The notes below the pieces were generated by a model that saw only the letters and a list, made by a program, of their open reading frames with translations, was not told the DNA's origin and searched no databases. Of a DNA stretch of 64,000 nucleotides, positions 1 to 64,000 are shown piece by piece. Location: NCBI GenBank assembly GCA_951406725.2, contig OX597843.1, forward strand, positions 14,942,001 through 15,006,000, written 5' to 3'. Origin of the DNA: Octopus vulgaris. Its lineage: Eukaryota. The translations under genes and the position numbers were made by a program. Position 1 is the first letter of the stretch. Each line of letters starts with the position of its first letter.

Positions 1-341
1 CTGTTCCATTATAGGTAGGACCATTGAAGAAAAGCACTGCATGCATCTACATTAATTATTGTTTCTACAGTGAAAGAATACAAGAATCTTGGGTTTTTTC
101 TTTTCTTTCTTCTCATTCCAGTTTTTGCATCAACCTTCTTCGCGCTTTGCTTCCCGTCTTTTCTCTCATGTTTTCTCATAGACAAGCATCCAGGTTTTTG
201 GATAGTTCTAATGGTGTGCACTAAGCCAGAAAGATTGCTTGGAGACACATGGCATCTTGTATGAATCTACCAAATTATCATGTCTCTACAGCATGAAATT
301 ATTCGGAGCTCTTTTTTAAATTGTGTATATTATATGGGAGA

Positions 342-720
342 TAAGCTTGAGAGGCAGTTGGATGGAACCTATACTCACCTCCTTATGAGAGCTCAAAATC
401 TCTCGTGGAAGCGTCATCCAACCAAAATGCAAATATATGGGAAACTACCACCTGTGTCATCTCTTGTGAAAGGGTAGGAGAGTCCAGTTTGCTGGACATT
501 GTTGTAGAGCTGAAAAAGAAGTAATTTCTACTCTTCTCCTCTGGAAGCCATCTGCTCGCAATACCAGAGGGCGCACACTCTCCTACCCTGACGTAATCTC
601 CAGGGATACAGGCATCCAGCAACAGGACCTCTGTAGTGCTATGATGGACCGTGAAGTCTGGCGTAGCATGGTAAATTCCATTGTCTTGACCACGGTCGAA
701 CAATGATGAATGATGATGAT
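342..720 (+). mobile_element. 3' fragment of an RTE-clade LINE (C-terminus of ORF plus (GAT)n tail)
   Basis: Translates KLERQLDGTYTHLLMRAQNLSWKRHPTKMQIYGKLPPVSSLVKG, then a frameshift, then RRVQFAGHCCRAEKEVISTLLLWKP...YPDVISRDTG...AMMDREVWRSMV, followed by a TGATGA tail. Typical RTE C-terminal motifs; boundaries approximate. Confidence 0.75.
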
Positions 721-1044
721 GGGAGATGTATGTGTGTGTATTACCCCACAGCTATCCCTCTTGCAGCCACACAGCTTTTTGTTGTATATGTATATTTTAT
801 TTTGTTGTGTTTGTTTTCATCATTGTCCTGTGCATTCATTAGCCATTGCTAATGGCTTTTTGCCACTGGCGCCACCAAAAGTGAACAGTATCAATGTTAA
901 AGGGCACGAAACTGTGATGATCTTGACTGATGGGGAATTAGCTGCGAATTTTCTGTTTATGCTTTTGTAAAATTTTGGAAATGTGTGTGTGTTGTGTGTA
1001 ATGATATTCAGTGATGTAGTTTTCTCTCTTTTGTTCTATTTCAG

Positions 1045-1343
1045 CATTGGTTTCTGTGTCCGAAGAGGTCCGCAGTCGATGTCATCTGAAGCATCGGGTC
1101 AGCCAGTATGTGATGACCGACTCACCGTCCTCGGACAGCATCAATGCTGCCGAGCCAGAAACGCCGAACACGAGCATCGGACCCAGTGCATCGGCGCACT
1201 CCATGTCTTCGCCCTCCATCCAGACGCCCGCCAATGCCCAGCCCTCCATAACACCTGTCACTCGTCGCCAGAAGAGCTGGGACATTCTTGATAAGAGCGC
1301 CATCTCTGTGGCCAGGAACAACACACATTTGATGCAAAATCAG
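1045..1343 (+). CDS. NF1: Neurofibromin, internal coding exon (first in window; gene continues upstream)
   Basis: Acceptor ttctatttcag|CA, donor CAG|gtacat. Encodes (A)LVSVSEEVRSRCHLKHR...RRQKSWDILDKSA, matching NF1 ALLTVSEEVRSRCSLKHR and the invertebrate RRQKSWDILD motif. Ends in phase 0. Confidence 0.93.
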
Positions 1344-2204
1344 GTACATTTTGCCTCACTGCCCCTCCCCTCAATACTCCTTGTTGTTGTTGTTGTTTAT
1401 TTGTGCCGCTCTTCACATCAGTCCTTACTTATGGTCTTCCATAGCTCCAAGTAATTACTGGTACAGCTGATATGTGATCAAAGACATCTCCCAACCATGG
1501 GGTTTTGGGCTCAGTCCCACTGTGTCTTTGTTTATAGACCTGAGCTGATCAAAACCATTTCAGTGGATTTGCTAGATGGAAACTGAGAGAAGCCTGTTGT
1601 GTGTATGTATGTATGTATGTATGTATGTATGTATGTATGTATGTATGTATGTATGTATGTATGTATATATATATATATATATAATATGGCACCTTGGGGA
1701 AGTGGTTGTGTGGTAAGAAGTTTGTTTCCCAACCACATGGTTCCTGGTTCAGTCCTACTGTGTGGCACCTTGGGCCCCACAATACAACGGCCAAGTGAAC
1801 TTGGTAGACTGAAACTAAAAGAAGCTCACCATCGTATGTATGTTGTGTTTGCCCCATCGTTTAACACCACCAGTGTTGGTTTGTTTATGTCCTTGTAACT
1901 TTGCCATTCAGCAAAATCAATCAATACAATAAGTACCAGGCTTCAAAACAAAGTCCTGGGGGTTGATTTGTTCTCCTAAACCCCTTAGAGTTGTGCCCCA
2001 GCATGGTCGCAGCCTGATGACTCGAAAAAGAGCTGACACCTACTTTTGTGTATTTGTTTCAGGCAATTCGAATGACTACACCTGAGTCCCCTAAGTGGTT
2101 TGTGGGTGTTTTGTTGTTGTTGCTATAAACCCCAGGTTACTCCTACTCAAAAGAACTCTAGCGTTAAAGACACTCCAACCATGACCACCCTACATGGTGG
2201 CTAG

Positions 2205-2885
2205 ACCTCACTTGACTGCTATTTCTGCCACGCTTAGCCTCCATGTAGACATCTCCCTCATTGGCTCATACATATATAAGACAGATGGGTGTGTTTTGAG
2301 GGAGATTTGGCTGCTATTTCTACAAGGTTTAGCTACCATGTAGAGGTCTCCCTCATTGGCTCATACATACATATATTCATACATGAGAGAGTAGGGTGTG
2401 ATTTGAGGGAGGTTTGGCTGCTATTTCTACTAGGTCTTGCTACCATGTAGAGGTCTCCCTCATTGGCTCATACATACATATATACATACATAAGAGAGTA
2501 GGGTGTTGTTTGAGGGAGATTTGGCTGTTATTTCTAGCAGGTCTAGCTACCATGTAGAGGTCTCCCTCATTGGATCATACATACATATATACATACATAA
2601 GAGAGTAGGGTGTTGTTTGAGGGAGATTTGGCTGTTATTTCTAGCAGGTCTAGCTACCATGTAGAGGTCTCCCTCATTGGCTCATACATACATATATACA
2701 TACATAAGAGAGTAGGGTGTTGTTTGAGGGAGATTTGGCTGTTATTTCTAGCAGGTCTAGCTACCATGTAGAGGTCTCCCTCATTGGCTCATACATACAT
2801 ATATACATATGACAGGAGCATGTGATTTGAGGGAAATTTGGCTGCTATTTCTACCAGGTTAAGCTACCGTGTAGAAGTCTCCCTT
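2205..2885. repeat. Minisatellite, ~107-bp unit, about 6.5 copies
   Basis: Unit gggtgttgtttgagggagatttggctgttatttctagcaggtctagctaccatgtagaggtctccctcattggctcatac... recurs at 2501, 2608 and 2715. Confidence 0.9.
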
Positions 2886-3016
2886 GTTTATTTGCTTGAA
2901 AATTGTAAAGAGATCTCCCTTGTTATCTGAAACCATAAATAAAATTTTAAAAAGTGTATATATGTATATATAACAGAACTAGGTTTCAAAGAGAAAAATA
3001 AACTACACGTGGTATT

Positions 3017-3560
3017 TATATATGGGGAAAGTAAGAAGAGAAAAGCAAAAATGGATTTTTAAAAAAATAAAGGCTTTTTTTATGAAAAGTAACGATTAAT
3101 ATATACAACTAGCAGTATCGCTCGGGCTTGTAAGGGAAATAACTATATAAGCATTTTTAGATAGTTACTTCCCTTATATAAACCGAGCAAAAAAATGCGG
3201 AAAAATGATGGTAAATTTTTTTTAAATCGTAGACTCATCGTAGACACACGCTAATACCCAGAAGGGCTCGATATGAATGACGACTATAAGATACCCGCTT
3301 TTGGTTAAACTGCACCGCAAAATGTGGGAGTAGTTAGGAATCTAAATCGGAGTAGACAAACTCTCACACAACTTCAGTTTTATATATAAAGATTAGATGA
3401 ACTGAGGTAGAATTAAGAGCAATAACAGTCATTATTGTTATTCCTCTTAATTCTACCTCAGTTCATCTAATTGTGTATATTTATCGTTACTTTTCATAAA
3501 AAAAGCCTTTATTTTTTTTTATATCTATTTTCGCTTCTTTTCGTCTTACTTTCCCCATAT
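3017..3560. repeat. Fold-back (inverted repeat) element interrupted by a Helitron
   Basis: 3017-3108 plus 3393-3427 are the reverse complement of about 3445-3560 (e.g. ttagatgaactgaggtagaattaagag / ctcttaattctacctcagttcatctaa). Confidence 0.8.
3109..3392 (-). mobile_element. Non-autonomous Helitron
   Basis: Minus strand begins TCTTTATATATAAAAC and ends GATACTGCTAG, inserted between A and T with no TSD. Paralogs at 21670 and 55573. Confidence 0.85.
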
Positions 3561-3638
3561 ATATATATATATATTATATATACACACACACACATACATA
3601 CTCACATAGTGATCATTTAATGCATAGTCATGTATGTA

Positions 3639-3681
<43 letters not shown>

Positions 3682-4832
3682 GTGTGTGTGTGTTTACATA
3701 TTCCATCTGTGTCAATTGGGTTTGAGTCATGAGTGGTAGAAGTTTTAGTAGTAGTGGCAATAGTAGTTGTAGTAGCTGTAGTAATAGTAGTAGTAGTAGC
3801 TGCTGTAGTTATTCATTGACTGAACTTTGGTGTGAAACGGATCCATAAATGAGTAAATTCCATATTTGCAGAAAACAACAGCCAAAGTGACGTGTGTACC
3901 AAAGAAGTGGAGCAGTCTCAGAATGGGGCACCAGCGCAGCCTCAAATGAATGTGTGTGTGTGTGATATGTAACTTATGAAAGAGATGCTCACCATCAAAG
4001 AAATATGATCCTTCCTGAGTCATAAGAGACTGCTAAGGCTGCTTCCCCAGTCTCCATTGCACATCTGTTCCCCTTGTATTGGACACCACTCCATCACAGG
4101 ACTACGTGCTTTTGCCAGCTGAGTGATCGGGAGTAGCATGAAATGAATTGTTTCACTCAAGGACCCAATGCATTGCCCGGTCCAGGAATCAAAACCACAA
4201 TGTTACGATCATGAGTCCACCACCCTATCCACTAAACCATGTGTGTCCACTTCAAAAGAACAAACACTGTCTGTATTGAGTCCTTCTCTCATTTCTACAC
4301 TCCTTATATTTCTGTTTGCAGTGTCAGTATGCATGTGATGGGATTACTCTGCTCCAAAATGGATTGGAGGCCCATCTCTTGCTCATACTTTTCGTTTTGA
4401 GTGTGATTGGATGCCCTCCTCAACACCAAACCCTTCACTCGGTGTCCAGGGGTGCATTGGCTCCAGTTTAAAGAGTTCTCTCATCTTTTCATTGTGTCAA
4501 CTCAATTTACAGTGTGTCCTTGAGATCATCTTATTGTGCCAGCGCTATTGCGGTAAAGTTTGGGGCTAAAGAGTCCTCACTGCTCTCTGATGTATGTGTG
4601 AGTTGAAGGTTACATGAACAAGTGTGTGACGAGAAGGGAATGGGTGAAGCAGGCTGTGTGGATGGCTGGATCATTGGCATTAGGATAGATGAGAGTGTAA
4701 TAAGGGAGACAGTGACAGCAACAGTTATTAGAAAACTGTGATGGCAAGTTTAAGTGGACTGCTTGAAAAATTGTGAAGAATTTTACATGAAACCATTGGT
4801 CGCTTTGTTACTCCACAAATAATATATATATA

Positions 4833-5201
4833 TCTCTATATATATAAACGGCAGTTTGTCTGTCTGTGTTCTGTGTGTCTGTTAGGTTGTACCCTCACCC
4901 TGACCACGGCTTTCGACCGATTCTGATGAAACTTGACACACACATAGCCCAATGTCATAATTCAAAAGTAACGCAGCGAAAATTTTGAAAAGTTCCTCCA
5001 GTTCTGAAAAAAATCGATAAATTCGACATGGGGTCGAGAATTAGAAACACAAACCACAGACTGTCTAGGGGACGCAACTCAACCTTTTTAACTAAAAAAA
5101 ATTTACCATCATTTTTTTCCCATTTTTTGGCTATAACTCTCTAAAAATGCTTTATAGTTATTTCCCTTACAAACCCGAGCAACGCCGGGCGATACTGCTA
5201 G
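4833..5201 (+). mobile_element. Non-autonomous Helitron (second subfamily)
   Basis: A|TCTCTATATATATAAA ... CCCGAGCAACGCCGGG hairpin, GATACTGCTAG|T. Shares its 3' end with the other copies. Confidence 0.85.
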
Positions 5202-5409
5202 TATATATATATATATAGAGAGAGAGAGAGGCACGCACACATCTTACAAGACTAGAGCAATGAACACCAAAATGTAGTTAGTGTTAGAGACTCACAACTC
5301 CCTGTTTACTTGGCCCCTGCTCTGCATCATACTCCATCATTAAGAAAGCAATTGATAAATATTAATCTTAAAGATCAGTAATGATAAAAGAGACCAAGTA
5401 ACCGCAATG

Positions 5410-5815
5410 CATATTAGATGTCTTGCAAACAACTTGCACATGCAAGTGCTACCAGTCAAAAGCTCCGTATACCGGAAGCCAGCAAGTGTATGGGGTCATC
5501 AGGAGAGAATGCGCGCCGTTTCAGGGCCTACCTCTCGACGGCATCAATGCGCACTGTTCCCCCCTCACTGATATGAGGCCCCGCTTGCTAGATCAGCTGG
5601 TTATGAAGTTAAGCTCAATATCCTTCTAGCCATCGCTCATCGTCTCTTTTTAACCAAATCCAGTCGCTAGCCTTCTCCACTGTAGATTGGATATCAGTCA
5701 TGGTGGTATTGACTTTACGATGAGTTAGGCCTAGTGATAACAAGTCATCTCACACTGTGTCCAACAAACCCTCTACATCCGACTTCGATTGGAAAATGTT
5801 CCGTTTTCCAGCCTT
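5410..5815 (-). mobile_element. 3' fragment of a HERO-like (restriction-like endonuclease) non-LTR retrotransposon
   Basis: Minus strand reads GWKTEHFPIEVGCRGFVG, then a frameshift, then LLSLGLTHRKVNTTMTDIQSTVEKASDWIWLKRDDERWLEGY*. EVGCRGF and AS.W.WLKR are characteristic of HERO-type C-termini. A structured 3' UTR follows. Confidence 0.75.
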
Positions 5816-5876
5816 ATACGGTTGGACCATGTCAAGTGGCCAGTCAGTTAGTGCAATGAAAATTTTGGCCCCAAAT

Positions 5877-6139
5877 AAAATAAAAAATAAATGCGCCCTT
5901 TTAAAGCCTTCCCAGGCTCATGGGCCCAGTTTCCCGGTTTCTATGGCGTATGTGTTCCCCAGCTGGACGGGACGCCAGTCCATGGCAGCATTACTCATTT
6001 TTCCCAGCTGAGTGGACTGGAGTAACGTGAAATGAAGTGCTATGCTCGAGAACACAACGTGTCGCTCGGTCCAGGAGTCGAAACAACAATCTTATGATCA
6101 TGATGCAGACACCCTAACCACTAAGCCACGCACCTCCGC
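5877..6139 (-). mobile_element. tRNA-derived SINE with 12-bp TSD
   Basis: Minus-strand head GGAGGTGCGTGGCTTAGTGGTTAGGGTG...GTTTCGACTCC (A/B boxes). Flanked by TTGGCCCCAAAT at 5865-5876 and 6140-6151. Confidence 0.8.
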
Positions 6140-6469
6140 TTGGCCCCAAATGATAAAGGTTTAATTGAAATCAGCAGTGTTTCAGTGTTTTTGAATGGCT
6201 GGTGTTTGTGTCTTGGATGCTGTAATGGTTTTAATTCTAACACCACCCCACATCGGGTCACATGCTTGGCAAATATACCTTTCTAGACTTGTTTGTATGT
6301 CTGTGCAGGTTGATTATATTGTATATGCAAACACACATACACACACGTGTGTGTGTGTGTGTCTTGGATGAGCGCTTTGTCAGTTATGATGACGAGTGTT
6401 CCATTTGATCTGACCAATAGAACAGCCTGTGAAAGCAATTCCACAGGCATGTGTACCCATAACATAGAG

Positions 6470-6688
6470 CAGTGGTTTTCAACCAGGGTTCCACGGAACC
6501 TTAGGCTTCCGCCAGTACAGTCCAGGGGTTCCGCAAGAAGTTACAAAAATGCTAAAATCAGCAGTAATTTTTAATTCTCCTGTGCAGATATGTGTGCATA
6601 AGACAATTAAATTATTGCACAGGGGTTCCTCGAGCCAGTGGAATGTTTCCTTGGGGTTCCGCTCCAGCAAAAAGGTTGAAAAGCACTG
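6470..6688. mobile_element. hAT (Charlie-like) MITE
   Basis: TIRs CAGTGGTTTTCAACC / GGTTGAAAAGCACTG with 8-bp TSD ACATAGAG (6462-6469 and 6689-6696). Confidence 0.9.
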
Positions 6689-7878
6689 ACATAGAGATTC
6701 AGGGTGATACAAATTCTAACAGGGCCGGCCCTTTAAACTATGTATACTACTCATTTCTGCCAGCTGAGTGGACTGGAGTGACGTGAAATGAAGTGTCTTG
6801 CTCAGGGACACAGTGCTCCACCAGGAATTGAACTCCTGTCCTTACAATCATGAATAGAATGCACTAGCAATTAAACCCCCACACCTTGTGTGTGTGTGCC
6901 GTCTGTGCTGTATTTGTTTGTTTGGACCCATGGTCTGAGGTGTGGGGTAAAGAAGAAAGAAAAGAAGAGGCGGTGGTTGGGCGGGGGGAGGGAGATTGAT
7001 TTGCAGACATGCTCTGTGCCGTCCATCGTTATATATGAGAGAGGTGAGGTGGCGATAGAGAGGTAAATTGAAAGAAGGGTTGAGTGAGACACAGAGTGGG
7101 GGTGGTGGATGAGTGAGAGTGATATTAATGATGGAGTATGATGCAGAGCAGGGGCCAAGTAAACGGAGTTGTTAGGTGATAGGAACCACAAGTAGTCTCT
7201 AACACTAACAACATTTTGCTGTTCATTGCTCTAGTCTTGTAGAGATGTGTGTGTGCCTCTCTCTCTCTGCTTGAAAAACCGTGGAGAATTTTACATGAAA
7301 CCATTGGTTGCTTTGTTACTCCACAAATAATATATATATATATTATATATTATATATTATTATATATATATTATTTGTGGAGTAACAAAGCAACCAATGG
7401 TTTCATGGAACATTCTCCACAATTTTTCAAGCAGTCCACTTAAACTTGCTGGTAATTTTCTCCATTTTGTAGGCGATTATCAGTATCATTAACTGGACTA
7501 CTTGAAAAATTTTAGAGAATTTTCTGCATGAATCCATGGGTAGCTTTGTTAATCCACAAATTAAAAATATCTAATTAATACGGTGTTGAGCACTCATTCT
7601 CACTGTTCAATACTGTTGTGTATAGTTGAAAATTAAGAAAAACAAAAGATGAAGATAGGTGTATGAACAACAAGCAAGTGTATTAGTTTGACACTCGGGA
7701 AATATTAAGAAGTCTTTTATGTTTAAAAGCCGACCTTTCCATTCTTGCAATCGGTCAAGCAGGATTACTATGGCCAAATGCCCTCCCAGTTGCTGAAGAG
7801 AAAAATTAGTATTTCCCAAGGCCAGACACGTTTTTCATGGAAGATTGGAAAAGAACAACATTAATGGTTCAATGGTAG

Positions 7879-8100
7879 GGCGGCGAGCTGGCAGAATCGG
7901 CAGCACGCTGGGCGAAATACTGAGCGGTATTTTGTCAGCCGCTACGTTCCGAGTTCAAATTCCGCCAAGGTCGACTTTGCCTTTCATCCTTTCGGGGTCA
8001 ATTAAATAAGTACCGGTTACGCACTGGGGTCGAATTATCGACTTAACCCGCTTGTTTGTCCTCTCTGTGTTTAGCCCCTTGTGGGCAGTAAATAAATAGG
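7879..8100 (+). mobile_element. SINE family 2 (GGCGGCGAGCTGGCAG head, Meta/Sauria-like central domain)
   Basis: Head with B-box-like GAGTTCAAATTCC and core GGTCGACTTTGCCTTTCATCCTTTCGGGGTC. Further copies at about 11923(+), 14145(+), 15022(-), 18453(+), 29930(-), 32796(+) and 61535(+). Confidence 0.8.
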
Positions 8101-8457
8101 TAGTGTTTGTCCTCTCTGTGTTTAGCCACTTGTGGGTAGTAAATAAATAGGTAGGGCTCATTTACAACCTTCATGCAATCTCTAGACAAGGGTACACACA
8201 CACACAGTGGGCTTTTTTTGGTTTTCATCTATCATTGACAAGGCTTTGGTTGGCTCATTTCCGATTTTCCATGAAAATCATGTCTGGCCATGGGTGGGGT
8301 GGTGGAATATGCTGTTGTTCAGAAACAGGTAAGGGTGGGTGACAGCAAAGGTATCCAACTGTAGAAAATCGGCTTCAATAAACCCATACAAGCACAGGAA
8401 TGTGGATGTTGAAGCCACAATGAGGATAACAATAATTATATCTAAATTTATAATGTA

Positions 8458-8845
8458 CTAGCAATATCGCCCGGCATTGCTCGGGTTTGTTTCAAACCTT
8501 TAAAATTGGAATTTTTGAAGAGTAATTTGGCATTATGTAGCTTGATATTCTCTTTAAATGAACATTTTTCTGGTTGAAATACACCGAAAAATGGCAACAC
8601 AGCAGTAAAAAAATCGTAAAAAATAGGGATTTTCATAGAAAAAAAAGCACCTTTTTGATGTAAATAATTTTTGGTGTTAACATGGTCCGATTTGAATTTT
8701 TTCTTCTACGGAAGGAAGAGCAAGCCTTCTTCTATCATTCTCTCAATTTTGGTCAACTTGTGCCGTAGGGTCGCGGAGGAGATAGTGTTAGTTGAAGGCT
8801 ACCAAACCTGTCATACACAGGCAACTTCAGCTTTATATATATAGA
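8458..8845 (-). mobile_element. Non-autonomous Helitron (third subfamily)
   Basis: Minus strand TCTATATATATAAAGCTGAAG ... CCCGAGCAATGCCGGG hairpin, GATATTGCTAG, in an A|T site. Confidence 0.82.
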
Positions 8846-9049
8846 TATGTATATAAACACACGCACACACACATACATACATGCATAGGTATGTATATAT
8901 GTGTATAAATAAAATATTAAGATATAATCTGTATAAGATTTTATCAAGTAGCCAGTGTGCAAAACCAATTAAGAAAAAAAATTAATACAAAGTATATGGT
9001 TTGATGCTGATCATAAAATCATTAATGATACATGACTAAACTGAGTTTT

Positions 9050-9425
9050 GGAGTGGCTGTGTGGTAAGTAGCTTGCTTACCAACCACACGGTTCCGGGTT
9101 CAGACCCACTGCGTGGCACCTTGGGCAAGTGTCTTCTACTATAGCCTTGGGCCGACCAAAGCCTTGTGAGCGGATTTGGTAGACGGAAACTAAAAGAAGC
9201 CTGTCGTATATATATATATGTATGTGTTTGCCCCCCCCCCCCCCCCAACATCGCTTGACAACCGATGCTGGTATGTTTACGTCCCCGTTACTTAGCGGTT
9301 CAGCAAAAGAGACCTATAGAATAAGTACTAGGCTTACAAAGAATAAGACCTGGGGTCGATTTGCTCAACTAAAAGGTGGTGCTCCAGCATGGCCGCAGTC
9401 AAATGACTGAAACAAGTAAAAGAGT
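9050..9425 (+). mobile_element. Major tRNA-derived CORE-like SINE (family 1)
   Basis: GGAGTGGCTGTGTGGTAAG...GGTTCAGACCC...GGCACCTTGGGCAAGTGTC...GACTGAAACAAGTAAAAGAG. More than 12 copies in the window. Confidence 0.85.
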
Positions 9426-9930
9426 AATAAAAAAAAATGGAAGAAACCATTTTAAAAGGAATTTCTCCTTTATTCGTTCCCTAGAAGTCGGAGCCTCTGT
9501 ATTTGTTGAAGTAGGTTGACTTTAGGGTCCCCTTACAGTGTGTGGCTTTACTTACAGTAAATAGCCCTTGATATACTGATGTATATGATATATACCTATC
9601 TATAAGTATATATATGATATACATTATATGTATATACATATATACATTTACAATAATAACAAAGGGTGAAATTAATTAATTAAGAAGTAATCAGTAATTT
9701 CACCAAGTAGAATTCGGCATGAAGAGGACCATTTCATGGTAAGCTTAAGTAATACTTTATAATTAGGGTTCAGCAACGATTTGCTTCACCACATACCGAA
9801 GTTTAGAAATAGCAGTCAAAAAATCTTAGCAATTCCTTGTACTTTAATGTATTTTAAAGCACTTGAAAACAGCCTTTTGCCTGCGTGGTTTGTTTTCAAG
9901 TGCTTTGATTATTCTAGGAACCCCCTTTAA

Positions 9931-10152
9931 CCCTTTCATTACCGTATTCATTTTGAGATGCTCTGTGTTTCTTTCAATTAATTTTAAATATAACAAAGAA
10001 TTTAGTAAAATAACTTAGTTATCATTAAGCTAGTGTTAGGAACATAAATTGTGACTAAGGTTTGGTGGAAGATTTTAATTCAAAACTTAGGAAAACAAGA
10101 GAGTTGTACTACAGAACCAGAGCCGGTTTCAGCCAGGTTGGTATCAAAAGGG
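9931..10152. mobile_element. piggyBac-type MITE, copy 1
   Basis: TTAA|CCCTTTCATTACC ... GGTATCAAAAGGG|TTAA. Confidence 0.85.
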
Positions 10153-10176
10153 TTAAAAATATCATGGTGACTTTAA

Positions 10177-10399
10177 CCCTTTTGTTACCATATTTCTGTT
10201 GAGATGCTCTGTGTTTCTGTCAATTAATTTTAGATATAACAAAGAATTTAGTAAAATAACTTTGTTGTCATTAAGCTAGCGTTAGGAATATAAATTGTGA
10301 CTATTTATAAATTGGTATATTTTAATGAAAAACTTATGAAAACAAGACATTTATACTACAGAGCCAGAGCCGGTTTTGGCCGGGCTGGTAACAAAAGGG
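10177..10399. mobile_element. piggyBac-type MITE, copy 2
   Basis: TTAA|CCCTTTTGTTACC ... GGTAACAAAAGGG|TTAA. Internal sequence similar to copy 1. Confidence 0.85.
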
Positions 10400-10978
10400 T
10401 TAAAGTAGAAGGAATAGCTAAGATTTTTTGACTGCTATTTCTAAACTTTGGTATGTGGTGAAGCAAATCATTGCTGAACCCTAATTATAAAGTATATACA
10501 TTTATATATATATGTATAGATTTATAATATATGCATACACACACACACACACACACGTATATAATGGTTGTATCACAAAGCTTTCCCGGTTTGCATTGTA
10601 GAGTTTTTGGTTGCTGCCAAGGGAGCCCTCCTTCGATGGGGGCTCAGCAAACAAGAGGGCACAGCTCCAGGTAATGTGGCCACCTCCACTTAAGACAGCA
10701 CTGCATCCCTCTTTTACACAAATGCATGCATGCACATAACTGTTCACATGCACACACACACACATAGACATATATGTGTGTGTATATCAAACTATATATC
10801 TGTGGACATAAATACACGTCTGTATGTGGGTATATATGTATATGTGGATATATATATATATATACACACGCGTGTGTGTATATCAATTGTAGATGTAGCT
10901 GCATTTTTTTATTTGAATGTTTGTCCATTTTATGTGCATCGGGACATGTATATTAGTATGTAAGCGTGTGTTCGTAAA

Positions 10979-11022
10979 TATACATACACACACACATGCA
11001 TACACATGTGTGTGTATATGCA

Positions 11023-11053
<31 letters not shown>

Positions 11054-11128
11054 GTGTGTATATATGTATATATATGTGTACATATATGTATGTATATATA
11101 TATATATGTATATATATATGTATATATG

Positions 11129-11164
<36 letters not shown>

Positions 11165-11274
11165 TGTATATATATGTATATGTGTATATATGTGTGTGTG
11201 TATATATATATATTCACATACATATATTTATGTGTATCTTTGTGTATATATGTGTATGTACCTATGTGTATATA

Positions 11275-11311
<37 letters not shown>
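10979..11311. repeat. Compound (TA)n/(TG)n microsatellite
   Basis: Read directly; explains the YIYI-type ORFs. Confidence 0.95.
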
Positions 11312-11313
<2 letters not shown>

Positions 11314-12596
11314 GTTTTTTAAAAATTATTTTTGCACTGTATTCATTTTCTTTCTTATAAAAACGGCTGTTTTTCTTATTCTGATTGTTGTGCTTGTTTT
11401 TGTCGGCACCGTCCTCACCACCATCACCGCTACCATTATCATCATCATCACCGCCACCACCTTCATCACTGTTACATTCATGCATTAATTGTTTCTATTT
11501 CTGGAAATCACCATTTGCATTGTTCCCAGTGTTCTTCAACCTTGTTTGCCCAAGTCTCCATGATTCGTTTTCCATATTAAGAATGTGTTCAATCTCCAGG
11601 TTAGAAACCATAAACAGCATGGCACATTGGGCAAGTATCTCCTTCCATAACCTCAGGCCAACCATGCCCTTATTATTGAATTTGTTCGATGGAAACTGAG
11701 GGAATTTGTTGTGTATGTTGAGGTCGACTTTGCCTTTCATCCTTTCGGGGTCGATAAATTAAGGACCAGTTATGCACTGGGGTCGATATAATCGACTTAA
11801 ATTCACTTGTCTGTCCTTGTTTGTCCCCTCTATGTTTAGCCCCTCGTGGGTAATAAGAAATATATATATTATTATTGAATTTGGTAGATGGAAACTGAGG
11901 GAATTTATTGTGTGTGTGTGTGCGGCGAGCTGGCAGAAACGTTAGCATGCCGGGCGAGATGCTTAGCAGTATTTCGTCTGTCAGTACGTTCCGAGTTCAA
12001 ATTCCGCCGAAGTCGACTTTGCCTTTCATCCTTACGCACTGGGGTCGATATAATCGACTTAAATTCACTTGCCTGTCCTTGTTTAGCCCCTTGTGGGTAA
12101 TAAAGAAATATATATACATATACACACACATGTAAAATAATGAATGGGAAAAGACCCTCTTCGGTCATGAATGACCATGGGATTGCACCTTGGGAGTTCC
12201 CCTCCAAGGCACAGGTCGAGCTAGGTTGTTTCTGAAGGACCAGCAGCCACCCATGCAAGGGAGGCTGTATTGGTTTCTTCTTCTCCAAGGGAAAGGCAAA
12301 GGGACCGATACTGCTTGGCACCAATGATGTTGCAACTTATAACTACAGATGACTGAACTGGAGCAACGTGAAATAAAGTGTCTTGTTCGAGAACACAACG
12401 CACTACCCAGTCCAGGAATTGAACTCACTACCTCATGATTGGGAGCCCAAAACTGTAACCAGTGAACCATGTGCCTTTACTTGAATGAAATAAGAAAAGC
12501 TTCTAACAAAGAGGATTTTTTTAAATACTTCATATTTTGGGCACAAAACCCATCTTCTGAAGGAAAAAGGTTCTTTAACCTTTGTGCATTGTTAGA

Positions 12597-13212
12597 TCTT
12601 CTTCTTCTTCCAATTCTTCTTCTCTTTCTTCTTCGTCTTTTTCTTCTCCTCCTCCTCCTTCTTCTTCTTCTTAGTCTTCTTCTTTTCTTCTTCTTCTTCT
12701 CTTCCTCCTCCTCCTTCTTCTCCTTCTTCTGCTTCTTTTTCTTAGTCTTCTTCTTCCTCTTCTTCTTCTTCCAATTCTTCTTCTCCTCCTCCTCCTTCCT
12801 CCAATTCTTCTTCTTCTTCGTCTTTTTCTTCTCCTTCTTCTCCTCCTCCTTCTTCTTAGTCTTCTTCTTCTTAGTCTTCTTTTCTTCTTCTTCTTCTCTT
12901 CCTCCTCCTCCTTCTTCTCCTTCTTCTGCTTCTTTTTCTTAGTCTTCTTCTTCCTCTTCTTCTTCTTCCAATTCTTCTTCTCCTCCTCCTCCTTCCTCCA
13001 ATTCTTCTTCTTCTTCTTCTTGTCTTTCTTCTTCTTCTTCCCTTTCTTCTTTTCTTCTTCTTCCCCTTCTTCTTCTTCTTAATCTTCTTCTTCTTAATCT
13101 TCTTCTTAGTCTTCTTCTCCTCCTTCTTCTTCTCCTTCTTCTCCTCCTCCTCCTTCTTCTTCGTAGTCTTCTTCTTCTTGTTCTTCTTCTTCTTCTTCTT
13201 CTTCTCCTTCTT
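12597..13212. repeat. ~615-bp (CTT)n/(CCT)n polypyrimidine tract
   Basis: Almost pure C/T on the + strand, with recurrent TTAGTC and CCAATT interruptions. Confidence 0.95.
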
Positions 13213-16200
13213 GAACGGGTTGATGGAAAGTACAAAGTTGGATGGAAACTGTATGGAATCTTGTCTCCTGTGATATATATGTGTGTTTGTATGTCTCTGT
13301 TCCCACTCTACCATTTGACAATCTGTTGGTTTGTTTATGTCCTTGTAACTTTGCAGTTCTACTGGAGACTGATAGAATAAGTAGTGTGCATTTAACAAAA
13401 CCTTAAGTACTGGGGTTGATTTGTTTGAGTAAACCCATCAGGTTGATGCCCCAGCATGGCCAGAGTCCCGTGACCGAAACAATAGAAAGCTAAAAGATAT
13501 GTTCTGTGTCTGACCCTCACTCACTTTGCCCCACCGTCCAACTTTGGTTGTCGGGAATAGAATGGATTCCAGTTGCCAGCAAGTCTCTCTTCAGGACACT
13601 GTGTTGTAAGAGGCTTGCTTCCCAACCACATGGTTCCAGGTTCAGTCCCACTGCATGGCACCTTGGACAAGTGTCTTCTACTATAGCCTCAGGCTGACCA
13701 ATGCCTTGTGAGTGGATTTGGTAGACGGAAACTGAAAGAAGCCTGTCATGTAATTATATTTATGTATGTGTGTGTCTGTATTTGTCCCCACACCATTGCT
13801 TGACAACCAGTGTTGGTGTGTTTACACCCCTGTAACTTAGAAGTTCGGCAAAAGAAACCGATAGAATGAGTACTAGGCTTACAAAGAATGAGTCTTGGGG
13901 TCAATTTGTTCGACTAAAGGCGGTGCTCCAGCATGGTCACAGTCAAGTGACTGAAACACAGAATAAGAGAAAGGAAGAGCAAGCAGCTGTGTCTCTTAGC
14001 GAAGCTGGAAGACAAATTTATTGGGTTGGCAGAGAAAGTTGTTCCTTTTTGTCTGTTGAACTTTTGTCTCTATCAACAGCTGTGCACTGAGTTTTTGGTC
14101 CTTACCTATTAAGTGGAGGTGACAAGTAATGGTATGACGATGGAGGCGGCAAGCTGGTAGAATAGTTAGCAAGTCGGGCGAAATGCTTAGCAGTATTGTG
14201 TCTGCTGTTACGTTCTGAGTTCAAATTCCGCTGAGGTCGACTTTGCCTTTCATCCTTTCGGGGGTCAATAAATTAAGTACCAGTTACGCACTGGGTTCGA
14301 TGCAATCGACTTAATACCTATGTCTGTCCTTGTTTAGCCCCTTGTGGTTAATAAAGAAATAGGTAATGGTATGACAAGAGCTACCCATCTGCGGGGACAG
14401 TTGTAGGGGCAAATGGTTCTGTAGTTGGGCTATTTGGTTCATAATTTTAAAAAAAAGGTAACAGTTACCTTCTCAGGGTCATAAGGGCTAGTTTCCTGTT
14501 TTCCATGGCATATAAATTCCTTACCTGGATGGGACCCCAATCCGTCACTGGATTACTCAGTTTTGGCATCTGGGTGGATTGGAGCAATGGGAAATTAAGT
14601 GTTTTGCTCAAAAACACAACATTGCCCATTCCAGGATTTGAAACGACAGTCTTATGATTGTAAGTCCAACACCCTGACCACTGAGCCATGTCCTTCCACA
14701 TTTGGCTGATGATTGTAAGGTCCTTGAGCAAGACACTTTATTTCACTTTATGGCTCCTCTCCATTCAGCTCACAAAAATAAGTTATCCTGTAAACTCAAA
14801 GGGCCATTCTGTGTGCAGCTGAATCGCCCTGAAAACTGCATTAAGGGTACACGTGTCTGTGGAGCACTCAGCCACTTGCATGTTAATTTCACAAGCAGGC
14901 TGTTCCATTGATCGGATCAGCTGGAACCCTCATCATTGTAACTGACAGAGTGCCAGGTTTAGTTTGCTGGGCCAGTTTCTTTGTGGGTTGGTGCAGATCC
15001 TCAAGGACGAGCTTCTTTAATCTTATTTCTTTACTACCCACAAGGGGCTAAACACAGAGGAGACAAACAAGGACAGACAAACAGATTAAGACGATTATAT
15101 CGACCCCAGTGCATAACTGGTACTTAATTTATCGACCCTGAAAGGATGAAAGGCAAAGTTGACCTCGGCGGGATTTGAACTCAGAATGTAGTGGCAGATG
15201 AAACACTGCTAAGCATTTCGCCCAGCGTGCTAACGTTTCTGCCAGCTCGCCGCCTTAAATCTATCTTTAAAGCTTCTTTAATCTATCCTCATTGAATTGA
15301 ATGGAGAGAGAAAGTGAGACCATTACACAGACATACAGAAAAGGAAAAAAAAAACCTAGAAGTAAACAGAGAAATTCAGTGAGAGAGAGAAGAGCACATT
15401 AAAAAGCTTGCTTCCCAACCACGTGGTTCCAGGTTCAGTCCCACTGCATGGCATCTTGGACAAGTGTCTTCTACTATAGCCTCAGGCTGACCAAAGTCTT
15501 GAGTGGATTTGGTACATGGAAACTGAAAGAAGCTTGAAATCGGCAATTTCAAACAGGTGGCGCCAACATAATGCCTTATACCATAACAAAGTTTGGTACC
15601 CTGTCAGATGCCTTCCCCAGAGCAATAAATGCTTGATAGAGGATTTTGCTTTTGTCTCAGAATATTCTGCTTCATTAACGTAGTCCAAACCCTAATTACA
15701 TCTCAACTAATTGCTTTATGGCACTGTGTGCCATAACTGTTTCTGCGTCTTGCAAGATGTGGTCCCATCAATTTAAGAGTCTCTGTAATTACTTCTTTCT
15801 ACCCCATCACCTTTGCCCTTTTACCCCTTCTATTTTAGCATTTGTCTGTCTGTTTGTCTTTTATAAATCCCATCACTATTCAGCTCTGTTTTGGCCTTCT
15901 AATGTGGTATCCTTCATTCATTGCCCTTGCATAAATGAAATTGGTGCCAAACATTTTATATACGTAAATTTATGCACACTCGTGCATATACATATATGTG
16001 TATGCATGTGTATATATATATATATACCGGAGTAAACACATAAATGTGAAACAAGGTGGAAAAAAGAGTACTCAAATACCAGTGGTAGAGTAATATGCTT
16101 TATTTAAAGCAGCAGAAAATTCAACAAAACCTGTTACTCTGAGTTTCCCGTTGCCGATGAACGGCAACGGGAAACTCAGGTTTTGTTGAATTTTCTGCTG

Positions 16201-16549
16201 CTTTAAATAAAGTATATATGTCCATATGCATATACTTATAGATACACATGTATATCTGTATTCATGTAGATGGGTGTGTATATATATATATATAACATAT
16301 ATATATATTTATACACACATATATACACAATTATATTATCATCATTTAACATGTTTTTTATACTGGCATGGATTGGATGGTTTGATACAAGCTGGCAAGC
16401 CAGAGGACTGTATCAATATCTATATGTGTGTGTGTGTATATATGTGTGTATGTGTGTATATATATAAACAATTGCAGCATGGAAGGTGTTTGTAAGCCAT
16501 TTAAGAAATACGCAAAAACCGTTAGATTCACTTCAACATTTAAGTTTAA

Positions 16550-16600
16550 TTTGTCAAAATATTTTCATCGCTTTGAGACTGCGACCTGTTCACTGACAAA
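16550..16600 (-). ncRNA. Minimal type I hammerhead ribozyme, G3-C8 core variant
   Basis: UUUGUCA-GUGAACA-G-GUCGC..GCGAU-GAAA-AUAU-UU-UGACAAA on the minus strand. Confidence 0.6.
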
Positions 16601-16644
16601 ATGAGGAAGGCCGGATTATGGGATTACCTTTGGCAGCACGAAGT

Positions 16645-16695
16645 TTTGTCAGTGAACAGGTCGCGGCCTCAAAGCGATGAAAATATTTTGACAAA
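16645..16695 (+). ncRNA. Minimal type I hammerhead ribozyme, G3-C8 core variant
   Basis: 7-bp stem I UUUGUCA/UGACAAA, core GUGAACA (16652-16658), stem II GUCGC/GCGAU, GAAA (16679-16682), palindromic stem III AAUAUU. Confidence 0.6.
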
Positions 16696-17310
16696 TTAAA
16701 TTTAAATGTTGAAGTGAATCGAACGGTTTTTGTGTGTTTCTTAAATGGCTTACAAACACCTTCCATGCTGCAACTGTTTTTGTTCCAGCACACGATCTCA
16801 GATTAAGTCACTTGCTATGCAAGTACATCTCCATAATATATATATATATATAAACATATATAAATAAGTTATCTCTGTTTACTTTTGAGATGTCTGTGGA
16901 GATGTTCACATATATGGCTATATATATATTTGTATATATACATCTATTATACATATATGATGTAATAGGACAGAAATGTCTATTTGAAATTTCATATTTT
17001 ACATCATTTAATTGTTGTTCTTCTTGTTGTTGTCATGGTGTCACATGACAAGACATTTTTATTTATCATTTTTTCATGTTGTTTTTATGGCACCTTTCTT
17101 GTTTCTGTTGAATATATATTTCTCATTGCACTGCTACTCTGCATTTTGTCATCATGTTGCACGTCACATGACAGCTCGTGTCTTGTCTGTGTGTCTGTGT
17201 ATATACATTTTATAATCATTCAACAGTTGTTTTCCATGCTGACATGGGTTGGCCAGTTTGATCGGGGCTGGCAGCGCAAGAAGACCACACCAGGCGCCTT
17301 TGTTTTCATA

Positions 17311-17646
17311 TGGTTTCTATGACTGGATACCCTTCCTAATGCCAGCCACTTTCCAGAGTGGACTGGCTATGTTATTCATGGCACCAGCACCAATGAGGTC
17401 TGCTTTGGCATGGTTTCTATGACTGGATGCCCTTCCTAATGCCAGCCACTTTCCAGAGTGGACTGGCTATGTTATTCATGGCACCAGCACCAATGAGGTC
17501 TGCTTTGGCATGGTTTCTATGACTGGATGCCCTTCCTAATGCCAGCCACTTTCCAGAGTGGACTGGCTATGTTATTCATGGCACCAGCACCAATGAGGTC
17601 TGCTTTGGCATGGTTTCTATGACTGGATGCCCTTCCTAATGCCAAC
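17311..17646. repeat. Minisatellite, 100-bp unit, about 3.4 copies (SINE-derived)
   Basis: tggtttctatgactgga recurs at 17311, 17411, 17511 and 17611. Confidence 0.9.
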
Positions 17647-19280
17647 CATTTTACAGAGAAGACAATATGTTATATGTATCTCTCTTTCTTTCTCTCCCTC
17701 TCTCTTTCTCTCTTTATATGTATATATATATTTTGAATAAATCAAGAAGTTCCTCACAAGTCAAATCAGATGAAAAGCAAAATTTTTGTGTATCCAACCA
17801 GTTTTACATTTTTGAAGATAATCATTGCTTTGTATTGGATGTTGTTGTTGTTGGTGATGGTGCTGGGATAAAGAGTGAATGTTGTTGACAAGACAAACAG
17901 TAAATGTAGTGGACATTTAACATTCTTGAAAAAATATTGGTGCAGATGTTATCATGAGGTGAAGAATCTCACTTTGCCACCATGTGGTTCCTGGTTTGAT
18001 CTCAGTGCATGTCATGTTAGGCATGTCTTTTACTATAACCCCAAGCCAACCTATGCCTTGTGAGTTGATTTGGCAGATGGAAACTGTGTGAAGCCTATTG
18101 TGTGTATCACCATCATCATCATCGTTGTTTAACATTCATGTTTCATACTGATCTGTGTTGGTCCTCTGCAGGATTTGAACTCAGTGTGCAAAGAGTGAGA
18201 ATCAATATTGCAAAGCATTGGCTGTCTGGTAAGAAGTCTGCTTCCCAATCAAATGGTTCCGAGTTCAGTTCCACTGCATGGTAACTTGGGCAAGTGTCTT
18301 CTACTCAGGTCAACCAAAGCCTTGTGAGTAGATTTGGTAAACAGAAACTGAAAGAAGCCCATTATATGTGTGTTTGCCCCCCCCCCCCCATCACTGCTTG
18401 ACAACCAGTGTTGGTTTGTTTACCTTCCTGTAACAGAAGTTGTTCAGCGAAAAGGCGGTGAGCTGGCAGAAACATTAGCACGCCGGGCGAGATGTGTAGC
18501 GGTATTTCGTCTGTCTGAATGTTCTGAGTTCAAAATCCGCCGAGGTTGACTTTGCCTTTCATCCTTTCTGGGTCGATTAAATAAGTACCAGTTGCGCACT
18601 GGAGTCGATATAATCGACTTAATCCCTTTGTCTGTCCTTGTTTGTCCCCTCTGTGTGTAGCCCCTTGTGGGGGAGTAAAGAAATAAGAAGTGGTTCAGCG
18701 AAAAGCACTGACAGAATAAGTACCAGGCTCACAAAAAATAAAGCAGTGGAGTCTAGACAGTGCTTCAGCATGGCCACAGTCAACTGCCTGAAGCAAGCAA
18801 AAGGTAAAAGATATATATATAGATAAATATATGGTGGAAACTGATCCTGGAACCACCAGGCTGGAAAGTAGGTATCTTGACCACACAGCAACTCCTGCAC
18901 CTCGTCCTGTTTGGATTTTGACCCAAGTTGGACGTTATCACTTTGGTTGTTGATGCTAACGGCAACACTGGCTGATGGTAGACGTCACCATCCTGCCATG
19001 GTACAACCCACCTTTTATCGTCCTCCAATAAAGCACCAGCAGAGAGAGACCTTCATAGCATTAGACATGCTTCTGTTTTCCCATTCTGTCTGCATTCTTC
19101 TGTCTCTCCGGAATACAGACTTTGAGGTTTCCCTTGATTCTGTTTGCACTCGAATTGGCATTGCTGCTTTCATGCTGACTTACTTGACCTCGGAAGCTTC
19201 AAATGTTTCTTTCATTTTCTCTCTCTGTCTCTCCTCTCCCCCCTCTCTCTCTGAAAGGGACTTAACAGATAGGATGACTT

Positions 19281-19722
19281 TGTAGCATAGATGCAGGTGA
19301 AATTCCTCTCTCCCATATATTCAATATACGTGCATTCGGACATAGCTGCTGCTGTGGTGGTGGAGGTTGTCTGGCATTGTCACTGAAACTGGCTGTGTCT
19401 TTGTGGTCAGTGGCTAGACCTTAGAAGGTCTGGAACCTAAGACCTCGGAAGGAGGAATAGCTGAGTTTTTACAAGTAGCTGTAGACTTAAAACAGGGTGG
19501 TAAACAGGTTGCCCCTTGTGATCCTATTTAGGGACTCCGGCTAGTTATACGTGACAATTGGCACAGTTGAGTAAGAGACAAATTGCCCCAATATCAATCA
19601 ATCAGAGTAATGGACACAACAGGATCCAAATAGCGGCCAAAGGCTAGCTGTTCCCTGCTACGTTCAAATGCGTGTATATATAATAAACGGAAGTGAGGAA
19701 TTTCAACCGAGTCTACGCTACA
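19281..19722 (+). mobile_element. Solo LTR (442 bp), probably Ty3/Gypsy-type
   Basis: Termini TGTAGCATAGA...TCTACGCTACA (10/11 inverted match, TG..CA). 4-bp TSD ACTT at 19277-19280 and 19723-19726. AATAAA at 19682. Confidence 0.7.
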
Positions 19723-20154
19723 ACTTCATTCAAGACCCTTAGACAACACTAGTAGTAGTAGTAGTTGCAACAGCAGCAAGAGTCTAAAGTTTTTGAAGGT
19801 ATTGTTTTGTGTGTGGGGGGATTTCAATCAGTACCACATGTGCCATGATGTAACCCATCTCATGTGATTCTCATGTAATTTTCGACATCTTTAAATTTTA
19901 TTTCTCTCTGCTTTGGATATTTCCCATTAAGGTAACTCATATTTCTATCCTATTTTTATTTTATTTATATTATTTCATTCTAAACCTGACATTTTTGTTT
20001 GTAATGAAAAACTGAAAAAGCTCCATTTGTTGTGTCTTTCCAAATAAATTTACAATTTTTCCCTCTTGCCTCATCCATCTTCAAACATCTCTTCATCTCC
20101 AACATTTTATGGAGTCCCTTTTCTACTTTTGCTTCCTGTGTTTCTTTGCTGCAG

Positions 20155-20391
20155 GTGAACAGTCCCAAAGTTTGGCGTAGCTTTGATGCAGATTCTTCCA
20201 CCCGGCCGCCATTGTTTAAGACTCGTAGCAGTTCCATGCCAACCCCAGGCTCAAAGAAGTTAGACAGCTCCAAGTCCGGCTTGAACTTGCCGCGCAGCGG
20301 ACGTGGATCGGTGTCGAATGAAAACAACGTGTTGCTAGATCCTGAAGTGCTGACAGGTTACGATACGCAAGTCCTCGTACTCACTGTCTTG
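20155..20391 (+). CDS. NF1: Neurofibromin coding exon
   Basis: ttctttgctgcag|GTG ... TTG|gtaagt; 237 nt, phase 0-0. VNSPKVWRSFD...GSVSNENNVLLDPEVLTGYDTQVLVLTVL matches NF1 VSVSESNVLLDEEVLTDPKIQALLLTVL. Confidence 0.95.
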
Positions 20392-20629
20392 GTAAGTACT
20401 CACATCAGTGGTTCTCGACCTCTTTTTTTTTTTTTTACCTATGGACTGCTTTGATTCCTATTTTACTTGGCTGGACCCTCATGCCCATTCCTTGATTAAC
20501 CCTTTAGCATTTAAACTAGCCATATTTGGCCCCAAATTTTCTGTTAGATCTAGCTTCTTGCACCTATCTGATGTTATCATTGTAAGAGTATGCAGTCCCA
20601 TCGTTGAAGCAGGATTAATTCCTAAGAAG

Positions 20630-21055
20630 ACCCGGCAGGACTAGTGAGACCATAACCTGTGGCCTCTACCTGGGATGTAGCCAGTCCACTTATGCATACC
20701 TTTCCTTCTTAGGACACAAAACTCCACTTGTGAAGACCCGTTGAGGCAAGTGGAAATCAGAAATCAGAGCCAAAATCGAAGTCGATCAACATGAATGGAA
20801 ATTGCAGCTGTGATACCAGTGCCAGTGGCACGTAAGCAGACCATCCATCTGTGGCCGTTTGCCAGCCCCGTCTGGCACGTAAAAAGCATCCACTACGCTC
20901 ACGGAGTGGTTAGCGTTAGGAAGGGCATCCAGCTGTAGAAACATTGCCAGATCAGACTGGGCCTGGTGTAGCCTTCTGGCTTCCCAGACTCCAGTTGAAC
21001 CATCCAACCCATGCTAGCATGGAAAGCGGATGCTAAATGATGATGATGATGATGA
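20630..21055 (+). mobile_element. SINE-like family 3 with (GAT)n tail
   Basis: ...GGAGTGGTTAGCGTTAGGAAGGGCATCCAGCTG...CCATGCTAGCATGGAAAGCGGA...GATGATGAT. Copies at about 26068(-), 26440(+), 29103(-), 41750(+) and 59085(+). Confidence 0.75.
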
Positions 21056-21669
21056 TATTATTTATTCACATTTTGTTTTCTCACTTTGCCTGCTAGCATT
21101 TGGAAGGGCACCCAGCCCCAGAAACTGTCCCCAAAACTGACAATGGGGCCTGGTGCAAAAATTAATTTGGCATAAAACAGCTTTGAATTAAATATATTTG
21201 TATAAAGTCATGTTTTTACATGAGTCTTGGTGGAGAATTTTCTCCCGGAACTCTTCTTGCAGTGAAAGATCTTATCACACCCTTCTTCCCACCTGACTCT
21301 AAGCTTAATCAATTCAGAGAGTATATTTATACGTATATGTGTGTGTGTATATATATATATATTGTTTTAGTCCTACTGATTACAGTCAAACATGTATGAA
21401 ATGTGACTTTACACAAATATATAATTATGTATGTCCATTTTCACACTGCTTTCTCATTCGCTGTCTGTCTGTCTTCCACCACCACCACACTTACACACAA
21501 ATGTAACTGAGCCATAAAAAAGTCAGCAGATATGACAGGTGAATATATTTATTTAATCATGTGTCATCCTTAGGGTTACAGTTGTTTCGCAACCTTCATC
21601 ATGTAATAATAATTTCAGTGTATAATAAATTGTTTACATGTTTGTGCTAATACCGCATGCTACGCATCA

Positions 21670-21978
21670 TCTTTATATATAAAACTGAAGTTGTGTGTGT
21701 GAGAGTCTGTCTACTCCGATTTAGATTCCTAACTACTCCCACATTTTGCGGTGCAGTTTAACCAACAGCGGGTATCTTATAGTCGTGATTCATATCAAGC
21801 CCTTCTCGGTATTAGCATGCGTCTACGATGAGTCTATGATTTTAAAAAAGATTTACCATCATTTTTTCGTTTTTTTTAATGCATTTTTGCTCGGTTTATA
21901 TAAGGGAAGTAACTCTCTAAAAATGCTTATATAGTTATTTCCCTTACAAACCCGAGCATCGCCAGGCGATACTGCTAG
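21670..21978 (+). mobile_element. Non-autonomous Helitron
   Basis: A|TCTTTATATATAAAAC ... CCCGAGCATCGCCAGG hairpin, GATACTGCTAG|T. Confidence 0.88.
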
Positions 21979-22289
21979 TACAATATAATTGTATATTTAC
22001 AAATCAGTGCAGATACAGACATCTAGCTAATCAGATCACCCAAACATCCTGGTTACACCAAATAAATCTATACCTCCTGACTTTTTATGGTTTATATTCT
22101 CCTCATGAAATAATCTCATCGATCAGATCTCCTGGATTCTAGCTGCATGGAACTCTACATTATACTCTTCTGTATTAGATTACTTTGTGGTCTGTTAGCC
22201 AAATCCGCTGGAGGAGCTTTCTGTGATAGCTACATGATTTTATGAATCCATGTATTAAACCACAAGTATACTGATCTCTTTTTCAACAG

Positions 22290-22390
22290 GCAACTTTGGT
22301 CCGTAACACAACAGATGAAAATGAAGCTCGAATATTGTACGAATATTTAGCGGAGGCGTCAGTTGTCTTTCCTCGTGTTTTTCCTGTGAT
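22290..22390 (+). CDS. NF1: Neurofibromin coding exon
   Basis: ctttttcaacag|GCA ... AT|gtaagt; 101 nt. ATLVRNTTDENEARILYEYLAEASVVFPRVFPV(I) vs NF1 ATLVKYTTDEFDQRILYEYLAEASVVFPKVFPVV. Confidence 0.97.
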
Positions 22391-22524
22391 GTAAGTAGAA
22401 ACCTCTTTCATTATCCGACCCCTATCTGTTTCACCCCCACCCCCACCCCATGCTACTCAGCATTTCTGTGTTTGTAGGGGACGGAGTCATGAAGGCATTC
22501 AAATCGTGTGTGGATTTATTGTCA

Positions 22525-22913
22525 GGCGCAGGAGTGGCTGTGTGGTAAGTAGCTTGCTAACCAACCACATGGTTCCGGGTTCAGTCCCACTGCGTAGCAC
22601 TTTGGGAAAGTGTCTTCTACTATAGCCTCGGGCTGACCAAAACCTTGTGAGTGGATTTGGTAAACGGAAACTGAAAGAAGCCTGTCGTATATATGTATGT
22701 GTATGTATATGTTTGTGTGTCTGTGTTTGTCCCCCTAGCATTGCTTGACAACTGATGCTGGTGTGTTTATGTCCCCGTCACTTAGCGGTTCGGCAAAAGA
22801 GACTGATAGAATAAGTACTGGGCTTACAAAGAATAAGTCCCGAGGTCGATTTACTCGACTAAAGGCGGTGCTCCAGCATGGCCGCAGTCAAATGACTGAA
22901 ACAAGTAAAAGAG
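22525..22913 (+). mobile_element. SINE family 1, full length
   Basis: GGCGCAGGAGTGGCTGTGTGG head through to GAAACAAGTAAAAGAG tail. Confidence 0.88.
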
Positions 22914-22949
22914 AATTCCTGACGAGAGAAATTCTCATTGAGACTCTTG

Positions 22950-23203
22950 AGTCTTACTTCAACCAATTCCTGATGGAGGCGCTTTCTGCTGCCTCCCTCA
23001 TCCTCTGCTCCGGTGCCACCCTTTGCTCTTTAGTCCAATGGTTGTAAGCATCCTCCATACCGAGTGGGCTGGGAATCCTCTCCTGCCATGACTGCCCCTG
23101 CCTTCTCCCTGCAATCCAGCAGAAGCTTCTCGTACTTGGTGGGTTTTTGTTTGTAGGGGCCTGGTCACACCCTTCTTCCCACACAACTCTAAGCGCAATC
23201 AAT
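22950..23203 (-). mobile_element. Degraded HERO-like retrotransposon endonuclease fragment
   Basis: Minus-strand frames give WEEGC, TKYEKLLLDCREK, RGFPAHSVWRMLTTIGL and EAAESAS..WLK, collinear with HERO-type RLE C-termini. A short paralog lies at about 21275-21313. Confidence 0.65.
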
Positions 23204-23769
23204 ATAGAGACTATATTTATACATTTGTGTGTGTGTAAATATGTATGTATGTACATATATATATCTATTGTTTCAGTCATTAGACTGTGGCCATGCTGGA
23301 GCACCACTTTGAAGAATTTTTAGTTGAATGTATCCACCCCAGTACTTTTTTTTTTATAAGCATTGTACTTATTCTATCGGTTTCTTTTTGCCGAACTGCT
23401 AAGTTACAGGGACATAAACACACCAGCACCAGTTGCCAAGCAGTGGGAGGGGGGACAAACACAGACACATACATACACAATGGGCTTCTTTCAGTTTCCA
23501 TCTACCAAATCCACTCACAAGGCTTTGGTCAGCCTGAGGCTACTGTAGTAGACACTTGCCCAAGGTGTCACGCAGTGGGACTAGACCCGGAACCATGTGG
23601 TTGGCAAGGAAGCTTCTTACCACACAGCTACGATATATATATATAGAGAGAGAGAGAGAAAAGAAAAGAAAAAGGGAGCAATAATAAGCAATGAGAAGTT
23701 GTAGTAGTAGTAGTAGTAGTAGTTGTAGTAGTAGCAGCAGCAGCAGGTCATAGTTTAATTGTACTTCAG

Positions 23770-23843
23770 AACCATTTACAGCTGTTTCTGTTTATCAAAT
23801 CGAAGTAAATTTGCATTTATCTTATTCCATCATCAGAATGATT
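23770..23843 (-). ncRNA. Type I hammerhead ribozyme A (diverged arm)
   Basis: AAUCAUU-CUGAUGA-UG...CA-GAAA-CAGCUG-UA-AAUGGUU on the minus strand. Confidence 0.7.
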
Positions 23844-24094
23844 TAGAAGAATATAAACAGAAGGAAAAGGAAAAAGTTTGTTAAGGCTTACATTTTAGTG
23901 ACTTTTTGGGTTCCACATGTGTGTTTGTTTCTTCAATTAGATGAATGGAGCAGTAAGTGGGGAAAATGACTAGTTGACCGGCAATGTTTGCCGAAGGAGT
24001 TATACCTGGTGGAGATATCCGGTGTTGGTAATTGTCAGATATAACGCTGTTAGTGACCGCTAGGTTAGTCCCCATGATGAAGTTAGATAAGGCC

Positions 24095-24167
24095 GGTTTA
24101 TGGGATTACCCTGGGTTTCACATCCATAAAGCTCTTAGCTTTACAGCACATCGTCAGATTCCAAACC
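24095..24167 (-). ncRNA. Type I hammerhead ribozyme B
   Basis: GGUUUGGAAU-CUGACGA-UGUG-CUGUAAAGCU aag AGCUUUAUGG-AUGU-GAAA-CCCAGGG-UA-AUCCCAUAAACC on the minus strand. Confidence 0.62.
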
Positions 24168-24287
24168 TGTTGGTTTATGGCTTCTTCAGCAAAAAGTCAA
24201 TAAAATGTAAGCCTAATGACTTAAACTTTTTCCTTTGCCATTTCCTTTTTCTTTCATTTCCCTTTTTCTCCTATTTATATTCTTCTA

Positions 24288-24361
24288 AATCATTCTGACG
24301 ATGGAACAAGATAAATGCAAATTTACTTCGATTTGATAAACAGAAACAGCTGTAAATGGTT
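24288..24361 (+). ncRNA. Type I hammerhead ribozyme A
   Basis: Stem I AAUCAUU/AAUGGUU (7 bp), CUGACGA 24295-24301, GAAA 24343-24346, palindromic stem III ACAGCUGU, GUA cleavage triplet (cut after 24354). Confidence 0.72.
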
Positions 24362-24780
24362 CTGAAGTACAATTAAACTATGACCTTTTAATACCAATGA
24401 TCAACTTCTCATTGTTTACTATTGCTCCATTTCTTTCCTTTCCTATATATATTAAACCACAGTTTTACCTTTAAATTACCTACTACGGTATACCTTATAG
24501 CTAGGACCATACATAGTGAGGTAATACACAAGGAGTGCCTATGGATGCATTTATCCCTTAGATGGTTGATAAGCATCGGAGGAAACTGCATCGGCATCCG
24601 TAGGCACTCCTTGTGTATTACCTCACTATGTATGGTCCTAGCTATAAGGTATACCGTAGTAGATAATTTAAAGGTAAAACTGTGGTTTAATATATATAGG
24701 AAAGGAAAGAAATGGAGCAATAGTAAACAATGAGAAGTTGATCATTGGTATTAAAAGGTCATAGCTTAATTGTACTTCAG

Positions 24781-24854
24781 AACCATTTACAGCTGTTTCT
24801 GTTTATCAAATCGAAGTAAATTTGCATTTATCTTGTTCCATCGTCAGAATGATT
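24781..24854 (-). ncRNA. Type I hammerhead ribozyme A (mirror copy)
   Basis: Reverse complement of 24288-24361. Confidence 0.72.
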
Positions 24855-24974
24855 TAGAAGAATATAAATAGGAGAAAAAGGGAAATGAAAGAAAAAGGAA
24901 ATGGCAAAGGAAAAAGTTTAAGTCATTAGGCTTACATTTTATTGACTTTTTGCTGAAGAAGCCATAAACCAACA

Positions 24975-25045
24975 GGTTTGGAATCTGACGATGTGCTGTA
25001 AAGCTAAGAGCTTTATGGATGTGAAACCCAGGGTAATCCCATAAA
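24975..25045 (+). ncRNA. Type I hammerhead ribozyme B (mirror copy)
   Basis: CUGACGA 24985-24991, 10-bp hairpin in stem II, GAAA 25023-25026, CCCAGGG, GUA triplet (cut after 25035), stem I UGGAAU/AUCCCA with one A-C mismatch. Confidence 0.62.
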
Positions 25046-25142
25046 GTTATAGTTTTCAGTTGAAACAATTAGCTGTCCTCTGATTGGGGTTGTTTGATGT
25101 TTCCCTTGGCTAATTCTCTGATCTTTTCTCGTTCCCTTGCAG

Positions 25143-25282
25143 ACATAGTCTCCTTGATGCCAAAATCAATTCGGTGTTATCGTTAAGCCAAGACCAGGCC
25201 ATCCTCAACGCCGTACAAAGCATCATCCAAAATATGATTGCCTGCGAGGACTCATCCCAGCAGCAGCTGTCGTTTCTCCAGA
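25143..25282 (+). CDS. NF1: Neurofibromin coding exon
   Basis: gttcccttgcag|A ... CAG A|gtatgt; 140 nt. HSLLDAKINSVLSLSQDQAILNAVQSIIQNMIACEDSSQQQLSFLQ vs NF1 HNLLDSKINTLLSLCQDPNLLNPIHGIVQSVV...YLQ. Confidence 0.96.
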
Positions 25283-28200
25283 GTATGTATATGTCCCCTT
25301 TGTTTGCATCGTCACTGCCACCCGTCATCGTCTCACCTGTCATTGACACTATCGTCATCATCAGCACCACTATCACGATCATTGTCATCATCTCCACCAC
25401 CATCACTGTCGTCCCTGCTGTCATTGACAGTCATCATCATCACCACCACCACCACCGTTATCACCCCCTCCGTCAGTGCCATCTTCATCACCATCTCTTT
25501 CATCATCAACACTGTCATCACAGCTTTTGTCAGCATCTACAAACATAACCACGGTCATCATCATCATCCTTCTGTTACTGGGTGTATCTAAGCAGTTGCT
25601 AGAAATAGCAGTCAGACTGCTTCAAACTATCCATCTGTCTTAAAAGGAAAACACTTTGGCCACTGTAGTGTTAGATATACAAAAAGAGGGGATGATCATG
25701 GTTGGAACACGTTTGAGGTTTAGTTTCTGCAGAAATGTGATTGAAGGTGCACCAGCTCCAGGTGAACCCTATTGTTTGGAGGATTCACCTAGGCAGAAAC
25801 AACTACAATCATGAGTATTGGAGCCGGCACACACAGGTATATCAAATACCATACAACATAAATTGTTGATTTATTAAAATAATCTCTTCCTCTCTCAAGA
25901 GGACGTATCATAATTAGCAAATGGTAATTAAGACCAACTCCACTTGAGATGGGGAGATCATCCCTAGAATCAAGAATCCTCCAAAGCTGACATGCCTTTA
26001 AAGAAAAGGACAGGCTTACTGTCTAGCGAGGAAGAGGATAATTGTGACATGTTTCTGGATTGATAGCCATCATCATCGTTTAGCGTCCGCTTTCCATGCT
26101 AGCACGGGTTGGACGGTTCAACTGGGGTCTGGGAAGCCAGGGGCTGCACCAGGCTCCAGTCTGATCTGGCAGTGTTTCTACAGCTGGATGCCCTTCCTAA
26201 CACCAACCACTCCGTGAGTGTAGTGGGTGCTTTTTACATGCCACCGGCACAGGTGCCAGGGGAGTCTGGCATCGGCCACGATCGGTAGGTACTTTTAACG
26301 TGCCACCGGCATGGAAGCCTGTCATGGCGGAGCTGGCATCGGCCATGTCAGCACAGCAATTATCTGGCCTTTATCTCCAGCAGCCAAGTGACTTGGGTTT
26401 ATATAAAAAAAGCATAGAAAACATGACCTTGGTAATTTGTGTTATATTAAATAGATGAACATCAATGGAATTTGTATCTTTGTGGTTCCAGTGCCAGTGG
26501 CACGTGGCACACAAGAAAACCATCCGAACGTGGCCGTAGCCAGTACCACATCGACTGGCCTCCGTGCTGTGGGCACGTAACAAACACCATCCGATCGTGG
26601 CCATTCGCCAGCCTCATCTGGCACCTGTGTCGGTGGCACATAAAAAACACCATCCGAGCGTGGCCGTTCGCCAGCCTCGTCTGGCACCTGTGTCGGTGGC
26701 ACATAAAATCACCCACTACACTCTCGGAGTGGTTGGCTTTAGGAAGGGCATCCAGCTGTAGAAACACTGCCAGATCTGACTGGCCTGGTGCAGCCTTCGG
26801 GCTCCCCAGACCCCAGTTGAACCGTCCAACCCATGCTAGCATGGAAAGCGGACGTTAAATGATGATGATGATGATGATGATGAAATATAACCCAAGATAA
26901 ATGACACATACGCATGCTCATACGTGCTTTCCCAAATAAACCTCACTTTCTTATGAAAGCTTGCACAAAACTATAATGTGAAACACAAGCACTTGATCAT
27001 GTGTGCATTGCAGTTTGAAGCCGAAACAGGTGTAAAGAAATGAGGTTTCATGACGTGATTTCTCGTTCCCTTCTCATTGATATAATCTCTCCATTACCCG
27101 TTGAACTCAACAAATGCTTTTGTTTTTTTTTGTTTCTGAAGCATTCGTTTATTGTGTTCCAACACCAAGTTATTAGTATTGCTATACCTAAATGAAATAT
27201 AGTGGGCTTCTTTCTGTTTCTGTCTACCAAATTTACTCCCATGACTTTGGTTGGCCCAGGGCTGTAGTAGGAGAGCCCAAAACCATGAAGATGCCAAACT
27301 TCTTAAGCTGTGTCTACACCTATGAGTACAACACTCTCACATCACCTGCGTACCCCAAGAAAGCTACCCAGAATTACAAACTGATAGACAATCCAGTTAT
27401 CATCATCATTTAACATCCGTTTTCCATGCTAGCATGGGTTGGATGGTTTGACAGGAGCTGGCAAGGCTGGAGAGCTGTACCAGGTTCCATTGTCTGTTCT
27501 GGCTTGGTTTCTACAGCTAGATGCCCTTCCTAATGCCCACCACTCCACACAGTGTACTGGCTGCTTTTTGTGTTTTAGTTTTCTTCTTTTTTAATCTTTT
27601 GAGTGCTGGAGGAAGCGGGTGCAGGTAAGGAGACGACAGCTTCTGTAATAACAGAACAAGCATTTGGGTAAGAGATTTGGGTTTCTGGTTCAGATCAGAC
27701 CGCCAGGTGGAGAAGACTTGAGTAAGGGCCTTGTATGAGCAGACTGGTGAGGGGGGTCACTGAGAAGCAGACTGAGAGGTGGCTGATGCCCTGATAACTT
27801 TTGATGGTGAACTGGCCCCTCACCATCAGACCTTGTCCCAGGAAGCATTGGACTCAAATGGAATGTAGGGTCTCCTTCACTTCTTGTGGAAATCTTGTGA
27901 GTATTTCAATGCTTTCATGGGTCAGACAGTATTTTGTCCAGGCAAACTCTCTACAGCCAGATGCCCTTCCTGTTACCAAGAAATGCAACACCCCACCCGT
28001 TTTGAAAGCAAGCCAAGATTTCCGCATGGCCAGATATGTTTTTCATGCAAGACCAGAAGCAAAGAATATCCTGCATATGAAGGTGATACTCGTTTACAGC
28101 CATCACACGATGTGTAGACAAGGAGGCACACAAACACATACATGCAGACACGTACACATATATGACAGGCTTCTCTTAGTTTCCATCAACCAAATCTATT

Positions 28201-30437
28201 CACAAGGCTTTGGTCATCCAAGGGATTTAGTTGATGACACTTGCCCCAACGACCACAATCGGTAGGTGCCTTTTACGTGCCACCAACACAGGTGCCAGAC
28301 GAGGCTGGCGAACAGCCACGCTCGGATGGTGCTTTTTACGTGCCATTAAATTTTTTAAATTTGTGAAACCAATTTTGTGTTCTTGTAGAAGTGCAAGCAA
28401 TTTCTTGCAGATAAATGTTAACAAAATCTTATATGGCCCTCCATTAAGATTCCCTGATCTGGAATGATTGATCACTTGGGCAGTGACTGATTTTAAAGTG
28501 AAGAAGAAGAAGAGTGGCCCACCATCAAACTCATGTTTTGTGTCCATCTTGAAACCAGTGGCATTTCATCCCTCTTTATGTTCCGAGTTCAAATTCCACT
28601 GAGGTTGGCTTTGTCTTTCGTCCCTTTCAGGGTCAATAAAATAAAGAACCAGTCAAGCACCAAGGTTGGTGTCCTCGACTTATCCCTTCCCCCAAAATTG
28701 CAGGCCTTGTGCCAAAATTTGAAACTAACAAAGTGTCATGTAGACTGGCACCATTCAGGCCAAATATTGGCCCCCTGTTTTATGTTCAAACTGTTCAGAT
28801 CCAACCTCTCGCACCTACCCGGCAATGTCCCTCTAGATATAAACAAATCGCATCCTTGAAATCTCAAATCTATGACAAAATGCATGATAAGTTGAATAAA
28901 TAAGGATTATATTTGACAGAATACTCTGAATGCCATAGGGTTAACCCTTTACCACGTAAATGGGCCAACATTCAGCCCAAGTATTCTCCCTGCTTTATGT
29001 TAAAACTTGCCTAGTCTGACCTCTCACACCTCTTCTACAATGTCATTTTAAAACTGAAAACTCAAAGCAATGAGGTAATGCAAGAATAATTGAAAACTGT
29101 AAATCATCATCATCATCGTTTAACGTCCGTTTTCCGTGCTAGCATGGGTTGGACGATTCGACTGGGGTCTGGGAAGCCAGGAGGCTGCACCAGGCTCCAG
29201 CCTGATCTGGCAGTGTTTCTACAGCTGGATGCCCTTCCTAACGCCAACCACTCCGTGAGTGCAGTGGGTGCTTTTTACATGCCAGGCGAGGCTGGCAACG
29301 GCCACGATCGGTTGGTGCTTTTTACGTGCCACCAGCACGGAAGCCAGTCGGGGCGGCGCTGGCAATGGCCACGTTTGGATGGGTCTTTTACGTGCCACCA
29401 GCACTGGTATCACAACTACAATTTCCATTGATTTTTGAGTGATTTTGATTTCTATTTCACTTGCCCCAACAGGTCTTCACAAGTAGAGTTTTGTGTCCCA
29501 AGAAGGAAAGGTATGCATAAGTGGGCTGGCTACATCTCAGGAAGAGGCCACGGGTTATGGTCTCACTTGCCCTGCCAAATAAAGATGATATTTGACAGTA
29601 AATCAGAAAGCTAATGGGTTAACATTTTAGCAGTGAATCTGGCCAAGTTCCTTTCAAGTGTTGGGCCTCATGGAAGCAAAGTGGCTGAGTTCCTTTTGAG
29701 CGTTGGGCCTCACAGAGACATAAACGAGACCTTTGGCATTCCGTTGTACTTGAGAAGAAGACCCCTCAAGCCAAGTAAAATTGCAGTCGTGGCAGATACT
29801 GGGGTCACGCAAATGGCACATAAAAGCACCTGTTACACTTTTGGAGTGGTTGGAATTCGGAAGGGCGTCCAGCCATAGAAAACCATACCAAATCAGACTG
29901 GAGTGTAGTGCAGCTTACCAGCCCTGGTCAATTCTTTACTACCCACAAGGGGCTAAAACAGGAGGGAAAAAACAAGGACAAACAGATTAAGTCGATTACA
30001 TCGACCCCAGTGTGTAACTGGTACTTATTTAATCGACCCCAGTGTGCAACTGGTACTTATTTAATCGACCCCAGTGTGCAACTGGTACTTATTTAATCGA
30101 CCCCAGAAGGATGACAGGCCAAGTCGACCTCGGCGGAATTTGAACTGAGAACGTAACGGCAGACGAAATATGGCTACGCATTTCGCCCGACATGCTAACG
30201 ATTCTGCCAGCTCGCCGCCCTGGTCAAACCATCCAACCTATGCCAGCATGGACAACAGATATGAAATGATGATGATGATATCTGGTCTTCCTATTTCCAC
30301 ACCTGCCTAATTCTTAAAATAAACAACATTATCATTGATATCTGAAAGCTATGAAATAATGCATGGATTTATTGAAGACAACGGTCAATATGCTAAGGAA
30401 TTAATAAATGCTTCTTTGTTTTCTTTTGCACACCCAG

Positions 30438-30484
30438 GTATTGGGTTTGGTGGACTGTGGAGGTTTGCTGGTGTATTTTCCAAG
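30438..30484 (+). CDS. NF1: Neurofibromin 47-nt coding exon
   Basis: cacccag|GT ... AAG|gtaagt. (S)IGFGGLWRFAGVFSK vs NF1 SFGFNGLWRFAGPFSK; phases fit both neighbours. Confidence 0.96.
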
Positions 30485-30585
30485 GTAAGTTCCAAAAGAC
30501 TACCTTACCATAAGGTGTGTTTGGGTGTGTGTGTGTGTGTGGTGATAGTTGTGGCAGCCTCTGCTTTGTGTGTGTCATCTATCTA

Positions 30586-30619
<34 letters not shown>

Positions 30620-30696
30620 ATCAGTTGTACTAATTATGGTCGATAGAAACATTTATAGATTGTGTTTTATATTAACTGTGTGTGTGTATGTGTATA

Positions 30697-31007
30697 TATA
30701 TATTAGAAGAAATGAGGTACTCAGAAGATCGGATGGTTTATATTTATAGATATTTATTTGTATATTACATTTTTTATATATATATATATATCGTTTCACT
30801 TAGATCACTAGCGCTTTCTCCCATTCTAGTGGGGTTTTCATTTCAAACTTAGTTTGATTTGAAAACCCCACTAGAATGGGAGAAAGCGCTAGTGATCTAA
30901 GTGAAACGATATATATATATATATATATAAAAAATGTAATATACAAATAAATATCTATAAATATAAACCATCCGATCTTCTGAGTACCTCATTTCTTCTA
31001 ATATATA
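30697..31007. repeat. Near-perfect fold-back element, ~145-bp arms
   Basis: tattagaagaaatgaggtactcagaagatcggatgg... mirrored by ...ccatccgatcttctgagtacctcatttcttctaata; centre about 30841-30859. Confidence 0.9.
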
Positions 31008-31325
31008 ATACCTGTACATCATCTCCAAACCTTCCAATGTATATATATATATATATGTATGTATGCATGTATATGTATGTACGTATATATCTATGTATGT
31101 CTATATATCTATCTATATGTGTGTGTGTGTGTGTATAAAGAAAATCATCACAATGATGCAAAACAACCAAAAAGTTAGAAAGAATTTGGCTGTTGATCCT
31201 GCAACGAGTTCTATGAGTCTCTTGAAGGATTTGAGAGCCATGGTCACTGTCACAATGTGTGATGCTGTGATCCATTCTATTTCGTCAGCTAGGGTCATAC
31301 TCATTTAATGACCTGGCAGCCTTCT

Positions 31326-31362
<37 letters not shown>

Positions 31363-33209
31363 GTACATGTACATAATATATGTGTGTGTATGTGTATACA
31401 TATATATGTGTGTTTATTGTGATGTGTATTAAGAAGCAGAGAAAAGATGATGACAGTCGTGATGAATGGCCTATCATCACACTCAACAATTGTTGTTGCT
31501 CAGCTGTGGCTCTCTGAGTACACAAAAGCACTCCCCTGTGCTCCTTTCCAATGTGCCACATTACTCTGACATTCACCTCTATATTTTCTCTTCTATTGAG
31601 TCACCTTCCACTTGGTACTCCACTGCTTTAATCTTGAGTAAATTACATAACTCAGCCCCACAGCTGAATATCCTGTTGCACTCAGTTCTTTTTGAGTACA
31701 ATGCCTTACTCAACCCCATTCCTCTAAGCACCCAACACTACTCAAACATGCCTATCTGCATATACAGTAGTATTGCTCAGACATATCTCTGGCTACAACC
31801 ACACTCAGTCATGGCTGTGAGTACTCAAAAGTAGAAATTTTGTCTGTGTGTGGTGGCCACCAGTAAGACTGCAGGCAATATGGGCAGCACCCATTTTCAC
31901 GTGTTTCTGTATGCAAAGCCAAGTTTAACAAAGATGGATATTCATTAGCTCAATTCATGTTACATATGTTTCAATAGCCTAGTAATTTATTTGCACATGA
32001 TGTATTGCATAATATTTTATATGCTAATTTACCAGCCATTTCATCAGGTGATGTGAACTATTGGTAGACAGTATATATATATATATATATTATTTATACA
32101 CGCACACATACACACACACATATATATATATGGGAACACCTGTTTACGAACACCTCTTCTCACAAACAAATTGGTTTACAAGCAATTTTTTAACATGAAA
32201 CACCTCAGGTGACAAACAGTGTAATAAACATGCAAATTAACAACAATCGTTAGCAACAAGCTGGAAGTATTTGTTGAGGAGCATCAGTTGCTGTCTGGCT
32301 CTCACTCCATGCACATCCCTGCTTGAATTCACTGTGTCTTCTTTTGAATTTTCTATGGGAAAAATAGTTTCAGTTTACAAACATTTTGGGTGACAAACTT
32401 AAACCATCGCAGCTGTAACATAAAGAAGTGGGTTTGATGATCCACCCCAAGATTTGAGAATGGTGAAACTGTTTGTTGTAATGTTGTCAATGGCAAGAAC
32501 AACATGACATCATTGTGGAGGCAGTTCAAGGGGTGGGGAGAAGTACTCAGTGCAGTGAATAAGAGTAGAGTAATATTTCTTCAAAACTGAATGTGTTGCT
32601 TCCCAAGTCTCCCATATGCATGTAAATATGTCTGTGACACACATACACACACATTTTTATTAATATTTGTTAGAAGCAACAGTAATTCAAAGGTCAAGAG
32701 CCTTGTGCGTTGGCATTTATATGTATATATGTATACTCACACATACACACATATATATATATCACATATGTATAGGTCAGACCTATATTTATTAAGGCGG
32801 CGAGCTGGCAGAAACGTTAGCACACCGGGCGAAATGCGTAGCCGTATTTCGTCTGGCGTTACGTTCTGAGTTCAAATTCCGCCACGGTCGACTTTGTCTT
32901 TCATACTTTCGGGGTCGATAAATTAAGTACCAGTTACACACTGGGGTCGATGTAATCGACTTAATCCGTTTGTCCCCTCTATGTTTAGCCCCTTGTGGGT
33001 AATAAAGAAACGGGTATATTTATGTGTGTGTGTACACAGCTTCCTAGATTGGTAGATATACACTTGTGTATGTATTATATCTGTTCTATGTGTTTTATAT
33101 AAATATAACTTATTACATATATATTTTATGTCTGTATATAAAAATATGTGTATTTATATGTGTATATCAATATCTATGTTTTATGTTATGCTAAGAAATA
33201 GTGCAGAGT

Positions 33210-35027
33210 CCCACATTTCCATAGCGTGATCATTTATTCAGTACTGCATAATATTACATGATATTACATTATTACATGACCACACCATTTCATCAGGCAA
33301 TATTCACCATCAAACTGTGAAGGAATATATTTGCAGGTAGATATATTGAAATCATGAGTTGTTTTGGAATACTGCTTTATTGAAGCTGCTCATTTTGGAA
33401 AGGGGACAGTTTGAATTATAGCCAATCAAATCACTATACATGCAATGGCAGCAAAAATGATTATAATAATGGTAGATATCAAAGTTAAAAACATTTACCA
33501 GCCAAACACAACAAACTACACCAAATTGTTGTTAGAATATTTGCAAAGTGGAGTCAAGATCACCTCAGCGAGTCTTGTATAGGCATTGAGTCATCTAAAT
33601 TGCAATAATAGAGTCCAACCAAACGGTGATATTTTGAAATCATTCAACATACAACTTTCAGGTCAGCATAGTATATGATAGGAAATACATCTATCACTTA
33701 AGATCTTCCTCAGTTAAAAATGTTCTGTGGTACATGTCATATAAGGGATGCAGTGTCTGTTATATACTATGCAGGCCTGAAATGTACGTATTAAATGGTT
33801 TCAAAATATCAGTATCACTATATGTGTGTGTATATATATATATACACACACATACACATGCATATATGTATATATATTGTTGACAATATATAAATTTGGT
33901 CCAATGGTAGAACATCTGTCATGTTGACTGGTGATGTCGCTGTAAGTCCAACAGGCAGCCTTTGACTTTTACTATCCAAAGGGGGTTTTTAACTCTATGC
34001 TTATACACTGTTATCTATAGCCTTATCTGCTTCAAGATTCCACAGGATTTAATTTGAAGCTACTGTTAGTAGTTTAGTGTAGCATGTGTTTCTGATGAAT
34101 CTCTCACATTCTGATGAATCTCTCACAACATGGCTGGCCTTTTCATTTCCTGTTATCCTTTCTTCTGTTTCCTCAAAAACCAGTATCCTTCCTCATTTCT
34201 TTCAAGAAAGACCAGCCATGTTGTATATCTGTTTCTGAAAGATGGCTTAGAAACACACCAATCACTATACAAGCTTGTTAGACCATCATGTTTTCACAGC
34301 ATGAAACAAGCAGCAGCTTGGATTTAAATCCTGTTTGTATTAAATGACATGCATGTGCACTCTTCCTCATATGACTTCTGAATGTCTGTCAAACTGTTTG
34401 TTTCCTTCATAAATATCCAGAATGTTGGTTTCGTTAAATTTATGACTACACACTTCGATCCATCACCTGTGTATTAGAGAACCTTATTACATTTATGTCA
34501 TTTAATTGTAAACCATTGTTGTTGTTCTGTGCATGGGTGTTACCGTATCAGTCTCCTCCACCTGTGTGTAATTCTCTCCTTAATAATTAGAACCCAACAA
34601 AGAATGGAAACATAAAACACCAAGAGTCACTCAGATCCATCGCTGAATCTGTATATGTATGTATGTCTCTATCTACACTCACACACACGTTCGAGAGAAA
34701 CAAGAACAAACAGCTTAAAAATTTGTGCTACCCACATTTCCATAGCGTGATTATTTATTCAGTACTGCATAATATTACATGATATTACATTATTACATGA
34801 CCACACCATTTCATCAGGCAATATTCCCCATCAAACTGTGAAGGAATATATTTGCAGGTAGATATATTGAAATCATGAGTTGTTTTGGAATAATGCTTTA
34901 TTGAAGCTGCTCATTTTGGGAAGGGGGCAGTTTGAATTACAGCCAATCAAATCACTATACATGCAATGGCAGCAAAAATGGTTATAATAATGGTAGATAT
35001 CAAAGTTAAAAACATTTACCAGCCAAA
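33210..35027 (+). repeat. Dispersed direct duplication of ~297 bp (33210-33506 and 34731-35027)
   Basis: cccacatttccatagcgtgat...aaacatttaccagccaaa occurs twice with few substitutions. Confidence 0.9.
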
Positions 35028-35501
35028 AGTTTATGAAAAGACATTTACAGCAATAAATTATTCACCTGTCAAAAGCTTTTACAAATTGGTTTGTATGACT
35101 ATGCAATATAAGATACATATATATATATAAATAATGAGGGAGATAAATTAATATTAATTTTAATATCAATTTAAAACCAGTAGTCCAGCATACAAAAAAT
35201 CTGAGAAGTCAGAGAAAATTCTAATATATGTGTATATTGGCAGGGCTTACTGCTAGGAAGTCGGCCGAATGCTAGAAATAGACCATCAACAATCAAACTA
35301 CAAGGAAATTCTCTAGAGGAAAGAATTCAGCGAACACCAGAACCAAATTTGGCGGGCAGGACAGATGAAAATTTATATAAAAAACAGAATATATATACAC
35401 ACACACCAACGGAAGGTGAAAGAGACTAAACCAGCTTAGGAACTGATTTCTAAGAAGTCAAGGGACCCTACTAAGTATGTGTGTGTGTGTGTGTGTGTGT
35501 G

Positions 35502-35541
<40 letters not shown>

Positions 35542-35542
35542 G

Positions 35543-35783
35543 CAACATCACAATCAAGGAACGGCCATAATAGGCCATTCACCCACTAGAAATAACAGCC
35601 AAAAGCTTTAACCGCAAAATAACATTAATACCGTAAACCAGGAGAAAATTGAAAAACTTAGGGTAAAAGTTTTTCAATTTTCTCCTGGTTTACGGTAGTA
35701 ATGTTATTTTGCGGTTAAAGCTTTTGGCTGTTATTTCTAGTGGGTGAATGGCCTATTATGGCCGTTCCTTGATTGTGATGTTG
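35543..35783. repeat. Near-perfect fold-back element, 117-bp arms, 7-nt loop
   Basis: 35543-35659 is the reverse complement of 35667-35783; adjacent to (TA)n. Confidence 0.9.
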
Positions 35784-36440
35784 AACGTAAAAATGGTTTA
35801 TGACTATTTAATTTTTTCCTACTAGGCCGCTGGTGGCAAAAGAATTCTACAAAAATTTTTTTGCCACCCTATATTGATTATATATTATATGTGTATATTT
35901 GTATTCTTTGTGTATTCAATCATTGTCACACTAAGGGAATAGTTGGAGGAATAAGTGTGAAAGTTTTGTAGGAGATTATGAAGGGGCAACTAGAGAGTGT
36001 GTGACAGCAGAAGAAGTAAAATGAAAGTGTGTGGAAAGATGATGTATTCCTTTGAAATATCATTCAAAGAAAATATACAACTGTAGAGTAATAATTTATG
36101 AGTCAGATGGGATAGTCTGAGTTATCTTCCCTTTATATGTGTGTGTGTGTATGCACACATACACACACACACACACACATAAATATATTGACATGACTGG
36201 GTGTAATGTTTATATGCATCATCATCCTCATCATCATTTAATGTCTGTGCTGGCATGGGTTGGATGGTTTGACAGGAACTGGCAAAGCCAGGGGCCATAC
36301 CAGGTTCTATGTCTGTTCTGGCATAGTTTCTACAGCTGGGTGCTCTTCCTGACACCAACCTCTCTACAGGGTGCACCGGGTGCTTTTTACATGGCACCCA
36401 CAGCTAAGTAGCTTATCAGACAAAAGAAATATACATACAT

Positions 36441-36838
36441 AGGCGCAGGAGTGGCTGTGTGGTAAGTAGCTTGCTAACCAACCACATGGTTCCGGGTTCA
36501 GTCCCACTGCGTGGCATCTTGGGCAAGTGTCTTCTGCTATAGCCTCGGGCCGACCAAAGCCTTGTGAGTGGATTTGGTAGACGGAAACTGAAAGAAGCCT
36601 GTCGTATATATATGTGTGTGTGTGTTTGTGTCTGTGTTTGTCCCCCTAGCATTGCTTGACAACTTATGCTGGTGTGTTTACATCACCGTCACTTAACGGT
36701 TCGGCAAAAGAGACCGATAGAATAAGTACTGGGCTTACAAAAAAGAATAAGTCCCGTGGTCGATTTGTTTGACTAAAGGCGGTGCTCCAGCATGGCCGCA
36801 GTCAAATGACTGAAACAAGTAAAAGAGTAAAAGAGAGA
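36441..36838 (+). mobile_element. SINE family 1, full length
   Basis: Same head, core and tail as 22525. Other copies at 38112-38548(-), 39362-39791(-), 53019-53405(+), 54611-55048(+), 56462-56853(+), 58225-58610(+) and 61090-61485(+). Confidence 0.88.
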
Positions 36839-37199
36839 GAGTACAGATATAGACATATCTCTATAGACACATATACATATATGTGTATACATGCACATAT
36901 ACATACATATATTTGTATACGGTTGCTGCGTTTTAGAAGGAATACTTTGGTGTGTTTTATGTTTTTGCCTTCAAATATTTCCTTCTTGTCTTGAAAAATA
37001 AATCAACCATTATATGTTGTTGTAAATATTGCATCAAAAACAAATCTTTATCCCTTCCTCATGAAAACTATCTCTCTCTCTCTCTCTCTCTCTCTTAATG
37101 ACTACCATAATTATAATGAGGAGGAGGGAGGCCACATGGGGGCAGGAAGTGTTGTAAAGTAATTCACGTGTATACATTTAATTCCTTAAAAAAAAAATC

Positions 37200-37500
37200 C
37201 TTAAAAATGTTTTAGCCCGAAGGCCGTGGCCATGCTGGAGCACCACCGCTGAATGAGCTACACTAATATGTGAATCCACCTCTGATACGTGGCACTTGAT
37301 CAACAAGGGAGTTCGATGCCACTGCCCGCATCTGTGTCTCCTGTCGTGAGGTAGGTTCATCTGGGACCCCCAACAAGAAGAGATCCAGCTTAGTTTTAAA
37401 GAAGCCCACATCCACACCATGTAAGTCTTTCAGGCATTTAGGGAGGATGTTAAAGAGCTGTGGTCCTCTGAAACCCAAGCTGTTGCAGTATCTGGACCTG
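37200..37500 (-). mobile_element. 3' fragment of a CR1/L2-group LINE
   Basis: NSLGFRGPQLFNILPKCLKDLHGVDVGFFKTKLDLFLLGVPDEP, a typical LINE C-terminal (W/F)N.LP...FK..LD motif. Confidence 0.7.
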
Positions 37501-38336
37501 TATTTTAATTAATATGCATTTAGTCTGACTCTGCTCATAAACCCATATATGGCACCATATCTTATTTTTGATCTTTTATTAGACTGCGGCCATGCTTCAG
37601 CACTGGGTTTAGTCAAGCAAATTGACCCCTGCATTTATTTTTGAAAGCCTGCTACATTGTTATCAGTGTCCTTTTATGAAACTCCTAAATTATAGGGGTG
37701 TCAGCCAACCAACACTGGTTACCAAGTGATGGTGGAAGACAAACACACACACACAAACATCCTTCTATTCTGTCGCAGATTCATCTTGTACCTGACCCCC
37801 TCCACAGGTGCATAAATCATGTCATCTCTGCCTGATCCTTTCCCTCTATAACAGCGTCCCTTATCCCTCCATCTCAACCCCTCTCAGGTCGAGGGTCTCA
37901 TCTTGCAGCTACTTTGTGATGACACTACTGCTGCTGCCACATAAAAAGCACCAGTACACTTTCTTAAGTGGTTGGCATTAGGAAGGGCATCTAGCAGTAG
38001 AACCCATGCCAAAGCAGACTATGGAACCTGGTTGAGCACTCTTGCTCATCTGTTCTTGTCAAACCATCCCAGCATGGAAGAGGAGGACATTAAATAAGGA
38101 TGAGGATGATATACTCTTTACTCTTTTACTTGTTTCAGTCATTTGACTGCGGCCATGCTGGAGCCCCGCCTTTAGTCGAGCAAATCGACCCCAGGACTTA
38201 TTCTTTGTAAGCCCAGTACTTATTCTATCGGTCTCTTTTGCCGAACCGCTAAGTTACAGGGACATAAACACACCAGCATCGGTTGTCAAGCAATGCTAGG
38301 GGGACAAACACAGACACACAAACACATACACACACA

Positions 38337-38386
<50 letters not shown>

Positions 38387-38749
38387 CGACAGGCTTCTTT
38401 CAGTTTCCGTCTACCAAATCCACTCACAAGGCATTGGTCGGCCCGGGGCTATAGCAGAAGACACTTGCCCAAGGTGTCACGCAGTGGGAATGAACCCGGA
38501 ACCATGTGGTTGGTTAGTAAGCTACTTACCACACACCCACTCCTGCATCTATGGTGGGCTTCTTTTAGTTTCCATCTATCAAATCCACTCACAAGGCTTT
38601 GGTTGGCCCAGAGCTATTGTAGGAGATGCACATCCAAGATGCCATGCAGTGGGACTGAACTCACAACCATGTGGATGGGACACCAACTCGTTTACCACAC
38701 AGCCACATTTTGTTTATAGGACGCTCCTCCCTTCAGTTACCTGTAATGT

Positions 38750-39140
38750 TAAGTTAATTTTTTTTGGCTCAAAAAGCAAAAAGCAAGGCCATGTAGGGGG
38801 ACATGGAGTTATGTACAGTTAGGGTGTTCATGTAAAGAGTTCAGGCCATTTGTGGTCAAGGGAGACTTTGAACCGAGCGGTCGTCGGCATCTTCACTATC
38901 TCGTCCGGCAGCTTATTCCACGGATCTGCAATCCGGACGGAGAAAGCTCCTCTCCTTCGACTGAGATGAAATCGTCGCAGATAGAGCTTTTCGGAGTGAC
39001 CCCGCAGCTGACACTCTGGAGCAAGAGTGAAGAACAGCTCTTTCGAGAGGTTACACTTTCCGCTTATGATGTTGTGAGCAAGAACGAGATCTCCACGGCA
39101 TCATTATTTTTCTAGAGAATAAAGGCCGAGCGTCTTAAGG
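38750..39140 (-). mobile_element. 3' fragment of a CR1-like LINE
   Basis: Minus strand RGHSEKLYLRRFHLSRRRGAFSVRIADPWNKLPDEIVKMPTTARFKVSLDHKW. Paralogs at 41104-41430 and 42481-42878, the latter with a (TAAC)n tail. Confidence 0.8.
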
Positions 39141-40373
39141 CTTTCTTCATAAGACAAATGTCTTACTATTTTCAGCATCTCATTGGGGTTTAATAGGAAA
39201 GAACTGAGAGACTTTGGATAAGAAATCCCAGTGTCCTCACACTGAAGCCCTTAACATAGATTACAGGTAATCCTTCTTATATTATACAGAAGGGCCCCAG
39301 TGACATAGCATAGATTTTTACAAACCTGCACAGGGGCAAAAATTAGCCACCTTCTTTACCTTTACTCTTTTACTCTTTTACTTGTTTCAGTCATTTGACT
39401 GTGGCCATGCTGGAGCACCATCTTTAATCGAGCAACTCGACCCCGGGACTTATTCTTTTTGTAAGCCCAGTACTTATTCTATCAGTATCTTTTTGCCGAA
39501 CCGCTAAGTAACGGGGACATAAACACACCAGCATCGGTTGTCAAGCAATGCTAGGGGGACAAACAGACACACAAACATGCACACACACAAATACACACAT
39601 ATATATATATATATATATACATATATACGACGGGCTTCTTTCAGTTTCCGTCTACCAAATCCACTCACAAGGCATTGGTCGGCCCGGGGCTATAGCAGAA
39701 GACACTTGCCCAAGGTGCCATGCAGTGGGACTGAACCCGGAACCATGTGGTTGGTAAGCAAGCTACTTACCACACAGCCACTCCTGCGCCTATATAGTCA
39801 TCATTTTATATCCATTTCCCATGTTTTTACATTGTGACTTTGCCCCCTCCCCCACTTCCTAGGCTACTTTTCTTTGGCTGTTTCTACAACTGGATGCCCT
39901 TCCTAACACCAACCACTCCATGATTATAGTGGGTGCTTTTTACGTGCCAGACGAGGCTGGCAAAGGCTACGATCGGATGGTGCTTTTTATATATCTATAT
40001 ATATAAATATATATATATGTATGTGTGTGTGTTTGTGAGTCTGCATTTGTCCCCACCGCAATCACTTGACAACTGATACTGGTGTGTTTACGTCCCCGTC
40101 ACTTAGTGGTTCAGCAAAAGAGACCGATAGAATAAGTACTAGGCTTACAAAGAATAAGTCCTGGGGTCGATTTCTTCAACTAAAGGTGGTGCTCCAGCTT
40201 GGCCGTAGTCAGATGACTGAAAGAAGGAGTAATATATATATATTTATGTGTGTGTGTTCATGTATGTTTCTGTATATGTGTGTGTGTATGTATATGTGTA
40301 TAGATAGATAAATATATTTGCATGCGTGTTTGTTTGTGTGTGTGTGTGTATATATATGTATATGTGTGTGTGT

Positions 40374-40660
40374 GGAGGCGCAATGGCCCAGTGGTTAGGG
40401 CAGCGGACTTGCAGTCGTAGAATCGCGGTTTCGATTCCCAGACCGGGCGTTGTGAGTGTTTATTGAGCGAAAACACCTTTAAGATCCACGAGGCTCAGGC
40501 AGGGGGTGGTGATCCCTGCTGTACTCTTTCACCACAACTTTCTCTCTCTCTTTCTTCTGTTGGCCTGCTCGCTTAGCCAGCGGGGTGGCTTCATTCGAAG
40601 GCTAAAACAATGCAAATTCATTGTGACCAGTGACATCTGATGGTGTGGTCGGTCACGTGA
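40374..40660 (+). mobile_element. tRNA-derived SINE (family 4)
   Basis: GGAGGCGCAATGGCCCAGTGGTTAGGGCAG...GGTTTCGATTCCC head. The body is shared with a minus-strand fragment at about 52363-52482. Confidence 0.75.
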
Positions 40661-41103
40661 TATATATATATATATATATACATATACACACATATATATA
40701 CACACACACATGCATACCACATTTTTCTCTTGCATTCGTCCATTTCCTTTTTTACCTTTCTGTATTTCTGTTATCCTCCTCCTCCTCCTCCTATCCATTA
40801 CCTGTGAGTCTTCCATGCCTTCAACACCTCAACACAAACCAATGACAGCCAATCAACAGTGGATGCAACCTCTCTTCGTGTTTTCCTCCGTCTGTCTTTG
40901 TTTCCACTTCTTCCCCTCCATCGTATCGTTGTCCCATCTCCATCGGCATTCAGACATTTGTTTTGTTTTTTTGTGTATGTGGGGGTTCTTTTTTCATAAG
41001 TGCATAAATATATCTCACTTTACAACCATGTGGTTCCACATTCAGTGCCACTCTGCAGTACCTTGGGTAAATGTCTCCTACTATAGACCTGGGTTGACAC
41101 ATA

Positions 41104-41430
41104 GTTAAGTTAATTTTTTGGCTCAAAAAGCAAAAAGCAAGTAGGGGGACATGGAGTTATGTACAGGGAGGGTGTTCATGCAAAGAGTTCAGGCCATTTC
41201 TGGTCAAGAGAGACTTTGAACCGAGCGGTTGTCGGCATCTTCACTATCTTGTCCGGCAGCTTATTCCACGGATCTGCAACCCGGACGGAGAAAGCCCCTC
41301 TCCTTCGATTGAGATGAAATCGTCGCAGATAGAGCTTTTCGGAGTGACCCCGCACCCAACGCTCTGGAGCAGGAGTGAAGAACAGCTCTTTCGAGAGGTT
41401 ACACTTTCCGCTTATGATGTTGTGAGCGAA
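41104..41430 (-). mobile_element. 3' fragment of a CR1-like LINE
   Basis: ORF 41176-41502 ends RGHSEKLYLRRFHLNRRRGAFSVRVADPWNKLPDKIVKMPTTARFKVSLDQKWPELFA. Confidence 0.8.
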
Positions 41431-41478
41431 AACTGTATGGAAGTCTATCATGTATGTGTGTGTGTGTGTGTGTGTGTA

Positions 41479-43218
41479 GGGTTGGCTAAAAAGTCTGTTC
41501 ATTTTTTGTTGATACTAAACTTGAAACGCTCTGCTCAGTGGCCAACTTCTGTCTGTCCTATCCATATGCTTTGGTTACTTGACATTTCAATGTAGTCCAA
41601 CACGAACATCCGACAAGATAGGTATTTTGTGTGCTTGGGGTCAGCCTGAAAATGGAGAACCAAAACAAATATTATTGATACCTCATGCTTTTTTTATTTT
41701 AAAAAATGGCAAGAAGATAGCAGAAACCTGCAGGAAGATTTGTGCTGTGTGTGCCGGTGGCACGTAAAAAGCACCATCCGATCGTGGCCGTTTGCCAGCC
41801 TCGTCTGGCACCTGTGCCGGTGGCACGTAAAAAGCACCCACTACACTCACGGAGTGGTTGGCGTTAGGAAGGGCATCCAGCCATGGAAACATTGCCAGAT
41901 CAGACTGGGCCCGGTGCAGCCTTCTGGCTTCCCAGACCCCAGTTGAACCGTCCAACCCATGCCAGCATGGAAGGCGGACGCTAAACGATGATGATGATGA
42001 TGATGATGTGTGTGCCAGAAATGGTGTTTAAAGAATTTGATTGGGTAAGTTTCTGGTTCAAAATGCACCTCACTCTGAAATCCAACTGAGATTAGCAACA
42101 ACAAAATGAAGGAGCAAGTCAAGACCAATCCGTGTTCTACAACCAGGATAATCGCAGACATTCTCCAAATCTCCAATGTCTTCCAATTGGTTATGTCAGC
42201 AGGTGCAATGTTTCTGTTCCAGAGCATTTGAATGGAGCTAAACTCAACCAGTGGTTTTCCATTTGCAGTTTGTTGCAAAAATGGTAAGGAAACAATCCTT
42301 TTTCCGTAGAGAATGGTGACAGGGAATGAACAATGGAAATTGTCTATAAAAATGTGAATCGCAAACTATCATCAAAGAAGTGTGAAGAACCACCACAAAC
42401 AACCTCTTAAGCAGGAGTTCACTGAAGAAGGTTAAGCTTTCAGCTGATGGGGTTGGAAGGGTGTTGTCTGTTACAAGCTTTTAGTTAGTTAGTTAGTTAA
42501 TTTTTTGGCTCAGAAAGCAAAGAGCAAGGCCATGTAGGGGGACATGGAGTTATGTATAGGGTGGTGTTCATGCAAAGAGTTCAGGCCACTTGTGGTCAAG
42601 AGAGACTTTGAACCGAGCGGTCGTCGGCATCTTCACTATCTCTTCCGGCAGCTTATTCCACGGATCCGCAACCCGGACAGAGAAAGCCCCTTTCCTTCAA
42701 TTGAGATGAAATCGTCGCAGATAGAGCTTTTCAGAGTGACCCCACAGCCAATGCACTGGAGCAGGAATGAAGAACAGCTCTTTCGAGAGGTTACATTTTC
42801 CGCTTATGATGTTGTGAGCAAGAATGAGATCACCACGGCGTCGTCGTTTCTCTAGAGAATAAAGGTCGAGCATCTTCAGCCTAACTAATTAACATGCAGC
42901 AGAAATTCCTGGGGTTTGCTGCGAAATTCAGCCCTACCCTCCATAGCCACCTGACCTTGCACCTTCAGGTTTCCACCTGTTTCACTCTCTTCAAAATTCA
43001 TTGACTGACCTTCAACTCCGAAGACGATGTAAACATTCACCTGGAAGAGTATTTTCGACAGTAAAGACAGGAAAATTCTTTGGGCAAGGAATAATGAAGA
43101 TGGCAGAAGATACTGGAACTGCACGGCAATTATACCATTGGCCGAATAAATCACTTTGCCCTTGAAACTTGTGTCTTATTTTCTCTTAAAAACTGAGCAG
43201 ACATTTTGGCCAACCCAA
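41479..43218 (+). mobile_element. Decayed mariner transposon with two nested insertions
   Basis: TIRs GGGTTGGCTAAAAAGTCTGTTCA / TGAGCAGACATTTTGGCCAACCC near TA. ATG at 41652 (MENQNK...KIAETCRKICAV); remnants RMVTGNEQW, GWKGVVCYKLL and YPP*PPDLAPSGFHLFHSLQNSL (YSPDLAPSD-like). Confidence 0.8.
42481..42878 (-). mobile_element. CR1-like LINE 3' fragment nested in the mariner
   Basis: Paralog of 38750-39140, with a (TAAC)n tail at 42481-42500. Confidence 0.8.
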
Positions 43219-46200
43219 TATATACATATGTGTGTGTGTATGTCTTTGTATTTGTGTTGGCACCCTATCACTGCCACCATACCTTGTTGGTTTGTTTATA
43301 TCCTTGGCAGCAGTTCCATGCAAGAAACCAATAGAATAAGAATGAAACTTTAAAAAAAAATAAGTGTTGGCATTGATCTATTCCTCTCCCTTTCGAGATG
43401 CTCCAGCATGGCCACAGTCAAATGATTAAAACAAGTAAAAGATTGAAAATAAGTAGTGTGTAACATATATTACATATTATATTTTTAGTGCAATATATTG
43501 ATTCCTAGAATGACATGGCTTTCACAGAAAGCTCTTCTTGTGAACCTGGCTATCAGACAACACAAATCCCATACAAACAAATATAATGCAGAGTTCCATG
43601 CAGCTGACATCCAGAAGATTTGATCAATTACATGAACTATAAAAAAGTCAAGAAGTATGAGAGGTGAATATATGTATGTAATTATTTGTCATTGTTAGGA
43701 TTACAGCTGTTTCGCAGCCTTCATCGTGTAATAATATTTCAGTGTATAATAAACAATGTTTTCACTAATATGCATGCTACACATTGAACAATCTGTGCAG
43801 ATAATGAAAGCCAGGACTAATTTGTAAATACACAGTTATCTTGTCTAATGTGTTGCAGATGTGTAAACAATTTATTATATGCTGAAATTATTATTACATG
43901 ATGAAGGTTGCGAAACAGCTGTAATCTTAAGGATGACAAGTGATTGAATATATCCACCTCACATACCTCCTGACTTTTAATTGTTTATGATATATCGCTT
44001 TTCTTTTTTTTTTCCTAGCTTTTTACTTGTTTCACTTATTAGACTGTGACCATGCTGGAGCACCACTTTGAAGAATCTTTAGTTGAATGTATTGACCCCA
44101 GTTCTTTTCCTTTTGTTAAACCTGGTACTTATTCTGTCCCTTTTACCAAAATGCTAAGTTATAAGGACATAAACACACCAACACTGGTTGTCAAGCGGTG
44201 ATGGGGGACAAGCACACACACACACGAAGGGCTTCTTTCAGTTTCCATCTGTGAAATCCACTCATGAGTCTTTGGTTGGCCCAAGGCTCTAGTAGAAAAA
44301 ATAAACTTGCCCAAGGTGCCATGCAGTGGGACTGAACCCAGAACCATTTGGTTGGGAAGCAAGCTTCTTACCACACAGCCACACTTATATTATGTAATAT
44401 ACAATTGTCAAAAAGAGTCCGTCCAAATTGAGGGTGGGTGGTCACGCTAAAAAAAGTTACTGATTTTTGATGCTTGCGTTGTTTTTGTTATCTTTATTGT
44501 TATTGTTTTAGCCCCAGTTCAGCCCTGACTCCCAGGACTATATTTAAAGGGGTTCCAGCAGACCTATGATCATAGACATTCCAGTTGTGACCATCCTGTC
44601 TTTTATTCAGACATAATGCATCTAAGGACTACATAATGCTTCCTTGTTGTTTAACCACTGGTTAGTCTTGCTTCAGGAGACCTGTGGTCATAGACATTCC
44701 AGTTGTGACCATCCTGTCTTTTATTCAGACATAATGTATCTACGGCTACATTATTGAATGTGTCCTCTTGTTGTTTAGCCCTAGGTCAGTTCTGTTCTAG
44801 CAGAACTGTGATCAGAGACACACCAACATTGACCATCTTGCCTTGGTGTATCTAAGCTTACATCCCAGTGTATCCAACCAATTTCTAAACCATGAGGTGT
44901 TATTTAATGGAGATTTGGCTGCTATTTCTAGCTGATTAACTTTCCATGTAGAGGCTTCTTCACTGACTCATTAGTTCTTAACACTAATGAGTCATGTCAA
45001 CTTCTTGTGTGTCATGTTAAAGTTAGTAATAAGGCACTTGCTAATTAGTAATGTTGTTAATTAACCAAGAATGTCATGAATTTAGTGGTTGTTTGGAGAG
45101 TCACTTAATAGGTTGTTGGAATCACAATAAGAGGTGTTGGAGTCATGATGAGTGTGCTGGAGTCATGGTCGAGGGGAGAAGGTGGTAGTTTTGTGAGTCA
45201 CAATATGGTTCACTAACACTTATATTGTCAAGACTCGAGTTGATGAGTCACAAGAGTCAAGTCAGTGGTGATTTTAGTGGTTAAGGGGGAGTCAGGTGTT
45301 AGAATTGGCTCACAGCATACTGAATTTTCAAATAGGGGGTGCTGAGAGGGGGTGGGTAATTTGAGATGATGATGTTGTCAGAACGGGGTATGGAGAGATG
45401 GGAATGCTGTGAGATATGGTGGTATGAAGTGGGGGTTTAGTGAGAAGGGGGTACTGTGAGATGGGGGTACTGCCAAAATATTGCTGCCTTATGTTTGTTT
45501 TTCTTTTTCTTAGGAGAAAACTTGAGCGTGAATTGAGAAGCCTGAGATGGAGACGTTTAGCAGTAAGTTAGTCTCTCTCTCTATATATATATATATATAT
45601 GTCACGGTTAACTGAGCACTCAAACACACACACATATATATATATATTGTCATACATTCATACACACCCTCACATAAAGTTGTATATGTGCACTTACACA
45701 CACACACACACACACTACACCCACTCATATATTTGTGTGTGTGTGTATTCACTTGTGTGTGTGCACGTGCACACGCATATATGCACTCACTCACATAAAT
45801 ATATTCACTCTTGCACATGCACGCACACACATGTTGTCGTTCACTTATACACATCCTCAAATAATATTATATATAAATATGCACTTGCATGTACACACAC
45901 ATATATACTTACACACACGTACACATATACAAAGAATGGTCGAGAAAGCCAGAGCTTTTCAGTTGTGAAAATATTAAATAACTATAAAGAGTAAACTCAT
46001 CCCTTATAACGTTTGAAAACCTGATATTTTGGGTTAAAATGCCCTTTGTTGGTGTCGGAGTGCATGGCTAAGTTTATGGCAGCTTCAAGCCATAGACACA
46101 TATCTGTGTTCCCACACACATGTATACATACACATATATACATATATATTTTGTGTGTGTGTTTGTGTGCATATGTGTGTGTGTGTATATATATATATAT

Positions 46201-47209
46201 ACACACACACATATATGTGTCTGTTTATGTGTATGTGTGTGTATATATGTATATATATATATATGTATGTGAGAAAAATATATACAATACTTCTAGTCAT
46301 ATTCATTTGTACCTTGCCTACCTGCATTCACACACACACACACACGTGTAGTCACACATCTGTACATGCATGCACACACAATCCTATTTAGGTAGTCATA
46401 TGTATTTATATATATATATACACACACATACATAAACGTACATATACATACATACAAGCATACATGCATATATATATATATATATGCCTGTATGTTTGTC
46501 TGTGCATGTGTAAGCTGTGTTGCACACCCCTGTACACCCATATCCCTGCACTTGTTTCTTATCCTTTTTCTCCCCTGTTTCCTACGCCTCCATCCCTGCC
46601 CCCCCCCCTCCCTCACAACCTGTCTTCGTGTTGTGGAAGTCAATGTGATGGTTGTTCAGTCTGCTAGAAACAGCAGCCAAATCTCCCTTATATCACACTC
46701 TGCCATATTAAAAAGCAAAGGGGTGGTGCAGGCGCATTGAATTGCGTAGTCCTTGATGCACTATGACAGGAAGAAAATGGCAACAGCAATAAGGGCCTCT
46801 TTATGTATCTACGGCTACATTATTGAATGTGTCCTCTTGTTGTTTAGCCCTAGGTCAGTTCTGTTCTAGCAGAACTGTGATCAGAGACACACCAACATTG
46901 ACCATCTTGCCTTGGTGTATCTAAGCTTACATCCCAGTGTATCCAACCAATTTCTAAACCATGAGGTGTTATTTAATGGAGATTTGGCTGCTATTTCTAG
47001 CTGATTAACTTTCCATGTAGAGGCTTCTTCACTGACTCATTAGTATTTGACTTGCTAGAAATAGCAGCCAGACCTCCCTCAAATTACACCTTACTGTCTT
47101 AGGATAAGAATGAAAGTATTGGATAATATGCTATGTCCCGTGGCAGGATGGTTGTTGCTGGATCAGCCTTGATCAGCCTTGGGCTAAACAACAACAGCAC
47201 GCAATAGAC

Positions 47210-47985
47210 ATTGTTTGGCCCTAGGTCAGTCCTGATCCAGTAGACCTATGATCAAAGATGACCAACCTAATTTTTATTCTGGCATAGTGTATCTAGGACT
47301 ACAATTATCTAATGTGTCGTTGTTTAGCCCCAGGTCAGTCCTGATCCAGTAGACCTATGATCAAAGATGTTCCAGCTGTGACCATCCTGTCTTTTATTCT
47401 GGCATAGTGTATCTAGGACTACATTATCAAATGTGTCCTTCTTTGTCATTGTTGTTTAGCCCTAGGTCAGTCCTGATCCAGCAAACCTATGATCAAAGAT
47501 GTTCCAGTGGTGACCATCCTGCCTTTCATTCTGGCATAGTGTATTTAGGACTACATTATCAAATGTGTCCTTGTTTTTTAGCCCTAGGTCAATCCTGATC
47601 CAGTAGACCTAAGATCAAAGATGTTCCACCTGTGACCATCCCGTCTTTTATTCTGGCATAGTGTATCTAGGACTACAATTATCTAATGTGTCCTTGTTGT
47701 TTAGCCCTAGGTTAGTCCTGATCCAGTAGACCTATGATCAAAGATATTCCAGTGGTGATCATCCTATCTTTAATTCAAGCATAGTGTATCTAGGACTACA
47801 ATTATCTAATGTGTCTTGCATCATTGCTGTTGTTGTTTAGCCCAGGGTCATTCTTGATCAGGCAGTCCACATTCAGCAGATCAAAGATGACCGGGCTATT
47901 TTTTATTGAGACATGGTGTATCTTGGACTCCATCATTTAATGTGTCCTCATTGTTTAACTCCAGGCTAGCCCTGATCAAGCACAC
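47210..47985. repeat. Minisatellite, ~110-130-bp unit, about 6 copies (related units at 44500-44870)
   Basis: gtttagccctaggtcagtcctgatccagtagacctatgatcaaagatgttcc...tagtgtatctaggactaca repeated head to tail. Confidence 0.88.
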
Positions 47986-48952
47986 AGACTTACCTGAAGG
48001 TGGGTGGAATCAATCTATTGTATATCCTTCCTTTTGTGTGGAGAGATTTGGCTTCTGTTTTTAGCATGTTAAATAACCATATAAAGATTCTGTCATTTGG
48101 TAGGGGGCACTTCTCCAGCATGCAAAGCTAAATAAAGGGGTTATTTAAGGGGACAGCGGAACAATTGTGGAGTCTTTATTTAACTGGTTCATTGCAATCA
48201 AAGGCCTTTCCAACCATGACTTGCACTACATTTTCTTACATGTCCTTTATTTTTAAGATTTGGAATAGATTTGGCTGATGTTTCTAGCACATTGAACAAG
48301 CAGTTAGAGGTTACTCACATAGCTTTGGTTGTGTGTGTGTGTGTGACAGTGGTGATGGGAAGGGGTATATACTATGGATACAGTAATGGTGATGATGATG
48401 AGGGAAGTGGTGGGTATGATGGTATGCCACTGATGGTTGTTGTCATTCAGCCATGATCCAGCTGACCTATAATCAAAACCACTCCAGCCATGACTATCCA
48501 GCCTTTTACCTACATGCAGGTTATCCAGGACTATATTAACAAGTGTCCTTAGTTCTAAGATATCAGGATGTGATTTGAGGGAGATTTGGCTGCTATTTCT
48601 TCCATGTCTGACTACCATGTAGAGGTCTCTCTCTAATTAGCTCATACATAAGACTGTAGGGTGTGATTTGAGGGAGATTTGGCTGCTATTTCTACAAGTC
48701 TCACAATGGCCTTCTTTCTGTTATCAGCTCAAAATAAACTTTGTTGTTGTCAGTGTTCACTTCCTCCCCCCCCCCACCCATTTCATTGTTGATCAGCCCT
48801 GTAATGAAAGATGTTCCAGCTGTGACCATCACCTATTGTGCTTTTATACATCATTTAAGTCATACAGTTCTATATTTAAGAGATGAGGAATTATGTACGA
48901 TATTTACATTATTTACAATAGACGGATATTTGTCCTCGTCTTGTTTGTTGTT

Positions 48953-49002
48953 AACACAATGTTTCGGCTGATATACCTACCCTCCAGCCATCATCAGGTG
49001 TC
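48953..49002 (-). ncRNA. Minimal hammerhead ribozyme C (mirror copy, stem III mismatch)
   Basis: GACAC-CUGAUGA-U-GGCUG..CAGCC-GAAA-C-AUU-GUGUU on the minus strand. Confidence 0.5.
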
Positions 49003-49043
49003 TTGGGGAAATTTTGAACAACCCAGGTTCAAAATTTCCCCAA

Positions 49044-49089
49044 GACACCTGATGAAGGCTGGAAGGTATATCAGCCGAAACGTTGTGTT
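49044..49089 (+). ncRNA. Minimal type I hammerhead ribozyme C
   Basis: GACAC-CUGAUGA(49049-49055)-A-GGCUG gaagguauau CAGCC-GAAA-C-GUU-GUGUU. The loopless palindromic stem III (ACGU) implies a dimeric form. Lies in fold-back 48905-49136. Confidence 0.7.
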
Positions 49090-52029
49090 AACAACAAACA
49101 AGAAGAGGCCAAATATCCATCAAATGTAAATAATGTTCATTTAAGTCATTAGAGATTGGTTTCAGGGTAATTTTACTGTTATTTCTAGCAGGTCCACTGA
49201 ATCTGCAGAACCTCTCTTGTTGATCTCTGACACCATCACAGTACACGGAAGGGGAGGGTGCAGCAATACACTTTCTCCTTTCCATCCTTCCCTCTCCTCA
49301 AATCCAACCCCAATCTGAGACATGGCCGTGTGGTTAAGAGGTTTGTTTCACAACCACTTGGTTCCAGGTTCAATCCCATTGTGTGACACCTCAGGCAAGT
49401 GTCTTCTATAGCTTTGAACTGACCAATCATTATTTGATGTCCATTTCCTATACTGGTATGGGTTGGATGGTTATATATATATTGCCATATTTCATTCCAT
49501 AACAGTTACCTCTGGTGAGCGCAAGGTTACATAATCAGATTGTTATCTAACACTCCGTTGAACCTGGTGCGAAACCGATTGGCAAGATCAGCCGTAATGG
49601 ATATATATAATATTGAACACTTTGATCTGTGTGTATGGTTGTTTAGTCCACATAACTCTGTAAGGAATTTAAGGCTCGTTTCCCAGTTTCTCTGTCAAAT
49701 ATATTCTTCCAGGGATGAGCTCCAGTCCATCGCAGCAGTATGTACATCTGCCGGCTGAGTGGACTGTTGCAACATGAAATGAAGTGTTTTGCTCAAGAAC
49801 ACAATGCATTGCCCAGTGCAGGAATTGAAACCACAATCTCACGATCATGAGTCCAACACCCTATCCACTAAACCATGCACCTCCACACACACATGTGTCA
49901 TTTAATGTGCTTTATATTGATGCTGGCAATGGGGGTTGGATGGTTTTACATGAACAGACAATCCAGAGGGCTGCCCTAGGTTCTAATATTGGTGTTGGCA
50001 TGGTTCTTATAGCTGGATGCCCTTCTTAATGCCCACCACTCCTCAGAGTGCCCTGGGTGCTTTTCTTAAGAGAATCCAGCACAGGCAATACACACACACA
50101 TACATCTGTGTGTGTGTTTATATTTCTTCCCCTCACCATTGGTGTTGGTTCATTTACGTCCATGTAACTTAGCAGTTAGGCAAGAGAGATCAAAAAAATA
50201 AGGAGCAAACTTCTAAATAAGTGTTAGGATTTATCTGTTCAACCAAAATGGCTGCCCCAGCATGGCCACAGTTCAATGACTGAAACAAGTAGAGAACAAA
50301 AGTCAAAGAGACAACAAAAGGCAGGGTGGTCATGTCTGGAGTCTGTTTGATCAATCATAGGTTGTGTTTGCTCCATCAGCACTAACCTAGGGTTAAATGA
50401 CTATTGTCTTTGTCCTCCTCACCCTCCTCCCATATTTGAAAAAGGATTAGATAATGTAGAAGGGATGTTGTCCCTTTTTCTGTCAGCTTGGCCCCTGTTT
50501 TCATTAAGGGACTATAAATGTCTAATGCATAAGGGATTATCCTCTTTCCTGACTCCCTGACCCTTTATATAACTAATGTATGCAGCGGTTGTCCTTTTTC
50601 CTGTCACTCCAGCCCCTATCTTTCATTAAGAGTTTATATGTAACTATTATATATGGGGATTGTCCCCTTTTCTGTCAGCTTGGCCCCTATCTGTCATTAA
50701 GGGCCTAATGTATGAGGAGATTGTCTCCTGTTGTTCTGACCCTTATTTTTTCATTAAGGCATGGCACCAATGTTTTCTTTGCACATTTTTTTCTTTTTCT
50801 TCCTATTTTTTCTTTATTTTTTAATAACATTCAATTTTTTATTTATTTTTTTGCACTGATTTATTTTTCTTGTTTTCCTTGTTTTTTTTTTTCTGCTTTT
50901 GATTTCTGACTTGAAATAATCTGAATTACTGGTGTGTGTGTGTAAAATGAGAGAGCAGGAGGGAGGGCCATATGTGGAGAGTCATGATTGCTATCAAGGA
51001 CTGATTTAGAGATAGAGTAAAACTCCCACAAAATTTAGAAATTTCCCTGGGGTTGGGGAAGGACCAAATGCTCCACCCCACCCCAAACCCCAACCCATTG
51101 CTGTATCCATCCACTAAAAACCTTTATGTCTTTTACTAGCTTCGGTCGTTGATCTGTGGCCATGCTGGGGCAATGCCTTGCAGTTGTTTTAGTCAAACAA
51201 ACTGACCCCAGAACTTACGGTTTTTTTTTTTGTGTTTTGGCTTTTTCTTTTCTTTTAACAAATTCTGGTTCTTCTGTTGCTCCCTTGCCGAACCCCTGAG
51301 TTACAGGAATGTAAACAAACCAACACTGGTTGTCATGTTCAGGTGGTGGTGGTGGTGGTGGGAGTAACAAACACACACACGCATACAGACATATGCGCAG
51401 ATACACACACATTCCCATACACCAGGCTTCCACACAGTTTCCATCTACCAAATTCACTCAGACAGCATCACATGCACTAAACAAGGGCACACACACACAC
51501 GCGCACACACACACACACACATGTATACACACATGCGCACACATCCATATACACAGACATATATTTATATATATGTGACAGGCTTCCTCTCAGTTTCCAT
51601 CTATGAAATTCCCTCACAAGGCATTGGTCAGTTTGGGGCTATAGTAGAAGACCCTGGCCCAAGGTGCTGTGCTGTGGGCCTGAACCCAAATCTACATGGC
51701 TGCCAGGCAAGGCTGTTCACTACACAGCTATATGTCTACATGTGTATTCGTGAATCTGGAGGAAGGGGATTGCAGGGGGTCGGTGTTTGCGGGGAAGAAG
51801 GACTGGTCATTGCAGTGGGAAAATGAGCAATTTGATAGGAGTTTAGATACGATGAAGAGGATGAGAGGTGAACAGGTTTAAGGAGATAAGGGTGGCTAAG
51901 TGGAAGGGGTCAAGTGTATTTGGTAGGATTAGGAACTCACATTGTAAATAGCCGATAAAATGTATCGCAAAATCCTGTCTCTAGTGTTCTAATGTGTGTG
52001 TATGTGTTTTCATATATATATATATATAT

Positions 52030-52108
<79 letters not shown>

Positions 52109-53426
52109 TATATATATATAACGGGAAGGTTTACGAAAATAAACAAAAGATGAAGGCAGGTGGAGTACAAACAAACAATGTATTAGTATGGCGCTCAGGA
52201 ATAGAAATAGAACAAGTCTTTTACGTTTCGAGCCTACGCTCTTTGACAGAAAGATACACAGAAAAAAAACAAGGAGACAAAAAAAAAATGCGTGTAGGAG
52301 CTAACAGTCTATCATGGCGTTCTGATTTCAGGCAGAAGTCAGAGGTCATATATATATATATATCACGTGATCACTGTGACCGACCAGGCTATCAGATGTT
52401 GCTACACATCGCTGGTCACAATGCTCTTCACATTGTTTTAGCCTTCAAATGACGCCACCCTTCTGGCTAAGCGAGCAGGCCAATATATATATATATATAT
52501 AAACCTCTGTATCATCTCACCTATTTTCACCCCCACCCACTGTCCCATCACATCTGGCCATCATTTCCCTCACTATTGCTCTCCTTTCTTTTTTCCAGCC
52601 GGGGTACCCATTTATCTGCTTGGCAGTAAGACCCCTATCTCTGTCCTTCCATAGGTCAATTAGCACCAGACCATTGCACCCCCCCCCCTCTTTCATGATC
52701 AAGGGCTTTTGTCTTGCAAGGTACTTGGTGACTCTTTCGGTGTCACTTAAAAGCCCCACCAGTACCAATCTGTGACCCGGTTGGTGTTAGGATGGGGATT
52801 CAGCTGTAGAAGCCATGCCAAAACAGGCGATGGAGCCTGGTATGACTCCCAGCCTTGCCCCTGCCTCTGGAACTGTCCAACCCATGCCAGCATGGAAAAT
52901 GGACAGTAAATGATGAGGATGATGATACGTAGATGCAGTCATGGCTGTGTGATTAAAGTCTGGAACTTTTCAGCACTCCCTCGTGTGTGTGTGTGTGTGT
53001 GTGTATATGTGTATATATAGGCGCAGGAGTGGCTGTGTGGTAAGTAGCTTGCTTACCAACCACATGGTTCCGGGTTCAGTCCCACTGCGTGGCACCTTGG
53101 GCAAGTGTATTCTACTATAGCCTCGGGACGACCAAAGCCTTGTGAGTGGATTTGGTAGACGGAAACTGAAAGAAGCCCGTCATATATATGTATGTGTGTA
53201 TATGTTTGTGTGTCTGTGTTTGTCCCCCTAGCATTGCTTGACAACCGATGCTGGTGTGTTTATGTCCCCGTTACTTAGCGGTTTGACAAAAGAGACCGAT
53301 AGAATAAGTACTGGGCTTACAAAAGAATAAGTCCCGGGTCGATTTGCTCGATTAAAAGCGGTGCTCCAGCATGGTCGCAGTCAAATGACTGAAACATGTA
53401 AAAGAGAGAGAGAGAGAGTATAGCTA

Positions 53427-53495
<69 letters not shown>

Positions 53496-54159
53496 TTCAT
53501 TCAATTATGGTAATAGTTGAATGATATTCTTAAGGTCGCAATTTACTCACAAGCAGCATCTTTCAGAGCTTGTTACTAATTCAGTTCTTAACCATATTGA
53601 AAATTGTTATTAATGTCCCTAGCTACATTTTGGCATTAAAAAAATTTGAGATTTGATCCAGTAGAAAAAAAAAGTTTACATCAAAATTTGTAGCAACATT
53701 ATAGGAGAGTAAGTAATACCACCAGTCATGTTAAGATCTAAATAACTTTTACCTAAAAAGCAAAATAATTTATTTTAGCTTGAAGAATTTAATAGTTTTG
53801 GTTCCCTGCAACAAAAATTTGTATCAAAAATTTTGTGAGGTAAAATATGAAAAAAAATATAAGGCAAGAAATTGGATTTAAGTATAATTAACTTTTTTTA
53901 TTTTAAAAACAAATTATATTTTAATTAAGCTTAAATGATAGAGCTCAATTCAAGGAATTTCATGGTATCAATCTCATGCAATGAAGTTTTAAAAGAAAAA
54001 AATTATGAGTCTGTTGCCTGAGGGAAAAGATACTCTGAGTAACAACCAACAATGGACTAAGTTTTAAACCTCCCCACTTAACCCTTTTGAATGCCCTCTT
54101 TTTCTCCTTTTTTCACTTCAGTGCAATTCATGCCAGTGTTCAACTGAATTGTGTCTCCT

Positions 54160-54235
54160 TATCCATCCATCCATCCAATTATCTATCTACCCACCCACCC
54201 ATCCATCCATTATCTATCTATTTATCTGTCCATCT

Positions 54236-54267
<32 letters not shown>

Positions 54268-54437
54268 CAGTTATCTATCTACATTATCTATCCATCTGTC
54301 CGTCCATCCATCCATCCATCCATCCATCCATCCATCCATCTATCTATCTATCTATCAGGCCATTTATCTGCCTGTCTGCCTCCTATCTATCTGTTTATTT
54401 GTTTGTTTGTCTATCTATCTATCTATCTATCTATCTA

Positions 54438-54469
<32 letters not shown>

Positions 54470-54470
54470 A
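54160..54470. repeat. Compound (CATC)n/(TATC)n/(TA)n microsatellite
   Basis: Read directly. Confidence 0.95.
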
Positions 54471-54779
54471 CGGGAAGGTTTACGAAAATAAACAAAAGAT
54501 GAAGGCAGGTGGAGTACATAACAAACAATGTATTAGTATGGCACTCAGGAATAGAAATAGAAAAAGTCTTTTACGTTTCAAGCCTACGCTCTTTGACAGA
54601 AAGATACACAGGTGCACGAGTGGCTGTGTGGTAAGTAGCTTGTTTACCAACCACATGGTTCCAGGTTCAGTCCCACTGCGTGGCACCTTGGGCAAGTGTC
54701 TTTTACTATAGCCTCAGGCCGACCAAAGCCTTGTGAGTGGATTTGGTAGACAGAAACTGAAAGAAGCCCTTCGTATATA

Positions 54780-54837
<58 letters not shown>

Positions 54838-55572
54838 CATTTGTGTGTCTGTGTTTGTCCCCCCAACATCACTTGACAACTGATGCTGGTGTGTTATGTC
54901 CCCATCACTTAGTGGTTCGGCAAAAGAGACCAATAGAATAAGTACTGGGCTTACAAAGAATAAGTCCCGGGGTCGAGTTGCTCGACTAAAGGCGGTACTC
55001 CAGCATGGCCGCAGTCAAATGACTGAAACATGTAAAAGAGTAAAAGAGAGAGAAAAAAAACAAGGAGAAAAAATTGCGTGTAGGAGCTAACGGTCCATCA
55101 TGATATATACATATATATATGTATGTATGTATATATATATATAGGTGCAGGTGTGGGTGTATGGTATGAAGCTTGCTCCCCAACCATATGGTTCCGGGTT
55201 CAGTCCCAATGTGGAACCTTGGGCAAATGTCTTCTGCTATAGCCTTGAGCCAAAGAAAGCGATGTGAGTGGATTTGGCAGACAATATAACTATGTATGTG
55301 TATGTATATATATATATATATGTATATCCGTGTGTGTGTATCTGTGTTTGTCCCCCACCATTGCTTGATAACTGGTGTTGGTGTGTTTATGTCCTTGTAA
55401 CTTAGCAGTTTGGCAAAAAGGACCAACAGAATAAGTTCTAGGCTTAAGAAAAAAATTAAACACTGGGGTCGATTCATTTGACTAAAACAAATTGTTCAAT
55501 GTGGTGCTCCAGCATGGCCACAGTGAAAGATAAAAGTAAAGGATATATATATATATATATATATATTTATGA

Positions 55573-55856
55573 CTAGCAGTATCGCTCGGGTTTGTAAGGG
55601 AAATAACTATATAAGCATTTTTAGAGAGTTACTTCCCTTATATAAACCGAGCAAAAAATGCGAAAAAATGATGGTAAATTTTTTTAAATCGTAGACTCAT
55701 CGTAGACGCGCACTAATACCCAGAAGGGCTTGATATGAATCACAACTTTAAGATACCCGCTTTTGGTTAAACTGCACCGCAAAATGTGGGAGTAGTTAGG
55801 AATCTAAATTGGAGGAGACAGACTCTCACACACACAACTTCAGTTTTATATAAAGA
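55573..55856 (-). mobile_element. Non-autonomous Helitron
   Basis: Close paralog of 3109-3392; TC...CTAG termini in an A|T site. Confidence 0.85.
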
Positions 55857-57394
55857 TTTTGTATTCATTTGTAGAATCATTAGGCTGTCAGACAAAATAC
55901 CTTGTGGTATTTGGTCTGCCTTTTTACTGTATTCTTTGTGGAAATCCCATTCAGGTTCCCCTGTGAAATGTAATCCTTATTTACGTTGTTTTGAATCAGT
56001 CCTGCAGCATCTCACAGCTTTGAAATTTTGATGACATCATTGGTTATTTTTAGAACGACATTGTAGGGCATGTGTAAGGAGCAGGATCTGGCCATTCTGA
56101 ATATAAAACAAGGAGAATATTTGCCCTGGATTATGTTTGGTTAAAATGCTTAAAGAGTGAGGTCAGTCCGACATTGTTCTTTACTTTGTGTTGGTAACTC
56201 TGGTCCACTTGTCCTTCTCTTGGACAGTATCAGTGGGCACCTGCTGGTCTTCCATACAACATGGCAAAGGGAGGTAACACTTCACTGTTAGCTCCCCTTG
56301 CTGTACTGACATTGACTGAAGTAAAATTTTCCAGCTGTCGTTACATATGTAATATCAAAGGATAAGAATTTCACTTGTCAACTACATTGCTCTGGATTCA
56401 GTCCTTAAGCAAGTCTCTTCTTTAACCATTGGCTGACCAGAATCTTAAAAGTAAATCTGGTAGGAGCAGGAGTGGCTGTGTGGTAAGAAGCTTGCTTCCC
56501 AACCACGTGCTTCCAGGTTCAGTCCCACTGTGTGGCACCTTGGGCAAGTGTCTTCTACTATCGCCTCGGGCCGACCAAAGCCTTATGAGTGGATTTGGTA
56601 AACGGAAACTGAAAGAAGCCCGTCGTGTATATATATTTATGTGTGTGTGCCTTTGTGTCTGTGTTTGTCTCCCACAACATTACTTGACAACCAATGTTGG
56701 TGTGTTTATGTCTCTGTAACTTAGCAGTTCAGCAAGAGACTGATAGAATAAGTACTAGGCTTGTAAAGAATAAGTCCTGGTGTTGATTTCTTCGACTATA
56801 TTTGGTGCTCCAGCATGGCCACAGTCATATGACTGAAACCAGTAAAGGAGTAAAACTAGAAGTCTAGTTTGTGCATGAGGTTGAAGTTTACATTTTGATC
56901 ACATGGTTATGGGTTCAGTCCCACCCTGCAGTACGTAGGGGCCTGTGTCTTTTACCAAAGCAGTATGAAGCAGATTTAATGGAAATTGACAAAAGCCCAC
57001 TCTGTGTGTGTGTGTGTCTCTTATGTTTACTTGCATCTACAATCGCTTCTATGAAAGGGCAGAGGGCTGCATTGGTGTCACTTTCTCATAGCTAGAGATG
57101 GTCCGTTGTGTGCAATGGGTGATGCCTTAATTAAAGAACAGGTGAGGAAAGTTCGCATAATAATAATAATTAGGTGTAAACACATGAACAAAATAAAAAT
57201 AAACAAAAACAAATTGCACGAACGTATATAAACAGGAGATACAAATATTACAGGCATCCCCCCCTCACACAACTAAATAAACATAGACGCACATAGAGAT
57301 ATAAGCATGCGCAAATGAAGACACATACAATAGAAATACAAAATGGCTGACAGTTAGTAAGGAGAGACACACAAATAAGAAAGAAGAAAACAAA

Positions 57395-57439
57395 GGACCA
57401 CTGATGAGGTCACAGGAGTCTGATGAAAGAACTCTGGCC
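57395..57439 (+). ncRNA. Minimal type I hammerhead ribozyme D, copy 1
   Basis: CCA-CUGAUGA(57401-57407)-G-GUCA..UGAU-GAAA-GAAC-UC-UGG; predicted cut after 57434. Confidence 0.6.
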
Positions 57440-57661
57440 GAAATAAGATTAAGATTAATGTAAAAAATAAATAACACTGAAGCAAAGTAACACCAAATAT
57501 ATAGTGCGTGTGTTTTTATTGGCTAAATTGGCAAAATGACCATTCCTAAATACAACAAAAACTTAGACACATACTTGTACATTAATCTTCATCTTATTTC
57601 GGCCAGTGTTCTTTTGTCACACTCCTGTGACCGCATCAGAAATAAGAAAGAAGAAAGCAAA

Positions 57662-57706
57662 GGACCACTGATGAGGCCACAGGAGTGTGACGAAAGAACT
57701 CTGGCT
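57662..57706 (+). ncRNA. Minimal type I hammerhead ribozyme D, copy 2
   Basis: CCA-CUGAUGA-G-GCCACA ggag UGUGAC-GAAA-GAAC-UC-UGG; predicted cut after 57701. Confidence 0.6.
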
Positions 57707-57867
57707 GAAATAAGATTAAGATTAATGTAAAAAATAAATAACGCTGAAAAATTAATAACACCAAATATATAGTGCGTGTGTTTTTATTGGCTAAATTGGC
57801 AAAATGACCTTTCCGAAATACAACAATATCTGTTTCAACACACGATTTCACATCAAAAATCTTGCAA

Positions 57868-57930
<63 letters not shown>

Positions 57931-59869
57931 AAATAAGCACACACACTTATATGTGCATATGTATATATATTTAGAGAGGGGGTTGGAGATTTATAGCAAT
58001 CATGGAAATTCTACACTTATTTTCTCAACTACAAGTCTGTTTCAAATTTATAGTGAACCTCCTTGAAATTTTACTTTTCTGCAATGTTTTTGCAGTATAG
58101 TGATGTCTAAAAAAGAGAGACTAGATTTGTCTTCTTTCTTATAATAAGCCACACTGTCACATACCATCATAATCCTTTCTGCTGAAGGCACAAGGCCTCA
58201 AATCTTGGAGGTTGGAGGTTTCAAGTGGCTGTGTGGTAAGTAGCTTGCTTACCAACCACATGGTTCCGGGTTCAGTCCCACTGCATGGCACCTTGGGCAA
58301 GTGTCTTCTGCTATAGCCTCAGGCCGACCAATGCCTTGTGAATGGATTTGGTAGACGGAAACTAAAAGAATCCCGTCGTATATATGTATATATATATATG
58401 TGTTTGTGTGTCTGTGTTTGTCCCCCTAGCATTGCTTGACAACCGATGCTGGTGTGTTTACGTCCCTGTCACTTAGCGGTTCGGCAAAAAGAGATCGATA
58501 GAATAAGTACTGGGCTTACAAAGAATAAGTCCCGGGGTCAAGTTGCTCGACTAAAGGCGGTGCTCCAGCATGGCCGCAGTCAAATGACTGAAACAAGTAA
58601 AAGAGTAAAGAGAGAGAGTAAGAGTATATACATTTCATCATACAATACTATTCAACCACAGGCTTGGCTGTGTGGTAAGAAGATTGCTTCCCAACCACAT
58701 GGATTTGGGTTCAGTCCCATTGTGTGTCATCTTGGATAAGTGTCTTTTGCAGCTGGCTCAGGCCAAATAATGCTTTGTGGGTGGATTTAGTGGAAAAGAA
58801 ATTGGAAGAAGACTTAGTGGTTTGGCAAAGAAGATCAATCGTATAAGTACTGGGTTTTAAAAAATATGTTCTGGGGTCAATTCACATACCATCATAATTC
58901 TTTCTGCTGAAGGCACAAGGCCTCAAATCTGGGGTGAGGGGACCAGTCGATTACATCACCCCCCCACCCCATCTAGTGTCTTCACTGGTACTTAATCTAT
59001 TGATCCTGAAAAGATGAAAGGCAAAGTCGACCTCAGCGGAATTTGAACTCAGAACATAGTGGTAGACGATTCTGCCAGCTCACTGCCCGGTGGCATGTAA
59101 AAGGCACCATCCGATCGTGGCCGTTTGCCAGCCTCGTCTGGCACATAAAAAGTACCCACTACACTCACAGAGTGGTTGGCGTTAGGAAGGGCATCCAGCC
59201 GTAGAAACATTGCCAGATCAGACTGGGCTTGGTGCAGCCTTCTGGTTTCCCAAACCCCAGTTGAACCATCCAACCCATGCCAGCATGGAAAGCGGACGCT
59301 AAACAATCATGATGATGATGAAGCTCATCATTTTATGCCTCCTCCTTATTACAATCTCCCCTCCGCAGCTGCAGCAGTTCAGAAAAACCCCTTAGTTTGC
59401 ATTGGTCAGAGGTGATTGGTCTCTCCTACAAACTTGGTGGCCTTTGCCCGGCAACACAAGACCCTTGTCTCACCCCTTAGCGTCCAGATTCCTCTGTCAA
59501 ATGCTTTGTTCATTTATTCACATTGTTTTGAATTAATCCTGCTACATCTTGGAGGTTGGAGGTTTCAATGATGTTATCATAAATTATTAGAATGACATTG
59601 TAGGGTAAGAGTGAGAGGTCAGATGTGGTCAGTATGAATATAAAACAGTGAATATTTCGGCCGGATGTGGCTAGTTGAAATGCTAACGGGCGAAACTATT
59701 CTCGATTCCACCAGACTCCCCAGCACTGACAACGTCCCTGGCTTTCCCCAAAGAATTCCATCTTAACCAAACTTTTAATGTGATGATGATGATGATGATG
59801 ATGGAGCATTAGAGAGAGATTGATTTCATTAATTGGAATGTTAACAGTAAAAAATGTATTGACATAGGT

Positions 59870-60495
59870 ACAGGTGGGCCCAACACAGTGCCTTGTGGGA
59901 CACCACTACTGACTTTGGCTGGGCTGGATTTGACTCCTTCGACTACAACATGTTGGGTTCTGTTTGACAGGAAGCCCTTGATCCACTGCAGCAGCTTTCC
60001 AGTGACACCAATATTGGACAGCTTTCTCAAAAGGATCTTATGATCAACCCTGTCAAAGGCCTTGCTGAAATCAAGGTAGATGACATCAGTGTTGGAACCC
60101 TCTCCCAAGGCTCTCAAAATGTCATCGAAGTGATGTAGTAGCTGCGTCAGGCAATCCCTTCCATTACGGAATCCATGCTGGTTGGAGTTCAGCATATTAT
60201 GACTCTCGAGGAAGTGAGTCATTCGCAATCTCAGCACTCTCTCAAATACCTTAATGAGATGAGAGGTGAGTGAGATTGGACGGTAATTCACGGCAAGCGA
60301 TTTGTTTCCTTTTTTGAAAACTGGGACAACAGACTGGGATAGAAGGTTTTCTGGTATATATCCAGCATCCAGTGAGTTCCGCCACAGATTGGTCAGAGGG
60401 GGTGCAAGCTGCAGTTGACACATCTTCAAGACACAAGCAGGGAACCTCTCGGGACCTACTGCTGGATTATGCTTCATTTCCTTTATTGCTGCTAT
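59870..60495 (-). mobile_element. Internal reverse-transcriptase fragment of a CR1/Jockey-group LINE
   Basis: ORF 59809-60477 contains YRPISLTS, QHGFR, YLDFSKAFDRVDH and SGVPQGTVLGP; it is truncated before the YADD motif. Confidence 0.92.
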
Positions 60496-61948
60496 AGATA
60501 GATAGATTAATTTATATATTTATATGTATACATACTTATATACATTTCATCATACAATACTATGCAACCACAGGCTTGGCTGTGTGGTAAGAAGTTTGCT
60601 TGCCAACCACATGGATTTGGATTCAGTCCCATTGTGTGTCATCTTGGATAAGTGTCTTTTGCAGCTGGCTCAGGCCAAATAATGCTTTGTGAGTGGATTT
60701 AGTGGAAAAGAAATTGGAAGAAGACTTAGTGGTTTGGCGAAGAAGATCAATCGAATAAGTACTGGGTTTTAAAAAATATGTTCTGGGGTCAATTCATTCA
60801 ACTAGAATTCATTACTGCAGTGCCCCAGCATGGCCACAGTCTAATGAATGAAGCGAGGGAAAGAAAAACGATACGAACTGTATAGATAGAGAGGCATGTA
60901 ATTTATTGGTGATGGGCTATTCTGGATGGGTGATTGTGGTACAAAGATGGTAAAGGTGATGGATGTGGATGCAGATTTGTTGTGGTTGTTTCAACCTTTG
61001 ACCATTGGATGGAATTTATGTCACAGGCCCAAATAGTCATCTGGTACCCTCTCTCGTTCTCTTTTTTTTTGGGGGGGGGGTTTATCATTTGGCTGTGTGG
61101 TAAGTAGCTTGCTAACCAACTACATGGTTCCAGGTTCAGTCCCACTGCGTGGCATCTTGGGCAAGTGTCTTCTGCTATAGCCCCGGGCCGACCAATGCCT
61201 TGTGAGTGGATTTGGTAGACGGAAACTGAAAGAAGCCCATCGTATATATGTATATATATATATATATATGTATGTGTTTGTGTGTCTGTGTTTGTCCCCC
61301 TAGCATTGCTTGACAACCGATGCTGGTGTGTTTACGTCCCCGTCACTTAGCGGTTCGGCAAAAGAGACCGATAGAATAAGTACTGGGCTTCCAAAGAATA
61401 AGTCCCGGGGTCGATTTGCTTGACTGAAGGCGGTGCTCCAGCATGGCTGCAGTCAAATGACTGAAACAAGTAAAAGAGTAAAAGAATGCAATCAGTCAAC
61501 GATTTGTCCTTTCAACATTTGAGCCTCTTTTGAAGGCAGCAAGGCTGGCAGAATCATTAGCACACCGGGCAAAATGCTTTGCGGCATTTCATCCGTTTTT
61601 ACGATCAGAGTTCAAATTCCGCCGAGGCTGAGCTTGCCTTTCATCCTTTCAGGCTCAATAAAATAAGTACCAGTTATGCACTGGGGTGATGTAGTTGACT
61701 TACCCCCACCTCCAAAATTGCTGTCCTTTTAAATCTGTATTTGATCCCCCTGATGGAAAACTCACTTGCATCACGTGCCTAGATATCCATCCTGTGACCA
61801 CCCTCACCTACTCTCTCCTTTTGTTGTTACAGACAGTCCAACCAACCAACAACTGGTCACTTCAGTTTTCACTGTTCACCAGAAAAAAAACATTTAGATC
61901 ACATGTCTATGGATTCGTCTTCTACTCCACTTTCTCACTCATTCTATG

Positions 61949-62009
<61 letters not shown>

Positions 62010-62040
62010 TTCTCTCTCTCTCTGCTTCTCTCTCTCTCTG

Positions 62041-62090
<50 letters not shown>

Positions 62091-62230
62091 TCTCTCTGCT
62101 TCTCTCTCTCTCTGCTTCTCTCTCTCTCTGCTTCTCTCTCTCTCTCTGCTCTCTCTCTCTCTCTCTCTCTCTGCTTCTCTCTCTCTCTCTCTCTGCTTCT
62201 CTCTCTCTCATTCTCTGCTTCTCTCTCTCT

Positions 62231-62940
62231 CCAAAGAACATTTTGTCTGGGGCCTATGGATAATTACCAAAAGTCCCTGGCCTGGCAATGTTACAGAGGA
62301 GCTTTACCGGTTCGAGATAAGCTCTTTAGACATGGGAATGCATCTTCACCGGTTTGTGCAAGATGTGAGAGGGACAGTGAAACTGTCTTGCACACGATTG
62401 TGCAATACCCCAAGGTGACTGAACTCTGGGCTTATGTCGAGCACCTGCTGTCGCATTCAAGAAGAGTAGAACCTTGAATAGGGAGGAGCGAGCCTGTTTT
62501 CTCTCGGTAGTTGCTATGGCGAAAGAAGTAGTGTGGAAGACGAGAGTGAAAGGAATTGCAACAGGCATGTTCATCTCCAGTCTCGAGCTAATCGACTTTT
62601 TCGTTTTTCTCATGAAATGGAAAATAAGGCTGGAGAAGAAATGCCTGTCGCAAAGTGTGTTTCGTAAAAGATGGAAGTCTATAGCAAGTATGTTGCGAGT
62701 GAAAGAACCTGTTTAAACGAGAATATATAAAAAGGAGAAAGCAAAGTCTTCAGTGTGAGTCTGTGGTTTGTGGGGTCAACCGCGTCCTCCGCTTCATTTT
62801 TTTGTTAATCACTCATTCTCATTTAATTGTATATATTTTAATTGTTTGTTTATTCATACGTTTCGTCTCATTCGATACCCTGACCCCAACGTTTGTTTTG
62901 TCCCCTCTTTTACTCAACCTTATGGTGAATAAAGAAATAC
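62231..62940 (+). mobile_element. 5'-truncated L1/Tx1-type LINE (zf-RVT C-terminus plus 3' UTR) embedded in (TC)n
   Basis: SLAWQCYRGALPVRDKL...CARCERDSETVLH...W, then AMAKEVVWKTR...RKRW. 3' end AATAAAGAAATAC(TC)n; (TC)n on both sides. Confidence 0.8.
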
Positions 62941-63047
62941 TCTCTCTCTCTCATTCTTTGCTTCTCTCTCTCTCTCTGCTTCTCTCTTTCTCTCTCTGCT
63001 TTTCTCTTTCTCTCTCTCTCTCTCCCTCTCTCTCTCTCTCTCTGCTT

Positions 63048-63083
<36 letters not shown>

Positions 63084-63303
63084 CTCCCTCTCTCTCTCTC
63101 TCTCTGCTTCTCTCTCCCTCTCACTCATTCTCTGTTTTTCCTCTGTTGAGACAGTGCAACCTAGCGACAACTTGTCCTTTCAACTCTTGACCGACCTCCC
63201 GTCGGGAATTCCCATTTATGTCACACACACGATCCTTCGCATCCGTCCCATCTCCTCTCTCTCTCTCATCTCATTCTCAGATTTTTTCCTCTTCTCGTTG
63301 CAG

Positions 63304-63777
63304 ACAACGCAACCGAGCGACAACGCAGAGCTGTTTGTCAAGGTTTGCAAATTGATGGTTGAAACATGTCTCCCCAGCGGCGAACCTGACCTCTTCAACT
63401 CCTCCTCCCACTACTACAACAACAACAACAACAACAACAACATTACCAACCTCAACAACAATATTAACAACAACAACAACTACAACAACACCACCAGCAG
63501 CAGCAGCAGCAGCAACAACGGCAGCAGCCTTGCCATCGTGTCCAACCTGAATTTGTCAAGCTCCATGTCCAACCTGAGTGTGGGAAGTTTACACTCACCG
63601 ACGGAGAAGGACTCAACGCTTGACGGTTTTGTTTTCTCTGGTTCGTGCTCTCTCAACAATGGCAGCCGTATGCGTCATGTGTCAGCAAACAACGTCTCCA
63701 GTAAGGTGACCCGGTCGGGTAGTTTGAAACGGATGGATAGTGTTGGGAAGAGGCACGCTTCGTTCCAACACGATTAA
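63304..63777 (+). CDS. NF1: Neurofibromin terminal coding exon (stop TAA 63775-63777)
   Basis: cttctcgttgcag|ACA. TTQPSDNAELFVK..MVETCLP, LAIVSNLNLSSSMSNL, HSP, RMRHVSA and RSGSLKR align to NF1 QTQIPDYAELIVK..LIDTYLP, LSITANLNLSNSMTSL, HSP, RTRHGSA and RSAGSFKR. Confidence 0.94.
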   Translation, partial: TTQPSDNAELFVKVCKLMVETCLPSGEPDLFNSSSHYYNNNNNNNNITNLNNNINNNNNYNNTTSSSSSSNNGSSLAIVSNLNLSSSMSNLSVGSLHSPTEKDSTLDGFVFSGSCSLNNGSRMRHVSANNVSSKVTRSGSLKRMDSVGKRHASFQHD

Positions 63778-64000
63778 ATGGAAAAAAAACTGAAATGAGA
63801 AAAAAAAAAAAAAATTTTTTTTTTCTGTTGGGGGGAAAAAAAGAAAAGAAAAAGTTTGAAAGTAAAACAGTAAAAAAAAACTCTATGAAATAGAAAAAAA
63901 AGAAAATGAAATGATATTTTCAACAGAATTACAAAAAAAAAATTTAATTTTACAAAAATAAACAATAAAAATGAGAACAACAGCAACAACAAAAATTATA

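What the first reader, a model, noticed from the sequence alone, without database searches (positions are those of the whole stretch)
16466..57830. Window-wide system: NF1 introns carry multiple self-masking hammerhead fold-backs
At least 11 recognisable HHR folds from 5 unrelated sequence families (16.6, 24A, 24B, 49 and 57 kb) plus 4 degenerate families (16.1, 30.9, 43.9 and 52/54 kb) lie mostly in inverted pairs next to (TA)n. Established: Penelope-like elements carry minimal, dimer-dependent HHRs in their pLTRs and often insert with inverted pLTRs. Seen: six folds are on the NF1 sense strand, and five of them have an antisense copy upstream that is transcribed first. Inference: the duplex masks the ribozyme, letting an essential gene tolerate it, while A-to-I editing or helicases could unmask it and act as an intron-cleavage switch.
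Basis: partly seen in the sequence, partly recalled or inferred. Interest (0 to 1): 0.7.

Follow-up and report, generated by a model that had tools for sequence, protein, structure and literature searches.

The report
Penelope hammerhead stumps in octopus NF1
Introns of the octopus NF1 gene hold back-to-back stumps of five common jumping-gene families, each carrying a small hammerhead-shaped RNA motif; the mirror copies are predicted to hide the motifs, but this layout is the elements' usual insertion footprint across the genome and is likely not a switch built for this gene.

Summary
The folds are real. Four families trace to Penelope-like ORFs. 'Antisense transcribed first' is geometry: head-to-head pairs read antisense-first on both strands. 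In 143 genome-wide loci, 57 have an upstream inverted copy and 1 a downstream one, the published Penelope footprint. In 1.18 Mb of other gene bodies, unpaired copies are 16 sense versus 17 antisense, so unmasked sense copies are not purged in bulk, though power for intact copies is low. Masking is predicted in silico, but such ribozymes are reported inactive as monomers. No cleavage or editing data. The scan found this Penelope layout before on other DNA. Side leads: a G3:C8-core family of very high copy number, and a tRNA-like head in the 49-kb family's 3' UTR, where most short copies begin.

The parts
1045..63777 (+). 3' part of octopus NF1 (six exons, stop at 63777); all HHRs are in its introns
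   Evidence: tblastn of P0001/P0002, splice sites; one RNA-type contig holds exons 20148-20390 and 25143-25286 in order
16466..16602 (-). F16 inverted copy without tail, intact G3:C8 fold antisense to NF1
   Evidence: arms 95% identical
16603..16632 (-). junction filler that includes about 22 nt resembling the 24B family's 3' tail
   Evidence: read by eye
16633..16815 (+). F16 main copy with tail; sense HHR, core GUGAACA (G3:C8), palindromic helix III, H17 16688; about 200-nt element, no ORF found upstream in 29 loci
23657..24078 (-). 24A element end, 5'-truncated, antisense HHR at 23836-23777
24080..24182 (-). 24B element end with tail, antisense HHR
24190..24572 (+). 24A element end; sense HHR, H17 24354, atypically long helix II; left arm of the 452-bp inverted repeat
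24594..24950 (-). 24A inverted duplicate (99%), antisense HHR 24847-24788
24960..25046 (+). 24B inverted copy without tail; sense HHR, H17 25035, 108 nt before the 3' splice site at 25142/25143
48862..49019 (-). F49 main copy with tail, antisense HHR with broken helix III palindrome
49020..49140 (+). F49 inverted copy without tail; sense HHR, H17 49084, helix III palindrome AACGUU
57157..57560 (+). F57 first copy; sense HHR, H17 57434; no upstream antisense copy
57575..57639 (-). 65-nt core-dead F57 fragment; could pair with either sense copy
57640..57870 (+). F57 second copy with tail, then (TA)25; sense HHR, H17 57701; with the first copy the only same-strand tandem pair in the window
16095..16215 (.). 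16.1 head-to-head pair, both cores incomplete
30700..30995 (.). 30.9 head-to-head pair; sense copy has a U3:A8 core at 30859 and palindromic helix III
43646..43975 (.). 43.9 head-to-head pair, C3 lost in both copies
21521..21621 (-). solo antisense copy of the 43.9 family
52120..52262 (-). solo antisense D52 copy, altered core
54470..54611 (-). solo antisense D52 copy, altered core

Best explanation
These are 5'-truncated 3' ends of Penelope-like retroelements and their non-coding derivatives, inserted in octopus NF1 introns in the elements' usual head-to-head layout, and the host likely tolerates them because such minimal hammerheads are likely near-silent as single copies, with the predicted fold-back as a passive extra rather than a switch. 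Shown: the folds, the family memberships, ORF linkage for four families, the head-to-head default, the tail on one arm only, and no strand bias among unpaired copies in other genes. Inferred: Penelope RT/endonuclease copied the 3' end of an element RNA and added an inverted truncated copy at its 5' side. That geometry puts the antisense arm first whichever strand is transcribed. In the pre-mRNA the arms are predicted to pair and be removed with the intron. Only the 57-kb tandem (57434 + 57701) could form the cis dimer that these ribozymes are reported to need.
For: Upstream inverted copy in 16 of 29 (F49), 13 of 29 (F16), 10 of 29 (F57), 9 of 28 (24A), 9 of 28 (24B) loci; downstream in 1 of 143. 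Penelope-type ORFs run into the HHR region: F57 (L087/L088, GIY-YIG E 0.0025 below cut-off; RT-domain protein hit; contiguity), 24A (L107, L118, L120), 24B (L170), F49 (11 of 12 ORF-end loci continue into the family UTR; PF00078 relatives). Unpaired copies in 1,181,600 bases of myosin and kinesin gene bodies: 16 sense, 17 antisense; 24 copies in head-to-head pairs, 2 in tail-to-tail. Unmasked sense folds exist in other genes, e.g. F57 in the C5 kinesin. The 57-kb triple recurs beyond the NF1 stop. Literature: opposite-strand dual min-HHRs 100-700 bp apart and no monomer cleavage (PMC4209133); head-to-head most frequent (PMC3846280); inverted 5'-truncated copy and one-sided tail (PMC8557442); no RNA-seq ends at the HHR site in anole (PMC11167929).
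Against: The window is extreme. All five main insertions have a partner covering the fold, against 40 of 143 loci genome-wide: P about 0.001-0.002 if neutral, 0.009-0.016 under a masking filter. Events are 8 paired, 3 solo antisense, 0 solo sense, against 12/17/16 in other genes (Fisher paired versus solo p=0.011). Intact solo copies elsewhere lean antisense, 5 sense versus 9 (p=0.42; ratio CI 0.15-1.85), so a twofold depletion is not excluded. F16 was not tied to an ORF. No activity was measured.
Confidence: 0.8

Rival explanations
1. Passive filter: unmasked, catalytically intact sense copies do harm long pre-mRNAs and are purged, so self-masked or antisense copies are what remain in introns. 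No regulation is involved.
For: Window has 0 solo sense, 3 solo antisense, 8 paired events; likelihood ratio about 10 for the five main families; intact solo copies 5 sense versus 9 antisense elsewhere; retrozymes are under-represented in Xenopus introns (bioRxiv 10.64898/2026.07.22.740005, passages, no strand analysis seen).
Against: All solo copies 16 versus 17; without D52 12 versus 10; strict motif 2 versus 3. The window was picked because it showed the pattern. The filter predicts about six unmasked antisense copies of the five families and there are none. Two NF1 sense folds have only a later partner (57434; a U3:A8 fold 9 kb upstream of the window).
Confidence: 0.16
2. Regulated switch: A-to-I editing or helicases open the duplexes, the ribozymes cut the intron and tune NF1 output.
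For: Long duplexes are predicted (452 bp at 99%); heavy editing in coleoid cephalopods is recalled knowledge; intronic ribozyme control has a precedent in CPEB3 (PMC10919898, search listing only).
Against: Unmasking gives a monomer, reported inactive (PMC4209133); editing would also hit core adenosines (inference); the G3:C8 core is only partly active as an engineered double mutant (PMC11167929); arms are 89-99% alike with no sign of core-specific conservation; same layout outside the gene.
Confidence: 0.03

Closest known systems
Minimal type-I HHRs of metazoan Penelope-like elements (Cervera and de la Pena 2014, PMC4209133; parts 1-2 of 4 read)
   Same: Short helix I, extra base between A9 and 10.1, palindromic or tiny helix III, many families per genome, mostly truncated copies, pairs on opposite strands 100-700 bp apart, U3:A8 variants.
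   Different: Octopus and a natural G3:C8 family are not mentioned in the parts read; 24A has an unusually long helix II.
EN+ PLE insertions with inverted pLTR and tail (Arkhipova et al. 2013, PMC3846280; Craig et al. 2021, PMC8557442; passages)
   Same: Inverted 5'-truncated copy at the 5' end, head-to-head order, tail on one arm, (TA)n bias, complex tandem/inverted mosaics.
   Different: Here only stumps, no ORF in the window; target-site duplications were not examined.
Metazoan non-LTR retrozymes (PMC7229834; bioRxiv 10.64898/2026.07.22.740005; passages)
   Same: Non-coding type-I HHR repeats derived from or related to PLE ends; F16 is a short non-coding high-copy unit.
   Different: Copies here are solo or inverted, not tandem arrays (1 of 29 F16 loci has a direct repeat); circular RNA not tested.
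Schistosoma SINE-like HHR elements (Sm-alpha type; review PMC6765202, passages)
   Same: Pol III-type promoter followed by a hammerhead, as in full F49 units elsewhere in the genome.
   Different: In F49 the tRNA-like head sits in the 3' UTR of an ORF-bearing Penelope element, and copies are solo or inverted; the window's own copies lack the head.
Domesticated intronic ribozymes (amniote HH9/HH10, CPEB3; PMC6765202 passage, names partly recalled)
   Same: Ribozyme in an intron of a host gene.
   Different: Those are single-copy and deeply conserved; these belong to repeat families with 863-2090 first-look candidates each.

Membership tests
Type-I minimal hammerhead ribozyme | Core boxes with 3-8 pair, GAAA, UH, helices I and II | tested here: met
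   3-8 pair covaries across families (C:G, G:C, U:A); G3:C8 in 26 of 29 F16 loci
Type-I minimal hammerhead ribozyme | Palindromic or 1-2 bp helix III suited to dimers | tested here: met
   AAUAUU (16.6), ACAGCUGU (24A), AACGUU (49); 24B 4 bp with a 1-nt loop; 57 2 bp with an AA loop
Type-I minimal hammerhead ribozyme | Self-cleavage | not testable with these tools
   no bench data; only contigs available, which cannot show ends
Type-I minimal hammerhead ribozyme | Match to Rfam hammerhead models | tested here: not met
   none among the 150 of 158 matches shown at E<=1; the models fit canonical forms
EN+ Penelope-like element end (pLTR) | HHR region contiguous with an RT + C-terminal GIY-YIG ORF in other copies | tested here: met
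   F57, 24A, 24B, F49; GIY-YIG Pfam score below cut-off
EN+ Penelope-like element end (pLTR) | Same linkage for F16 | tested here: inconclusive
   no ORF or shared sequence upstream in 29 loci
EN+ Penelope-like element end (pLTR) | Inverted 5'-truncated copy at the 5' end | tested here: met
   57 upstream versus 1 downstream in 143 loci
EN+ Penelope-like element end (pLTR) | 3' tail on one arm only | tested here: met
   16.6, 24B, 49 and 57 in the window
EN+ Penelope-like element end (pLTR) | Microsatellite target bias | tested here: met
   72% of 87 non-window copies within 250 nt of (TA)5 versus 32% random; window 11 of 21
EN+ Penelope-like element end (pLTR) | Target-site duplication | not tested
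   not examined
Non-LTR retrozyme | Tandem arrays with an HHR per unit | tested here: not met
   same-direction neighbours in 1 of 29 F16, 1 of 29 F49 and 5 of 29 F57 loci
Domesticated regulatory intronic ribozyme | Single copy, conserved at an orthologous site | tested here: not met
   repeat families; conservation in distant cephalopods not tested
Masking-dependent tolerance | Depletion of unpaired sense copies in introns | tested here: inconclusive
   16 versus 17 for all copies; 5 versus 9 for intact ones, CI 0.15-1.85
tRNA-derived SINE (F49 full unit) | A and B boxes with 5' ends at the head | tested here: met
   A+B boxes in 14 of 29 loci at <=1 mismatch each (box consensus recalled); 21 of the 22 loci that reach the head stop at -102 to -134
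tRNA-derived SINE (F49 full unit) | Detectable tRNA homology | tested here: not met
   ARAGORN 0 of 14 loci; no Rfam tRNA hit in 2 of 2 loci

The most novel reading that the evidence does not exclude
The inverted arm that Penelope elements add on insertion works as a built-in silencer of their own ribozyme. Intact unmasked sense copies are purged from introns of essential genes such as NF1, self-masked ones pile up, and in heavily editing cephalopods the one dimer-competent pair here (57434 + 57701, sharing a single 65-nt mask) can be opened and cut the last intron.
Probability: 0.12. Interest if true: 0.65.

Novelty: new member of a known kind. Interest (0 to 1): 0.27.

Why it matters
As it stands this is a dense example of a published footprint, useful mainly as a warning: antisense-first order in head-to-head pairs says nothing about selection. 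It does leave a cheap, open test, the strand bias of intact unpaired hammerheads in introns, which I did not find done in the papers read. A positive result would show that these weak ribozymes cut host pre-mRNA in vivo, which is still unproven. The side leads may be worth more: a very abundant natural G3:C8 family (searches gave only engineered examples) and a Penelope 3' UTR with a tRNA-like head that seems to spawn SINE-like copies (no description found).

Tried and rejected
First descriptor found nothing because it demanded a helix III loop; replaced. Rfam gave only miRNA-like hairpin noise. RNA evidence: no RNA holder listed for 23700-25300; only contigs were available, so cleavage ends and editing could not be read; differences in the RNA-type run were A>G 16 versus T>C 18 and dominated by paralogous repeats. 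The second read-laying was aimed at the wrong part of L140 and is uninformative. The 5' part of NF1 (residues 1-1470 of P0002) was not found in the 200 kb upstream or with two genome searches (one more gave no answer), so the upstream 190 kb is of unknown gene status and was kept out of the strand test. In that test 4 single-copy seeds and low-complexity hits were dropped before counting (208 rows to 108); the 'intact' regex is lax and passes some damaged copies; the library was seeded from this window, so window densities (11 events per 64 kb versus 2.4 in other genes and 6.7 next door) are biased upward. Two further kinesin genes could not be added to the sample. tRNA identity of the F49 head could not be assigned. 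Pfam did not recognise 5 of 6 PLE fragments. Lunse et al. (PMC5785218) was not held; only its title was seen. No supplements were read; those of PMC4209133 and PMC3088659 may list G3:C8 or cephalopod examples. Rejected: chance motifs (null); viroid-like or circular RNA system (no arrays); conserved regulatory ribozyme (repeat families).
Full report
Host and setting. The window is G000:C30:14942001-15006000 of a 2.8-Gb genome. An exon matches Octopus vulgaris and O. bimaculoides neurofibromin at 98%. tblastn and splice sites place six NF1 exons on the + strand, ending with the stop at 63777. All hammerheads are intronic. One RNA-type contig holds two exons that flank the 24-kb intron in order, so spliced message across that intron is present in that run.

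The observation. Rfam shows no hammerhead among the 150 of 158 matches listed. A type-I descriptor that allows a loop-less helix III and one extra base after A9 finds 7 exact CUGANGA folds against a mean of 0.6 in 20 shuffles. Adding the 3-8 variants and homology gives the eleven folds claimed. The 16.6 family has a G3:C8 core in 26 of 29 loci. Other families in the genome use U3:A8, and the '30.9' sense copy reads as such a fold. Covariation of the 3-8 pair across unrelated families argues that the folds were selected in the elements.

What they are. Each family is a genome-wide repeat: 2090, 1696, 863, 1873 and 1104 first-look candidates, lower bounds. Summed contig depth over the 16.6 element is about 30,000 times that of a neighbouring exon in run X18 (a rough figure, not a copy number). 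Four families run upstream into Penelope-type ORFs. F57: L087/L088 align over the ORF end and UTR at 91-95%, with a CxxC linker, a weak GIY-YIG hit and an RT-domain relative. 24A: L107, L118, L120 and others share 0.9-1.4 kb upstream. 24B: L170. F49: 11 of 12 loci chosen by the ORF end continue into the family UTR, and relatives carry PF00078. F16 is a unit of about 200 nt with no ORF in 29 loci. In the window the tail sits on one arm only, as described for PLEs (PMC8557442, passages). The 24-kb block is a mosaic: 24A(-), 24B(-, tail), 24A(+), 24A(-), 24B(+), with a 452-bp repeat at 99%.

The order of the arms. In a head-to-head pair the antisense arm comes first on both strands, so the order cannot show adaptation to NF1 transcription. 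Among 143 top-scoring loci, 57 have an upstream inverted copy and 1 a downstream one (three pairs of loci are two views of one place). The single exception, L062, is a 93% duplicate of the window's 57-kb triple 19 kb past the NF1 stop. Opposite-strand pairs 100-700 bp apart are reported in PMC4209133 (parts 1-2 of 4), and head-to-head is called the most frequent arrangement in PMC3846280 (passages).

Strand test. I oriented 1,181,600 bases from 17 myosin and kinesin gene bodies by their exon hits and searched them with 19 seed families. After dropping low-complexity hits and 4 single-copy seeds, 58 copies remained. Unpaired copies were 16 sense and 17 antisense (ratio CI 0.45-1.98); 24 copies were in head-to-head and 2 in tail-to-tail pairs. 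Intact unpaired copies were 5 versus 9 by a lax pattern (p=0.42) and 2 versus 3 by strict ones. A control SINE gave 122 versus 105. So unmasked sense copies are not purged in bulk, but a twofold loss of intact ones is not excluded. NF1 itself has two sense folds whose partner is transcribed later: 57434, and a U3:A8 fold in the intron 9 kb upstream of the window with a partial partner 1.6 kb downstream.

Results against my reading. The window is unusual. It has 8 paired, 3 solo antisense and 0 solo sense events, against 12, 17 and 16 in the gene sample (Fisher p=0.011). The partner covers at least half of the fold in 40 of 143 loci genome-wide but in all five window insertions: P 0.001-0.002 if neutral, 0.009-0.016 with a masking filter. 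The window was chosen for this pattern, 24A and 24B are not independent, and 237 of 453 scan notes in this genome fit a look-up for 'hammerhead', so selection among windows weakens the figure without removing it. Folding does predict masking: mean pairing of fold bases outside the fold is 0.97-1.00 for 16.6, 24A, 24B and 49, and 0.80 for the 57 copies.

How it most likely works. Shown: Penelope-type ends inserted with an inverted truncated copy. Inferred: the arms pair in the pre-mRNA and leave with the intron. Tolerance needs no mask, since a single min-HHR showed no detectable cleavage and dimers were weak (PMC4209133), and no RNA-seq ends were seen at the anole site (PMC11167929, part 1 of 4 and passages). 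Opening a duplex would free a monomer. The exception is the 57-kb tandem: two sense folds 267 nt apart with one dead 65-nt antisense fragment between them. It is the only place where a cis dimer could form and the best site to test. No cleavage or editing data were available.

Novelty. The layout is published, and this scan noted it before in this genome and in sharks and fish. I score it a new member of a known kind. I found no strand-resolved intron test in the papers read; a 2026 preprint reports fewer retrozymes in Xenopus introns, with no orientation analysis in the passages seen.

Side lead. Full F49 units start with a tRNA-like head with A and B boxes (14 of 29 loci by pattern; box consensus recalled), then (AAT)n, the HHR and the tail. 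The head is part of the 3' UTR of the ORF-bearing element, yet 21 of the 22 HHR-selected loci that reach it stop at -102 to -134. This fits Pol III transcripts mobilised by the parent, or RT stalling at the 12-nt palindrome there. ARAGORN and Rfam do not call it a tRNA. The nearest precedent is the Schistosoma SINE-like elements (PMC6765202, passages). The window's own copies lack the head.

Noticed in passing
L002, L006, L008-L010, L013, L017, L028, L293-L304 (F49 family; window 48862-49140 lacks this part): A tRNA-like head with A/B boxes lies about 20 nt after the stop of a Penelope-type ORF; 21 of 22 copies that reach it begin there. Candidate SINE born inside a PLE 3' UTR. No such note in the scan index.
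   Followed up: partly
window 16633-16815; L032-L060: F16: about 200-nt non-coding element of very high copy number with a natural G3:C8 core (26 of 29 loci); only engineered G3:C8 found in two paper searches.
   Followed up: partly
window 30859-30905; gene sample (myoC15, myoC9, myoC18, kinC5b): Several U3:A8 hammerhead families, often in head-to-head pairs; the 30.9-kb sense copy is a seventh sense candidate.
   Followed up: partly
window 52120-52262, 54470-54611: D52 family is the commonest in the samples (25 copies), nearly always solo, and most copies have U at core position 6.
   Followed up: no
window 16603-16632: Junction between the F16 arms holds about 22 nt like the 24B family tail, suggesting a template jump between different elements.
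   Followed up: no
window 24097-25045: The 452-bp, 99% hairpin ends 97 nt before a 3' splice site; a likely strong editing substrate that could affect branch-point use.
   Followed up: no
G000:C30:15024242-15024918 (L062, L306): 93% duplicate of the whole 57-kb triple 25 kb away, beyond the NF1 stop; here the first fold has A9C.
   Followed up: yes
G000:C30:14742001-14932700 (L121-L139): NF1 residues 1-1470 were not found in the 190 kb upstream or with two genome searches; very long intron or split assembly.
   Followed up: partly
window 9057, 13599, 22538, 36455, 53033 and others: About 22 copies of a 390-nt SINE-like repeat on both strands (15 sense, 7 antisense), forming many long-range inverted pairs.
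   Followed up: no
window 7262-7438, 3380-3482, 53394-53455: Further fold-backs around (TA)n with no hammerhead core found by my descriptors.
   Followed up: no
window 59809-60519 (-), 62326-62712, 38823-42862: LINE-type RT fragments in the last NF1 intron.
   Followed up: no
window 2268-2884, 17310-17658, 47272-47948, 12597-13212: Tandem arrays of 107, 100 and 123 nt built from repeat pieces, and a 600-nt (TCT)n tract.
   Followed up: no
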